DNA of 63,849 bases, the filler included, from Reclinomonas americana ATCC 50394 (taxonomy: Eukaryota), in assembly GCA_048213135.1 (NCBI GenBank). It is 11 parts of 11 records of this genome, joined end to end, with 100 filler letters (N's around TTAATTAATTAA, not from the genome) between each part and the next. Parts side by side here need not be neighbours in the genome. Positions count along the whole stretch, not along the records: positions 1 to 2,840 come from AFZH01018154.1; positions 2,941 to 6,451 come from AFZH01018155.1; positions 6,552 to 12,596 come from AFZH01018156.1; 8 more parts are not named here. One strand, written 5' to 3'. How positions within the stretch are numbered: the first letter of the stretch is position 1; each line of letters begins with the position of its first letter. The notes beneath the pieces were generated by a model. That model made no database searches. It was given only the letters and a program-made list of their open reading frames with translations, and had not been told where the DNA came from. This document shows positions 1 through 63,849 of this stretch, piece after piece. A program made the position numbers and the translations under genes.

Positions 1-47
<47 letters not shown>

Positions 48-53
48 CACACA
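1..53. repeat. (CA)n microsatellite
   Basis: Nearly pure CA run directly upstream of the WD40 start codon. Confidence 0.95.
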
Positions 54-59
54 CGGAGA

Positions 60-1207
60 ATGACAACCAAGGTGTGAATGTGCGCGCACTTTTGCGTGGT
101 TGGTGTCTGTGCGTACATTCGTGTGTGTGGTTGTTGTTTGTTGTGTTTGTGTGCGCGCCTCACCGCGAGAGATCTACACAGATCATTCAGAGTCTCGCTT
201 CTTCGGTGCGGTCCATCACCGTCACTCCCGATGGCAAGCACATTGTCGGTGGGTGTGGAGATCACACCGTGCGAGTGTGGTCTCTGTCGAGTGGCAAGGA
301 GGTGCGACGACTAGAGGGTCATACTCTAGAAGTGGGCTGTGTCGCCGTCACACCTGATAGTAAGCACATTGTTAGTGGCAGCGGGGACAACACAGTGCGG
401 GTGTGGTCGCTGGCGAGTGGGGAGGAGGTACGCCAGCTGAAGGGACACACTGGTGAGGTGATGTCTGTCGCTGTTTCTTCCGATGGCCAGCACATTGTCA
501 GTGGATGTGGAGACAACGCAGTGCGAGTGTGGTCTCTGGCGAGTGGAGACCATGTGCGACGACTGGAGGCACACACTGGATGGGTGTCATCAGTGGCCGT
601 CTCTCCGGATGGTCAACACGTTGTTAGCGGGAGTCAGGACACCACAGTGCGGGTGTGGTTGCTTGCGAGCGGGGAAGAAGTGCGACGGTTGGAGGGACAT
701 ACTGACTGGGTTATGTCAGTCGCTGTCACTCCCAACGGCAAGTACATTGTGAGTGGCGGTGACGCAGTGTTGGTCTGGTCGCTGGCGAGCGGAGAGCAGG
801 TGCGACGATTGGAGGGACACGTTGAATGGGTGCAATCTGTGGTCGTCACTCCCGATGGTCAGCATGTCGTGAGTGCGGGTGGGGACGGCACAATTCGGGT
901 GTGGTCTCTGGCGAGTGGAGAGGAAGTGCGGCGGTTGGAGGGACACAATGAATGGGTGTCGTCCGTGGCGGTCTCTCCTGACAGTCAGCACATTGTGAGC
1001 GCCGGTGGCAGTGATGACTGGACGATACGAGTGTGGTCCACACCGCGTGGCCTTGCTCGCCTCGAGCTCGACGCCGCGCGCTCGGCCATGCAGGCTGTGC
1101 AGGAGATGCAGGAGGACGAGGAGGAAGTAGATTCTCGATGCCTTCCCGAGCTGGTTCTGCGCTGCTTCATCGTCGAGGATGCCGAGGTCGTCCTTTTTCG
1201 GTGCTGA
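60..1207 (+). CDS. WD40-repeat protein (about 7 repeats), join(60..71,182..1207)
   Basis: Repeated GH-x-V-x-V-x-PDG-x-IVSG-x-D-x-VRVW units. ATG ACA ACC AAG|gtgtga...cctcac...acacag|ATC ATT is an in-phase intron that replaces the ORF-finder's GTG start. Confidence 0.9.
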
Positions 1208-1407
1208 GTCGGTGAGTCGGTAGAGAGGGAAACATTGGCAAGGGAGGGGGCCTTGTGCCGCTGCCACACGTGTTTGTGCTCGACGTGGTTGGACACTAAG
1301 TGGCGGCACTCACTGTTCGCTTGGTGACAGCTGACGCTGATGATACCGAGGCAACACAGTGCCCCGGTCACACGCTGCCGGAGAGTACGCGCATCATGCT
1401 TGAGCGC

Positions 1408-1972
1408 GTGGAGCTCGCGCTCACAGAAGCCGTCGAGGTGAGCGGGGCGGTTCCTCTCACCCTGCTCAGGGCCGCGGCTCGCCGTCGCGGCAGGTGTGCT
1501 CCACCAGACAGTCGATGACGTGGACCGCGATCGCTCGTGGAGCTCGCGCTCACAGAAGCCGTCGACACGAGCGGGGCGGCTCCTCTCACCCTGCTCAGGG
1601 CGGCGGCGCCCCGCAGCAATACGCCTACGCGCCGTCGCCACCGGCATGCGCAGTGGTGCTCCACCAGACAGTCCATGACGTGGACCGCGATCGCTCGTGG
1701 AGCTCGCGCTCACAGAAGCCGTCGACGCGAGCGGGGCGGTTCCTCTCACCCTGCTCAGGGCCGCGGCGCGCCGTCGCCACCGGCAGTGGTGCTCCACCAG
1801 ACTGTCCATGACGTGAACCGCGATCGCTCGTGGAGCTCGCACTCACAGAAGCCGTCACGCGAGCGGGGCGGTTCCTCTCACCCTGCTATTGACAGCATGG
1901 CAGCTGGCGGCCTGCCGCAATACGCCTTCGCTCCATTCCACCAGACGATTCATGATGGCGTGGACCGCGACC
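1408..1972. repeat. GC-rich tandem repeat, 4 copies of a 129-160 bp unit
   Basis: A unit beginning GTGGAGCTCGC(G/A)CTCACAGAAGCCGTC recurs at 1408, 1537, 1697 and 1830. Indels shift the reading frame between copies. Confidence 0.9.
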
Positions 1973-2172
1973 GCCCACTTCGCGTACTACTGGTGGGCGG
2001 TGATGCCTCGTCGCTTGTCGCAGAGACCGCTGTTGAGTGAGCGTATTGAATACTGGCGAAAATGAATACTGGTGTCATGCATGGCTTGCAGCGAGAAAAT
2101 TGGCGCAGCGGCGTATTGAGCGCCTCCCAAAGTGGGAATTTTGTTTTCGCGTTTGTTTGATCACCACAGAGT

Positions 2173-5100
2173 ATGCGTCACGCCTACTGCGTGGCCATCG
2201 CAGCGGCGCTGCTGCTTGTCGTCGCGCCACTGTGTGTGGCGGTGATGCCACAGCACGCTGATGAGGCGACGGACATGGTGGAGCATGGAGGCTGGTCGTA
2301 TCCGGCGGACACTGCGCACGTGGTGGCGGGTCTCCTCTCTCTGCAAACCAGTGGCCCGCTCGACCGCCCGCCGGAGCTGCACCCGGAGTTGCAGTGGCAC
2401 TCGACGCTCGTGACGAGTGGGCACGCGGAGGGTGCGGTTGTGCGAGGTGAAGGTGCATCCGAAGATGGTGTTGATGGCATGGTGCGCGACTTGCACGTCT
2501 CTGCCGCCACTGCGGGCCTCCGTGTGCGCGTCATTGCGCTGCGCAATCATGTGCGTGTGGAGCCGGCCACCACATTGCGCATCGTCGCCATCATCCTGGA
2601 AGTTGCGCGTGGTGTGAGAGATTCGAATATTCGCGTTTTCTGGGGTTTCGTCTTTCGTGCTGTGTGTGGTAATCCCTCTCGCGCACGCGCACTCGCGCTG
2701 TCTTTGTCACTGGCATGCGGATGCTGCGACACATGCTTCGTTTCGGAAAAATAGCGAAACACGCACGTGCGAATGAGCGCCTCTCACTCTCCCCACTTTC
2801 TCTCACACACGCACTTCCTCTCTTTCCCTCTCTCTCCCTCNNNNNNNNNNNNNNNNNNNNNNNNNNNNNNNNNNNNNNNNNNNNTTAATTAATTAANNNN
2901 NNNNNNNNNNNNNNNNNNNNNNNNNNNNNNNNNNNNNNNNCCCTCACTTTGCGCTCCGTGCAGTCGGCGCCCAAGGGGAGCACGATTCATGACATCTCCA
3001 TCGACTATCTTCATGAGGTGAGTGAATGCAATGCAGCGCGTTTCCCTGCCGATCGCATGTGGTTTGACTCGACAATCTCTCTCTCTCTCTCTTGTGTAGC
3101 GCGCATTCCGCGTGATTTGTGATGACGCGGCGGTGGAGCGACTGCGTGAGCGCATGGGCAATGACATTGCTTGGGTTGGTGACTGGACTGCTGCGCTAAA
3201 GGTGGACGAGTCGACCAAGGACGTGGAGGCGCATGTGCGTGCCATGTTGCTGCATCGTGGTGAGAAGTGGGATGATGCGTGGCATTTGCGATCGCGTGCG
3301 TCGCGCTTCATGAAGGACGACGAGACGCTCGGAGACCGGTGGGCGACTGTGCACATTGAGGTGGCGCGTCACCCGAATGGTATCTCGCCAGAGCAGTTTG
3401 CCGAGCGCCTGATGGTCACCTTTAACGAGCACGGCATTCGGGGTGAGTGTGTGTGGCATGTAGAAAGCTTTCAGTACAATGCACTGTGCTGAATCCCATA
3501 CCCACAGCGCGTCTGGCCGACGTGACGGCCGGTGCACATGGCGTGCTGGCGCTCAACTTTGGCGACTTTTACGACATGCCGCGCGCCGTGAGCGCAGTAT
3601 TGTCGCTGCCGAACGTCATGTTTGCTTATGTTGCGTCTCGGTTGTCGCACTGCGTTTCTGTTACCGGCCTGCACTTATTCCCATTCAGATCGAGTCGCCG
3701 ATTGGCGTGCCGGAAGATATTTCTCCAGCCAACTTTATGCCGCAACAGCAACAGCAGCAGCTCCCGACTGCGCCAGTTGCCGCCGATTCCACCAGTGAGT
3801 CGGTCACCGTCACCGACTCGCATGCACACTCCAACATCTCCACGCGCAACTCGTCGGTCATCGGCATTGTGGAATCTGGTACCGTGGGCACCGTGCCTTT
3901 TGTCGGCGTGTTGTCGGGCAAGAACCAGCGTATCGGTGCGCATCTGCTGGTCGTGTGTCACACGATAAATGTTCTGCTAACTCCGTTCTCTCCAGGCATG
4001 AACGTATCCGGCGTCGATTTCTATAACTGCTTCTTCCACGATCCGAACAGTGCAGTCACGTTTAGTGTGCCCAGCACCACAATCACTGGCTCCAATATTT
4101 TCAGCGACACCACAGTCAACACGAACCATCGCAAGGTTTGCCATGCTGCACTGTGTTCTGTGCTGGCGGAGTGACGATGCCTGACTTTTGCTTGTCTCAT
4201 GCTTGCCATGATAGATTCTGGTGTACGTCAACCTTCTCGGTGGGTACGAGTGTTGTGCCTTGTGTCTGTTAGCTGCAGCAATAACTCTCACGCACTCTCC
4301 ACACCTGGTTTTTTGCGTGTTCACAGACAAGTACGATGCGCCATCCCCATCCAACGGCACACACATGGTTTGCTTCTTGACTCGTGGTCTCGCAGGAGGA
4401 CTTGAACTCGCCTCTGAGCTGATCTTGTGCTTTGTGTTGTAGGCTGGTACCATCTCCGGTAATGCCAACGCAAATGACGCGAACAATTTCATCACGGGAT
4501 TCAACGGCATCGCCACCGACGCCAAGCTGATCATTCATGACACCGGCTGCAACGTCACTCCCACCACCGGGTGCACTACGACTTTTTTGACCGGCACTGC
4601 AACTACTCCCCGATACACCAGTGCAACGCTCAACTATGTGATGGGTCACTTGATGTCGGTTCGTACGCCCGCGCTTTGTGTTTCTTTTCGCGGTTCGCTA
4701 ACGTGTTCATGTCGTTCTACGTCATCTGTTACAGAATCAGTTGCGTTTTTCTGTCTTCTCACTCCCTCGCTTCTATTAAATTTACTTTTCTAATTCTCTG
4801 TGTGATTTTGCAGAGCATACATTGTGCTGCATGGGTGAGTCCTCTTTTTCTCTCACATCCCTGTCTCGAATTTCATCGTATTCTCGCCTCTAATTTGCTG
4901 TCTGTGTGCGTGCACAGTGAATCGGCAACATCGAGTGCGTACAGTGCCACCGAGCGTGTGTACGATCACTTCTATGCTGGTAGGCATTCGCCTTCTTCAC
5001 GTCGCTTCAATAGTGGCATGTGATCTGACGAACAACGCAGGCTGTCTCAGTGGATGCTCGGGTACTACCGCCGTGCAAAACTACCCGGATGCCACGGTGT

Positions 5101-8100
5101 GACTTCTGTCACTCTTGCTCATTCTCGCTTGCTCTCATCACTCACGCAATGCTGCATACTTCTTTTATTAGAACATGCTCGGCATTGTCAATCCGGGAAA
5201 CGTCCCGTGGAACGGTGCCAGCTTTGCGACATTCGGCAGCACCGTGCGTGGCATTGGTATGCTGAAGAACTCGCTTACGGTGGGCGCCAGTCGTTCGAAC
5301 TACAAGCAGAACTACATTACTGGCGTCGTGTGGACACCCGTTGAGTCGATGTGCTCGTGTGTGCCTGACTACAATTCGGTTTGTGGGTTTTTGACAAAGT
5401 TGACGGTTTCTTTGTGCACAGGATGACATGGCGTACTATTCCGTGCCAGGTCTGGCGCAACTGTGCGTAACATTACTGTGTCGAGCTTCTTCTCACATTG
5501 TTCTGTCGCACAGGCCCTGCCGGTGGATATACTTCGAGCGTGCCGATTGACGGACGTTACGGAATCCAAGTGGTGGCTCCGGGACAGGCCGTCCGCTCTG
5601 CGTTTGCGTATGACCAGTCGCTTGCGCCGGACACAAATATGTGTGGATCTGGAAGTCGTACAGGTTCGTCGCACGTAGTGCACACTTGACCATTTGTATG
5701 TGGTAGCTCGGTTCTTACCGATAGCGAATGCGCAGTTACCAGCACCAACGTGTGCAAGCATGTCGGTCTGGATAACGACGCAGCGTGCAATGCGTCACAG
5801 CGCTACTCCATTGCCTCGGAGTTCCCGCCCACTGCTGCTGTTGCCGGTGTTGCTGGTGTGTTTTACAATGCGAAGCTGACGGTGTACAATGCCTTCTGAA
5901 TCATGGTCCCATGCGCAGCTCTTCTCCGCGAGTACCTGACAACGAGCTATCCGATGGCGCCCAACGCCAATGGCACAAACGCGGTGCCATTCACCAAGCC
6001 CCCGGCGTCACTGATGCGCGCTCTGCTTATCAACTCTGCCGATCGTCTGCCTGACACCGGCTACTATGGAGGCGATGCCAGTAACTCCGCCAACAGCCCA
6101 CCGACAAACATCTTCCAGTACCAGATTTCGACTCTCACCGAGTTGCAAAAGTCGTACCTGTTCGGTCAGTGGTCGTGTCACCTTTCTATTCTATTTTTTA
6201 CCTTTGTTTCCCCCGGCTTACGTGCGCACAATCGACGGTGACCGCAGGATACGGTCTTGTGAAGCTGAACAACATTCTGTCCCCGAACTCCGTGTCGCCG
6301 CGCTCGTACGCACTTGAAGCTGAGGGCTCCACGATCACCGCAGTCGACACAGTGCAATGGGCGACTCCGTTCTCATTCACCAACGGCTGCATTTACAATT
6401 TCATCCTCACCGGCACTGCGAATGTTGCGTTTTGCACTGTGATGAAAAAAANNNNNNNNNNNNNNNNNNNNNNNNNNNNNNNNNNNNNNNNNNNNTTAAT
6501 TAATTAANNNNNNNNNNNNNNNNNNNNNNNNNNNNNNNNNNNNNNNNNNNNTTGCCGCTCACTGCTGACTGTCGCTTCGTGATGTGTGAGCAGCTTCGCA
6601 TGACGCTGGCGTGGACTGAGTTCGGCAATGTGTCTGGTACAATTGCAATCCTCAAGTTGCGTCATTTGTCTTCTGCGCTCCGCGCGTTGTGATTCTCCAA
6701 GGCAGGCTGATCGATTTCGTTTGTGTGATGCAGTGATTTGAACTTGGTGCTGGTGCGCGTCGATAATGGCGTCGAGACGCTGGTGCAGATCGGTAACGCA
6801 CTGACTGGCTTCCCGACGAGCAATACCGTGAGCGGCTCGGCTGCTATTATGGCCAACACCGACACGCGTAACCTGGAGGAGCGTGTGACAGTCACCAATG
6901 CAACCGCGGGCACTTACCGCGCCTACGTCTACGTTGCGTTATCCTTGTCTCACACGTGGATCACGTGACTCTATAGGCTCACATGTTGTCATTGTAGGCG
7001 CGCATTCTGCCGTCGACCCCCGGCGTCAAGTTCTCACTGGCCATCACGGCAACTGCAAACATTGCTGGTGCGTGTTTGTTGCCCGCAAAGTAGTGGGCAC
7101 CTGTGTGGTTCACGCTGATGACATGTTTTGGTGCAGTGCCGCCGTTTGGGTTCTCGAACATTGCGAGTGCCGTGGTCGGCAACCAGTGCTCTGACATCTC
7201 AGTGGTGCTGAATCACCCGCTTCACGACGGTGGCGTGTCTCTCGACGGCAAGAGCGGCATTCAAGCGCGTGGGTATGTCATGCTTCTGCACGCACGCGCA
7301 AGCACACTGCCTTGAGCTCATACGTGGACTGCTGTGCAGCATTCGCATCTACCGGTCCAACGACGAGAGCACCTCGCTTGGCGACAAGACCGACACATCG
7401 AGTCTGAACGCAAGCCAGTCGACGTTTACAGCGTCTGCGGCTGACATTGCGGCGGGAACGTGAGTGCTCTTGTACCGTGTACTGATCGTTTGAATCCTCG
7501 TGCTGACCTACAATCGTCATGAAAACGTGTGCACAGAATCTACATCAAGTCGCTGTTCACCAACACACAAGGACTCACCAGTGTGTTTGGCAAGGCTGGC
7601 AACATTTCGTCAAAGGGCACGTTTGCGGCCGTCAACGGACCATATACATTGTATGCTGGTGAGTTGATTCACTGTTGCCATCCTCAGCAGTGCGCCACCT
7701 GCCAGTCTCATTCATGCTCGTGCGTACACTGATAGATGAAGCACCGGCTTGGGATGCTGGAATTTCGTCGTCGACGTTCAGTGCGCCATCGACTGCTAAC
7801 CAGCTCGTTGGCACGCTGACTGCACCGGCGCAAGCATCAGCGCCTGTCACGTGGAGTGTCGTCGGCGGAGCCAACCAGTCGTCGTTTACGGTCGCCAATA
7901 CGAATGAGCTGCGCTTGACTGCTGCCAATTTGGCGGTCGGGACGTACACGATCATTGTGCGTGGTATCGACAACAGCAGCAAGTGCTTCACGAAGACGTA
8001 CACGATTACCGGCTCAGGTGCGGTCTGCATCTATGCACACACTCGTTTGCTCATGTGCCACTCACGACTGTACCCTCTGCTGCCACACAGCAACCGTGGC

Positions 8101-10162
8101 TCTCACCGTCACCAACGTCACGCCGACGTCTGTGATTGGCAACAACGCGACCACGCTGAATCTGACAGGCACGACACTCGACCAGCTCACGAGCGCGGTG
8201 CTTATTGCCACCAACGGCAGCTGCACCACCGATACGCCCACCAACGATGCGTCGGTGACGGCATTGACAGTAACGGGCACTGCTTCGACCACCGCCACGC
8301 TGTCTGCCACGATCTCGCAGAAAATTACGCTGAAGGTTCACTTAGGGTTGTGCAGCTTGGCGTGCTCATGTTGCCGTTCGAGATGGCTGACTTTTGAGTT
8401 CCTTTTTGTTTTTGCAGTTGTGTGTCCAGCAGAACAAGAGCACGTGGCTAGACTCTGGATTCACCGTCGCGTCCGTCATTAGTTGAGTATCTCCCTGCTG
8501 TCAATCGTGTTGTTCGTTGGGCTTGTCACTCAACATGTGCACTCACCTGACACAGTGACTGTGACGAATGTGACCCCGACGTCGATCATCGGTAACAATG
8601 CGACGGCTGTGAATCTGACTGGCACTTCATTGAATCAGCTGACAGCTGTGCGATTGGTGGCAAGCAACGGCACGTGTACTGGCTCGCCGACGAACCACGC
8701 TGCTGTGACGAATGCGTCGATCACTGGCACACCGGCATCGACCTCGGCGGCACTGTCGGTGACACTGTCACAGAGCATCACACTGAAGGTGAGTTTTAGA
8801 GACACTTGATTGTCCACTTGCGTTCATGCTGACGTGATGTCTCCTCTGTGCAGTTGTGCGTGCAACAAGGCAGTGCAGTGTGGATCGACTCGAAATTCTC
8901 GATCACGTCCACGATCAGTAGTTGCGTGACTGATTGGTTGACGAAACTGAAATAAGCATTCTTTTGTGTTTCGTGCGAGCGTGCGACAACTGGTGCCATG
9001 ATGGAAAGGGCGAGATTGTGTGTGTCTCTGTCACTCTTGTTCGTTTGCTTCTTGCTGTTTGCATCTGACTGTCATTCCCACTCTGCCCTCTCCCTCCCTC
9101 TCCCTCTCTCCCTTTGTCTGTTGTCTGTTACCCTCGCTATTTTTCTCTTTCCTTCTCTCTCTCCCTCCCTTCCCTCCCTTTCCTCCCTTCCCTCCCCTTC
9201 CCTCCCCTTCCCTCCTCTTTCCTCCCCTTCCCTCTCTCCCTTCTCTCCCTCTCTAAATCTCACTGGTGATTGCACGTACAGAGGGAGGTGGCATGTGCAC
9301 AACAACGCCTGCTGCTGTCGCTCACGAGTCGAAGCGCATTTGGTGGTCGGTCGCCTCCAACGCCGACGGCAGCAAGCTGGCAGCCGTGGTCGAGTTCGGT
9401 CGTATCTACATCTCCACCGACTCGGGTGTGACGTGGACGCCGCACGAGTCGAACCGCTACTGGGTCAGTGTGGCCTCCAGCAGCGACGGCACCAAGCTAG
9501 TGGCCTGCGTGTACTGTGGCGGTCAGATTTACACCTCGACGGATTCCGGTGTGACGTGGACTCCACGTGCGTCGGTGCAAGCGTGGTCGGCAGTGGCCTC
9601 CAGCGCCGATGGCACCAAGCTGGTAGCCGTGGCTTTCAGTGACTCAATCTACACCTCCGGTGACTCTGGGGCGACGTGGACGCCGCGTGAGTCTCATCGT
9701 CAGTGGGTCGCTGTCGCCTCCAGCAGTGACGGCACCAAGTTGGTGGCCGTGGTGAGTGGCGGCCAGGTATACACCTCCACTGACTCGGGTGCGACGTGGA
9801 CAGCACGCGACTCGAATCGCCCGTGGGTAGCAGTGGCCTCCAGCAGTAATGGAGCCAAGCTGGTGGCCGTCACCCACGGTGGCCAGATCTACACCTCTTC
9901 GGACACTGGTGCGACGTGGACGGCACGCGAGTCGGCGCGGTTGTGGCGGTCAGTGGCCTCGAGCAGCGATGGGTCGCACCTTGTGGCCGTGGTCGGGAAC
10001 GACAAGATCTACACCTCCGCTGATTCCGGTGTGACGTGGACGGCACGAGAGTCGGATCGAAACTGGTTTGCGGTGGCCTCCAACGCCGACGGCAGCAAGC
10101 TGGTGGCGGGTGTGTACGAGGGACAGATATACACCTTGGATCTCAGCGCCTGTCTGGCGTGA
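2173..10162 (+). CDS. Secreted multidomain S8 (KP-43/TagC-like) subtilase homologue, probably catalytically dead. Order: signal peptide, prodomain, S8, jelly-roll, cadherin-like, 2 IPT-like repeats, BNR beta-propeller (about 30 introns)
   Basis: Spliced translation gives LSGKNQRIGMNVSGVDFYNCFFHDP, NGTHMAGTISG, NPGN...KNSLTVGAS, DGRYGIQVVAPG, AVAGVAALLREY, PPASLMRALLINSA, FGYGLVKL, LRMTLAWTE...ILNDLNL and NLEERVTV...AGTY, all KP-43-family motifs in order. A phase-1 splice from 8920 to 9282 joins the propeller exon. The link from exon 1 crosses an assembly gap and is less certain. Confidence 0.8.
2841..2940. other. Artificial scaffold gap linker (N44-TTAATTAATTAA-N44), first of ten
   Basis: Identical 100-nt linkers occur at 2841, 6452, 12597, 19119, 20955, 26928, 43370, 49818, 53711 and 62747. 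Most abut low-complexity tracts. Confidence 0.99.
9341..10138 (+). repeat. Six full plus one partial 40-aa BNR/Asp-box repeats (7-bladed propeller), intronless
   Basis: Unit W-x-x-VASSxDGxKLVAV-x-x-GQIYTSxDSGxTWTxRES contains the Asp-box S-x-D-x-G-x-T-W. Confidence 0.9.
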
Positions 10163-10959
10163 TCTGGTCACGGTTCTCTCAACTCAAGTGACGGCTCATG
10201 CCAGACTGAATTCCGTTGGTGACGTGCTCGGGCCATGCCTCATCAAATGCCGACGATTCATGTTTGTCGACTATTACGATATATTGTACAGTGTGAACTA
10301 CGGACGCATCCCCACTCCATTGACTTCGTTTCCTCCTTGTGCCCATATTTCCACTCTCCTCATGTTCGTCTTAGATGATACATAAACATGCGAAAGCGCA
10401 GCGGTGGTGTGCCTTCGACTGCAGCGTGGTATCTGCCAGCCGGCCTCTGCGTGGAGAATGCACATGAGTTGGCGACGGCTCTCCCTGCGACTTACACCGT
10501 GCAGATCACCAACGTGAAACCTGCAGCATCGTTTCAACAACAACTGATCCAAACAGCAACACAGCTGCATACATATCTTGAGTGGGCAGCAGCGCTAGCA
10601 GCTCAGACATCGATATCGATCACACACGATTGGTGAGTAGACGAGATCTAGAGAGTGCACGTGAGGCTGTTGGTGAACCCACGCACACAGCAGGCCATCG
10701 TATCTGTGATGGCAATGTGGGCTCAGGCTTGCTCTGGCAAAGAGTCGCTGGGCGTCGGCACCGCCTAATCTAGAAACTTCGGTCTTCGGAGAAACTTTGC
10801 ATTCATTCGCCGTCTTAAAAATTTCTGCATCTCGGTGAGCGCAGACACACACACGCACACACATGTGAACTCTGTCTCTCCCTCTCCCTCTCTCCCTCTT
10901 CCTCCCATCGCCTCACTCACTCGTACGCATGCAGCGGAATCGCGATGCGCTCCAATATT

Positions 10960-12547
10960 ATGCATTTCGCCACCATTGTGGCGCTGCTCCTCGCGGTGGG
11001 CGCACTCACTGTGCCTGCTGCGAGTGCCCTCTCCCGCGACACTCTCTCTCCCTCGGTGCGTTTCAGTTTTGCACACACGAACACGCACACAGTGTGCGTG
11101 CATCACGACTCACGCATGTCCCGCTGACAGTGGCCCTCCTCGCGCATTCATCTCTCGTTCCACGCCACTCCCTCCTCGTCTCATTCTTCGTCGGCGCACC
11201 ACGACGTGTTGCCTGCGAGTGTGCGCACGGTGGAGGATGCGGCGCTGTTTCACGTGCGTCGCCTGGTGAGTGTGGAAATGTCCACCGCATCAACAACTCG
11301 CCGTCAGCGCAGCTTTGGAGTGCAAGCGACGACACCTGCTGGTGAGTGGTGCAGAGAGCAAAAGAGAGAGCAGGAGAGAGTGGGAGGAGCGTGTTTACGT
11401 GTCCTGTTTTTTCAGCATCACGAATCATGCATGCATGTCGCTGCGGATGTGCACTTTTTTGACTGTCACTTTTTTTCTCTCTGCTCTCGCTGCTTCTCTC
11501 TTCGTTCGCCACCCACCTGCCCATGTCGATTACTGGTATAACACCACGGCGTGTGGCCTTGCTCGGTTTCCTTCACAGTCATCGCACACACAGCTGCAGT
11601 TTTTCCGAGCGCAGCTCTTGAAGTCTGTTCGATCGCGATGTGTGCTCACTCTCTGTGCCTTCTGCCTCGCAGCCGAGTCCACCTCCGTCTCTCTGCATGT
11701 GGCTCGTGTGGTCACCTCACTGCACGGTGGGCGTGTCGCGGCCGCACACGTCCGCCAGTCGGTCCACGGTGTGGAGGTGTTGAACAGCGAAGTTCGCATG
11801 TTGCTCCACCCGACCTCGTTCCAGTTGCTGTCGGCCACTGGATCGCTGGTCGACGTCGCCTCCTTCACTCCCGCGTCCGAGCACCACGTCGCCTCCTCAT
11901 CTGTCGATGGCGCCTTCGCGGTGCCCGCCGACGTCGGACAGTACAAGCAGGCCCTGGTCGTGGCGCTGAACGCTCACTTCGGCGCCGACAACGCCGTCAG
12001 TGTGGACGATGTGCGCGTGGAGGAGTTCACGCGTCACGGCCTGCACAGCGATGTGTGGTTGTACACGAGTGAGGGCGCGGCGGTGTCTGTTCGCAGCCCG
12101 CACGGCAGTCGTGTGAGGAAGGTGTGTAAATGGGGAAGTGCTCGTCTCTCCCCTCCGTCAATCATTCTCTCGCCTGCGCTTCCCTGTTCTCCTGTGTGTA
12201 CTCGCCTTGCTCCTCACTCTCTGTCTGTCCCCCGGTACTCCTTGAGCCTGCTCTCTCCTGTTGCTCTCTCCCTCGCTCGCTCATTCATCCTCTCCCCTGT
12301 GCTTCATCAATCCACTGTTCTCTTGTGTGCACTCGCCTTGCTCCATCAATCTCTCCATTCTCGCTTTCCCTCACTCACTCCGTTGCTCTTTGAGCCTGCT
12401 TTCTCTTCTTGCTCTCTCCACTCATTCTCTCACCTGTGCTACACCATTCTACAATTGTCTCGTGTGTGTGACCGTGCCTTGTTCCTCATTCACTCACTCA
12501 GTCTCTCTCTCTCTCTCTTTTGCTCTCTATTCCTCTCTTTCTCTCTG

Positions 12548-12596
<49 letters not shown>

Positions 12597-14486
12597 NNNN
12601 NNNNNNNNNNNNNNNNNNNNNNNNNNNNNNNNNNNNNNNNTTAATTAATTAANNNNNNNNNNNNNNNNNNNNNNNNNNNNNNNNNNNNNNNNNNNNCCCC
12701 TTCCCCCCTTCCCCCCTTCCCCCCTTCCCCTTTCCCCCCTTCCCCCTTCTCCTTCCCGCTCACCCTCCCTTTCCCTCTCAAAGGCCTTCTTCCCCACCCC
12801 CTCCGGCACCCTCATCCCGGCCTTCTTCGTCGAGTTCGACGCCACTACCACCACCACCGCCTCACCATCCGTCTTCCGCTTCGTCATCGCGAGTGATTCG
12901 TGGAACGTGCTCGAGTCGGCCAACCTCACCGCCAGTGAGACCTTCAACTACCGCGTGTGGGCGCGCACCGACGGCGACAAGCTGCCGGCCGACGGCCCCA
13001 CGGAGGACTGGACTCCGCACCCCACCGGCATGCCAGACGGACTGTTCCCGGCTTTCGTACCGCCGTCGCTGGTGTCAATGGACTCGTTCAACAAGTTTAA
13101 CGATCCGTGGCTGCCGTCGGGTGCCACTGAAACGCGCGGCAACAACGTTGATGCATACGCAGACCAGGCAGACCCTGACGGGTTCAGTCCCGGCGACCTG
13201 CGCGCTGCCGCTACTTCGCCAAACACCTTTGATTATGTCTACGACGTGACGCAAGATGCGCTGGCGTCGCAGACTCAGACCATGGCCGAGGTGACGCAGC
13301 TGTTTTACGTCACCAACTTCCTGCACAACTACTGGTACGACTCCGGGTTCGACGAGGCGGCCGGCAACGCGCAGGACGACAACTACGGTCGCGGTGGCGT
13401 GGGCAGTGACTCGATGAAGGCGGAGGCGCAGGACTTCGGCGGTTTGGACAACGCCAACATGTCGACTCCGTCTGACGGCATGCGCCCACGCATGCAAATG
13501 TACTCGTGGTCTGTCGGCAACTCTGGTCACGTGCAGGTGACGCCGCCGGGTGTGTCGTTCGTGACTGGCTCGGCAGAATTCGGTGCAATCAAGTTTTCGG
13601 TTCGTTGCAATTTCATGTCGTCCACACACTTGACTCCACTCACGCACACGCGCAGGTGTCAGCGCCGATTGTGGTGGTGACAGCCGACCCCTTGGCGTGC
13701 TCGCCCATTGTGGAGAATGTAACTGGAGCCATTGCACTAATCCGGCGAGGCGGGTGCTCGTTCCAGATCAAGGCTTTCCTCGCTCAGCTAGCGGGTGCCG
13801 TCGGCGTGCTGATCGTCAACACCACCGATGTCGCGAATATGTTGGGCGTGGACGAAACTTTTCCACCTGGATTGGTGACCATACCGACGGCTTCGATCGG
13901 CAAGGCCGACGGCGACGCACTGGTTGCCAACATCAACAGCAATGGAACAGTAACTGGAGAGTTGGTTTCACCGAAGCTGCACGCCGGATCGCTGGATACG
14001 ATCTGCATGCACGAGTGGGGCCACTACTTCCATCACCGCCTTGCGCAGTGCAGCAGCAGCCAGTGTGCCTCCATGTCGGAGGGCATCGGAGACTTTGTGT
14101 CGCTGCACCAGGTGGTGCGTGAGGGCGACAACCTGGACGGAACGTATGCCACCGCCATCTACGCCCTCAATGACGCGTACTTTGGCATCCGACGTCTCCC
14201 ATACTCGGTCGACAAGAGCAAGAACCCACTGACCTTCAAGTATATCTCCGACAACGTGCCGTTCCAGTTCACCCCGCCGGTGCCCATTGGCCCCTTTGCG
14301 AGCAACGGTGCATCGAATTCGGAGGTCCACAATGCGGGCGAGATCTGGGCAACTGCCATGTTTGAGGTGAGCTGGGAGGGACAAATTGCGCAGGGAGAAA
14401 TCATTCCTTTCCGCTCTCCCTCTCAATGCGCCTCATGCTTCTCGCATTCCTTCACTTCTATTCGCCCACTCTCTCTGTCTCTCTCG

Positions 14487-14520
<34 letters not shown>

Positions 14521-17500
14521 GTCTCTCTGTCTCTCTGCGTGTGAAGTCTGTCTGTCTCTTTCTCTCTCTCTCTCTCTCTCTGTCTCTCTGTCTCTCTGCG
14601 TGTGAAGTCTGTCTGTCTCTTTCTCTCTCTCTGTCTGTCTGTCTGTCGTCCGGTTTCCTCCCTCCCCTTCTCCATCTACTCACTTCTGCCCCTCTTCTCC
14701 TTCTGCAGGCCTACATTGGCCTGCACAAGAACGCCCACGGACGCACGTTTGCACAAGTCAAACGCGCCATGGCCGACTACGTGGTGGCCGGCCTGTTGAT
14801 CACACCAGCTGAGGCCACATTCACACAGCAGCGTGATGCACTTGTGGTGGCAGCCAGCGTTGTGAACTCGGCAGACGCAGCGACAATGGCCGCGGCATTT
14901 GCTGTGCGCGGACTTGGTTAGTGTTGCTTGTTCTTGTCTGCGAGTCTTGCGATGTGCATGTCTGATCGCTGTCCGCGCTCAGGTGTGTGCGCGGTCTCGC
15001 CGACGCAGTATGACAACTCTGATGTGATTGAGTCGTTTGACGATGATTGGTCCAAGTTCAGTATTGTGGTGGACCAAGCGAGCGTGGAAGAGGGTGCTGT
15101 GAATTGCAATCACGACGGCGTTGTGGTGCGTGCGTTCATTGTTGCATCCGACACCATGCGTTCTTCCCACCAACTCACTCTCTCTCGTATCTGTGCACAC
15201 ATGCTCGCAGCAAGCCGGTGAGGACGGTGTGGTGCGAGTGGTTGTTCACAATCCCCAATACTATACCGGGAGCAACACAATGACGGTGACGCTCGTTGCG
15301 AATCCCAGCACACCTGCCGATGTCAAGTTTGCCACACTGTCCAAGGTCGTCGCTGTGCCGTCTGCTGGACAGTCGATCACAGTCGAGTTCCCATTCCACC
15401 TGGCGTCAACGTCGCGCAATCCGATTGCACTGGAAGGCAACTTGTCGATCACCGGTGGCAAGGCATGCCGCGAGGTGGGTAGCTCGTTCGCCGATCTCAT
15501 CGGCGTGGAGTACGCGCCAGCGCAGTCGGCGACAGAGGATGTGAACTCGCCGTTCGCCAAGCAAGTGTGGACGGCGGGAGGCACCGCGTTGGCGTGGTCG
15601 TTCGTCGGGATTCAAACTGGTGACTCAGCATTCTACGGCCAAGACCTCGGTGTTATCAGCGACACTTGGTTGCAGTCGCCGGCTGTGACTGTGTCCAGTG
15701 ATCCGACAAAGCCTCTCGTAATCTCGTTTGACCACACGTACTCGTTTGAGTCCGACGCGTCTGCGGCATACGATGGCGGCGTGGTGGAGATTTCCAGCGA
15801 CGGTGGAGCGACGTGGAATGATGTCTCGCAATGGGCGTCGGTGAGTGCTTGACTGAAAGGAGACGAAGATGAGAGGAATGGGTCGGAGGAAGGAAGCGGA
15901 GTGTGTAGCAAGAGAGAGAGACACGTACATACGATCTAGCGAACCAACTGTTCTGCTTGCCAAATGGCACTCACTGTCTCTAATACTGCGCAGCCTTCGT
16001 ACACTGGTGTGATCTTCGTTGGAGCGGATAACCCGCTGTCGAACCGGCCGGCATACGGTCGCTCTATATTCCCCACTTTCAACCAGGAGACTCTTGACTT
16101 TGGGCAGGCTTTCGCAGGTGCAGGAGGGGGGCGTGCGCTGTGCAAGTGCTGTTCATCCGCTAAAATGTGCTTCCTGCGTCTCCTTCCGCACATTCAGGCA
16201 AGACGGTGGCAATCCGCTTCCGCATCGGGACTGACCAGGCGGGGTCAGATATTGGTTGGATCATCGACAACATTGCCTTCGCGGGGATCACCAATACTCC
16301 GTTCGGAGCACGCATTCAGCCAAAGTGCAGTGCCTGCTCGTGCCTGCATGGCACGTGCCAGGCCGACAACACATGCAAGTGCAACTCGGCGCACTGGACC
16401 GGTGTGGATTGCGGATCGTGCGCCGGTCACTGGACCGGTCCCACGTGCAGCGTGTGCTCGGGATGCAAGAACACGGAGACGTGCCGCGACGCAGATGGAG
16501 CGTGTGTCAATCCGACGAGTTGCGCAAGGGAAGGGGTCACCGAGGGTGGTGAAGGGTGGATGATTGTGACTGACTCTGCGTGCAGATGGGTTCTGTGAGA
16601 CGGACATGCACTGCAACTGGAATCACCTGAGCATCAATGGTGAGAGGAGGGACAGGAGTGGGGAAAAACGAAGAGAGAAAAAGAGGTGCAACCCTGAGAG
16701 TGAGGAGTGTCGAAGAATGAGGCAACGAGAAAAGACTGTCGGAGGTGCGAATGAGGTTTTGGGGGTGACAGAAAGCGATGAGAGAGAGAGAGAAGGATTT
16801 GTGATATGTGCGTGAAAAAGCTTGATAGATCAAGTGCATGAGGAGACTGCGAAGACAGGGAACAGAGCCTGGAGGTGCCATGATGAGCGGTGAAAAGGGA
16901 TGAAGTAGTCTGATGAATCAAGCATGATGGGTGACTGTGGAGAATCGGAACAGGACATGGGATCGTCGAAGACTGTCGTGAGAGAGAGAGAGGGAGATGA
17001 GATGAAGCAGTCTGATGCATCAAGCAAGGCAGGCGATTGTGGAGAGAGAACTGGAAATGGGATTGTAGAAGACTGTCTGCATGTACACACAGAGAGAGAG
17101 AGAGAGAGTTAAGACGAGTGACAACGGATGCCGGAGGAAAAGGATGAGACGAAGTTGTCGGATGTGATCGCAGTAAACTAGACAAGAAGGTGCGAGAGAA
17201 ATGGACAGTGAGAGAGTGATGGAGGAGTATGGTGGGGTGCAATGTGTGTGGCCTGGTGAAATCTGAGAGTGAAAGAGGCTGTTTCTCACGGTGTCTGTGA
17301 CATTTCTCTGCGCGCAGGCAACACTCAACCAGTGACCATTGGCAACAAGTCGAGCCTCAGCGGATACTGCGTGCTGACGAGTGGCCAGTCGTCTGGCAAG
17401 TGTGTGTGCTTGTCTGGCATTGGTGGCAAGAACTGCCAGGTGCGTGAAGAGAGAAAAGGGGTGGTGGCGACAGCAACGAACTGCGTCGTGCGTTTTGATC

Positions 17501-18771
17501 CTTGCCTTTCGTTCTGTGTGTGGATATTTGTCATCTCTGAACGTGAGGGAGTGGCAAAGCGTGTTTGAGAGTGGGCGTGTTGCGCAGTGTTTCTCTCTCA
17601 CTGTTCTTGGTGGGAGCGTCTTTCACTGGCTTTTTGCTCTCCACTCTTGATCGCCTCCGCGATTGTCTTGTTGTTGTCGCCACACCCATTGCCTTCCCCC
17701 AACAAACAGTGCCGCCCCGTGGAGGACTGCTCCGGTCACGGCTCGTGCTTCCTGGACGACGGATCGTGCTCGTGCTACGTGCCGTTCGCCGGCTCGACCT
17801 GTGCGCAGTGTGACGCTCAGCACTTTGGCGCCAACTGCAACCTGACATGCACGTCGTGTTTGGCGGCTGGAACGGCCAGTTGTGCGAGTGCCAGCGGCTG
17901 CGGTGAGTGTGCGCGTTGGAGAGGGTGGGATGCAGAAGGCTTATGAGTGACTCTTGGTTTTTCGCAGTGTGCAAGGCCGGTTTCACTGGAGCTCTGTGTG
18001 ACAGCTGTGCGCCTGATCGCTGGTTTGTGAGAGAGAGAGAGAGAGCGAGAGAGAGAAAGAATGTGTGCGTATGTGCTGTGCTGTGCTGTGCTGTGCTGTG
18101 CTGTGCTGTGCTGTGCTCTGCCGTGCCGTGCCGTGCCGTGCTTTGCCGTGCTGTTCTTTGCTGTGCTGTGCTGTGCTTTGCCGTGCTGTTCTTTGCTGTG
18201 CTGTGCTGTGCTTTGCCGTGCCGTGCCGTGCCGTGCTGTTCTTTGCTGTGCGGTGTCCGTTTCTCACCATCATCTATGTACGGTGCAGGGGCTCGGACTG
18301 CAGCAAGAGCTGCTCGACTTGCAACGCCGCCGGCACGCAATCGTGCTCCACGGGCCGCACTGGCACCGGCTGTGTGTGCAAGAGCGGGTTCAGTGGACCG
18401 ACATGCGCGGTCGTGGCGCCTCCGCCAGTGTGCACCAGCGACTCGCAGTGCATGGGGTACGGTGTGGGTCATGCTGACAATGGTGGCCTGTTTGTCGGCG
18501 GGCGATGCACGAACAAGTTGCGTGAGCAGCGTGGCGAAGAAGCCGCTTCACTTGATGCTGACACGACCGTGTGTGTGAATGCAGTGCGTGTTCTTGCACC
18601 TATCCGTATGCGCCGTATGCCAGCACCGGTGCTATCGGAACGCACTGCCAGTGCCGCATCGAGGGCCCGTGCCAGTTGCTGAACAAGGGCGCGACCCCGT
18701 ACCAGGCGTTCAACTGGAGCAACGGACAGCGGCTCGGCTGTGTTGCGGGCACAGATGCCAAGTGCGCTTGA
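10960..18771 (+). CDS. Secreted M36 (fungalysin-family) zinc metallopeptidase with PA insert, C-terminal beta-sandwich and EGF/laminin-like Cys-rich tail (multi-exon)
   Basis: Signal peptide MHFATIVALLLAVGALTVPAASA and an FTP-like propeptide (RQSVHGVEV). Core motifs TRGNNVDAY, QLFYVTNFLHNYWYDSGFDEAAGNAQ and NANMSTPSDGMRPRMQMY. PA domain IALIRRGGCSF. HEWGH at 14010-14024, then SEG and EVHNAGEIWA. YDGGVVEISSDGG...DNI module followed by EGF repeats. Confidence 0.9.
18074..18250. repeat. Intronic pentamer satellite (CTGTG/CCGTG)n
   Basis: Visible directly inside an M36 intron, with a duplicated higher-order block. Confidence 0.9.
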
Positions 18772-19218
18772 CGAGGCTGTCATGTGCAATCTAGGGTTCT
18801 CCAATGCCCTCCTCATGACTCACTGGTTTGCCTCGTTTTCTTATTATTGAGTATCAACGCAGCTTTCTTTCATTCCTCTTCCTTGGTGTTGTAGTGCTGG
18901 GTGCGCGCCGGCACTGTTTTCTTTTGCCTTTCGATTCTTTTTCCACCTGTCGATGATTGATGTTGTCGCCAGTGTAACGAGAGACTTGCTGCTGCGTTGG
19001 GGCGGATTCAAAATGTTTGTTGTCGTCCGATCAGCGGCTGTCACGATACTGCTGTGCATGAATGCAGATCGAGAATTGCCAAGTAACCGCATGACGGTTT
19101 CACAACAACAACTACAACNNNNNNNNNNNNNNNNNNNNNNNNNNNNNNNNNNNNNNNNNNNNTTAATTAATTAANNNNNNNNNNNNNNNNNNNNNNNNNN
19201 NNNNNNNNNNNNNNNNNN

Positions 19219-19262
<44 letters not shown>

Positions 19263-19610
19263 CACAGCCAGTGTGCGCGGCCCCGAGCCTCCCGCCTTCC
19301 ACAGCTGCTCATTGATCCACGCCTGTGAGACGGCATCGTGACCGGCGTGCGGCCGCTGCTCGCGTGCCTTGCGCGGCATGCGCAGGATGCAGCGTTGGTG
19401 GACGACCTCGAATACCCAGTTGTCGACGCCCTGCAAAAAACGATGAAGAGAGTGTGCATGAAGAGCGCAGAGGTACACGCAGTAGCGATCAACAGAGTGA
19501 TCAACGAGAAAAGCAGCTTCGTTACCTATGATCAGTCAAGCCTCAAAGAGTGCACAGTGCTCTAAGACAAAGCGACAGGAGAGCCCCTGTGCATGCACAA
19601 CTCGGTATTC

Positions 19611-19660
<50 letters not shown>

Positions 19661-19934
19661 TACTCACTCACTCGCTTCTCTCTCTCTCTCTGCCATCCCG
19701 CGCACTCACCATACACCTCCCCCTCCTGCTCATCAAAGAACCCCTCGACCGCCAGCTCCTCCAACGCCTCCTCCACCTCCTCCGACAACTGCTGCCACGA
19801 AACGCAAGTAAGGCACACGCTGCGCTGTCAGCAAGCGAACACCGACGCACCTCCTTGGTCGCCGCCACCGCAAGCACGCCGCACGCAAGGAGGAGAGCAA
19901 GAGTGAAGCACAAAAAACGCGATCTCGCTGTCAT
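19263..19934 (-). CDS. Partial gene: hydrophobic N-terminus plus possible APH/choline-kinase-like N-lobe
   Basis: Exons MTARSRFLCFTLALLLACGVLAVAATKE|gtgcgt, an acidic exon, and ttttttgcag|GVDNWVFEVVHQRCILRMPR...INEQLWKAGGSGPRTL, which resembles G-x-D-N-x-V-F...LR-x-PR. One junction is unresolved and the gene runs into a gap. Confidence 0.4.
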
Positions 19935-20355
19935 TCACAAACGATTATGATATCCGACTTGCTCGCAGCGCATCGGAAATGTCCTCACCCGGCAGCAGAG
20001 CAGCCCTTAAGACCAGTTGAAGCTGTTCATGCACTTGTGTGCAGCACGCAACAGAGTGCGAGGCAGAAAGCGTGCAAGTTGCGATCGTGCACAGCAACCA
20101 CAGCTGCGCACTCGCTCTGCGCGCGCGGTTTTCCGACATTAAAGATCATCATCCGTTTACAAACGACTGCGGATAGACGTCTGCGCATACGTGGGGGGGA
20201 GTGGCTTTCTTCAACACAAACACGCATGTCCGTGTGCTTCGCTGTGCAATATCATCACCATGTGTTCTCATGTGGCTGCCAATGCTTGCTCGCGAGTGGA
20301 TATCTGCGATATCTGGGACAAACGCAAACAGAGAGTAAAAGTGTGAGCGTGCACC

Positions 20356-22835
20356 ATGTCGCCCTCACGTTCATTGCTTGTTGTGTTGTTGGTGACGGCC
20401 GTTGTGGTGGCGCTGTCCGCGGTGAGTCTCTCGCACACAGAGAGAGAAGAGAACGTGTGAGAAAGTGTGTGCCAACAATTCTTATCACTCTTTCGTCTCT
20501 CAGTTGCCACACTCTCTCGTACTGCTTTCTTGCTCACACACAAGAGTCTTCCCTTGTCAAGTCAGTCTTTGTGTGTTCATTCTTCTTCACCGTCTCTCAC
20601 TCTCTCTCTCTCTTTTCGTTGTCTCTTCCTCTCTTACACATCTCTTCCCTTCTCACACCCTTGTTTCCACGTTGCCTTTCTGCTGGTCGTCTCTCTCTCT
20701 CTCCCTCTATCTGTTATATTCTCGAGGTTGCTCCCTCTTTCCTCTTTCTGCTCTCACGCATTGCGTCTCCCTCCCTCTCCCTCTCCCTCTCCCTCTCCCT
20801 CTCCCTCTCCCTCTCCCTCTACCTCTCCTTCTCCTTCTCCTTCTCCTTCTCCTCTCCTTCTCCTCTCTTCTCCTCTCCTCTCCTTCCCTCTCCTCCCCTC
20901 TCCTCCCCTCTCCTCCCCTCTCCTCTCCTCCTCCTCCCCTCCCCCTCCCCCTCCNNNNNNNNNNNNNNNNNNNNNNNNNNNNNNNNNNNNNNNNNNNNTT
21001 AATTAATTAANNNNNNNNNNNNNNNNNNNNNNNNNNNNNNNNNNNNNNNNNNNNCCCCTCCCCCTCCCCCCTCACCCCCTCACCCCCTCACCCTCTCACC
21101 CCTCCCCCCCTCACCCTCTCACCCCCTCACCCCACCCCATTACCAGCTCCACTCCCACGCCTACGAAGCCGCCGAGCATCACTGGCTCGGCAGCTCGTGC
21201 ACCTTGAAGCTGCCCAATGCAGACGGCACGGAACGCTCCGTCGGCTGCGGCACCGAGAACCTCCAGATCCACAGCGAGTCACTGACCTTCGCCTACATTT
21301 CGGCCATGGCCGCCGACTTTTACGGCAACCCGTCGCAGCCGATTTCGGATGCCTAGTTTCGTTCACGCATTCGATATCACCCTCTTGTTGTGCCATGACT
21401 CTCCTCTTGTATCTGCTTTGTGGACGGCCGTCTCTAACTGTGCCGTGACTCTCCTTCCACCCTCTTCGTGCTGTACCTTGACTCTCCTTAGTGCTTCGCC
21501 GTTGATCTCCTCTCCTCTTGGTCTGCTGTGCCACCTTTTGCTTCTCACACGCTTTTCATCCTCTCTCTCTCTCCTCCACTTTTCCTGTTTCTCCCCCTTC
21601 CCTTCCTCCTCCTCACCCTTTTGCTTTCTCCCCAGCTCCACCGTCGAGCGACGGACCCGTTTCCTGCAGCACTTTGCGACCCTGCTGACCGGCTCCGACC
21701 TTGCCGCCGTCAAAGCCGCCATCAAGAGAGAAATCGACACCGTCGGCGGCCCTGGCGGCTCCGCCTCGGCCACCTACAAGCGTGAGGGCGAAAACTTCAA
21801 CATTCTCTTCAACAAGGCCACCGGCGGCTCCGGTGACTCGGTGGCCAGTCTGGCCATCTCCTCCAGCCAAGGCCGCTTCATGAAGCTGGCCGAGCGCAAC
21901 TGGGACCACTTTGGCAATCGCGCCGAATTGTGCTACATTGCCGGACACTCGCTGGCCGTGGAGAAGGCCATTGAGGCCAAGCAGGAGACGGATGCCACCG
22001 CCAAGGAGCGCAAATTGCGCATGGCGTACGCGCTCGACGCCTACGCTTGCCATTATCTGCAGGATCTCTTTGCGGCCGGTCACTTGCGCACGCCGCGTCG
22101 CGAGCTCTACGACGAGGCCATTGTGTCGACCAAGATCGGCAGCTTGTGCGCTCGCTACATGCACAACGAGGACAACAAGTCCGGCCTGTTGATCAAGAAC
22201 AGGAGCGGCAAGCAGTACACCACCTACGGCGACACACGCCTCTTCGACTCGGTCTGCAACAAGGCCCGCGGTGAGATTGTCAAGGCGATTGCGCGCTCAG
22301 TGGACGAGGTGTGGACGGCGTTCCGCACCGGCTCGCCCACCATTGGCGCGCCGTCGGCTCTGCGACTGCTGCCCGACCGTGCCGACTTGCTGCGGAGTGC
22401 CGACGATCCCAGCACGCCCAACATTAGTCCGCTCTTCCGCAAGAGCGACGGCAAGATCCTGCGCCGTAACGATATTTCCAATCTGTACGACCGCAACTGG
22501 ACGCGTGTTTACACGCTCTCCTCCACCGTTGCCTCGTACGAGATCTCGCCGCCACAGCTGCCGGTGCTCTTCATGTCGCCGTCGGAGCGCGAGTTGATTT
22601 CGCTGGAGTTTGACATGGCACTCGAGGAACAGATGCGGTCGGCCATGGAGAGCGGTGAGCCTACTTTCTCTCTTTCTGGCAGTGTTTGTTTGTTGCTCGT
22701 GTTTGTTTCTTACACCCGCTGTGATGGCGCACAGATGCGGACTTCGAGGACCTGCTGGCGCAGTTTGACAACGAGGAGGGACTCGAGGACAAGCTCGACG
22801 ATGAGGACGAGGAGGTGGAGGAGGACGATGAGTAA
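20356..22835 (+). CDS. Secreted zinc-metallophospholipase C, Legionella PlcA/PlcB and Pseudomonas fluorescens PC-PLC family, copy 1 (4 exons)
   Basis: Signal peptide exon 20356-20421. Motifs YEAAEH, AMAADFYG..PISD, LAERNWDHFG, DAYACHYLQDLFAAGHLRTPRR, MHNEDNKSGL and YGD. Acidic tail. Confidence 0.85.
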
Positions 22836-22965
22836 GGGGAATGAAGATATGAGGAGTATTGTTGCGCGTGCGTGTCATGACTGGCCATGGATTCCAGCAC
22901 AATGTGTGTGTTCGAAGCGCGAGCTGGGCGGATATCATGCTCATTCGTCCTTCGTTGTTTCACCC

Positions 22966-24539
22966 ATGAGCACACACAACAGACGGTCTAGCATTCCTCC
23001 GTGGAGTGTCCTCCTTGCCGCCATCTTCCTTGCGGTGATGGTGCGGTGCTGGAGAACACACACACACACACACACACGCACTTGTCCGCTGTGCTTTTTC
23101 GCTGACTGGCGTGCGTGCACACAGGTCACTCACGCGGAGGCCTACGAGGCTGCAGAGCATTTCTACCTCGGCAACTCATGCACACTGCGTCTGCCGACCG
23201 AGGAGGGCTGGTTCCGCGATGTGAAAAGCTCCGAAACCAATCTGCGCATTCATCAGGAGGAGGTCACGTTTGGACACATCACCGCGCTTGCCGGCGACTT
23301 TTACGGGGTGCCGGCAAAACCCATCTCCGACGCCATGTTGCGTGCAAGACACTTGTGACATGTGTGCAACACTCACCTCTCTCACTCTCTTTCTCTCTCG
23401 CAGAGACGATGCTGAACGTTCCCAGCGCTTCCTCGCCGCCTTCGACACCCTCAAGTCCGACGTCAAGCTCGCCTCCGTCATCAAGGCCATCAAGCAGGAG
23501 ATCGATCTCATCATGCAACGCGACGCAGGCACCAAGGCCTCGCTGGTGTACAGGGGAGTGGGCGAACGATTCAACATTTTGTACAACCGCAAGACCGGCG
23601 GCTCCGGCAAGACGACCGCCAGCCTGGTGACGGGCGCGACACAGGGGCGTTTCATGAAGCTGGCGAAGCGCAACTGGGACCATTTCGGCGATCGAGCCGA
23701 GACTGTGTACAAGACCGGGCACCATGAGGCCATCCGCATCGCCATCGAGGCTGCGGAGGAGAAGTCGTTTGAGGAGAAGACGAAGAAGTTGCTGTTGGCG
23801 TACGCGATGGACGCCTACGCCAACCACTTTCTGACCGACCTCTTTGCGGCCGGTCACTTGCGCGTGCCGCGACGCGAGCTGAGCGATCTGGCCAACATCA
23901 AAGGTCTGGGCGACCTGTGTGCGCGCTTCATGCACAACGAGGACAACTTCAACGGCCTCAAAATCAAGACCCACGCCAGTCGCCGCTTCACCGTGTACGG
24001 TGACACGCGCCTCTTTGATCCGGAGAGCGACGGCGTTCGACCGTACATCGAAAAGGCAGTGCAGACGTCGGTGGACGAGGTGTACGAGGCCTTTTCCACT
24101 CGCAAACAGCCGCGCGGTGACTTCAAGGCGCTGCGTCAGCTGCCGAACCGCCAGTACCTCATTGCCACGGCCGACACGGACGTTGAGAACATCAGCCCCC
24201 TCTTTCGATATCGCGACGGCATTATGAGCCGCCGCGTGAAGACGTCGGACCTGCACGATTACCACTGGACCACGGGCTTCACGTACGCAGCATTGGTAGT
24301 GGAATACGAGGCATCACCGCCACCGGTGCCTACCGCCGTGCTCAGCGAGCTTGACGACGACGAGGAGGCGGAGAGTGCAGAGCAGGATGTGGCCGCCGAA
24401 GAGATGCTGGACTTGGCGCTCGAGCAAGGTGAGCACACACACACACGCGAGCGCTGCATCAGTGCAATGCATAGAGGTTGTCTCATACTGTGTGGCGGGC
24501 ATAGATTTCGCGCTGGAGGTGGACGACGACGAAGAGTGA
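22966..24539 (+). CDS. Secreted zinc-metallophospholipase C, same family, copy 2 (4 exons)
   Basis: Motifs YEAAEH, ALAGDFYG..PISD, LAKRNWDHFG, DAYANHFLTDLFAAGHLRVPRR, MHNEDNFNGL and YGD. Its three introns lie at positions equivalent to copy 1. Confidence 0.85.
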
Positions 24540-24744
24540 GTGCAAGACGTCGCAAGTGAAACATTGGCCAGTTTTTCGTCCTCATCCAAATCGTCCCGCG
24601 CGCGCTTTTCGTTTCGTTTCAACGCTCACAGTCGCCACTCGCCACAGTTCGTTCAAGCAGCAAAAGTGTGGCGCGTTGTGCGTGCGTGCACAGTCGCCTT
24701 GGATTGAGAAAACGAGCGAAATAGATAGATAAGGAGAGAGTGTA

Positions 24745-25531
24745 ATGGAGGATCCGTTGCGACGGGTGGATCGCGATGACGACAACGCGCCTGCTGCTGT
24801 CAATGATCCAATGATCGACAATGGAGATGGTCGTGCGAATCAAGCACAGATGGCGGCCGATGACGAAGCACCAGTGTGTCGCTTTTGTCGAGGACCAGAT
24901 GAGGAGGTGCGGGAGTGTGCACACAGAGAGAGACAGAGAGAGAAAGAGAGACATACACACCGACGCACAGAGAGAAGAGCAATGGGAGAGGAGTTTTGAC
25001 TTGCGCGTGTGATTCTTTTCGCGTCTCGGTTGTCTTGGCGGGAGACAAAAGTATCGCTTTGCCGCGTGCCTCTCTGCTGCTGCTGCATGTGTGCGTGTGC
25101 GAGTGTGCGAGTGTCCACAACAAACGAGAATGTCGAGCATTGTGTGTCGACCACACGTGGCGCGCGCTGACGTGTTTTTTGTTTTGGGCAGGGTTGGTCT
25201 CTGTTGCATCCGTGCAAGTGCACTGGCACCATTCAGTGGATCCACGAGCAGTGTCTGCGCGAGGTGTGGAGGCCAGTGTCGAGCCTATTTCCCCCCCACT
25301 GTGGTAGTCTCACGCAGCAGTGTTGTAGTGGCTGGATATGACCAAGAAGCGCAAGTGCGAGCTGTGCGATCACGAGTACACTATTGTGCCTGTGTATGCC
25401 GACGGGGCGCCAGAGCAGCTGTCGTACTGGCAGCTGGCCTACGGCTGTCTCAGTCTGGTGGCGTGCTGGTTTGCCGTTTTCGTGCGGCATTTGTTGACTG
25501 CCACTCGTATTGTGATGGTGAGGGGAGAGAT

Positions 25532-25571
<40 letters not shown>

Positions 25572-25629
25572 AAGAGGGAAAGAAGTAGAGACTGGCAGAC
25601 AGACAGGCAGATAGGCAGACAGAGGGAGA

Positions 25630-25675
<46 letters not shown>

Positions 25676-28600
25676 TGGGCCTGAGCATCGACTCGCTCTG
25701 TCCTCCTGAACATGGTCCCCACCTGTCTATCAGACTTCATTCTGCTTCTCTCAATCTTTCCAATTCCTGACTATCTGCATTCTTCCGCCACGCATGCCTT
25801 TCATTCTGCACCTCTCTCATCTGTCTGTCTCACTCCATTACTCTCTTTCTTCTGTGTGCATTGCCTCTCCCATCCATGTCTCCCTTCTTCCTTTCTCGCA
25901 GGTCCTGCTGGTGTGGATTGGCATTGTGCCCCTGATGACTGCCATTCTCGGCCGTGTGCTGGTCATTCGAACCAGTGCAGTGCTGCTCGCCACCAGTCCA
26001 CTTGGTGGCGGCTCGTGGGACGCTCTGGCCTTTATCGAGCAGCTGTGCAGTTTCGACGAGGTGTGGGCCGTTGTGGAGAGTGCGGTGTCGCCGCTGTCGT
26101 GGCCTTTGCTCCTCGAATCCGAGTTGTGTTGTCGCACGAGAGTGCACTGCTTTGAACAGCGCCGTTTTCTGACTCGTCGCGCAGACACTGGAACATTGTG
26201 TGGAACTGGTTCCTTGGATTGCTGGCGTGCATCGTCATGGTGTGCGTGCCGCATGCGTACCACAATCTGTGTGCCAGTGTACGCAAGAACCTGGCCGACC
26301 TGCGCGATCGGCAAGCCCAAGGCGCGGGTGCGGGTGCCGACGCTGATCGTGCATTCGTGTTGCTGCAAGCGGAGAACAACAACAATGTCAATGTCAACAA
26401 CGATGCTGACGGGGGTGCTGGAGCGCCGGTGGACGACGAGGAGCAGATGGAAGACAGCTTGCGACGCTTGGCGGCGTACAGTTGCGTGAACATTTGTTGA
26501 AGAAGGGCCGTGACATCGAAACTCTACTTTATGTTCATTTCTGTCCAGTTTGACTCTCCTACTTGCTCTTGTCTTATTGCCCAAATTCTCTCTCTTTGTC
26601 GCCGTCGCTGCGCTGATCTCGATTGACTTTGCTGCTTCCATCCTCTCCCCGTTTCACACTTGCCCCTTTCCTCACCCTCCTAACCTCTACCATTTCTCAG
26701 TCCTCTTCTCTGTCCATTCAATCCGCTCTCTTCGCCCTCCCCTCTCCTCTTCTGTTTCACATTCCCCCCTTTCCTCACCCTCCTCGTCTCTACCCTGTCT
26801 CAATCCTCTTCTCTGTCCATTCCAACTCTTCACCGCCCGTCTCCTCGTCCCTCACCTCGCCTTTCCCCTCTCCTGTCGCTCACTTCCATTCCCTTCCTTT
26901 CTTCTCCCTCACCGTGTCCCTCCTCACNNNNNNNNNNNNNNNNNNNNNNNNNNNNNNNNNNNNNNNNNNNNTTAATTAATTAANNNNNNNNNNNNNNNNN
27001 NNNNNNNNNNNNNNNNNNNNNNNNNNNAGTGGGCTTCACCGGCAACCCCCTGGCCATCCCGCTGCGCGCGACCACGAGACTCCTTCGCACCGCCCTGTTG
27101 ATGGTGTTTGTCTGTGCCGTTCCGCTGGTGCTGGGCTCGGTGGCGTTGCAGTTGAGTGGTGTGGAGCTGCAACCGCGCATGGCAAGCGGTGGAAGCGCTA
27201 TCGGCCGCGCCAGGGAGCAGCTGTGGATCGTGTTGCCGACGCTCTTTGGGCTGGTGCTCTTTGTGACTGCGGCTGCCTCGACGTGGCTGGTACGTACATG
27301 CGTGTACATCTCCGCTCGAAATAACAAGCGTTTCCCTCACCCGCTTTACAGTTCGGTTGTCTGCTTTTGCGCTTGTTCGGCTCGCCGCCCGCCGATCCCA
27401 ACGCACCACTCAGCAAGCTGCAGCGCGCATACATTCGCGTCACCTCTGTGAATTCGCGCATGTGGCAACACATGCAGTTGACGCTGCACGTTGTCAAGGT
27501 GTGTGCGTGCACCTCTCAGTGGTGGACACTGAAATGAGTGCTCATTGGATCCGACTACAGTTGGCCGTGCTGTCGGAGCTGTACTTTTTCGTGCGACCTC
27601 TGTTCTGCGGGTTCGTGGTGCACTTGGCCGTCAACGCCACACTGCGGCCTGCCGGCGGATCGGTGCCCGGAGCACCCACCCTGGCCGACGTTGCTGCCAA
27701 CCTGCGTCTGACATCGTCGTTCGGGTTCACGAATTCGTTCAATCTGGTCGACACGGTGTTCCACACGTGTCTGTTGTTGCGTCGCTGCGAGTTGACGTCT
27801 TGCTCATTCTCTGAGGAGTCATTGCTCAACCGCGGCTACGCAGGCACATATTGTGGGGCACAATGTTCCTCTCCGTTGTCAACTTCCACTTGTCGGTGGT
27901 GCGCGGCATTCTGCGCGACGGCATTCTCACGCCGCTCTTCCGGAACCCGGAGGTGTGCTTGAAGTCGCATTTCATTCAGGTGTGTGCAGCACGATGGAGT
28001 TGGGTGTGGGCGTGAGGAAGAGAACAGCGACTGATCTCACTCATTTGCAGCATTCGTTGCTGTTCTCGCTGCGTCGAATGGCGATACACGCAATCGGTAC
28101 CGTACTGCTCGGCTTCCTGGCGGTGTACCTGCCGTTCCGCGTTATGCGGTCGGTGCGTAAGCGTCCGCGACTTGAGTGTGTCCGTCGTTGACACTCCTGC
28201 TCTCTTGCACCTCCATGTCACCACTCAGTGCCAGTGCTCCGTTCGTCTTTCTGTACGTCAACTCGCATGACGACGCCAGTGCACTTCTTTCCACCTTTGT
28301 GCAATTACATTCATTCGTTGCCACACATTCATCTACGCACTGTAACTCCTCTTCGTTGCTTCTGTCACTTCTTGTATCAGGTGCTCACTCTGTTTCCCCT
28401 GTCATCCCCCATGTTTCTTCTCTTTTCTCTCCTTCCCCCTCCATTCCTTTCCTTCCCCCATCTTTCCCCTCTTTCCTTTTTTCCCCCCTCCTTCCCCTCC
28501 TTCCGCAATCTTTCCTCTCTTTCCCCTCTCCCGTCCTTCCCATCCCCCTCCTTCCCCCATCTTTCCCCTCTTTCCTCTCTTTTCTCTCCTTCCCCCCTGT

Positions 28601-31487
28601 GCTACCCTCTTATGATATCAACACAGATATTCCCATCTCTCGGCGGCTTCCCAGACTCGCTGTCGGCCTCGTATTCGGTTCGTTTGGTCAAAGGGTTTCT
28701 TGAATGAGTCATCTCGCTTACGACTACGTCTGTGGCAGGATGTGGTCACCTTGTGGTGCGTCTGGCGGGCCATGTGTGACCGCCTGCCTTGGTTCCTCCA
28801 TCCGCGACGAATTCTGCGAGTTGCGTTGTCCCCTCTCATCTTCATTTCTTCCTGGGCATTTATCACCCGCCCCCTCCATACATCGCACTGCATCGCCCTT
28901 CCCATCGTATCCTCCTCATTATACCTCGCACCACACCTCCGTAGCACCCGTTCCTCTCCATCCCTCTTCCTGTCTTTCTCATCCTCCTCATCCCGCACGA
29001 TGCTTCTTTGTTTCCTCATTTCTCACACCTCTTTTGTCGCCCCCCTTTCATTGCCTCCTCCTCGTTCCCCACACTGCATTTCCGTTGTCACTAGGCATCT
29101 TCCACAAATGTTCCCCTCGTTCCCTCGTCCTCCTCGTCTGTCACGGTTCTTCTTCTGTCCTCGTTATCACCCGCCCTCTTTCCTCTCATTCCCCCTTCCC
29201 TTCCCTTCTACCCCTTCTCCTTCCTCCTTCTCCTTACCCCTATCCCTTCCCCATCTCCTTCCCCTTCCCCCTCCTTACCCTCCCCCCCACTCAGGTCATC
29301 TACGACCTGTGGCTGCGCGGCGCGGCAACCTCGCTCGGCCTCAGCGATTACTTGCTCGATGCGGAAGCGTCGCGCGCCGGTCGGCGGCGTCCACTGGACG
29401 AGATCACCCTCGGTCGCTGCCGCGTTGCGTAGCCTCATCCATTCACCCTTCACCCCCTCACACCAATTTTTATAACTTGTCAGGGTTGCGCGCAGATTGT
29501 CATCTTGTTGATGCTTGCCGCTCCTGTCCTGTTGCTGCTCCAGATCGTGCAGCTGATTGCACCATGTTGCGTGTACGCCATTTTCGCGCAGGATTTCTCT
29601 CTCTCTCTCTAATTGGTGCCTCACACAGTATACGCCTCCTGGTCATTTATTCGCATGCCGGTGCTCGCGCCGACCATGACGGCAGTGGTGTCTGGCGACT
29701 CATTATCGTCGCCAGGGGCGGCTGCTGCTGCGGCGGCATCGCCGGCAACCTCGACGGCATCACTCTCTACTGGCATTCCCATGGCTCACTATTCCGGTTT
29801 GTGGTGTCGAATCGCGATTTCTTTTATGCAACTGCGCAGCGCTTCTCACCGGCTCTGGGTTAGGCGTCTCGGCATTCCTGGTGGGCATGGGATTCATCAC
29901 GGCCGTCGTTTTCATGGTGCAGCTAGTGGTACTCACTCTGTATCGCCTCGTGCGCGACGTGTGGAGGGTGAGTACTTGGACGTGGATTGCCAGAGTGTGT
30001 GTGCTGAGTATGTGTCGTGCGCCAGAAACTCCGTCGTCCACAGGCGAGGGCGTCGAATCCTCCCGCGGCCGCGCCTGTGGGTGCACCGGATGCGGCAGTG
30101 GCACCCCCTGCTGCGGTACCTGCCGCTGCTCCTGCTGCTGCTCCTGCTGCCGACGTCGCCGCTGCGCCGCCGGCGGTGGAGCAGGCAGGCGATGCCGTGG
30201 TGATCGATCCGGTCAATGGCGCAGATATAGTCCCGCTGGTGGCAAATGCACTGGCCGCGGTTGCCGACGGAGCAGCGGCGGTCGATGAACACGTGCTGGC
30301 ACCTCATGATGATGATGTTGATGCGGCTGTGATCGATGATGCGGGCCGTGTTGTTGTTGCCGATGCCGACCCTGTTGCTGCTGTGAGTGGCGCGCGCTCA
30401 CGCTTTTTTTCTCTGTGTTTCTCTCACTGCATGTGTGTACTGCAGCCTGTCGTGCCTGTGCTTCCCGAAAAGAAGCCTGGGATCGTTGTGCGTGCCGTTC
30501 GCTTTGTCCAGAGAGTTGAGTTGTCCTTCCTCAACTTTCACCTTCCTTCTCCGTTTCCGTTTCCCTTGTGCGCTCACATGCTGCGGTGCAGATCATACAC
30601 CGGCTGGTGATTATGCTGCTGTGGGACGTGGTGTGTGGGTTGCTGATGGGCGAGTGCATTGTCAACCACTTGGTGCTCGTCGGCGTGGCCGGCCGCAACG
30701 AGGAAGACGCATTGTTCTATCTCGACGACTCCGACCCCTCCATCTTCAGGTTCCTGAGGCCGCCAGATACCGCTTCCCTGGTTTGTGTGATGCCATGGGC
30801 ACAGAGTTCCACGCCGACTGACTTGCGATGGTGCAGCTCGTCTACGTCAGCGCCGCGTTCCTCGCCGTGGCTTTCCGCGCCGTGGTGTACGCCCGAGTAC
30901 CCACCTTGCAAGCCAAGCTGCTGATGGTGCGCATGTGTACTCGTGGCATCAGTGTCTGCATTTTTTTCACGCTGTGCTGAACCTGCCTCGTCCCGTCAGT
31001 TGCGCGACACCGAGGTTTCGTTGTGGCGCAAAATCCGCGAGGTCATGTTGCCGTTTGCTGCGCCGTGGTGCCTGGTCCACACGCTGCCGTACGCCCTCGT
31101 GCTGCTCGGCGTCTTGCCGAATGTGGTGTCCTCGTCCGGGCATGTGATTGCGGCCTGGACGCCTTCCGTGTGGTCGTTGCGTACACCCCCGTCTCTCTTC
31201 TCCGACCGCAACTGACGAGTGGTGCTCGCCGCAGTGAGGAGACTCTTGCCATGTTCCGGCAACAGGAAGGTGCAATTCCACCAGAGCTGGTGTACCGCAT
31301 CGCAGAACATGCACTCCTCGTGTTGTGGCTCGTCGGAGCCATGACAGCGGTGGTGTTGCGGCAGATGCACGCCAGGATTCGCGACCATCTCTTCCTGGTC
31401 GGCACCAAGGTCAGAAACTACCAACGAGCGCCCCCAGTCGAAGGCCAGCATCCACCAGCGGCAGATGCCGGTGCGCTGGTCCACTGA
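24745..31487 (+). CDS. MARCHF6: RING-CH multi-pass ERAD E3 ubiquitin ligase (MARCHF6/Doa10 family)
   Basis: Spliced RING-CH CRFCRGPDEE-GWSLLHPCKCTGTIQWIHEQCLRE-WLDMTKKRKCELCDHEY, then PVYADGAPEQL. Many TM segments, a GLSDYLL motif, and C-terminal RIRDHLFLVGTKVRNY. Confidence 0.88.
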
Positions 31488-31616
31488 ACATATGTGTGTG
31501 CAGGATGGAGGAGGGGCGAGGGGCGAGAAAACAAAATGTACATTTGTGTGACTTTACATGAATCCGACAAACACGGCAACTGTTGACAGGTTTCTTGCAC
31601 ACGCACACGCACACAA

Positions 31617-34600
31617 ATGAGACGATCGCCTCAGGTGACCTTCTACCTGCGCGTGTGGTGTGTGCTCGCTCCTCTCACGTGCGCGTGCACACACACAGAG
31701 AGTGCGATATGAGCCGCAGAGGCGTCTTCTGATGAACCAGCACGAGGTGCGGAACGCGTTTCTTGCGGAAGGCCAGCAGCTCGCGGAGATGATGTTTCCC
31801 GGAGGTGGCACTCGCCGACCTCCGCCACCTCGTGCAGTTGGTAAGAGAGCGAGAGAGAGAGAGTGAGAATGTGATTTCTTTGCTGATCTCTGTGTGTGTG
31901 TGTGTGTGTGTTGTTCAGAACCTCGTCGTCCGCCTGCCAGTGCGGCCGCCGAGATGGACGAGTTGCGCGCGTATGCCGCCGCCTACAAAGGCGCAGTGAT
32001 TCCACTCTTGCAACATGAGCAGCGACAAGATCAGTGGGAACGTGCACCTCTTCCGCTGCGACCACTATCACAGAGGACGCCCACTGGCGACACTGTCAAT
32101 ACTCCACCGGCACTGCTGCCACCGAATCCTGCACGATATGAAGAGAGAACAGGTGTTGTGTCTGTCTGTGTGCTGTTCTCGTTCTCTTTGGCGAGTGCGT
32201 GTCGGTCACAATGATGTTATGCAGACGCACACCGGCAGCGCGATGATGCAGTCGCCAGGTTTCCATCCGCACACTGCCTCTCTGTTGTGTGTCTTTGTGT
32301 GTTCTCATTGTCGCTCGTGCAGTGCGTACGCATATGCCATGCCCGGCGATACTGTCAGACAAGCGTGCGTCGAGGAAGTCGTGTGTCGGAGAAACGCAAT
32401 GGCTTGTTGATTCACACATGGTGCGCGCAGTGACCCGGAGTACGCTGCTTTAGTGGCCACGTTAGCTCGTACCACGATTGGTCGGGCACAGGAAAGGTTT
32501 GGTTCGAGTAACGCGGTGTGAAAACGCGGTCACTGACGGCAGTTTTCGTGCGCAGCGATGACAAGTTTCGGCCACCCGTTGTCGACTCTGTGTTGCGTAC
32601 GCTCCCCTCTGTTGGAAGTCTGTCTCCTCGTTGCCTGACCGGCCAGCACTGTTGCCGCTACAGGCGTCTCCGACAGCATGCGATCGATCAGGACGCTCTC
32701 AAGGCGCAAACGAGGCAAGTTTATTCGCCACCCGCCCTCTCGCGCTGGTGACGTTGACTGACGCTGTGCTGTGTTCACAGAGACTATGTTACGCCAGATG
32801 GGTACGGATTCGGCTTTGGTGTGTCTCCAGAGTGGCGTGCAAATTGTTGACTGTTCATGGGTACATTCGCAGGCCGGCCACGTCGCACTTCGACAAGGAG
32901 AAGGCAGATGGGTCTGTCAATCGAGCGCCGAGGGATGGCGCACGTACGCTTGTGGCGGAAGCCGACCCTCGCAGGGATGCACTTGGAGCTGAGATCGGTG
33001 CAGCTGACGCCCTGCTGCGCGAGGAATTCGGTACCTCAGCGCGAGGTGCACCGGGAACCGCTTCTCGCACCGAGACACCAGGAGCTCCATTGCGCGGTGT
33101 TTCCACCACTGCATACGGCGCGCCGGGATATTTCCCTCGTAGGGAAGGTGATTACTCAGCGCGCGGTGCTCCAGCAGCCGCTTCTCGCACGGAGGCACCA
33201 GAAGCCCCGTTGGGCAGAGCTGCTTCCCCGACTGCATACAGCGCGCCGGGATCTTCACCTCGCAGGGGAGTTGATTACTCAGCGCGTGGTGCCTCAGCAG
33301 CCGCTACTCGTACCGAAATACCAGGAGCTCCGTTGGGCAGTGGTGTGTCTCCAACGACGACGTATGGCGCACGGGGATCTCCCCCTCGCAGAGAGTATGT
33401 TGCCTCAACGTACGGCGCACCGGCTGCCAGTCGCACGGACATCGCTGCAACTGCACAGCATGCACCGATCATCCCAGAGACGTACGATGCAGTGCAGGCT
33501 CGATTTCGCAATGCATTAGCTGCTCACGATGCGATGGAAGCCGCCGCCGGTGCCGGTCGAAGCAAGGTTTCGACGACCGGCTACTACGCGCCGGAAGCCG
33601 GCGGTCGGAGAGATATCTACGGTGGCGGGTACAGCGCAGAGGAGACCGCCCCTACACGGCCATCACCAATGTCGCCACCACGTCGACCCGCACCTTTACC
33701 AAGGTGAAGTGTTCTTCACACACTCCCGCGCATGCTGTCTCTCACCATCTCCTACCATCAGTGCCCCTTCGGTGCACGTCCCACCGCTTCAGTCGTATGC
33801 GCCAGAACCGGCGAGGTGCGTCGCCATTTTGTGCTTTTTGTTAGGTGGCGTGTGTACGTGCCTCACTCATCTTGGCCGATGGGATGCAGGGGACGTGAAG
33901 CCGCTGCACGGCATGTGGAGACCGTTGACACTCGGGGCGCATATGCATAGTTGCGTACACGAGTGCACCCGCGCGTCGCTTGTGTCGTCCGTGTCTCACT
34001 TAGCTATTGTGATATCGTGTCAGCGACCGTCGATCACCTGCTGGCAGCTACGGACATTCGATTGCCGATGTGGAGCACATTCGAAAGGCACAAGAGCAAC
34101 CGTACTTGCCAACCCCGCGGGAGTCGCCCACTGTCGATGACTGGCGAGGAGAGCGAAGGCAAGTGGCAATGGACGGGTAGTAGTACGGGTTACGTCGACA
34201 TTGACATATGTGGCTTGCAGAGTCGAGCAGCCCGTCGCCAATCTCTACTCTGCTGGAATCCGGTGCGTTTCGGATAACTGTGCGTGCAGAACCCATGCTA
34301 TCTGTCATTCATTGACTGCATATCGTGCAGTCATCAACCTGCCAGTGTCCGCATTACGACCGTCGGTACACGAACGCCTGCAAGGTGACTTGTCGCTCGT
34401 TGTGATCGCCTTCCTTCATTTGCTGTGCCACTTGTGGTTGACATTGCCGCTCATGTAGGTCGAAGGACGACGCTTTCACTGTCGAGGCATTGCAACAACG
34501 GTGCGGATGCTCACCAGCCGTGTACTTTCTCGTTGCAGCACGCTCACTTTGTTTCATCATCTGTGCAGAAGTGCGGCCTCGCGAGAAGGGCGGACGGAGG

Positions 34601-35702
34601 CAGCTGACGCGCCACCCGGAAGACGCTCCAGGCAAGCGCCTGTATCCTGCACTTCGTCTCATTGGCACAAGGACTCTTACGCACGCACACACGGCGCAGG
34701 TCGTCGGCCGCCGCACCTGGTGCACAAGGGGGTCTGACAGCGCGGGCACCAGCTCTGCGACCCGCCTTGCCGTTCGAAATGCAGGATCGAAGTGCCAAGA
34801 CTGCGCGCTCTGCACCCTCGAATGGGTACAGAGCCACCATCAGACCTCCAAACTGCCAGTTGACTGTGAACATTGTTCGAGGCGACTTGTTTGACGACGC
34901 CCCTGCCACTGTCGCGAGATACATTCCCATCCCGGTACGCCATTTGTGCATGTGTCGGAGTAATGTTGATGTGCTCCGCTGAAGGCAGAGGGGTGTGTGC
35001 ACCGACAGGATTCGGGCAGTCGTCTTCCGGATACCGAGCGTGGTCTGTACGGGGTTGCACGGGCGAAAGACCGTGTGTTTGCGTGCGTATGCATTTGATT
35101 CGTGACTCGCGGCTTTCGCGTGTGTGCCTTACCAGTCTGTTTGCGTTTGTTGCAGCAAGAGTGCGGACGCCAAGATGCAGGACATGCTCCGAAAGTCGGT
35201 ACGTGCAGCATGTCAACCGTGCTAGTTGCATTCATCGTGTTTATCGTCGCGTGTAGTCTCTGGAAGTCGTCGGAGCTCGGTCAAGAAGATACTTGTTGGT
35301 GAAGCAGGACCAGGGGTTGGTGAGTGGTGGTGATGCAGACTAAACCATGTAGATGCGATCTGCACTTACTCTCTTTCGTTTGTGGTTGGTGCAGCCTGAA
35401 GATGCGCTGAAGACTGCGATTCTAATTGCCAAGAGAGGCGGGTATAGCGAGGTAGCGTTCCCGGCTATGTGCACCGGTGGTCGCAATGGGTGAGAGACAA
35501 AGTATTTCGCTTGGCGAGGCAGATCAACTTCTGACATGCGCGCAGGTTGTCAATGCGGGAGTCTGCCAGTGGCATGGTGAAAGGCCTGCGAGAGGCCATC
35601 AAGAAAAGAGTATTCGATGACTTCCAATTCCTCATGTTCGTGTACGTGCTTGAGCAAGAGGATTTCAACGTGTTTTGTGCAGTCTTTGACACCCTCCCGT
35701 GA
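31617..35702 (+). CDS. Long low-complexity Pro/Arg/Ala-rich protein with C-terminal degenerate Macro domain (multi-exon)
   Basis: Chain of in-phase exons from MRRSPQ|RVRYEP. The end reads LTVNIVRGDL...ALKTAILIAKRGGYSEVAFPAMCTGGRNGLSMRESASGMVKGLREAI...FLMFVYVLEQEDFNVF. Some middle junctions were not verified. Confidence 0.6.
33036..33440 (+). repeat. Coding tandem repeat of about 120 bp (40-41 aa), 3 full plus 1 partial copy
   Basis: SARGAP-x-A-SRTE-x-PGAPL...TAYGAPG-x-SPRR-x-x-DY units start near 33036, 33156 and 33279. Confidence 0.85.
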
Positions 35703-35710
35703 GATGCTCG

Positions 35711-37498
35711 TCAAATAAACGTTCTGTACTGCTCTTTCGCCAGTACAGCGGCCATGATCTCGGAATGCTGCCGCTGATTGGCCTTGAGAAGATCCCTGCG
35801 CAAGCCACTGTTAGCGATCAAACTGCTCACGACAACACGCTGCACAACGCGTGCGTGCGCAACTTGACACCATACGCTCGCGATCCCGAGTTGGTGAGCA
35901 CGCGCAGAAATGTCTCCCACACGTGCTCAGGTGACTCGGACTGCTCCAGCAGCAGCATGGTCTCCAGCACCTGGAAACGATGGAGCGGTCGGCGATAAGA
36001 ACAGAGTATGTGCATGATTGAGAAGGTGTGACGCACGCTGCCAAGATTGTTGGGGTCCACCACGCGAATGCACTCCACCGCGGCGGCTCGTTCCGATGGG
36101 AAGTCGAGGCGACGAAGAATGCGTGTCACATTGGCACTGGTGAATTTGTGAAGCCGTGCAGTTCTCTCCAGCAACTCCAATCGCTCTCGCGGCCTGTTGG
36201 CAAGCACGTGAGCGGCACGAAAAACTGGAAGCGACCGCGCCGACACACGCTCGGAAGCGTAACATGGTGACTTTGGGAGCGCGACTATCGTCCAACGAGA
36301 GCAGGCTGCCGCTCGTCTCCAAACGCGTGCCAAACAGCGCATTGGCGAACCTCTCGAACGACAGCGGATGCATTGGCGCACCGACATTTTCGAGCACCGT
36401 CCACGCCTGGCACACGAGATGAGTGTGACGCGAGGGAGCTCATGATCAGAAGGCACAGTGCACGCGCAACTTCGGCCTGCACATCGACCGCAATCGACGG
36501 CAGCACACGCGGCAGGTTCTCGGGGTCAATCACCAGCGCTCCCCAGCACAGACAAGTAGCGACCTGCAATTCCGAGGTGGCGGCAGACGGCGCTCGGCGA
36601 GGGACGCTAAGGAGAAGCAAGGACGCGGCGTCAGAAAGAGTCAAGAGGATCGCAGCCAGCTGCACTCACCGCTCGGCGAGCACGACTGCGTTGTCTGTTG
36701 GTCTGCGGCACACCAACAATACAACGCAGCGGTCAGACACGACGATATCGCCACAAGCACAAATGAGCAGTCGCACCTGGTTATCGCAGTTGCAGCGGCG
36801 TCGAACGACGGCGTTCTGCATATGCACGCAGATATCATCAACACACTGTGAGACTGATGAGCAGCACAGGTCGACAAACCTGGCATCGACGGCCGGCGTC
36901 GTAAAGCTTGCCGTTGGCCTGCCGCCGATCGATACATGTGAGAATCAAAAGTGACTGCAAGCGCCCCACTCGAACGCACCATGGCTGCGGCGACCCGACC
37001 TCCGGCGACTGGAATCCCTCTCCACTGTCCAACGAGTCGCCATCGGTGCCGATGACGGACGATCGCGGTGGCGTTCCCGACGACACTGGACCAGCAGCAC
37101 TGCTGCTGCCGCTCGCCGACGGCCCCAATCGCGACGCTGCGGCCTCGACTCGTCCCTGCTCATCATCGTCGTCGACAAAGGGCGCCGGCGATGCCGATGG
37201 CGACGAGTGAGGCAAGCTGAGCGCGGCCAGCAGCTCGGCCAGCTGCGCGGCAGTGATCATTGCATCGTTGGCGCGCAACGACACGTTCTCGGCCAGTCGT
37301 CGCACTTGAGCGCGATTGGACACTGTGCGAAAGTGCTCACGAATGTCTGCGCGCGAACCGACGACCAGTGAGAAAGAGAGAGACGAAGAGAGTGGAGCAA
37401 AAGAGCGCGCGCGAACATTCAAACTCGCTCTGCGTGATCACTGGCGGCGGTGGTGGTGGCACAAAGCGCAGTCGCGAGATCGACTGGTGGCCTTGCAT
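35711..37498 (-). CDS. Protein with DUF4476-like helical repeats (multi-exon)
   Basis: RLELLERTARLHKFTSANVTRILRRLDFPSERAAAVECIRVVDPNNL plus a second unit, CVQLAAILLTL...VIDPENL, resemble the F-T-x-x-Q-V...F...VD-x-x-N pattern. Confidence 0.55.
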
Positions 37499-37756
37499 CA
37501 ACGGCGTGCGCTCCGTCTGTACGCGTGTGAGAGAGACAACAAGAGAGCGACAGAGACAGAGAGTGGTGCGACCTTGTGCAGCTTTGTCGCACGCTCGCCG
37601 TTCTGCTTATCGCCACTTGCACCGTTCTCATCGTCTTCGCTGTCGTTGCCACCGCAACGACAGCAGCAACAGCGAGCGCCCATCAAACACCGACACAGAG
37701 GAAGAGGAAGAGGAAGACGCACAGGACAAAAGATCCTCGCGCTCTTCTTTTCCATC

Positions 37757-38917
37757 ATGGCCGCCGCAGCAACAGTGAGCATCGACGATGCAGTGGCAGT
37801 GAGAGAAGAGACACCATCTGTAATGATGCACTTGGTGGTGCTGCAACACGGACTGCAGGGCCACGCGTCTGATCTCGCAGCAGTGAGCAGCATGCGCACT
37901 CTTGTCTCTCTCTCTTGTGGCGACTCACTCGTGCTCTGCTCAGTTGGCTGCGCGTTTGGATCTGGAGCTGGCCACACGATGCGCTGCTCGCAACGAGCAA
38001 CAGGCGGCCGGTGAACCGCGACATGAGTGGTCGATAGTTGAGTGCACGAGTCACGCAAGTGAGTGAGTGAGAGCAGTGGCGTTGACTGCGCGAACGCACA
38101 GGTGAACAGTCGTGTGAATGAGAAGCACACACGCGAGGGCATTGAGAACGGCGGACGGCGACTGGCTGATCTGGTCAGCTTCCTCTGCTCATTCCCCCTC
38201 TGCTCCTCCCAGCACAACTTAAAGACTGTTGTCACAGATCCAAGAGCACATCGAGTCGCTGTTGGTGCGCAACTGCGCGGTGCACTTGACTGTTGTCGGC
38301 TACTCGCTGGGTGGAATGTTTGCGCGGTTTGCGCTGGGTGAGCTGCTGGAGCGCGGCCTGTTGACACGCGTCACGCCGATTGTTGCGTATGGTGGAAGCT
38401 GGTGGGATACTCTGACGTGCACTCACTGCGGTGACATTGGTAGGGCTTTGTGTCGCTGTGCACGCCGCATCTGGGCTCGCGTCGACCGGCGCTGGGTCGT
38501 TTCTGGAATGTGGCGGCGGTGCTGGCGGCCAAGTATGCGCTTGGGCGCTCGGGGAAGGAGCTCATGTTGGAGGATAAGTGGCGCGACACGGATCGGCCAC
38601 TGTTGTATGCGGTGAGTGTTTGTTGTGTGAAGATTCTCAGTCTCTGGCCGGCTGCTCATGTGTGCTCTTCGCAGATGACGGTCCCTGGTGAGGGTTTGGA
38701 GGGTGATCGTGCTTGTTGAAGTGGCTCCTGACTCTTCTTCTCGGCGCAGATTCTCCGTACATGCGAGCGCTGGCCATGTTCCAACATCGCACACTGGTTT
38801 CCAATTGGTGGGCATGCTTGACATGGCAGGCTTGGTTATCACTGCTCCTTACCTCGCTTCTCATTCTTTCTCCACTATGTCATCGAGAGCAGTGTCGCGT
38901 TCACTGGGCCTCGTTCA

Positions 38918-38950
<33 letters not shown>

Positions 38951-39915
38951 GCACTCGCCCTCACTTTTTCTTCCAGTTGTCAAGCTTTGCCTTCTTCTTT
39001 CTTCCTGTCTCTCTCTCTCCCGCCCCTTCCTTCCCCTGCTCCTCACGCTCACATACCACAGCCACTACGACGTGCAAGTGCCCTACTCCACCTCTGCCAT
39101 CCGCCACCACAACCCGTACCCGCGACCCGATCGCATGTTCAAACGCACCACATGTCGTGTGGTCGGTTTTCACGGATTCGCAGACACGTTCCATCCAGGT
39201 GCGTGACCTCCAACCGTGCTTCATCACCCTCACGCGCCTCACTGACCTCATTCTACGCACAGGGTTGCAGCAACACTGCGCGGAGAATGAGTCCATCCAC
39301 ACAATGTTGCACGAGGATCCACCACACGATCCCGATCATCCCGAATACGTGGTATGTGCCGGTGTCGCACGCGAGTCACTCTCCTGTCATTCCATTCACC
39401 GTGTGTAGGTCGACAACACTGGCGAGGTGTCATACCAGTTGCGCATCTTTCTTCCGTGCCATTCCACTCTTTTGTTTTCTCACCGCCACCTGCAGTCCCG
39501 CGATGCTGCACAACCTTCGTACGCACCTCACGTGGAGACGACTCGGTGAGTGGCGCGCGGCACGATGAGAGACAGTGTGGTGTCTCACCACTACAGTCAC
39601 TTTGCAGATGCCGAAATTAACAGTCTACTGGCGCACTACATCCTCGTCGGTAACCGCAGACTGCACACACGTGCGGTGGCTCGGCACGGAGTCGAAGACG
39701 TATTCCTGGGCCTGATGGCGGAGATCATGTCCACCGACCACGATCTCGACGTGGCAGGGGCGGCACCGAGCGCAGCCGTCGATGTCGCCGGGGACGAGGT
39801 GTTTCTCGGATGTGTCGTTGATGAGGAGGAAGGAGAGGAGGTGGTGGGAGACGAGGAGATGATGATGCTCGAAGAGGGAGAAGAAGAAGAAGAAGAAGTG
39901 GAAGAGGATTTGTGA
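37757..39915 (+). CDS. DUF676 alpha/beta-hydrolase (ROG1/FAM135-like putative lipase)
   Basis: Motifs HLVVLQHGLQG, T.EGIENGGRRLA, nucleophile elbow GYSLGG, FVSLCTPHLG, GRSGKELML, ALAMFQHRTLVSN and YDVQVPYSTSAI. Confidence 0.9.
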
Positions 39916-39924
39916 AAAAATGTA

Positions 39925-41132
39925 TTAGGGTCGCTTTACCACGCGGATTTCGTTGGCCACCATGTACAGAGCCAGCTTCTCCAGCAGCTCCATGAATTCA
40001 CTCTTGCACACAGCCTCTCGTCTCGACCTCTCCACCTCTGCGAACCGCGAGCAGAGGTGAGCGCGTGTTGCGCAGCACTGATGACACACAAGGACTCAAC
40101 TGGTCAGCACCGCCCGCGTGACATTCGATCCGGGAAAGCCCACACGCAACCGCATATCGGTGTTATTCAGCGCTGTGTTGATGATGAATGAGCGTTCTCA
40201 ACGGGGAGGTATAAGCTCGGCACGAAGCAGATGTACGCACTGCCCAGCATGTCCAAGATGTTGAAGTGGATCTCGTGGTTGAGCAGCCACTCGCCGTGAT
40301 CCTGTTCGTTGAGGAGGGTAGTGAGAGAGGCGAAGAGAGAGGCAAGGAGAGGGTGACAGCGAAGAGAGAGAGAGTCGAGACAGTGCAAGGAGAAAGAGTA
40401 CGAACGAATACAAGAGAGACAAGTGTGCAAGTGAGCAACAACAGCGACAAAACAGGAAAGAGAGGGACGGAGGGAGAGAGTGAAGAAGACTAGTGAGAAG
40501 GAGAAGAAGAGTTAAGTGAGCAGGAACAGCGACAAAACGGAAGAAGAGTGAGAGAGGAAGACAAGTGCATCAAGTGATTGACAAGTGAGAAAGAACAGAA
40601 GAGCCAAGTGAACAGCAACAGGGACACGAGGGAGGAGAGAAGAGAAAAAGAGAGGAACAGGGAGACTGTCGCTCTCTGTTGTCTCTCTTTCTCTTCTCGT
40701 CTCTTCCCTTCTCTCCTGTCTTCCGCACCGTATCTTGCAGCGCAAACAACTTATCCAGCGCCTTGGCCACCGCCGGCGACCGCACCCCCGCACGAATCAT
40801 CTCCACCTGCACCAGCGCCTTGGCCACATCCTCCTCAAACACTGCACGCGCACAAACTTGGGACACACACACTCCTCCCTTCCACGCGCAGTCACCAACA
40901 CGCAACGTCCTTCCAGCGACCCGCCCAACATCGCACGCAGCTGCTCCTCCGCATCCTCACGACCCAGCGACACTCCACTCGTGCCTTCACCTGCCTCCTG
41001 CTCCCCCAACAACAACACCGAGGATGACAACTTGACAGGCGACGTCTTTTGCGGCGATGCCACGGACGACACTCCGCTGCTGCCTCCACCACCACCTCCA
41101 CTCCTGTGAGAGGCTCTCGCACGCGAACTCAT
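39925..41132 (-). CDS. Small protein with a degenerate EF-hand pair (multi-exon)
   Basis: ALDKLFALQDT|DHGEWLLNHEIHFNILDML and KVERSRREAVCKSEFMELLEKL follow helix-loop-helix EF spacing but lack several Ca ligands. Confidence 0.5.
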
Positions 41133-41193
41133 TTGATGTATGCGCTCTCTCGTGCAAAATTCAACGGACAAGTCGATCACTGACAGTCTTCGA
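41133..41193. promoter_or_regulatory. Putative very short bidirectional promoter/5'UTR region
   Basis: Only 61 nt separate the divergent predicted ATGs at 41132 (-) and 41194 (+). Confidence 0.45.
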
Positions 41194-43295
41194 ATGGCAC
41201 ACGTGGAGTGGCTCTCCTCTCCGGAGCAGTCTGTGACACTTGCACGCACTGAGCATCGCATTCTGTTGGTGGTCATTGTGGGTGCGGCGCCAATATAGAC
41301 ACTTATATACACAGAGAGACACACAAAGACTGACTTCTTTTGTCTGCGTAGGCACTGACGATGCGTCGAGTGGCACTCGCGAGGCTATAGTCTCAGCACC
41401 GGTGAGAGAGAGTGTGCGTGTGCGTGTGTGTGCGTGTGTGTGTGACTCACATGTGCGCACAGGTTGCGGAGGCTGTGCGCGACACACACGCAGTGCCGCT
41501 GCTGTTGGTCTCAGCGACACCCGAGTTTGCCATGTTTGCGCAGATCTGTTGCGTGTGTGTGCGTGTGTAAGAGAGTTGTGTGTCTCTTTGTGTCTCTTTG
41601 TTGACTGACAACTCGAGATAGATCCTGTGCCGTGGGCTCCGTGTCTGTACGTGCTCGGTCCCGATGGTGTTCCGCTCAAGACGCAAGTGGGCGCGGTTGA
41701 CGGTGACGCACTGGCGCTCATTGTCAAGGAGGCGCAGTTGCGTGTTGACAAGGTGTGATTCCTTTATCGGTTCGGCTCGCTCATAAAGGAGTGACGCACA
41801 TAGTGGAACGCTGTTGGCGCGCTCGCCACGAGAAGTGTCGCAGTCGACGGCGCCGGCTTCACCTCCGGCAGCGCAGTCGCCGTCTGTGCGAGATGCGGAG
41901 CGTGAGCGCTTGCGGGAATTGATGGCGGCGGCCAAGGAGAAACGTGAGCGCGCGGCTGCTGCTGCTGCTACTGCTGCACCAGTGGCGACACCCGCTCCTC
42001 CTCCTCCACCTCCCGCTGCTGCTGCTGTTTCGTCTCCTGCACCAAAGCCCTCGCCGGCTACTGCACCGAGCTCGGCAGCACGCAAGCCGTCGTCGTCTCC
42101 TGCCCCGGCTGCGCCGGCTGCACGGCCTGCACCGCGTGCACCCGACACGCATGCCACGATTCAGGTGCGACTGTGGAACGGCACGGCGCTGCGGCAGCGC
42201 TTCGAGGCGGATGTGACGCTGCAGAGTGTGATTGACTTTGTCGAAGAGGTACACTTTTCATCGGTTTTCTGTGTCTCTGCGGTGTGTCATCTTACAGCTG
42301 GCGCACAGTCGACCGGTGTGAGTAACTTCCGCCTGGTGCAAAATGTGCCGGTTCGGCGCGAGTTTGGGCCCGAGGAGCGAGCTACGACTCTGCGTGATCT
42401 CGAAATGGTGTGTGCGCGAGAGTAATGAGCCTTGACAGTTGGTCATCTGACGCGCGGTGGTGGTTGTGGTGGCGCAGATCCCCAGCATGACGCTGTTCGC
42501 CTTGCTTTGCGAATCGTCGCAGCCATCGTCGTCCGCGGCCATGGCTGGATCGTTTGCGGTGCCGGCGGGTGCCGCCGAGGCAGATGGCGGCGGTGGCATC
42601 ACGTCGCGCGCCATGAGCGTGTTGCGCTGGCTCGGTGGCAAGTGCATGGCCGTACTGAGCCTCGTTGATCCGCGGCGCTGGCTGTCGGGGAGCGGCAGCG
42701 GTAGCGACGCAGGGCTGGAACGGTGTGGAAGGGTGTTTTGTTGTTTCTTTGTGCGTTCTGCGTGGCTGCTAATTGCCGAGTGTGTGCAGCTTGCCTTCGG
42801 AAGATGCCGTCGACGAGCGTGCACGAGCGGGTGCTGGGAGGTGAGCGCGTGAGACAGAGACATACAGACAGATGTTCTTGCCTTGTCGCTCACTGGGATG
42901 CAGTGGTGGGCCGATGCAAGCACCGGCCAAGCCACGCAGCAATGCTGCCGCAGCAGCACCGGCTGGGCGCTCGTATGGACGCGGTGGAAATGTGCACACG
43001 CTGTTCTCCACAGGCATTGCCGACGACGCGCGAGACGAGGAGAAGCCACGCAGAGCAGTTGCGGATATTGCAGTGTCGCCCCCGCGCAATGTTGCGTGGC
43101 TCATGATCGTTATTGCAGGGAGCCGACGACGACGAGTACTGGAACGGCAACTCGGTGGTCTTCCGCGACGAAGACAAGCCCAAGTCGCGTCGCCCGCCAA
43201 GTGGCGGTGCCAGTGGCGACTTCAGTGTGGGCGACGACAGTGACGATGCGGAGGGCAGTGGCAGCGAGGAGGGTTACCCGCGTCCGAGAAAGTGA
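41194..43295 (+). CDS. UBXN4: UBX domain protein, UBXN4/erasin family (p97 adaptor)
   Basis: N-terminal thioredoxin-like fold (FAQIYPVPWAPCLYVLGPDGVPL). UBX domain (TIQVRLWNGTALRQRF...PVRREF...TLRDLEM-IPSMTL). C-terminal GNVHTL...EYWNGNS. Confidence 0.85.
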
Positions 43296-43469
43296 AGAGA
43301 ACAAGAAGATGGCCAGACCAATCAACAACACTTGCATGTCACGTCAGCGTTCGCAGTCACGGAGAGAGANNNNNNNNNNNNNNNNNNNNNNNNNNNNNNN
43401 NNNNNNNNNNNNNTTAATTAATTAANNNNNNNNNNNNNNNNNNNNNNNNNNNNNNNNNNNNNNNNNNNN

Positions 43470-43532
<63 letters not shown>

Positions 43533-44058
43533 GAGGCAAGCGCTTGCCTAGACGGCAGCTGAGCGGACGACGACATCGAACATGCCTTTCGGTTTTTGAC
43601 CAACTTGGGCTTCCTACGACTCCAGCCAAGGGTCAAGGGTCACGGATGCAAGGCCGCATGGTAAAAGGGTGCAAGGGTACAAGAATCAACGGTCACAAGA
43701 AGGGGTCAAGACTGGAGTGCGGAGAGTTCTCAGGATTTCGAATTCCGTTGGGTGCGTAGTTCGTTGGCCAACAAGGCGCTACGAGGCCGGAGGTTGGCCG
43801 AGCCCCGACTATCTACCTCACGACTCACCACAGAGCCTGTTGGTACAAAACGACCTTGCAATGAAGGCAGGGAGCAGCGGCAATATTGCGGAGATTACCG
43901 AACGTCGCACGTCCGTTGAGACGTGTCCCAGCCCGCAACAAACACCGACACACCCGAGGCACACACCGTGACGGCGTCTCTCCGCCCCGCTTGCGGTGTG
44001 CGACACAAACACACACGCACACACGCACGCGCACTCACACACCACTCTCTCCTCAACA

Positions 44059-48960
<4,902 letters not shown>

Positions 48961-49015
48961 TCAATGAATAGTGTTTTGTCATTAACGAGAACAACGCGTT
49001 TGCCATCGCACATCT

Positions 49016-51252
49016 TTACATGACCCAACACTTTTTCTCGGCCCGGGCCTTGGGCCGTGCGTAGTAGTTGTCAATGACAAACTCCTCTGCACGAACCACG
49101 GCCCGGTGCAGTAGTTTTAGTGCCAGTTTGTCCTTGCTGCGCTCCTGCTCCGCCCACTGCGTGTAGTTGTGTATGGGAAACACGTCGCCGTAGTCGGCGC
49201 CCAACACGTCCATGATTTCGCCCTTCTTCTCGTCAAAGATGCCTGCGCCCGCATACACATCGTGCGCACCGGAGCCGTGGCAGTCGATCTTGGTCACGGC
49301 GAACAACGGATCGTAGCCCTCGCCACGAAGCGTGCCGACGAACTTGCACAGGGCGTCGGGTATGCCGTACTGGTTGGCCGGGAACACAAAGATGACCACG
49401 TGCGGTCGCCGCATGAATGGGTGCGCGGCCCAGTCGCCCATCGACACGCCTGTGCAGGGGAGAGAAGGAGGGGGGAAAAGGGGGAAGGGTGAAAAGAGGG
49501 GAAGGGGAAGGGTGAAAAGGGGGGATAAGGGGAAGGGTGAATGAGGGGAAGGGAAAGGGAGAAGAGTGGACGGGAAAGGGTGGAAGGGAAAGGGTGGAAG
49601 GAAAAGGGTGGAAGGAAAAGGGTGGGAGGAAAAGGGTGGAAGGGAAAGGGGGAGACGAAGTGGGGGGAGACGGAGTGGGGAGAGACGGAGTGGGGGGAGA
49701 CGAAGTGGGGGGAGACGAAGTGGGGGGAGACGAAGTGGGGGGAGACGAAGTGGGGGGAGACGAAGTGGGGGGAGACGAAGTGGGGGGAGACGAAGTGGGG
49801 GGAGACGAAGTGGGGGGNNNNNNNNNNNNNNNNNNNNNNNNNNNNNNNNNNNNNNNNNNNNTTAATTAATTAANNNNNNNNNNNNNNNNNNNNNNNNNNN
49901 NNNNNNNNNNNNNNNNNGGCGGAGTGGGGGGAGACGGAGTGGAGGGAGACGAAGTAGGAGGAGACGAAGTGGGAGGAGACGAAGTGGGAGGAGACGAAGT
50001 GGGAGGAGACGCAGTTGGGGGAAGAGAGAGAGAGATGAAAGTGGAGAGACAGATTGGGGGGAGACACAAGTAACGGGAGACGCACAGTGGCAGGAGACAC
50101 AAAGTGGCAGAGACGCAAGAAACCGTGACCATCTCGCTCCCCGCGCCGTTACACTCCGAACTCTCCTGTTCCCCACCACGCACCACCCGACAAGAGTCCC
50201 GACGGCGACACCAAGCACGACGAGTCGAGCACAGCCGACGGATTCCACGACCACAACACTCGCAAGTAGTCCCACACACTCCACTCCGACGACTGCCGTA
50301 TGATGGTGTTTTCTCGCGCCAATCCACGCGTTATCGCCCGTATGTGCTCAATCTGCTGCTTGGCACTGCACACGCGACCAAGCAGCAACGAAAAACTCGT
50401 TCAGCACAGACCAGAAGAGGAGGGCAGAGCAGCACACACCTATGCCGCAGCAGTCCCTTGGTGTCAAACGCTCGAATCGACCGCGCCTGCGACGGATTCA
50501 GCGTGTATCCCGTGTACCGCTGCGTGTGCGAGGCCTCGGCCAGTGCCGAGAACGACGACGATGAGGAAGCCGCCTCCATGGCCGCATCCACTCCATCGGC
50601 GACAATGCCCGACAGTGATCCCGACGAGCCCGACGATGCCAGACCGCCACTGCCACTGGCACTGCCACTGCCGCTGCCTGCTGCACCTGCAGCTGCACTT
50701 ACCACGGCTGTAGGCGCACCTGAGCCGGATGAGGAGGCGCCGCCTGCGCCGGGCAAGAACAAGTCGGGCATCATCACTCCGACTCGACCGACTGGGGCGA
50801 CTGGATGATTGGTGCGTTCGGGGTTGAGCGCGCGGTACATGGTCGACACGAGACTGCTCTTGCCAGTGCCGACCTCTGTGCGCGTGAGAGAGAAGAGAGA
50901 GAAGAAGAGGACATGTCGTCACTTCACGCGCAGAGGAGAATCACGCGAGAATGGCTCTCTCTATATGTGTGCGCGTGAGTGTGTGTGTGGATGTGTGTGT
51001 GTGTGTGTGTCAGTGTACCTCCCACAATGAGAACATTGATCTCTTCCAGAGGGTGTGGGACCATTGTGCGATAGCGCGCTCGCATTTCGGGATCCTCCAC
51101 GGTGAATGAGAGCGGCTCGTACACGCGTAGTCGCTCTCTTAGCTGCAGAGGTGAGAGAAAGAGAGTGAGAGAGTGAGAGAGTGTGTGCGAACGATCGGAA
51201 TGTGAGAGAGAGAGAGAGAGGCGCTGACCTCGTCAAAGCCGATTCGCTCCAT
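49016..51252 (-). CDS. IFI44-like P-loop GTPase without TLDc domain, ending in a CaaX box (KKCWVM)
   Basis: Spliced MERIGFDE|LRERLRVYEP...INVLIVG|EVGTGKSSL (P-loop), HTQRYTGY, AFDTKG (G3), PHVVIFVF, VTKID (G4) and VFPIHNY...KDKLALKLLHRAVVRAEEFV match IFI44 motif order. Confidence 0.8.
49651..50010. repeat. 15-bp G-rich minisatellite (GGAGACGAAGTGGGG)n spanning a gap, intronic
   Basis: Visible on both sides of gap 49818-49917, which supports the scaffold join. Confidence 0.93.
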
Positions 51253-52899
51253 CTCTGCGCACGCGCAAAGGGATGGCAGACAGAGGGCGGGAGGGAAAGG
51301 GCAAGACTGCTGTGCGTGTGTGTGTGTGTGTGTGTTGTCAGAAACTTTCTCGGGACGACGACGAGCGGACACGTGACAGGTGGCTTCCCGAAGGCACGAC
51401 AGCTGCTGGGATACTCAAGTCCAAACAACAATAAGCATGCCAACCTTTACATAAACCCCGGCAACTCTTGCGATCGGAACCGGCGAAGCCTCATTTCCCT
51501 AACTTCGACACTGCGACGTCGCAAAGCGGCCTTGCTCTCACCTGACTGACCCGTGTCGAGCTATCCTATGTATTCTCTGTTACACGTGGCTTCTTTATTT
51601 TTTCGCCTTCCCATCCATTTCTCGTTCCCCTTCTTTATCTTTTTCTGTCTCCAATCCTTCCACAATCGCGATATCGCACTTCCTCTCCCTCTCGTTCTCT
51701 GTCCTTCTCTCGTTGGTGTCTCCCTCTCACCTCTTCTCCCTTCTGTCTGCCCTCATTCTTTGCCTCCCGCATGCCTCCCAAAGTGAAAATCTCGTTGTGT
51801 ACACTGCAACTGTTGCGCGCGGTCTGCCGAGCGCCTCTTGGCGGCTCGACATGAGGGTGGGGGAGGCAAAAACGGAAAGGATCTTGCTGTGGTGGATTAT
51901 TCGCGAACGTGGGTGGACTCTTGTCGGCAGCCGACCGCGTCGTACGTAATCTGCTTGCAGCAGTGCCACTGCAGACGACAAGGGAGTGAGTTCGGTGTGC
52001 ATAAGACGACACACGGGCGGCACGAACCTCCTGCGCGCGATTGGCAGCCGTGCAAGATCGACGAGTGAGTCGCGAGAGAGCAAAGTGACAGACACTCAGG
52101 AACGCTAATCGTAACGCACAAACTGCGGGAGTGGGGTCGCAGTGAGAAAGCGAGCAAGGAGGAAAGAGAGCAGGGAATGCGTGCGCTCAAACCTTGTGCT
52201 GTTAACAATTACATGCGCGAAGAGCAAAAGAGTGTCAATCGTTCATGTTGCGATGACAGAAGCGACGAGACATGAGCACTCACATCCTGCGAGCGGCAGG
52301 GACGAAAGTGAGTCAAACGGAACACAAACAAGCGCAAGAGTGCGAGAGACACTCACAAACTGTGCCGACGGTCCGCGACAAGAATGCGAAGGGAGGTCAG
52401 CAGCTGTGTGAAAGCAACAAAGAACACCAAGGCGAACAAGAGAAACAAACGGCAAACCATCTGCGGGAAACAACCAACAAAACAACAACAACAAGCACAG
52501 AGTTAGTCCCAGTTCGAGCAGCAGCAGCAGCATGCAGGACGTCACACACCGACTACGCAAGAGAGACACGTGCAGGTTAGTCACCGAGGCAGACAGCGGA
52601 GAATAAAGTGCACGATTAACGCAACGAACTGAGAGGTAGACCAGCATGGTGTGACATGGAAAGACACACAGAAGACACAGAACGTGAGTTTGCTGGGCGA
52701 GGCAGGTGCATTCTACAACATGGCAGACGCAACGCCCTGCGACAGCCAACAGCAGCAACACGAGTGTGAGTTACAAAGCACATGTAAGACACGCGTGAGA
52801 GACACGATTCACTCAACAGCCTGCGGGAAACAAACTTAGTGAGTGACGGCAGCGCGAATGAGAGAAGGAGAGTCCACGTCACGCAACTGGGTGGAAACG

Positions 52900-53440
52900 G
52901 CACACTCCCGTTGTGAGATTGTTGACCAGCTTGCCACAGTTCTTGCACTGCAGTACGCGGTGAGAACGAGGGTGGGACACAAATCATTACGCTCGAAAGC
53001 CCGATACCTTCCACATCTGCACGAGTCGCACAGATCGAGTGAGCATGCGGCAACGAGGAAGCAAACAGAAGACAATTGGAGACGCAACGACAGCATCAGC
53101 CGCATTCTTTGCTTGGTGTGTGGCGAGCTGAGGCGAGAGCAGAAGGGAACAGATCAGCAGCAGCAAGCGACAAACACGAACGCGAGAGAGAGACGCACCT
53201 GCGCTCGCATATCCTGCATGTCGTTCTCATGCGTAGTGACCACGGACTCGTGCTTGCTAAACAACATGGCGATCTGCGGAACGGTGAGCACCACATGCCA
53301 CCGAGCTTCACGCCTCGCCAACAACACCACACCTGCTCGTCGCAGTGTCGAAGACGCGTCTCCAGCGACTCGGTCTTCTGCTTCAGCGACGTGACCTGCG
53401 ATGAAAGAGGTGCGCGGTGAGGCACTGCGCACACACACAG

Positions 53441-53474
<34 letters not shown>

Positions 53475-53810
53475 CACCTCCAGTTCACGCAGACGACGCT
53501 CCTCAGTCACCGCAAGGTCCTTCGACGCCCGCTCAGCATCCAGACGCATGATCATCTCACGAGAAAGCTGTGCAAAGGCGAGTGAGTGCCCAGTGAGAAC
53601 AAAGCACACACACTCTCTTACACACACACCTGCTCCCTCTGCGATCGCTCGGCACTGAGTTGCATGCCCCACAGACGCACTTGCTCGTCGACATTGCGCT
53701 GCAACTGTGCNNNNNNNNNNNNNNNNNNNNNNNNNNNNNNNNNNNNNNNNNNNNTTAATTAATTAANNNNNNNNNNNNNNNNNNNNNNNNNNNNNNNNNN
53801 NNNNNNNNNN

Positions 53811-53842
<32 letters not shown>

Positions 53843-54108
53843 TCAGCGACGGAGAAATGCACACAATGTGCTGTGTGCAAAAGAGTGACCTGTTCACGCG
53901 CGGCCTTTTCCACCTCGAGTTCCGCTCGCAACGCGACCTCTTTCTGCACAGACACACACACACACAGAAAGAGAGAAAGAATAGCGTGAGTGTCGTTGGT
54001 GGTTTTGGTGGCGATATCATGCTCATTTACTTGCTCGGTGCTGGTGAGACGCGCTTTGACGGCCGTGAGCTCTTCCACAATGGACTGAACGTGCGCGGGA
54101 AGAGCCAT
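52900..54108 (-). CDS. Coiled-coil protein with possible C-terminal Cys (Zn) motif; 3' end unresolved
   Basis: Short in-phase exons MALPAHVQSIVEELTAVKARLTSTE, KEVALRAELEVEKAAREQ, LSREMIMRLDAER..., VTSLKQKTESLETRL..., then MWK|CKNCGK. Confidence 0.55.
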
Positions 54109-54478
54109 TTTATGTGTGTGTGTTGTGCACGTGTGCGCGCAAAGGAAAACGACAGAGAAATCGATGTTGAATCCACCAAATCGACACCACAGCACACCGA
54201 TATTATAATGTATTGTGGGGAGGTGAGCACACACGCCGTTCTCGCTCTCTCTATCGTCTCCCTCACACGTGCATGCACACACATCTTTGCGCTCTCACTC
54301 TCCTTGTCTCCTTCATACTGTTTCCCACCTTCCTTTTTCGCGCGCGTTTGCATGTTTTTGTTTGGTTCCCCAGCGCAGCGTGTTCTTTCGCCCGCACATC
54401 CACATCCACCTCCTCTCACACGACGCGCACACACACATCTCACCTCTCTGCTGCTTTTGTGTGCAGGGAGTACGTTGC

Positions 54479-57400
54479 ATGTCAGGTGGCACTCGCGATC
54501 GACTCCTCCGCTGGCTGTGCGTCGTCGCACTGCTGTCACTGGCAGTGTTGAGCAGCACTGCAACAGCCGCAAGTGAGTCCACCTTAAAGCACACACACGC
54601 ACGTGCACAGCACAGCACAGCACACGAACATTTGTGAGTGTTCTTTGACTCATTCACGTGCGCGCACTCTCTCTCTATGTGCGGTTCACGCGACTGTCTC
54701 TCAATGCTGCTCGTGTGTGAGCGTGTGCGTGTGTGTGAGAGAGAGAGAGAGTGAAAGTCTGCACATACAGTGCGTGTCTCCATCATCATGATCGTGTCCG
54801 CAGCAGCGCGCTCTCGCAGTATTTTTTTACGCGTCCCCTTTTTCTCTCCCTCTCTCCCTCTTGTGCTCCTCCCCTTTATCGCCCCATTCACAACTGCGAT
54901 AGTGCCCTCTATGCTTTGCGTGCTTTTTTTTCGTGCGAAAGACGACCGTTGAGACTGCATGCACATCATCTTCTCATTTTCGCGCCCATTTTTTGTTCTC
55001 TCAGCGGTCGTCTCGCCGGCCAACATCGCCATCAAGGCCGGCACCGCTGGCCAGATTGTCAACATCAATGTCCTGGGCTCGGCGATTGCCTGGTCGCCTG
55101 CCTCCACGGCCACTCTCTTCCTCGACCGCTCGTGCATGGGCGTGTCGCCGACCACTGTCGTCAACTCCAGCACCATCTCCGCTGCCTCGCTCACCTTCAC
55201 TGCGTCGGGTGATGGCAACGGCGGTGAGCGCTACCTGTGCATCGACGTGGACGGTGCGGGCGCGGCCGCGCGCAACGAGTTTGTGGCCACTGTGTTTGTC
55301 TGTTGCGTGCATGCATTCTCTTTCAATCACATCGCAATCATCATCGCCGCCTCATTGACTCTCCCGGCTTCCTTCCCATCCACGCAGACACCCTTGGTTC
55401 GCAGAACAAGTCGCCGCAGCTGGTCAATGGTCTTGCCGACTTTCGCCTGACGGTGACTGGCCAGCACTTTGCCAATCGCCAACTGGGTGCTGGTGGCGCG
55501 TTTGGCCTGTACTCGGCCGCGGATTGCAGCGGATCGCCGGCTGCAAACTCGAGCGTGACTCTGCAGGCCAGTGATCCGGCTGGCCTGCACATTGACTTCT
55601 CGGTGGCCACTGGTGCATCGTTTGCGCAGGGCGCTCTGGGTGTTACGGCCGCCGGCTCGTGCACACTGGCGTCGCCGGGCGTGTACTACCTGTGTGGCAA
55701 GTTACGTTCATTTGAGGGAGAGTGAGAGAGAGAGAGAGAGGGCGCTGACATTTCTGCTGTGTTCTGCAATCACCTGAGCACTTCACTCCCTTTCGCGATA
55801 TGTATGTTTGTCACACCTTCATCTGGTGTGTCGGCTTTCTCTCTTACCCTCATTCTTTCCGTCTTCGCCTTGTTCTTCTCCCTCTTATCCTTCCCTCGCC
55901 TTCACCTCACTTCGCTCATCATTCTTCCCACGTCCAGGTTCCAGGCCGGTGGCACCGCTGTGTACCGCCTGCAACCCCTCCCACTCATCGTGACCGCCGC
56001 CTCGTCGACTCCTGTGGTTTCCTTCGCTGCTCCACCCGTCCTCAAGTACGGCAAGGCCAACGCGATTGTGATCGGCTCCTCGGCTTACAATCTCACCGAC
56101 TGCACGAGTTTCAAGCTGGTGCCGGCCGGCTTCGATTGCGCCACTCTGTCGGACTACTCGACGCTGACGGGCAGTGTGGGCGCGGTGTTTGTGCGCGGTG
56201 GCGCCGATACCTGTCAGTTCGCGACTGGCTGCCGCCTGTTCCGCGCGACCATCACGCCGAACGGGTCGGTTGGTGGCGGTGCATACAAGTTGTGTGTGGC
56301 GGCCAACAACGGACCGTACATGTCGTCGTCGGAGGCGTTCACCTCCGGCTTCATGACGGATGGTGGCCTCGGTGCGAGTGGCCCGATGCCTGCATCGACT
56401 CCGTTGGCCACTGACGATACCACTACCAAGCCAAGCATGTCAACGCTGGCAGTGACGGCAACCACGATACAGTTCACATTCGCTCGCGAGTTCTTCCGCC
56501 GCCCGCGCGTGTTGCTCGGCTTTGCCAGTGTCGGAAGTCAGCAGCCTGCCGGAAGTATTTCCACTCTTGCCAACGAGCCGAGTGATGGCACGTTTGCATT
56601 CTGTGCGGAGCCGGTGGTGACGGTGTCGCAGCTGTCGACTCGATGCTATGGCGTGTCGACTGACCGCCGACCGGGACCCACCATCACGCTGAGTTGCGTT
56701 CATGATGGAGGGAAAGGTGTGAGTGAAATGTGACTCATCAGCTTCCCTCTGCTTTGCTGCAAATGCAGGCTACCTGGCGTACTATGTGCATCAGACGAAT
56801 GCCCTGTCGATGGATGGTCAGCGCACGCTGACAAGCAAGGCATGGGCGTCGGATGCAGTGAACAAGAACGGCTCGACTGTTGCGTGTTGGTTTGACCGTC
56901 GCCGTGAGCCAGCCTTGGACGCTTAATCACTCTTGTCCACTCTGCACAGCTGGTGAGCGTGTCATCCGCGTACCAGTTTGCGTCGGTGCCAGCCATTCCA
57001 GTGGCCGTCATTGGCGTGCTGTCGATGCGCCAGTCGGCTGCCGGCAACGATGAGCGCGTGCGCGGCGATAATTTTTCGGTGACCAGCAGCTCAGCCTCAC
57101 GCTCCAGCTTCGTCATCAAGGGCACGGTGAACGGCGACTCACGCATGGAGGCTGTCTCTACACGCTTTGCTGTGGCACCGACACGCCCCGACAACACCAA
57201 CAACAGCGGATTCGTCATGCTGTCGGGTGGTGCGTCTCATCCTCCCCTTTGGTTGGAGTGACATCTTTTTGCTATTTATCTGACCCCTTACGTGTGGCAC
57301 AGAGACGACGCACACCAGCACTGCGACGATGCAGACAGCCAGTCTGGTGACTTCGTCGACCCCCAACGGCCTTCTACGTGCCACCATCAGCGTGCAGCTG

Positions 57401-59998
57401 TTCCTGCGTGGGTGGAAATCGTCGGCAATCAGTGTGCAGAACCGGATCGACCAGCAGTCGCTGCAGTTTATCACCAAGCGCCTTGGCAACGAGGACTATG
57501 TGACGGCGATCTCGTACAACGCCAGCGGGACCGACGCATCGGACATTGAGTATGTGACGTGGGTGGCGATTGGTCGTGCTGCGCAAGGCGCACCGATCTC
57601 GTGCCCTGCCGGCTACAGCGGCTCCAACTGCGGCGTGTGCACGCTGCCCGACGGTACCACGACGTGCTCACTGAACCGACGCGCCGTGCTGAGCTGCGCC
57701 TACGGCACAACCCAGATCGTCGCCCAGTGTGCCGAGGGTCGCGAGTGCTTCGAGGCGTACGGCTCGGCGCAATGCGGATGCTCGGCGAACGGTGCTGTGT
57801 GCTCGAGTGGCGGTGACTGCTGCTCTGGTAGCTGTGACTCTGGGCTGTGTGTGGCCGTGTGCATTGCGAATGGCGGCAGCTGCTCTGCCGACGAGGAATG
57901 CTGCTCGGATAGTGTGTGCACCTACGGTACCTGTACTGTTTCGTGCAACCCCGCCACCACGTGCTCAGGTCACGGAACATGCAACATCGATGGAACGTGC
58001 CAGTGCGACACTGACTACTACGGTGCCTCGTGCAATGTGAACTGTGTGGTGGCCACGACCTGCTCGGGCAATGGAACCTGCAAGAGTGACGGTACGTGTC
58101 TGTGCACTGGCGACTACACCAATGCGAGCTGCAATTGCAGTCCCACGACAACGTGCTCTGGCAACGGAACATGCAATACCGATGGAACCTGCGCGTGCAA
58201 CAACAACTACTTCGGTGCCACATGCAATGTGAACTGCGTGGCGGGCACCACATGTTCTGGAAATGGAACGTGCAACAGTGACGGGACGTGTCTGTGCACG
58301 GGCGACTACACCAATGCCAGCTGCAACTGCAGTCCCACCACCACGTGCTCGGGCAATGGAACCTGCAAGAGTGACGGTACATGTCTGTGCACTGGCGACT
58401 ACACCAATGCGAGCTGCAATTGCAGTCCCAGCCTCACGTGCTCTGGCAACGGAACATGCAATACCGATGGAACATGCCAGTGCAACAACAACTACTTCGG
58501 TGCCTCGTGCAATGTGAACTGTGTGGCGGGCACCACATGTTCTGGAAACGGAACGTGCATGAGTGACGGCACGTGCCAGTGCACTGGCGACTACACCAAC
58601 GCTAGCTGCAACTGCAGTCCTTCAGCCACATGCTCGGGTCACGGAACGTGCAATAGTGACGGTACGTGCCAGTGTACGGGTGACTACACGAATGCCAGCT
58701 GCAACTGCAGTCCCAGCCTCACGTGCTCTGGCAACGGAACCTGCAATACCGATGGAACATGCCAGTGCAACAACAACTACTTCGGTGCCTCGTGCAATGT
58801 GAACTGTGTGGCCGGCACGACCTGTTCGGGCAACGGAACTTGCAAGAGTGACGGCACTTGCCAGTGCACGGGCGACTACACCAATGCCAGCTGCAACTGC
58901 AGTCCCACCACCACTTGCTCTGGCAACGGAACGTGCAAGACTGACGGCACATGCCAGTGCACTGGCGACTACACCAACGCTAGCTGCAACTGCAGTCCTT
59001 CAGCCACATGCTCGGGTCACGGAACGTGCAATAGTGACGGTACGTGCCAGTGCACTGGTGATTACACGAATGCCAGCTGCAACTGCAGTCCCAGCCTCAC
59101 GTGCTCTGGCAACGGAACATGCAAGACTGACGGTACGTGCGAGTGCAACAACAACTACTTCGGCGCATCTTGCAATGTGAACTGTGTGGCGGCCACCACA
59201 TGCTCTGGCAACGGAACATGCAAGAGTGACGGCACTTGCCAGTGCACTGATCCCATGAACCTCAGCAGCAACTGCTGTGTGCCCAGCTGTTCTGGCAAGG
59301 CATGCGGTAGTGACGGTTGCGGCGGATCGTGTGGCGCGTGCGGTTCCGGTCTGCAGTGCAATGCGTCGTTCCAGTGCGAGTCGGCGTGCGTGCCCAGCTG
59401 TGTCGGCAAGACGTGCGGCAGTGACGGGTGCGGCGGATCGTGCGGCTCGTGCACCGTCGGGGACTTGCTCATCTCCGAATACGTGGAGGGCACCAGCAAC
59501 AACAAGTACCTGGAACTCTACAACAACAGTGCCTCTGCCTTGGACCTCAACGACTACGAAGTGCGATTGTTCTCCAACGGCGCTTCTGCTGCAACAGCGA
59601 CTGTGCAGCTGTCGACTCTTGCTGGCTTGCCCTCAACATCATTGGCGTCGGGAGGAACTCTCGTTCTGCGTAACGGGTCGGCCGCACTGACGTTGCCGGG
59701 CGGTGTTGTGGCGTACACTAGTTCAGTCATCAATTACAACGGCGATGACGCCATTGGCATCTGGAAAAGGTCGACGTCATCATACGTGGACATCTTTGGC
59801 GTCATTGGACAGGACCCCGGTACTTCATGGACTGCCGGCTCACTCACCACGGTCGACAAGACGCTGCGCCGCAAGTCGTCTGTCCTTTCGGGTGTCACGA
59901 CGAATCCATCCTCGACATTCGCGACGCTAGCGACGGAGTGGGATCAGTTCAATGTCGACACCGCATCTGGCCTCGGCTCGCACACAATCACCGGGTAG
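54479..59998 (+). CDS. Secreted mosaic protein: beta-rich N-terminus, H-type-lectin-like domains, Cys knots, 14 EGF-like repeats, 2 CxPxCxGKxCGxDGCGGSCG repeats, C-terminal lamin-tail (LTD) domain
   Basis: Signal peptide RLLRWLCVVALLSLAVLSSTATA. F..EF.RRPRVLLGF and YVTWVAIG are lectin-like motifs. The 2.7-kb intronless last exon carries LLISEYVEGTSNNKYLELYN...NGDDAI...DIFGVIGQDPG...TLRRK...EW...SGLGSH. Confidence 0.85.
57944..59276 (+). repeat. 14 tandem 31/33-aa EGF-like repeats
   Basis: C-x5-CSG(N/H)GTC-x2-DGTC-x-C followed by either TGDYTNASCN or NNNYFGASCNVN. Confidence 0.95.
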
Positions 59999-60472
59999 TC
60001 GGAGGGCGAACTTGAAATGAATTGGAGATGTGTCTAGTTGGGTCGTTGACGCAGGTGCTGGCGAGGTTGAGTATCGAGGCGACCATGGTACGCATCGATA
60101 TTATGATATCGTCGTGATCATGATTCGACATGCACGCTGCACTGCGTGCTGCGCACTTTGGCAGATAGTGAATCGGTGGCCGCTCACAGCAAAAACGCAC
60201 GATGCTTTGGGGAAACGAAAGTAAGGCTGAAGCATGAGGCTCGAGCGGGGAAAGATCGGGCGAACTTTGGCGAACATTACCAAAATCGTAAAGCGCTGCG
60301 CGCGCGTTCGGTGGGGTGAGTTGAGACTCAAAGTTCTTGCAGCGTTCTCTGGTATCTCTCTTTCTCTCCCTCTCTCCCTTCTCTCATTCTCTCACTCACG
60401 CACTTCACTCTCGCTTCTCACTCATTCTCTGCATTTATGTCCCCCTCATCATCCGCTCTCTCTCCCGCTCGA

Positions 60473-60540
<68 letters not shown>

Positions 60541-60680
60541 CCTCGGCCGCAGCGTGTGTACTTTCTGTCATTTGCGATTGTGTTGTGCACCGGCGTCCGC
60601 CGGTGCCACGACATGTCCACTGTCTCTCTCACGCACTACACTCTCTCGCTTCCTCGCTCTCACATTTGTGCATACAGACC

Positions 60681-62746
60681 ATGTCGAGCATGAGGATTGT
60701 GCTCTTTGTGGTGTGCCTCCTCATTGTGATGGCGAACGTGGTACTGGCCATGGTGCAAGCTCAAGGCAAGTGTTTCCTATATCGGCAGCTCGCGTCTCAT
60801 TGGCACTCATTCATGCTCTTTCGCTCATATGCACAGGTGGTACATGTACCACAACTGGCAACGAGTGTGGAGTGAATGTTGCGTGCACGTGGCTTGGTTT
60901 CCGTCGACATCTTTTCACGAAGAATATTTTGTAACTCCTTGCATGTTCAACCCTGCTCCCCTTTTTACTCACTCTCTCTTCCGCGCAGGGCTACTGTTCT
61001 GCCGGCAAGTGCGCGTGCCACAACAACTGCTTCACCGCCACCAACGGTGCCAGTGTTTGCGCCACGTGAGTCTCCTGCAGCAAGCTACGTGGACACGACA
61101 TCCCCCCACTCACTCACTCTTCTCCCCTTCTTTGCCGAACAGCTGGGCGGGTCCGTTCTGCTCGTGCCACCCGTTCGTGACGTGCTCGAACAACGCGGCC
61201 TCGTGCACTAGCACCGGCGCCTGCGTCTGCAGCGCAGGCTCCTTCGGCACCAAGTGTGACCAAAAGTGCTCGCCCGCCACCTGCAACAACAACGGCACCT
61301 GCAGCGCTGCTGGTGCCTGCCAGTGTAATGTCAACTATTACGGAGCCACATGCAACGTCTTCTGCAATCCGGCGACCACTTGCAACGGCAACGGGACCTG
61401 TAATGCGAGCGGTCAGTGCGTGTGCACCGGCAACTTCACTGGCGCCTCGTGCAACCAATGCAAGCCGGACTACTACGGTGCCACGTGCAACGCCCTCTGC
61501 AACCCCGGCACCACCTGCAGCTACAACGGCAGCTGCAATGCCAGCGGACAGTGCGTGTGCCTCGCCAACTACTACACCGCCAACTGCTCCAAGTTCTGCA
61601 CCGCCGCCAAGACCTGCTCCGGCAACGGCACGTGCGACGCAAATGGCCAGTGTGTGTGCACCGGCAACTTCACCGGCGCCTCGTGCAACCAGTGCAAGCC
61701 GAACTACTACGGGGCGACCTGCAGCAAATACTGCAGCGCGGCTATCACGTGCAATGGTCGCGGAACGTGCGACAGCACCGGCTCATGTGTGTGCTCCTCA
61801 AAGAACTGGACGGGCACGGCGTGCGATCAGTGTGCCGCCAACTATTATGGCGCGAGCTGCGAGAAGTTCTGCCAGGTACGTGCGTGTTAGCGGTGGGAGA
61901 GGACTGGGATGAGGAGAAAGGAGATTAGTGAGGACATAGGCACTCAAGATAAGATTGGTGTGAGTAGTGGCTGTGAGTGGATCTGGAAACGCAACGCTGC
62001 AACCATGTATTGCAGTGGAGATGGTGGGTGGAATAGCAGTGGAGTTGTAAGAATGCACGCAGAGCGGTGGTTATCGTAAGGGAGACTGAAGAATGGAGTG
62101 GACAGCAGTGCGATGCTAGCTTCAGTTATTTCCAACCGCTCACCTCTTTCCCATGCATAGGCTGCTACCACCTGCAGCGGAAATGGCACTTGCTCCAGTG
62201 ACGCCACCTGCGTGTGCAACGCCAAGTACTACGGCACTTCATGCTCCGTCTTCTGCGACGCGGCTGTCACCTGCAGCGGCAACGGCTCGTGCGACATCGC
62301 CAGCGGCAAGTGCACATGCAAACCAGGCTTCGACGGCCTGTATTGCTCACTGCCGCGTTCCCCTTGCACTGTGCACGCGGACTGCCTCTCCGCAACGGCT
62401 GGTGCCAAGCTGAGCAACGGGCAACCCATCAATGGCGGCCTCTGCGTGTCTGGCTTCTGCAAGTGCAATGCACCCAGCAGCGGCGCGCACTGCGAGTGCA
62501 TTGCCGATCCCGGTCGCTGCTCGGGTTTCATGTCGTTTGCGCGCTTCAGCACTCCGGATGGCCGCTTTCTGGAATGCAAGTCCACGTGCTCTGGGAACTA
62601 CACCAACTGCAGTCCCAATGCCACGTGCTCTGGTCACGGAACGTGCAAGGCTGACGGCACATGCCAGTGCACTGGCGACTACACCAATGCCAGCTGCAAC
62701 TGCAGTCCCAGCGTCACATGCTCTGGCAATGGAACATGCAAGACTG
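60681..62746 (+). CDS. Secreted EGF/laminin-EGF repeat protein, 3' incomplete (runs into gap)
   Basis: Signal peptide MSSMRIVLFVVCLLIVMANVVLA, followed by many CxxxGxCxxxGxCxC...YYGATC repeats across in-phase exons. Confidence 0.88.
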
Positions 62747-62846
62747 NNNNNNNNNNNNNNNNNNNNNNNNNNNNNNNNNNNNNNNNNNNNTTAATTAATT
62801 AANNNNNNNNNNNNNNNNNNNNNNNNNNNNNNNNNNNNNNNNNNNN

Positions 62847-63849
62847 TCTACTCTCTTTCTCTTTCTCTCTCACTTCACCATTTGCTCTTGCCACTCCATC
62901 TCATCCTCTGCGAGACAACTCCCTGCCTCTGAATCTCTTTTCTCTTTATCTCTCACTTCACCATTGCTCTTGCCTCTCCTCCCATCCTCTGAGAGACAGC
63001 TCCCTGCTTCCGAATCTCTTCTTCTCTTTCTCTCTCACTTCACCATGTGCTCTTGCCTCTCCTCTCATCCACTGATAGACAACTCCCTGCTTCTGAATCT
63101 CTTATTCTCTTTCTCTCTCACCTCACCATTGCTCCTGCCTTTCCTCCTCTGAGAGACAACTCCCTGCTCTGAATCTCTTCTTCTCTTTCTCTCTCACTTC
63201 ACCATTGCTGTTGCTCCTCCTCTCATCCTCTGAGAGACAACTCCGTGCCTCTTTCACTCTCACTTCACCATTTGCTCTCGCCACTCCCTCTCATACTCTG
63301 CGAGACAACTCCCTGCCTCTGAATCTCTCTTTCTCCCTCACTTCACCATTGCTCTTGCCTCTCCTCTCATCCACTGGGAGACAAATCTCTGCCTCTGAAT
63401 CTCTTCTTCTCTTTCTCTCTCACTTCACCATTTGCTCCTGCCTCTGATCATCCTCTGAGAGACAACTCCCTGCCTCTGAATCTCTTTTTCTCTTTCTCTC
63501 TCACTTCACCATTGCTCTTGCCTCTCATCTCATCCTCTGAGAGACAACTCCCTGCCTCTGAATCTCTTCTTCCCCTTCTCTCTCACTTCACCATTGCTCT
63601 TGCCTCTCATCTCATCCTCTGAGAGACAACTCTATGCATCTGAATCTCTTCTTCTCTTTCTCTCTCACTTCAGCATTGCTCTTGCCTCTCCCTCTCATCC
63701 TCTGAGAGACAACTCCCTGCTTCTGAATCTCTTCTTCCCCTTCTCTCTCACTGAGAGACCTTTTCTCTCATCCTCTGACAGACAGCTCCCTGCTTCTGAG
63801 TCTCTTGTTCTCTCTCATCGCCAGAAACCCTTCACCAATCGCTCTTGTC
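62847..63849. repeat. Pyrimidine-rich minisatellite, unit about 80 bp, about 12 diverged copies
   Basis: Recurring CTCTGAGAGACAACTCCCTGCCTCTGAATCTCTT...CTCACTTCACCATTGCTCTTGCCTCTC. Confidence 0.92.

Follow-up and report, generated by a model that had tools for sequence, protein, structure and literature searches.

GTTGCGT-type heptamers as a candidate class of one-base-shifted 5' splice sites in Reclinomonas americana

Genes and candidate introns in the window

The window, an intron-rich 63,849-nt stretch of DNA from Reclinomonas americana ATCC 50394 (GCA_048213135.1; 11 parts joined end to end with filler), carries an S8-like gene, a UBX gene, a DUF676 gene, a gene with a cyclase domain and two paralogous modules, whose predicted introns would be short and of the GT-AG type, usually 55-110 nt, with YAG at the end. 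By eye, the short segments downstream of the heptamers described here have YAG ends preceded by CTCAC/CTGAC-like words. GTTGCGT itself resembles the usual start signal G/GTGCGT set one base out of step (a slash before or within a motif marks the cut). Around 8482 and 8921, the exons that precede the two sites are paralogues, and the exon after the 8482 intron opens a repeated VTVTNVTPTS domain.

The preliminary description had listed 32 introns that start one base out of step, with GTTGCGT, GTTGAGT, GTTACGT or GTTTCGT. Comparison with the window sequence bears out every coordinate, each of the 32 having a heptamer GTT..G[TC] after A, C or T (A 19, T 9, C 4, G 0); three sites fall outside the four heptamers named. 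Specifically, there are 20 GTTGCGT, 5 GTTGAGT, 2 GTTACGT, 2 GTTTCGT, 2 GTTGCGC (16519 and 39438, where +7 is C instead of T) and 1 GTTGTGT (26123). Beyond these, further GTTGCGT copies lie on the plus strand at 27776, 28820, 31176, 32592, 41737, 43091 and 55302, and eight more on the minus strand. The sites and predicted introns are collected in Table 1.

Table 1. Candidate shifted donors and introns in the window, with one ordinary intron for comparison (lower case, last exon base; delta, frame offset; PWM, acceptor matrix; EM and agnostic, the two exon-chaining parses)
Feature	Coordinates	Strand	Details
intron, t/GTTGCGT	3630..3688	+	59 nt, the same length from EM parse and acceptor PWM; frame test uninformative
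intron, a/GTTGCGT	4740..4813	+	74 nt; EM parse; delta 0
donor-like c/GTTGAGT, S8-like gene	5340..5346	+	motif; delta 1 (PWM acceptor 82 nt); absent from parse
donor-like t/GTTGCGT	6424..6430	+	motif; EM 167 nt; N mask downstream
intron, a/GTTGCGT	6656..6733	+	78 nt; agnostic + EM parses; delta 0; junction ...IAIL[N]DLNLVLV
intron, c/GTTGCGT	6933..6997	+	65 nt; EM parse; delta 0
intron, a/GTTGAGT	8482..8555	+	74 nt; agnostic + EM parses; delta 0
donor a/GTTGCGT	8921..8927	+	acceptor 59 or 361 nt
donor-like a/GTTGCGC	16519..16525	+	motif; delta 0 (PWM acceptor 67 nt); absent from parse
intron, a/GTTGCGT	18517..18584	+	68 nt; EM parse; delta 2 speaks against
intron, a/GTTTCGT	21356..21635	+	280 nt; both flanks set by paralogue alignment, PISDA[Y]STVERRTRFL
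intron, t/GTTGCGT	23337..23403	+	67 nt; EM parse; paralogue PISDA[I]DDAERSQRFL, spacing as at 21356
intron?, a/GTTGTGT	26123..26184	+	62 nt; EM parse; delta 2
donor-like a/GTTGCGT	26481..26487	+	motif only
intron outside earlier list, t/GTTGCGT	27776..27843	+	68 nt; EM parse
donor-like c/GTTGCGT	29424..29430	+	motif only; no gene call here
intron?, t/GTTGCGT	29566..29628	+	63 nt; delta 0 (PWM acceptor)
donor-like a/GTTGAGT	30515..30521	+	motif; sole site with same-phase canonical GT nearby, at -27
donor-like a/GTTGCGT	33950..33956	+	motif
intron, t/GTTGCGT, DUF676 gene	38382..38443	+	62 nt; EM parse; delta 0; Pfam match
donor-like a/GTTGCGC	39438..39444	+	motif only
donor-like a/GTTGAGT	40094..40100	-	motif, sense strand of predicted minus gene
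intron outside earlier list, c/GTTGCGT	40842..40906	-	65 nt; EM parse
intron?, t/GTTGCGT	41548..41621	+	74 nt; junction FAMFAQI[Y]PVPWAP; delta 1
donor-like t/GTTGCGT	46239..46245	+	motif; strand call minus or ambiguous
intron, a/GTTGCGT	47199..47266	+	68 nt; EM parse
intron, a/GTTTCGT, cyclase domain	47836..47902	+	67 nt; 3r5g_A alignment; delta 0; junction SCV[T]AFWNAP
ordinary intron for comparison, g/GTTCGT	48001..48055	+	55 nt
intron, a/GTTACGT, cyclase domain	48176..48247	+	72 nt; alignments; EM parse; delta 0
intron, a/GTTGAGT	48330..48390	+	61 nt; junction TSID[T]TLGAGPSFLFRPLETVVV; frame test uninformative
donor-like c/GTTGCGT	53082..53088	-	motif, sense strand of predicted minus gene
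intron outside earlier list, t/GTTGCGT	55302..55387	+	86 nt; EM parse
donor a/GTTACGT	55701..55707	+	acceptor 78 or 237 nt; agnostic + EM parses
donor a/GTTGCGT	56693..56699	+	acceptor 49 or 76 nt; agnostic + EM parses; delta 0
intron, t/GTTGCGT	56879..56949	+	71 nt; agnostic + EM parses; delta 0
intron, t/GTTGCGT	60878..60988	+	111 nt; agnostic + EM parses; delta 0

Enrichment of the heptamer and the base before it

GTTGCGT occurs 35 times on the two strands together (26 on the plus, 9 on the minus), against 13.78 +/- 4.12 expected from 100 dinucleotide-preserving shuffles, none of which reached 35. Within the gene spans predicted by a parse that had already taken the motif into its donor model, 26 copies are sense and 3 antisense, a bias similar to that of GGTGCGT (13 sense and 2 antisense). 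The extra base is specifically T, as heptamers with another inserted base show no enrichment (plus and minus copies: GTAGCGT, 1 and 0; GTCGCGT, 4 and 6; GTGGCGT, 9 and 4).

The earlier statement that these heptamers follow only exons not ending in G is true of the 32 listed sites (P = 0.009) and statistically modest in the broad class. G precedes one of the 35 GTTGCGT copies (P = 0.04), 7 of the 66 members of the broad class GTT[GAT][CA]GT (not significant) and, on sense strands, 4 of 49 (P = 0.06; candidates at 2645, 31015, 60066 and, on the minus strand, 40150). A GTT of any kind has G before it in only 16% of background cases (13.6% for GTTG), which makes the absence of a preceding G a weaker signal than was claimed.

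Exon chaining and the size of the class

A donor-agnostic parse, in which exons were chained with GT..AG and a codon score as the sole requirements, returned TGCGT as the commonest word at +3 to +7 (7 of the 96 donors predicted, against 2 for the words that come next), while GTTGCGT makes up 35 of the 8617 GT sites in the window. The donors of this first pass comprised 9 shifted, 8 canonical and 79 other sites (n = 96); after EM the classes stood at 20, 18 and 59 (n = 97 introns). The EM parse recovered 17 of the 32 listed sites and the agnostic parse 8. On sense strands, 49 shifted heptamers GTT[GAT][CA]GT face 43 canonical G/GT heptamers. The shifted class would be a large one, accounting for between about one fifth and one third of the window's introns.

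Position of the cut

The frame test used an acceptor PWM trained on canonical introns alone, with frames called independently by codon score. At the 32 sites, offsets of 0, 1 and 2 were obtained 13, 2 and 2 times (P = 3.4e-4; 15 uninformative), so that 4 of the 17 informative sites (5340, 41548, 18517 and 26123) have an offset of 1 or 2. For all sense GTT[GAT][CA]GT the offsets were 16, 5 and 4 (P = 0.0016; 20 of 45 uninformative), and for all GT sites 757, 780 and 810. The positive control failed, sense G/GT[GAT][CA]GT sites giving 8, 12 and 10 (13 of 43 uninformative) and canonical-looking sites on the plus strand 10, 11 and 12; either many canonical-looking sites are not donors or the frame test is less reliable than its figures suggest. 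When any YAG acceptor was allowed, the frame signal was lost (GTTGCGT 6, 5 and 7, with 7 ties). Of the 32 sites, 1 has a canonical GT in the same phase no more than 30 nt away. The proposal that the shifted sites act as genuine 5' splice sites, with the cut at GT, is supported by these computations.

A cut one base later (G/TTGCGT) would give every exon a final G and introns that are not of the GT type; it would make -1G universal and leave the GCGT block as far from the cut as usual. With AG/ acceptors, however, the frames fit a cut before the G, with offset 0 at 13 of 17 sites, and at those 13 sites the downstream exon begins with A in 3 cases, T in 3, G in 3 and C in 4. Since G stands there in just 3 of 13, an ambiguous G/TT...AGG reading is excluded and the two positions give different mRNAs. 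At 21356 the later cut would also create an in-frame TAG, an argument made in the preliminary description that holds, the frame there being fixed by paralogue alignment. We regard the later cut as highly improbable.

Junctions anchored by homology

Six junctions are backed by cyclase, DUF676 and paralogue alignments. The exon before 47836 ends ...DKFVGSCV, against ...DKFVGDCV in 3r5g_A (20-62, E 9e-4). The exon before 48176 ends ...RLVYTA and aligns to 3r5g_A 106-133 and, in a weak match, to 1wc0_A 127-157, which ends ...SDFTA (E 1.7); the exon after this intron starts IGDSV. For the cyclase exons lying between the anchored ones and downstream of them, the PDB search gave no cyclase. Moreover, the exons flanking 38382 match the Pfam DUF676 profile at 77-102 and 118-174, and the two paralogous modules (21356 and 23337) run to PISDA and pick up again four residues ahead of ER(R/S)xRFL. 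Of the conserved motifs said to be restored by cutting at these GTs, those of DUF676 and the cyclase are borne out by alignment; for S8 and UBX, the junction peptides were re-derived only.

These junctions bear on a further possibility, that all or most of the heptamers are not splice sites and are instead coding words (Val-Ala, Cys-Val) or a strand-specific regulatory motif, the gene models being artefacts. Every frame holds long ORFs, and an ORF test is passed by 79% of all GT sites; whether an ORF stays open is therefore uninformative here, and the frame arguments first advanced for the sites are weak alone. The parses also contain much noise, 59 of the 97 donors belonging to neither the shifted nor the canonical class, and the frame test had a failed canonical control and 15 of 32 uninformative sites. 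Against this, the motif emerges first from a parse ignorant of donors, the frame offsets at the listed sites are concentrated at 0, the coding score drops after shifted sites (mean +2.18 vs -0.06 for all GT), and the six anchored junctions and the YAG-ended short segments point to splicing. A non-splicing origin is accordingly judged improbable.

Two other candidates were tried and rejected. The 5' signal of U12-type (minor) introns is long and conserved, of the RTATCCTT kind; the heptamers are GTTGCGT-like and their logo has no conservation beyond +8. An introner or transposon-derived family was rejected on the logo of 26 plus-strand copies, which has no conserved bases at +9..+16 or -8..-3, and the 3' parts of the introns differ among the parsed introns listed, which speaks against introner copies.

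Register of U1 pairing

On balance we lean slightly towards the reading in which GTTGCGT-type heptamers are genuine GT-AG 5' splice sites and one 7-mer would be read by U1 in a single register. The recognition signal would be G-[GT]-T-R-M-G-T, most often G[GT]TGCGT, with the chemistry occurring at the first GT that it contains. For GGTGCGT the cut would fall after the first G, giving the ordinary site G/GTGCGT; for GTTGCGT it would fall before the first G (/GTTGCGT), so that U1, seen from the cut, would sit a base late. In this shifted register G+1 would lie opposite U1 C9, U+2 would be mismatched with C8, and the last two exon bases would lie opposite U10 and G11.

When the two classes were aligned on the 7-mer G[GT]TRMGT rather than on the cut (canonical n = 43, shifted n = 49), the base before the 7-mer was similarly distributed (canonical A10 C13 G4 T16, shifted A20 C9 G4 T16; chi-square P = 0.30), and G followed the 7-mer in 26 of 43 canonical and 25 of 49 shifted sites. 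At shifted sites, exon positions -1 and -2 favour the bases (A, C) that are preferred at -2 and -3 of canonical sites: CA/G, which is CAG in the U1 register, occurs in 11 of 49 (background 6.0%, P = 1.3e-4), and -1A in 20 of 49 sense sites (background 15.8%, P = 2.5e-5). With a human-type U1 5' end, RNAduplex placed both A/GUUGCGUG, with -1A:U10 and +8G.U2 among its pairs, and A/GUUGAGUG in the +1 register. Pairing after -1A, again with human-type U1 (the host U1 may differ), is weaker for the shifted than for the ordinary site (-0.7 kcal/mol with the GCGU core vs -2.4 kcal/mol), so the intronic G that was proposed to stand in for the exonic one brings no energetic gain. The earlier proposal of shifted U1 pairing agrees with the flanks and with CA/G, which fit a one-base shift, and finds no support in the energies computed for human-type U1.

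An unlikely alternative is that the donors are real and pair with a bulged U. In that case G+1 and one U would pair with U1 C8 and A7, the other U (+2/+3) would bulge and GCGU would pair with U1 positions 6-3, with the same bulge needed against U6. Counted from the pairing scheme, bulge and shift have an equal number of pairs on human-type U1. Since +5G and +6U normally meet U6, some later adjustment by one base is required whichever way U1 pairs. A bulge would leave C9 free for the last exon base, so that -1G would be expected; it was found in only 4 of 49 shifted sense sites, vs 17% background. The enrichment of CA and A before the G thus favours shifted pairing over a bulged U, and RNAduplex picked the shifted, not the bulged, register. 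T is also the sole extra base found, although a U beside a U is the easiest to bulge as well. Tan et al. 2016, as represented in PMC4856993, document the bulge +2/+3 register for human sites, with 68 predicted among 10,248 predicted non-canonical sites and 54 left after curation. The sites described here resemble those in their GUU start, their displaced consensus block and the single nucleotide added to the canonical helix, and differ in that -1 prefers A rather than G.

A second, variant U1 snRNA could instead serve the shifted class, for instance with a changed base opposite U+2 that would let GUUGCGU pair free of mismatches, leaving G/GUGCGU to the ordinary U1. In its favour, the shifted class is as common as the canonical one and yet pairs poorly with human-type U1, and the two classes may prefer different cores (GCGT:GAGT 25:10 shifted vs 13:15 canonical, P = 0.07), which a pure shift does not predict. 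The shared flanks, however, are explained equally well by a single U1, and the search of the window returned no snRNA gene even at E <= 1. We consider a variant U1 rather doubtful, somewhat more so than the bulge.

Comparison with known systems

To our knowledge, shifted intron starts have so far been known only as a rare mammalian exception; human sites of the GUUAAGU kind number a few dozen. Bulged or asymmetric-loop registers, including bulge +2/+3, were reportedly described by Roca et al. in 2012. At the mammalian shifted-register sites of Roca and Krainer (2009), as summarised in PMC4856993, cleavage occurs at GU and the U1 pairs are displaced by one base; there, as in the candidate sites of R. 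americana, the intronic G+1 replaces the exonic -1G, with a mismatch at the second position of the intron. The R. americana exon bases likewise read CA/G, in line with the U1 register.

Among other lineages, the small green alga Micromonas has GC-rich canonical donors AG/GTGCGT, and the ordinary class described here shares its GTGCGT/GTGAGT core, short introns and CTGAC/CTCAC-like branch word, whereas the Micromonas account, as excerpted, mentions no shifted GTTGCGT class (PMC3879977). For the tunicate Fritillaria borealis, the excerpted report describes non-canonical introns and raises a possible shifted U1 register (10.1101/2025.08.15.670264). The two cases have in common a departure from the standard 5' site, lineage-wide in the tunicate; unlike F. 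borealis, whose introns are without GT-AG ends, R. americana would keep GT-AG and move the register alone.

Unlike the rare mammalian sites, the candidate shifted donors in R. americana would form a main class with a GC-rich GCGU core. If U1 is the reader of the 7-mer, as we infer, a later step involving U6, U5 or Prp8 would fix the cut on GU, and the snRNAs of this organism may be adapted to the shifted register.

Heptamer composition and enrichment

The preliminary description listed 32 candidate introns starting with a GTTGCGT-like heptamer, and at every one of these positions a GTT-type heptamer does stand immediately after A, C or T (19 A, 9 T, 4 C and no G at −1). The four forms it named cover most of the sites (20 GTTGCGT, 5 GTTGAGT, 2 GTTACGT and 2 GTTTCGT) but not three, which read GTTGCGC (16519 and 39438) and GTTGTGT (26123). 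In what follows, a slash marks the cut, H is A, C or T, and the shifted class GTT[GAT][CA]GT is compared with the canonical class G/GT[GAT][CA]GT.

Counting both strands, GTTGCGT occurs 35 times against 13.78 ± 4.12 in dinucleotide-preserving shuffles, none of 100 of which reached at least 35; for the ordinary GGTGCGT there are 22 copies, compared with 14.47 ± 3.80 in the shuffles, 2 of 100 of which contain at least 22. T is the specific extra base, as seen from the plus/minus strand counts of 26/9 for GTTGCGT versus 1/0 for GTAGCGT, 4/6 for GTCGCGT and 9/4 for GTGGCGT. Gene spans predicted by a parse whose donor model already included the motif, with strand set mainly by codon score, cover 35,959 bp on the plus and 8,246 bp on the minus strand; within them the sense:antisense ratio is 26:3 for GTTGCGT and 13:2 for GGTGCGT. 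Eight minus-strand copies of GTTGCGT, and the plus-strand copies given in the table, are absent from the preliminary list. The heptamer observation is real and beyond chance.

Candidate donors, related heptamers and neighboring features in the window
Feature	Position (strand)	Sequence	Remark
Cyclase, first donor	47836 (+)	upstream exon ends ...GGTVDKFVGSCV; next exon [T]AFWNAPVETDLHAF	67-nt predicted intron
Cyclase, second donor	48176 (+)	upstream exon ends ...RIGVHTSTCLVGTIGSHARLVYTA; next exon begins IGDSV	
Paralogue junction, first module	21356 (+)	/GTTTCGT; PISDA[x]xxxER	280-nt intron; spacing equal to that at 23337
Paralogue junction, second module	23337 (+)	/GTTGCGT; PISDA[x]xxxER	67-nt intron; spacing equal to that at 21356
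Sense-strand shifted heptamers preceded by G	2645, 31015, 60066 (+); 40150 (−)	g/GTTTCGT (twice), g/GTTGAGT, g/GTTGCGT	
GTTGCGT copies absent from the preliminary list	27776, 28820, 31176, 32592, 41737, 43091, 55302 (+)	GTTGCGT	
Class III cyclase domain	47694-48390 (+)		split by four short predicted introns
Gene with two paralogous modules	21003-24556 (+)		local alignment score between modules 795
Fungalysin (M36) gene with PA domain	12649-14918 (+)	ordinary g/GTTCGT at 13600	two long ORFs, overlapping at 13476-13677, joined by a 56-nt intron
S8-like gene	4215-4790 (+)	...SNGTHM/AGTISG in rough model	HGTH expected
Filler blocks	2841-2940, 6452-6551, 12597-12696, 19119-19218, 20955-21054	44 N, 12 bases, 44 N	identical
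Filler blocks	26928-27027, 43370-43469, 49818-49917, 53711-53810, 62747-62846	44 N, 12 bases, 44 N	same pattern

Predicted junctions anchored by homology

The exon before the cyclase donor at 47836 aligns through its final residue with ...GGTIDKFVGDCV of CyaB (3r5g_A 20-62, E 9e-4) and likewise with photoactivated cyclases. The exon before 48176 aligns with 3r5g_A 106-133 (E 0.17) and weakly with 1wc0_A 127-157, ending ...SDFTA (E 1.7); class III cyclases have a (Y/F)xxxGD spacing. Between residues 62 and 106 of the 3r5g_A chain lie 43 residues, and the gene model has 44 at the same place. PDB searches with two short cyclase exons, 47905-48000 between the anchored ones and 48248-48328 after them, returned no cyclase, and a homologue search with a cyclase exon gave no match. 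The conserved GD of ...KFVGDCV reads GS in this protein, which may mark a non-catalytic cyclase half-domain.

A second anchor is provided by the paralogous modules of a single gene, which align to the last residue before their donors (...PSQPISDA and ...PAKPISDA) and resume from ERRTRFL and ERSQRFL. An intron stands ahead of both modules at an equivalent place, and the modules are part of a large family that has no Pfam match. A search of representative sequences with 21493-23334 gave 1380 hits at up to 47% identity, the best at about 40% over query residues of about 50-360. The hits cover only query residues of about 40-375, so that the exon ends are not matched. In the DUF676 gene, the exons flanking 38382 match profile positions 77-102 and 118-174. 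The rough model of the S8-like gene places the odd proposed donor g/GTTTGCTT where the HGTH motif is expected, and either this exon border is wrong or the predicted protein would miss its catalytic His.

Probable use of the sites as donors

Evidence from open reading frames was rejected as nearly worthless here: among all 8617 GT sites, 79% on the plus strand and 77% on the minus strand allow a splice to a YAG at a distance of 40-200 nt that keeps at least 30 codons open on each side. The codon table was therefore trained on Pfam-backed ORFs only, and among 130 held-out windows of 25 codons it called the frame correctly 117 times. Three other procedures were dropped, namely early exon-chain parses using a codon table from all long ORFs (junk donors), a motif-restricted parse (fused genes), and a branch-word plus AG rule for acceptors (poor discrimination, 51% versus 26%).

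An exon-chaining parse with the Pfam-trained table, for which GT was the sole donor requirement, predicted 96 donors (9 shifted, 8 canonical and 79 other), and among their +3 to +7 words TGCGT was the commonest, occurring 7 times with runners-up at 2; GTTGCGT makes up 35 of the 8617 GT sites in the window. The converged parse, with a first-order donor model learned from the parse's own output, gave 20 shifted, 18 canonical and 59 other donors (97 in all). The parse is noisy and insensitive, and 17 of the 32 listed sites were recovered after convergence and 8 in the agnostic pass. On the sense strand, the mean fall in best-frame coding score past the site is 2.18 for shifted sites, 1.26 for canonical G/GT sites and −0.06 for all GT sites. 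Exon-by-exon Pfam searches (150 and then 95 ORFs) placed domains at few candidate sites only; the short cyclase and S8 exons had no Pfam match, the S8 exon at 6735-6932 had no match in a homologue search, and a WD40 ORF gave generic WD40 matches only. The sites are very probably true GT-AG donors, judging from these sequence features.

Microsatellites of (GT)n, (CT)n and (GA)n are frequent in the window (e.g., 47556-47640), GTGTGT is its commonest GT hexamer (321 copies), and such repeats pollute ORF- and motif-based gene models, as in a run of VCVCVC. The ten filler blocks interrupt genes, and one hides the acceptor region of the intron starting at 6424.

The base preceding the cut

The preliminary claim that the shifted form never follows G holds at its own 32 sites but is statistically modest, and a strict rule is not established. 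A G stands before just 16% of all GTTs in the window and before 13.6% of GTTGs, so 0 of 32 corresponds to P = 0.009 and 1 of 35 for GTTGCGT to P = 0.04. In the broad class GTT[GAT][CA]GT, 7 of all 66 copies follow a G, as do 4 of the 49 on sense strands (P = 0.06). Ordinary donors after T or C seem to exist as well, with sense:antisense counts of 23:8 for T/GTGCGT, 14:6 for C/GTGCGT and 10:2 for T/GTGAGT. After A, the ordinary motifs have no sense excess (A/GTGCGT 7:10, A/GTGAGT 8:21), and the shifted counts are 9:0 for A/GTTGCGT and 7:0 for A/GTTGAGT. The complement of the mainly antisense AGTGAGT, ACTCACT, resembles the CTCAC/CTGAC words found 10-30 nt upstream of many acceptors, which probably represent a branch-site motif.

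Proposed pairing register with U1

When both classes are aligned on their common 7-mer, G[GT]T[GAT][CA]GT, irrespective of the cut, they look alike: the preceding base is A10 C13 G4 T16 in canonical (n = 43) and A20 C9 G4 T16 in shifted sites (n = 49; chi-square P = 0.30), and G follows directly in 26 of 43 and 25 of 49 (P = 0.41). The missing −1G of shifted sites therefore corresponds to the G-poor −2 position of ordinary ones. Shifted sites also carry CA before the G in 11 of 49 cases versus a 6.0% background (P = 1.3e-4) and A at −1 in 20 of 49 versus 15.8% (P = 2.5e-5); read in the U1 register, CA/G would be CAG, the universal exon-side consensus. Bulged-U pairing, which leaves C9 of U1 facing the exon, predicts a G at −1, and this is not observed.

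With a human-type U1 5′ end, as printed in Tan et al. 2016 (PMC4856993), RNAduplex chose the +1 register for A/GUUGCGUG, pairing −1A:U10, G+1:C9, U+3:A7 and +8G.U2. The predicted energy was −0.7 kcal/mol, compared with −2.4 for A/GUGCGUG and −8.9 for CAG/GUGCGUG. Such a weak duplex means that standard U1 leaves the preference for the shifted form after A unexplained. Shifted sites also seem richer in the GCGT core (GCGT:GAGT 25:10, versus 13:15 in canonical sites, P = 0.07). Because of the weak duplex and this possible skew, an adapted U1, or a second U1 serving the shifted class, is in play. An Rfam scan of the window found no family at the gathering score, and at E ≤ 1 gave weak miRNA-like and other hits with no spliceosomal snRNA. 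Among the available mechanisms we lean, by a little, towards the shifted register as the best reading of these base patterns.

Shifted and bulged 5′ splice site/U1 registers are established in humans. Tan et al. 2016 (PMC4856993) describe the shifted register reported by Roca and Krainer in 2009 and, of 10,248 predicted non-canonical sites, assign 68 to the predicted "bulge +2/+3" type. A GC-rich AG/GTGCGT consensus is ordinary in Micromonas (PMC3879977), and a tunicate preprint considers that introns without GT may use a shifted register (bioRxiv 10.1101/2025.08.15.670264). Literature searches for GTTGCGT and GTTGAGT as whole words, in DNA or RNA spelling, found one unrelated paper and no splicing paper, and the matches listed in further searches included no report of such a donor class in a protist; the genome paper may nevertheless describe it.

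Position of the cut

Up- and downstream frames were called independently by codon score, acceptors were chosen with a weight matrix trained on canonical-donor introns only plus a length prior, and the donor offset (mod 3) reconciling both frames was recorded. Offsets 0/1/2 were 13/2/2 at the 32 listed sites (15 uninformative, P = 3.4e-4) and 16/5/4 at the 45 sense-strand H/GTT[GAT][CA]GT sites (20 uninformative, P = 0.0016), compared with 757/780/810 for all GT sites. The positive control of sense-strand G/GT[GAT][CA]GT sites gave no frame signal (8/12/10, 13 of 43 uninformative; 10/11/12 on the plus strand). Several sites that look canonical clearly lie in coding sequence, including four copies within one EGF repeat, and contamination by coding sites is thus a likely explanation for the failed control. 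When any YAG was allowed as acceptor, the signal was gone; this and the failed control count against leaning on the frame test.

At the 13 offset-0 sites the following exon opens with A in 3 cases, T in 3, G in 3 and C in 4, so that moving the donor cut one base downstream, and the acceptor with it, would change the mRNA. The preliminary argument against this later cut, that it would create a TAG at 21356, is borne out in the paralogue-aligned frame. A same-phase canonical GT lies within 30 nt of 1 of the 32 listed sites.

Proposed mechanism and implications

Shifted and bulged U1 registers are regarded as rare curiosities of mammalian splicing, and the contact of G+1 with U1 C8 is normally the most conserved. 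We tentatively propose, at slightly less than even confidence, that the 5′ splice signal here is one 7-mer, G-K-U-R-M-G-U, read by U1 in a fixed register, with the cut chosen separately. The cut would be placed at whichever GU the 7-mer contains, independent of the U1 register, so that pairing and cleavage position would be routinely uncoupled in one-fifth to one-third of all introns and the G+1:C8 pairing would be dispensable. For such a system, U1 would probably need an adapted 5′ end or a second form, and one extra base would have to be tolerated at the U6 or Prp8 step.

If true, a register shift in a large share of introns would be a natural experiment on the extent to which U1 recognition is separable from cleavage-site choice by U6/U5/Prp8. 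Gene-finding programs whose donor scores cover six intron bases counted from the cut would then mis-score or miss these donors and give frameshifted or split gene models genome-wide.

Follow-up and report, generated by a model that had tools for sequence, protein, structure and literature searches.

The gene described here lies on the plus strand of Reclinomonas americana ATCC 50394 DNA, within a window (the whole stretch analysed, 63,849 nucleotides) that strings contigs together across 10 gaps within 64 kb and comes from a gapped draft assembly. Manual splicing, checked by script, rebuilt it between positions 2173 and 10162 as 31 exons with 5169 nt of coding sequence, specifying a protein of 1722 aa. 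The features to which the text refers are listed below.

2173..10162, plus strand: whole gene model, with the stop codon TGA at 10160-10162
2173..2601, plus strand: exon 1, with the start codon and a hydrophobic, signal-peptide-like N-terminus (MRHAYCVAIAAALLLVVAPLCVAV...), read from the translation
2964..3935, plus strand: exons 2-5, a long N-terminal region before the S8 domain, from the translation
3996..4135, plus strand: exon 6, Asp-site motif GMNVSGVD, from three alignments
4327..4367, plus strand: exon 8, with the His-site motif SNGTHM, which runs on into exon 9 as AGTISG, from three alignments
4735..4739, plus strand: candidate 5-nt microexon AATCA, which frames exons 11 and 12, from splice-site scores
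4814..4979, plus strand: exon 11 (4814-4834), intron (4835-4917) and exon 12 (4918-4979), the problem junction
5172..5378, plus strand: exon 14, GIVNPGN with the oxyanion-hole Asn597, plus LTVGAS, from hmmalign and MAFFT
5736..5855, plus strand: exon 17, Ser-site region RYSIASEFPPTAAVAG, register ambiguous
6248..7067, plus strand: exons 19-22, C-terminal beta-jelly-roll of the KP-43-type unit, from the KP-43-type profile alignment
7736..8017, plus strand: exon 26, PKD-like Ig domain, from PF22352 K319L-like_PKD
8091..8920, plus strand: exons 27-30, two copies of a module of about 100 aa, compared side by side
9282..10162, plus strand: exon 31, BNR/Asp-box beta-propeller of the Sortilin-Vps10 type, from PF15902 and PF02012

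All 30 introns were bounded by GT-AG and the spliced model contained no in-frame stop, with 52 stops in each of the other two frames of the coding sequence. Assembly gaps fall within two introns, 2602-2963 and 6424-6593, and may conceal sequence there. The hexamer GTTGCG occurred seven times on the plus strand of the gene, each time at a proposed donor, and keeping gene models of this genome in frame may require this donor motif, possibly together with microexons.

We compared the spliced protein with a profile built locally from 39 prokaryotic KP-43-type subtilases. The match scored 88.7-95.9 bits (E 7.6e-29 to 4.9e-31), depending on the junction model, and 92.6-93.1 bits for the full-length model, while the maximum among 500 shuffles was 5.0 bits. 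When both strands of the window were cut into stop-to-stop ORF pieces, 1956 in all, the five best matches to the profile all fell within this gene and were collinear with it. The references proved to be true S8 proteases (PF00082 at 122-177 bits in four out of four tested), and the best solved-structure match of the profile was KP-43 (1wmd, E 1.4e-165). The alignment extended over profile positions 18-439 of 533, with the order and spacing of S8 motifs found in KP-43-type enzymes, and ran through the beta-jelly-roll at profile positions of about 320-470 (LRMTLAWTEF, AILNDLNLVLV, AGTYRAYVY), the region at which the references carry PF04151 PPC. According to hmmalign, 34 out of 55 columns conserved in at least 90% of the references were kept, including GTH, PGN (with the oxyanion Asn), VGAS, DGR, APG, GYG and NDLNL; the invariance of 11 of the 55 (DGRIKPDV.APG) stems from the use of that motif to fetch the references. 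Single exons produced no significant match in Pfam (PF00082 included), PDB or hhalign. These results showed that the predicted gene product carries a KP-43-type S8 unit with a beta-jelly-roll, a family assignment that rests on manual splicing and the locally built profile.

Outside this unit, Pfam returned no match for exon 1 and only chance-level matches at E<=1 for the region encoded by exons 2-5; by eye, the last 80 or so residues before the S8 domain seem to resemble a subtilase propeptide. The PKD-like domain of exon 26 matched PF22352 with E 1.2e-5 and 25.7 bits, just below the curated cut-off of 27. The module copies of exons 27-30 share the pattern TVTNVTPTS.IGNNAT..NLTGT... with LCVQQ..., for which no Pfam family was found. 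Exon 31 exceeded the cut-offs of both PF15902 Sortilin-Vps10 (50.8 bits, cut-off 33) and PF02012 BNR (29.8 bits, cut-off 27), with partial coverage of the Vps10 model (positions 2-131 of 446). Its propeller was matched by 34546 library proteins at E<=0.001 and was up to 69% identical to propellers of large multi-propeller proteins; none of its best 150 propeller relatives carries an S8 domain. The 1722-aa protein contains 23 N-x-S/T sequons and 24 Cys, and no internal hydrophobic stretch of at least 17 residues was detected in it. It is best explained as a secreted, multidomain protein with a putative signal peptide, the S8 unit, a PKD-like domain, two repeat modules and a Sortilin-Vps10/BNR propeller.

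The sequence-only reading had described this gene as a subtilase with all three catalytic residues replaced. The codons in question were located where it had placed them, GTA at 4004-4006, AAC at 4353-4355 and TTC at 5822-5824, which correspond to Val402, Asn463 and Phe745 in the spliced protein (motifs GKNQRIGMNVSGVD, SNGTHMAGTISG and RYSIASEFPPTAAVAGVAALLREYL). As a standard we used the motif consensus of 24 Pfam-verified KP-43-type subtilases, Q.VAVAD.GL, HGTHVAGSV and GGTSMATP..AG. In the alignments made with hmmsearch, hmmalign and MAFFT --add, Val402 always occupied the Asp column and Asn463 the His column, confirming the proposed Asp-to-Val and His-to-Asn replacements. Thus, the catalytic Asp is absent from the D[TS]G motif and the catalytic His from HGTH, whose second His is kept. 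The VSGVD and NGTHMAG motifs were ungapped and well anchored in all three alignments, and splicing out 3936-3995 restored the family spacing G.GQ.VAVAD.G at the Asp site. The oxyanion Asn, which had been described as remaining, was indeed present as Asn597 in GIVNPGN (AAC 5199-5201; hmmalign and MAFFT). Scanning of all frames and exons between 2941 and 7100 revealed no usable alternative D[ST]G, HGT or GTS motif. The DTG motifs at 4539 and 6053 and an out-of-frame IDSG at 4214 were rejected as the Asp site on account of their wrong position.

The Ser-to-Phe replacement held in one register and not in others. Phe745 takes the place of the nucleophile if residues are counted back ungapped from the conserved VAG, but both HMMER programs (hmmsearch and hmmalign) assigned the Ser column to Pro746 at a low posterior, and MAFFT aligned RYSIA to GTSMA, leaving Ser740 (TCC 5807-5809) in the column, followed by a 5-residue insertion, SEFPP. 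A further Ser in the region is Ser743 (TCG 5816-5818). When SEFPP was deleted in silico, the profile score rose by only 7-9 bits. This gain roughly equals the penalty for a gap of that kind, and the registers are therefore inseparable. The G and T of GTS were replaced in all of them, as were the M and A of GTSMA except in the MAFFT register, which has Ile and Ala. These data bear on whether the product could still be a working protease, with D, H and S supplied by missed exons or other registers, or with Ser740 acting alongside other residues. The placement of Ser740, the score gained without SEFPP, the kept oxyanion Asn and the gaps within two introns would all fit that explanation. Nevertheless, we regard it as very improbable, since Asp and His were replaced in every alignment in ungapped motifs, no correctly placed alternative motif exists in any frame of the scanned region, and the gapped intron 6424-6593 lies downstream of the catalytic domain, with a profile alignment that is continuous across it. 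In subtilisin geometry, moreover, a 5-residue insertion with two prolines directly after the Ser would shift it off the start of its helix. The earlier pseudo-protease call was supported, as each of the three alignments lacked both the His that acts as general base and the charge-relay Asp, and GTS was degraded in every register. All three catalytic columns were among the 21 out of 55 that were lost, an outcome with a probability of about 0.05 if losses fell at random; the loss is without statistical concentration on the triad.

That no disabling stop interrupts the exons, as had also been claimed, is true when a microexon is included; without it, the canonical junction 4834|4918 reads TGG TGA and 16 stops follow downstream. 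With canonical sites, this junction closes only through the candidate 5-nt microexon at 4735-4739, and otherwise a 1-nt frameshift results. Against the KP-43-type profile, a score of 88.7 bits was obtained with the microexon model, 95.9 bits when the junction was placed non-canonically at 4919 (SIHCAAW+ESATSS) and 83.9 bits with in-frame retention of 84 nt. The family-like reading SIHCAAW+ESATSS needs either a non-canonical acceptor or a 1-nt correction. The microexon acceptor at 4734 scored 5.9 (true-site median 6.1; equalled by 9 out of 266 decoy AGs) and its donor, GTTGCG at 4740, scored 6.1 (median 4.5; equalled by 8 out of 589 decoy GTs). The introns flanking the microexon measure 76 and 74 nt, within the 43-101 nt usual for the gene, a range given by the other 25 introns free of an assembly gap or microsatellite, while a single intron would measure 155 nt.

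Two other explanations turn on this junction. In the first, the gene is a recently dead, unprocessed pseudogene and the 1-nt problem at 4834|4918 is a true frameshift. The stops that appear without the microexon would agree with this, and so would the advantage of 7.2 bits of SIHCAAW+ESATSS over the microexon reading, suggestive of an ancestral frame that is now broken, and the lack of any relatives found. We consider it unlikely: the lesion would be the sole one in 31 exons and 5169 nt whose other frames hold 52 stops each and whose introns are all GT-AG, the S8 part retains a GC3 of 0.677 compared with a GC of 0.481 in its introns, and both sites of the microexon are good. The catalytic motifs carry many substitutions, and neutral rates would be expected to have produced many stops over 5 kb as well. 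A 1-nt sequence error is also plausible instead, because the assembly is a gapped draft. Such an error underlies the second explanation, in which the gene is functional, SIHCAAW+ESATSS is the true reading with no microexon, and draft errors account for the odd junction and possibly for some of the substitutions. The many joined contigs in the window and the top score of the non-canonical model speak for it, and microexons of 5 nt are a priori rare. It is the less credible of the two in our estimation. The splice signals around AATCA score like true sites, every plus-strand GTTGCG in the gene falls at a donor, and an intron of 155 nt would be an outlier. Furthermore, three separate catalytic substitutions, for which several base changes are needed, could not result from errors.

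The view that the gene is maintained stood in part. In its favour were the open frame of 31 exons, the uniform GT-AG borders and the codon bias seen in GC3; on the other side, one junction depends on a 5-nt microexon or a 1-nt correction, and searches by single exons, short exact words and the locally built profile found no orthologue or paralogue from which dN/dS could be computed. The open frame and the codon bias thus point indirectly to maintenance. We infer that the protein is produced, is kept by selection and binds instead of cutting. Accounting for all of the above, we think it probable that this is a real, intron-rich gene for a secreted protein with a catalytically dead KP-43-type unit, retained as a scaffold or peptide-binding module. 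The S8 unit would have kept the structural core of its fold, with serine-protease work made impossible by Val in place of Asp, Asn in place of His and, in the Ser column, Phe, Pro or a displaced Ser740 with a 5-residue insertion. The dead domain would most likely persist as a folded scaffold or as a module that binds peptides. Its host would be an extracellular binding protein with an uncleavable propeptide-like N-terminus, a PKD-like domain, two Ig-like modules and a propeller. Repurposing for binding, adhesion or scaffolding is suggested by this domain context and by the precedents of CspC/CspA and PIMMS2, and the fusion to adhesion-type domains could help to reveal how proteases that have lost activity come to serve as binding modules. 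Annotators should not list the gene among active peptidases. A bolder idea, which we offer as speculative and rather doubtful, is that the dead subtilase and the Vps10/sortilin-type propeller form one ligand-handling device, a lineage-specific secreted sorting or adhesion receptor derived from a protease fossil. The old substrate groove might hold its own uncleavable propeptide or capture foreign peptides, and the propeller might provide a second binding site. The sortilin propeller fold binds propeptides and peptide ligands.

Among the closest known systems are the KP-43-type subtilases (S8A; 1wmd, the Bacillus KP-43 protease), with which the S8 unit shares motif order and spacing and the C-terminal beta-jelly-roll (LRMTLAWTEF, NDLNLVLV). 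In contrast to them, the unit described here has Asp and His replaced, GTS degraded and long loop insertions, and is encoded by a 31-exon eukaryotic gene and embedded in 1722 aa with a PKD-like domain, repeats and a BNR propeller. PMC6713707 reports that eukaryotes also have a KP43 cluster. Exon 31 relates the protein to Sortilin/Vps10 and BNR (Asp-box) propeller proteins through above-threshold matches to PF15902 and BNR, whereas coverage of the Vps10 model is partial and neither a 10CC module nor a transmembrane tail was observed. Otherwise the case is an ordinary one; pseudo-subtilases are already known. CspC and CspA of Clostridioides difficile, subtilisin-like pseudoproteases that PMC7200643 and 10.1101/461657 describe as germinant sensors, likewise combine a subtilisin-like fold lacking catalytic residues with a sensor or regulator role, a likeness of function and not of subfamily. 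They differ in being soluble proteins of bacterial spores that belong to the Csp clade and have no accessory domains. PIMMS2, a Plasmodium surface protein, is called a potential pseudoenzyme with a role in cell invasion, and orthologues lack at least one triad residue (PMC5520436). It is similar in being eukaryotic, surface-exposed and subtilisin-like without the HGT and GTS motifs, and different in being modelled on SUB1 and not on KP-43 and in having a transmembrane domain and no propeller; the P. berghei protein still has D, H and S. The known pseudoenzymes with a subtilisin fold are few, CspC/CspA and PIMMS2 among them, and the gene would extend that short list by a KP-43-type case from a eukaryote.

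The window is assembled from contigs with ten joins, each a 100-base linker (N44 + TTAATTAATTAA + N44), and its source is a eukaryote rich in introns. The codons at the catalytic Asp, His and Ser columns of the subtilase (S8) family all lie in the contig at 2941-6451, and the gene carrying them extends into the adjacent contigs. Our gene model occupies 2173-10162 on the plus strand and joins 31 exons into a coding sequence of 5169 nt (1722 aa). All 30 introns were GT-AG, and the spliced frame had no in-frame stops, compared with 52 in each of the other two. Third-position GC was 0.705 over the whole coding sequence versus a GC of 0.50 in the introns, and 0.677 versus 0.481 when only the S8 part was considered. 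Intron sizes fell between 43 and 101 nt, apart from two introns with assembly gaps and one of 361 nt (8921-9281), by far the longest without such a gap, which holds a CT-rich, microsatellite-like tract at about 9080-9255. The donor GTTGCG was recurrent: each of the seven copies on the plus strand of the gene (2602, 3630, 4740, 6424, 6656, 6933 and 8921) is a proposed donor, and those at 6656 and 6933 are anchored by a perfect family match over the junction (AIL/NDLNL and YVY/ARILP). A GTTGAG at 8482 behaved as a donor in the same way. The window as a whole contained 74 copies of GTTGCG against 58.8 expected, a number reached in 2 of 100 shuffles.

At the level of single exons, the subtilase was not recognisable. 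Pfam gave no S8 match in 11 stop-to-stop ORF translations spanning the exons, phmmer searches of the PDB with exons 14 and 18 returned chance matches only (E 0.1), and hhalign, comparing the exons of the Asp and Ser sites with a 24-sequence reference alignment, gave probabilities below 1%. The spliced product was therefore tested against a family profile. For this, 105 prokaryotic loci were collected with a degenerate pattern of a short subtilase motif, their ORFs were excised, and the 39 with all three catalytic motifs were retained. PF00082 was found in four of four references tested (122-177 bits), and a weak PPC match, under the Pfam cut-off, lay downstream in three of these four. The best solved match of the 24-sequence alignment was the KP-43 protease 1wmd (E 1.4e-165), and its consensus read Q.VAVAD.GL, HGTHVAGSV, GARIH.NSWG, F(S/A)AGN.G, DGRIKPDV.APG, GGTSMATP..AG and LVNDLDL, in which the eleven columns of DGRIKPDV.APG are invariant because the set was fetched that way. 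When the profile was run over the entire window on both strands (1956 stop-to-stop ORF pieces), its top five matches all belonged to the subtilase-like gene and were collinear with the profile (4443, 5172, 5471, 5900 and 6729). The manually spliced domain scored 88.7-95.9 bits (E 7.6e-29 to 4.9e-31) and the full-length model 92.6-93.1 bits, while 500 shuffles gave at most 5.0 bits. The alignment spans from the Asp motif to the beta-jelly-roll (LRMTLAWTEF, AILNDLNLVLV, AGTYRAY), and this match identifies the predicted protein as an S8 homologue of the KP-43 type.

The sequence-only reading had described the replacement of all three catalytic residues, Asp by Val, His by Asn and Ser by Phe. The codons are correctly placed (GTA 4004-4006, AAC 4353-4355 and TTC 5822-5824), and their frames read GMNVSGVD, NGTHM/AGTISG and ASEFPPTAAVAG. 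For the first two sites, hmmsearch, hmmalign and MAFFT agreed: the Asp column is Val402 (GKNQRIGMNVSGVD versus G.GQ.VAVAD.GLD) and the His column is Asn463 (SPSNGTHMAGTISG versus ..GHGTHVAGSV.G). At the third site Phe745 is obtained by an ungapped back-count from the well-aligned VAG, but the registers of HMMER and MAFFT differ from it and from each other, so that the residue in the Ser column depends on the alignment. HMMER placed Pro746 in it, at low posterior and with one residue deleted, and MAFFT placed Ser740 there (RYSIA versus GTSMA), followed by an insertion, SEFPP. Deleting SEFPP in silico raised the score by 7.2-8.7 bits, about the price of such a gap, and therefore gave no choice between the registers. 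Given the geometry of subtilisin, five extra residues, two of them prolines, straight after the Ser would shift it off the start of its helix. Whichever register is taken, the G and T of the GTS signature are replaced. The oxyanion Asn, which had been reported as kept, is present as Asn597 in PGN. Among 55 reference columns conserved at 90% or more, 34 were kept and 21 lost, and all three catalytic columns would fall among the lost ones by chance with a probability of about 0.05; for this reason the case for a dead enzyme rests on the role of the lost residues and not on a concentrated loss. Scanning all frames of 2941-7100 turned up no D[ST]G, HGT or GTS that could serve as an alternative. 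Two DTG motifs (4539 and 6053) share the reading frame but lie away from the Asp site. An out-of-frame AMIDSGV over exon 7 (4205-4225, with IDSGV at 4214) and an out-of-frame RHTHG in exon 8 (4340-4370) had no in-frame join to their neighbours and sat at the wrong profile position, and we took both as superficial mimics of subtilase motifs that arose by chance.

The gene had also been called intact. Its frame is indeed open through 31 exons, on condition that the junction 4834/4918 between exon 11 (4814-4834) and exon 12 (from 4918) is brought into frame by a microexon ahead of exon 11, by a non-canonical acceptor or 1-nt assembly error, or by retained bases. The donor of exon 11 (GTGAGT) and the acceptor of exon 12 (4917) are both strong, but joining the two exons directly in the frame SIHCAAW (family: RIH.NSW) gives TGG TGA, and the model with canonical sites and no microexon (M1) had a broken frame with 16 stops. 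With canonical splice sites only, the frame needs a 5-nt microexon, for which AATCA (4735-4739) is the candidate. Its acceptor scored 5.9, on par with true sites (equalled by 9 of 266 decoys), its GTTGCG donor scored 6.1 (equalled by 8 of 589), and it divides an outlying 155-nt intron into 76 and 74 nt. The resulting model reads NQAYIVLHGESATSS and scored 88.7 bits against the profile. The top score, 95.9 bits, came from a model with the acceptor one base downstream at 4919 (M4), which is non-canonical and reads SIHCAAWESATSS, and the lowest, 83.9 bits, from a model retaining 84 bases in frame (M3). The M4 reading would mean either a non-canonical acceptor or a 1-nt error of the draft assembly, and it and the microexon stand side by side as candidate solutions, with M3 as the third way out. 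The triad result was the same whichever solution was taken. Because of this junction, a recently dead pseudogene stays a real alternative. On the other side stand the many motif substitutions, where for example Asp to Val (GTA) takes two base changes and GTSMATP differs at at least three positions in every register, and 5 kb of coding sequence that is open and codon-biased; from these we infer that the gene was maintained after the loss of activity.

The predicted protein, encoded on the plus strand, is composed of the following parts.

Hydrophobic N-terminus, MRHAYCVAIAAALLLVV, read from the translation
Region ahead of the S8 unit, about 370 residues, the last 80 or so propeptide-like by eye, without Pfam support
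S8 domain and jelly-roll, about residues 371-1005, from the profile alignment
PKD-like domain after a linker, PF22352, 25.7 bits, just below the cut-off of 27
Module of about 100 aa in two copies, 8091-8481 and 8556-8920, an internal duplication
BNR/Sortilin-Vps10-type propeller, PF15902 50.8 bits (cut-off 33) and BNR 29.8 bits (cut-off 27)

Each copy of the duplicated module is encoded by one exon pair, with identical intron phase and donor type after LCVQQ. The whole protein has 23 N-x-S/T sequons and 24 Cys, with no hydrophobic run of at least 17 residues in its interior. Its architecture reads as that of a putative secreted glycoprotein for adhesion or ligand binding. Several other features were seen in the window.

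2-1204 (+), intron-free WD40 propeller of seven repeats (PF00400, 239 bits), with a (CA)n tract ahead of it where the window begins
1300-2040 (+), unit of about 45 aa (LVELALTEAVD.SGA.PLTLLRAAA) repeated in several frames
12697-14918 (+), next gene downstream, fungalysin-type metallopeptidase matched in two ORF pieces by PF02128 M36 (123.5 and 86.2 bits), PA domain also present (61.8 bits)
57284-59995 and 60730-61887 (+), long ORFs with teneurin-type EGF repeats and lamin-tail, and with DSL (Delta/Serrate ligand), EGF and laminin-EGF

The repeats at 1300-2040 suggest that the DNA separating the WD40 gene from the subtilase-like gene is tandemly repeated, and the ORFs of the last two stretches are, by their predicted domains, extracellular genes of the adhesion or signalling type.

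With the charge-relay Asp and His both replaced, the S8 domain would be unable to work as a classical serine protease. The earlier proposal of a pseudo-protease is supported, with Asp and His absent in three aligners and GTS degraded in every register. The likeliest role of the domain would be that of a folded scaffold or peptide-binding module, kept within an extracellular binding protein, and the propeptide-like N-terminus could then not be removed autocatalytically.

Relatives were sought in several collections. A word-index protein search with exon 18, its ORF and exon 16 as baits gave no matches, and scans of metagenome contigs gave 486 pattern matches for exon 18 and 186 for exon 14, none confirmed; these collections are a weak guide for a eukaryote. 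For the propeller exon, a full HMMER search returned 34546 matches at E≤0.001 with identity up to 69%, and none of the best 150 of them carried an S8 domain. A tblastn search of the window with 13 translated exon regions (three in the wrong frame and uninformative) found self-matches only, and hence no paralogue, and Rfam gave no matches in the window.

Many S8 'non-peptidase homologues' are catalogued in MEROPS. Among the literature matches listed for 'non-peptidase homologue' and 'subtilase', none concerned protists. Published work presents CspC and CspA of C. difficile as established subtilisin-fold pseudoenzymes (PMC7200643, 10.1101/461657) and Plasmodium PIMMS2 as a surface protein in which HGT and GTS are missing, with at least one triad residue absent from its orthologues (PMC5520436). 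KP43-type subtilases are likewise recorded from eukaryotes in another report (PMC6713707). Subtilisin-fold pseudoenzymes are thus already established, and the R. americana protein would stand out among them by its unusual domain partner.
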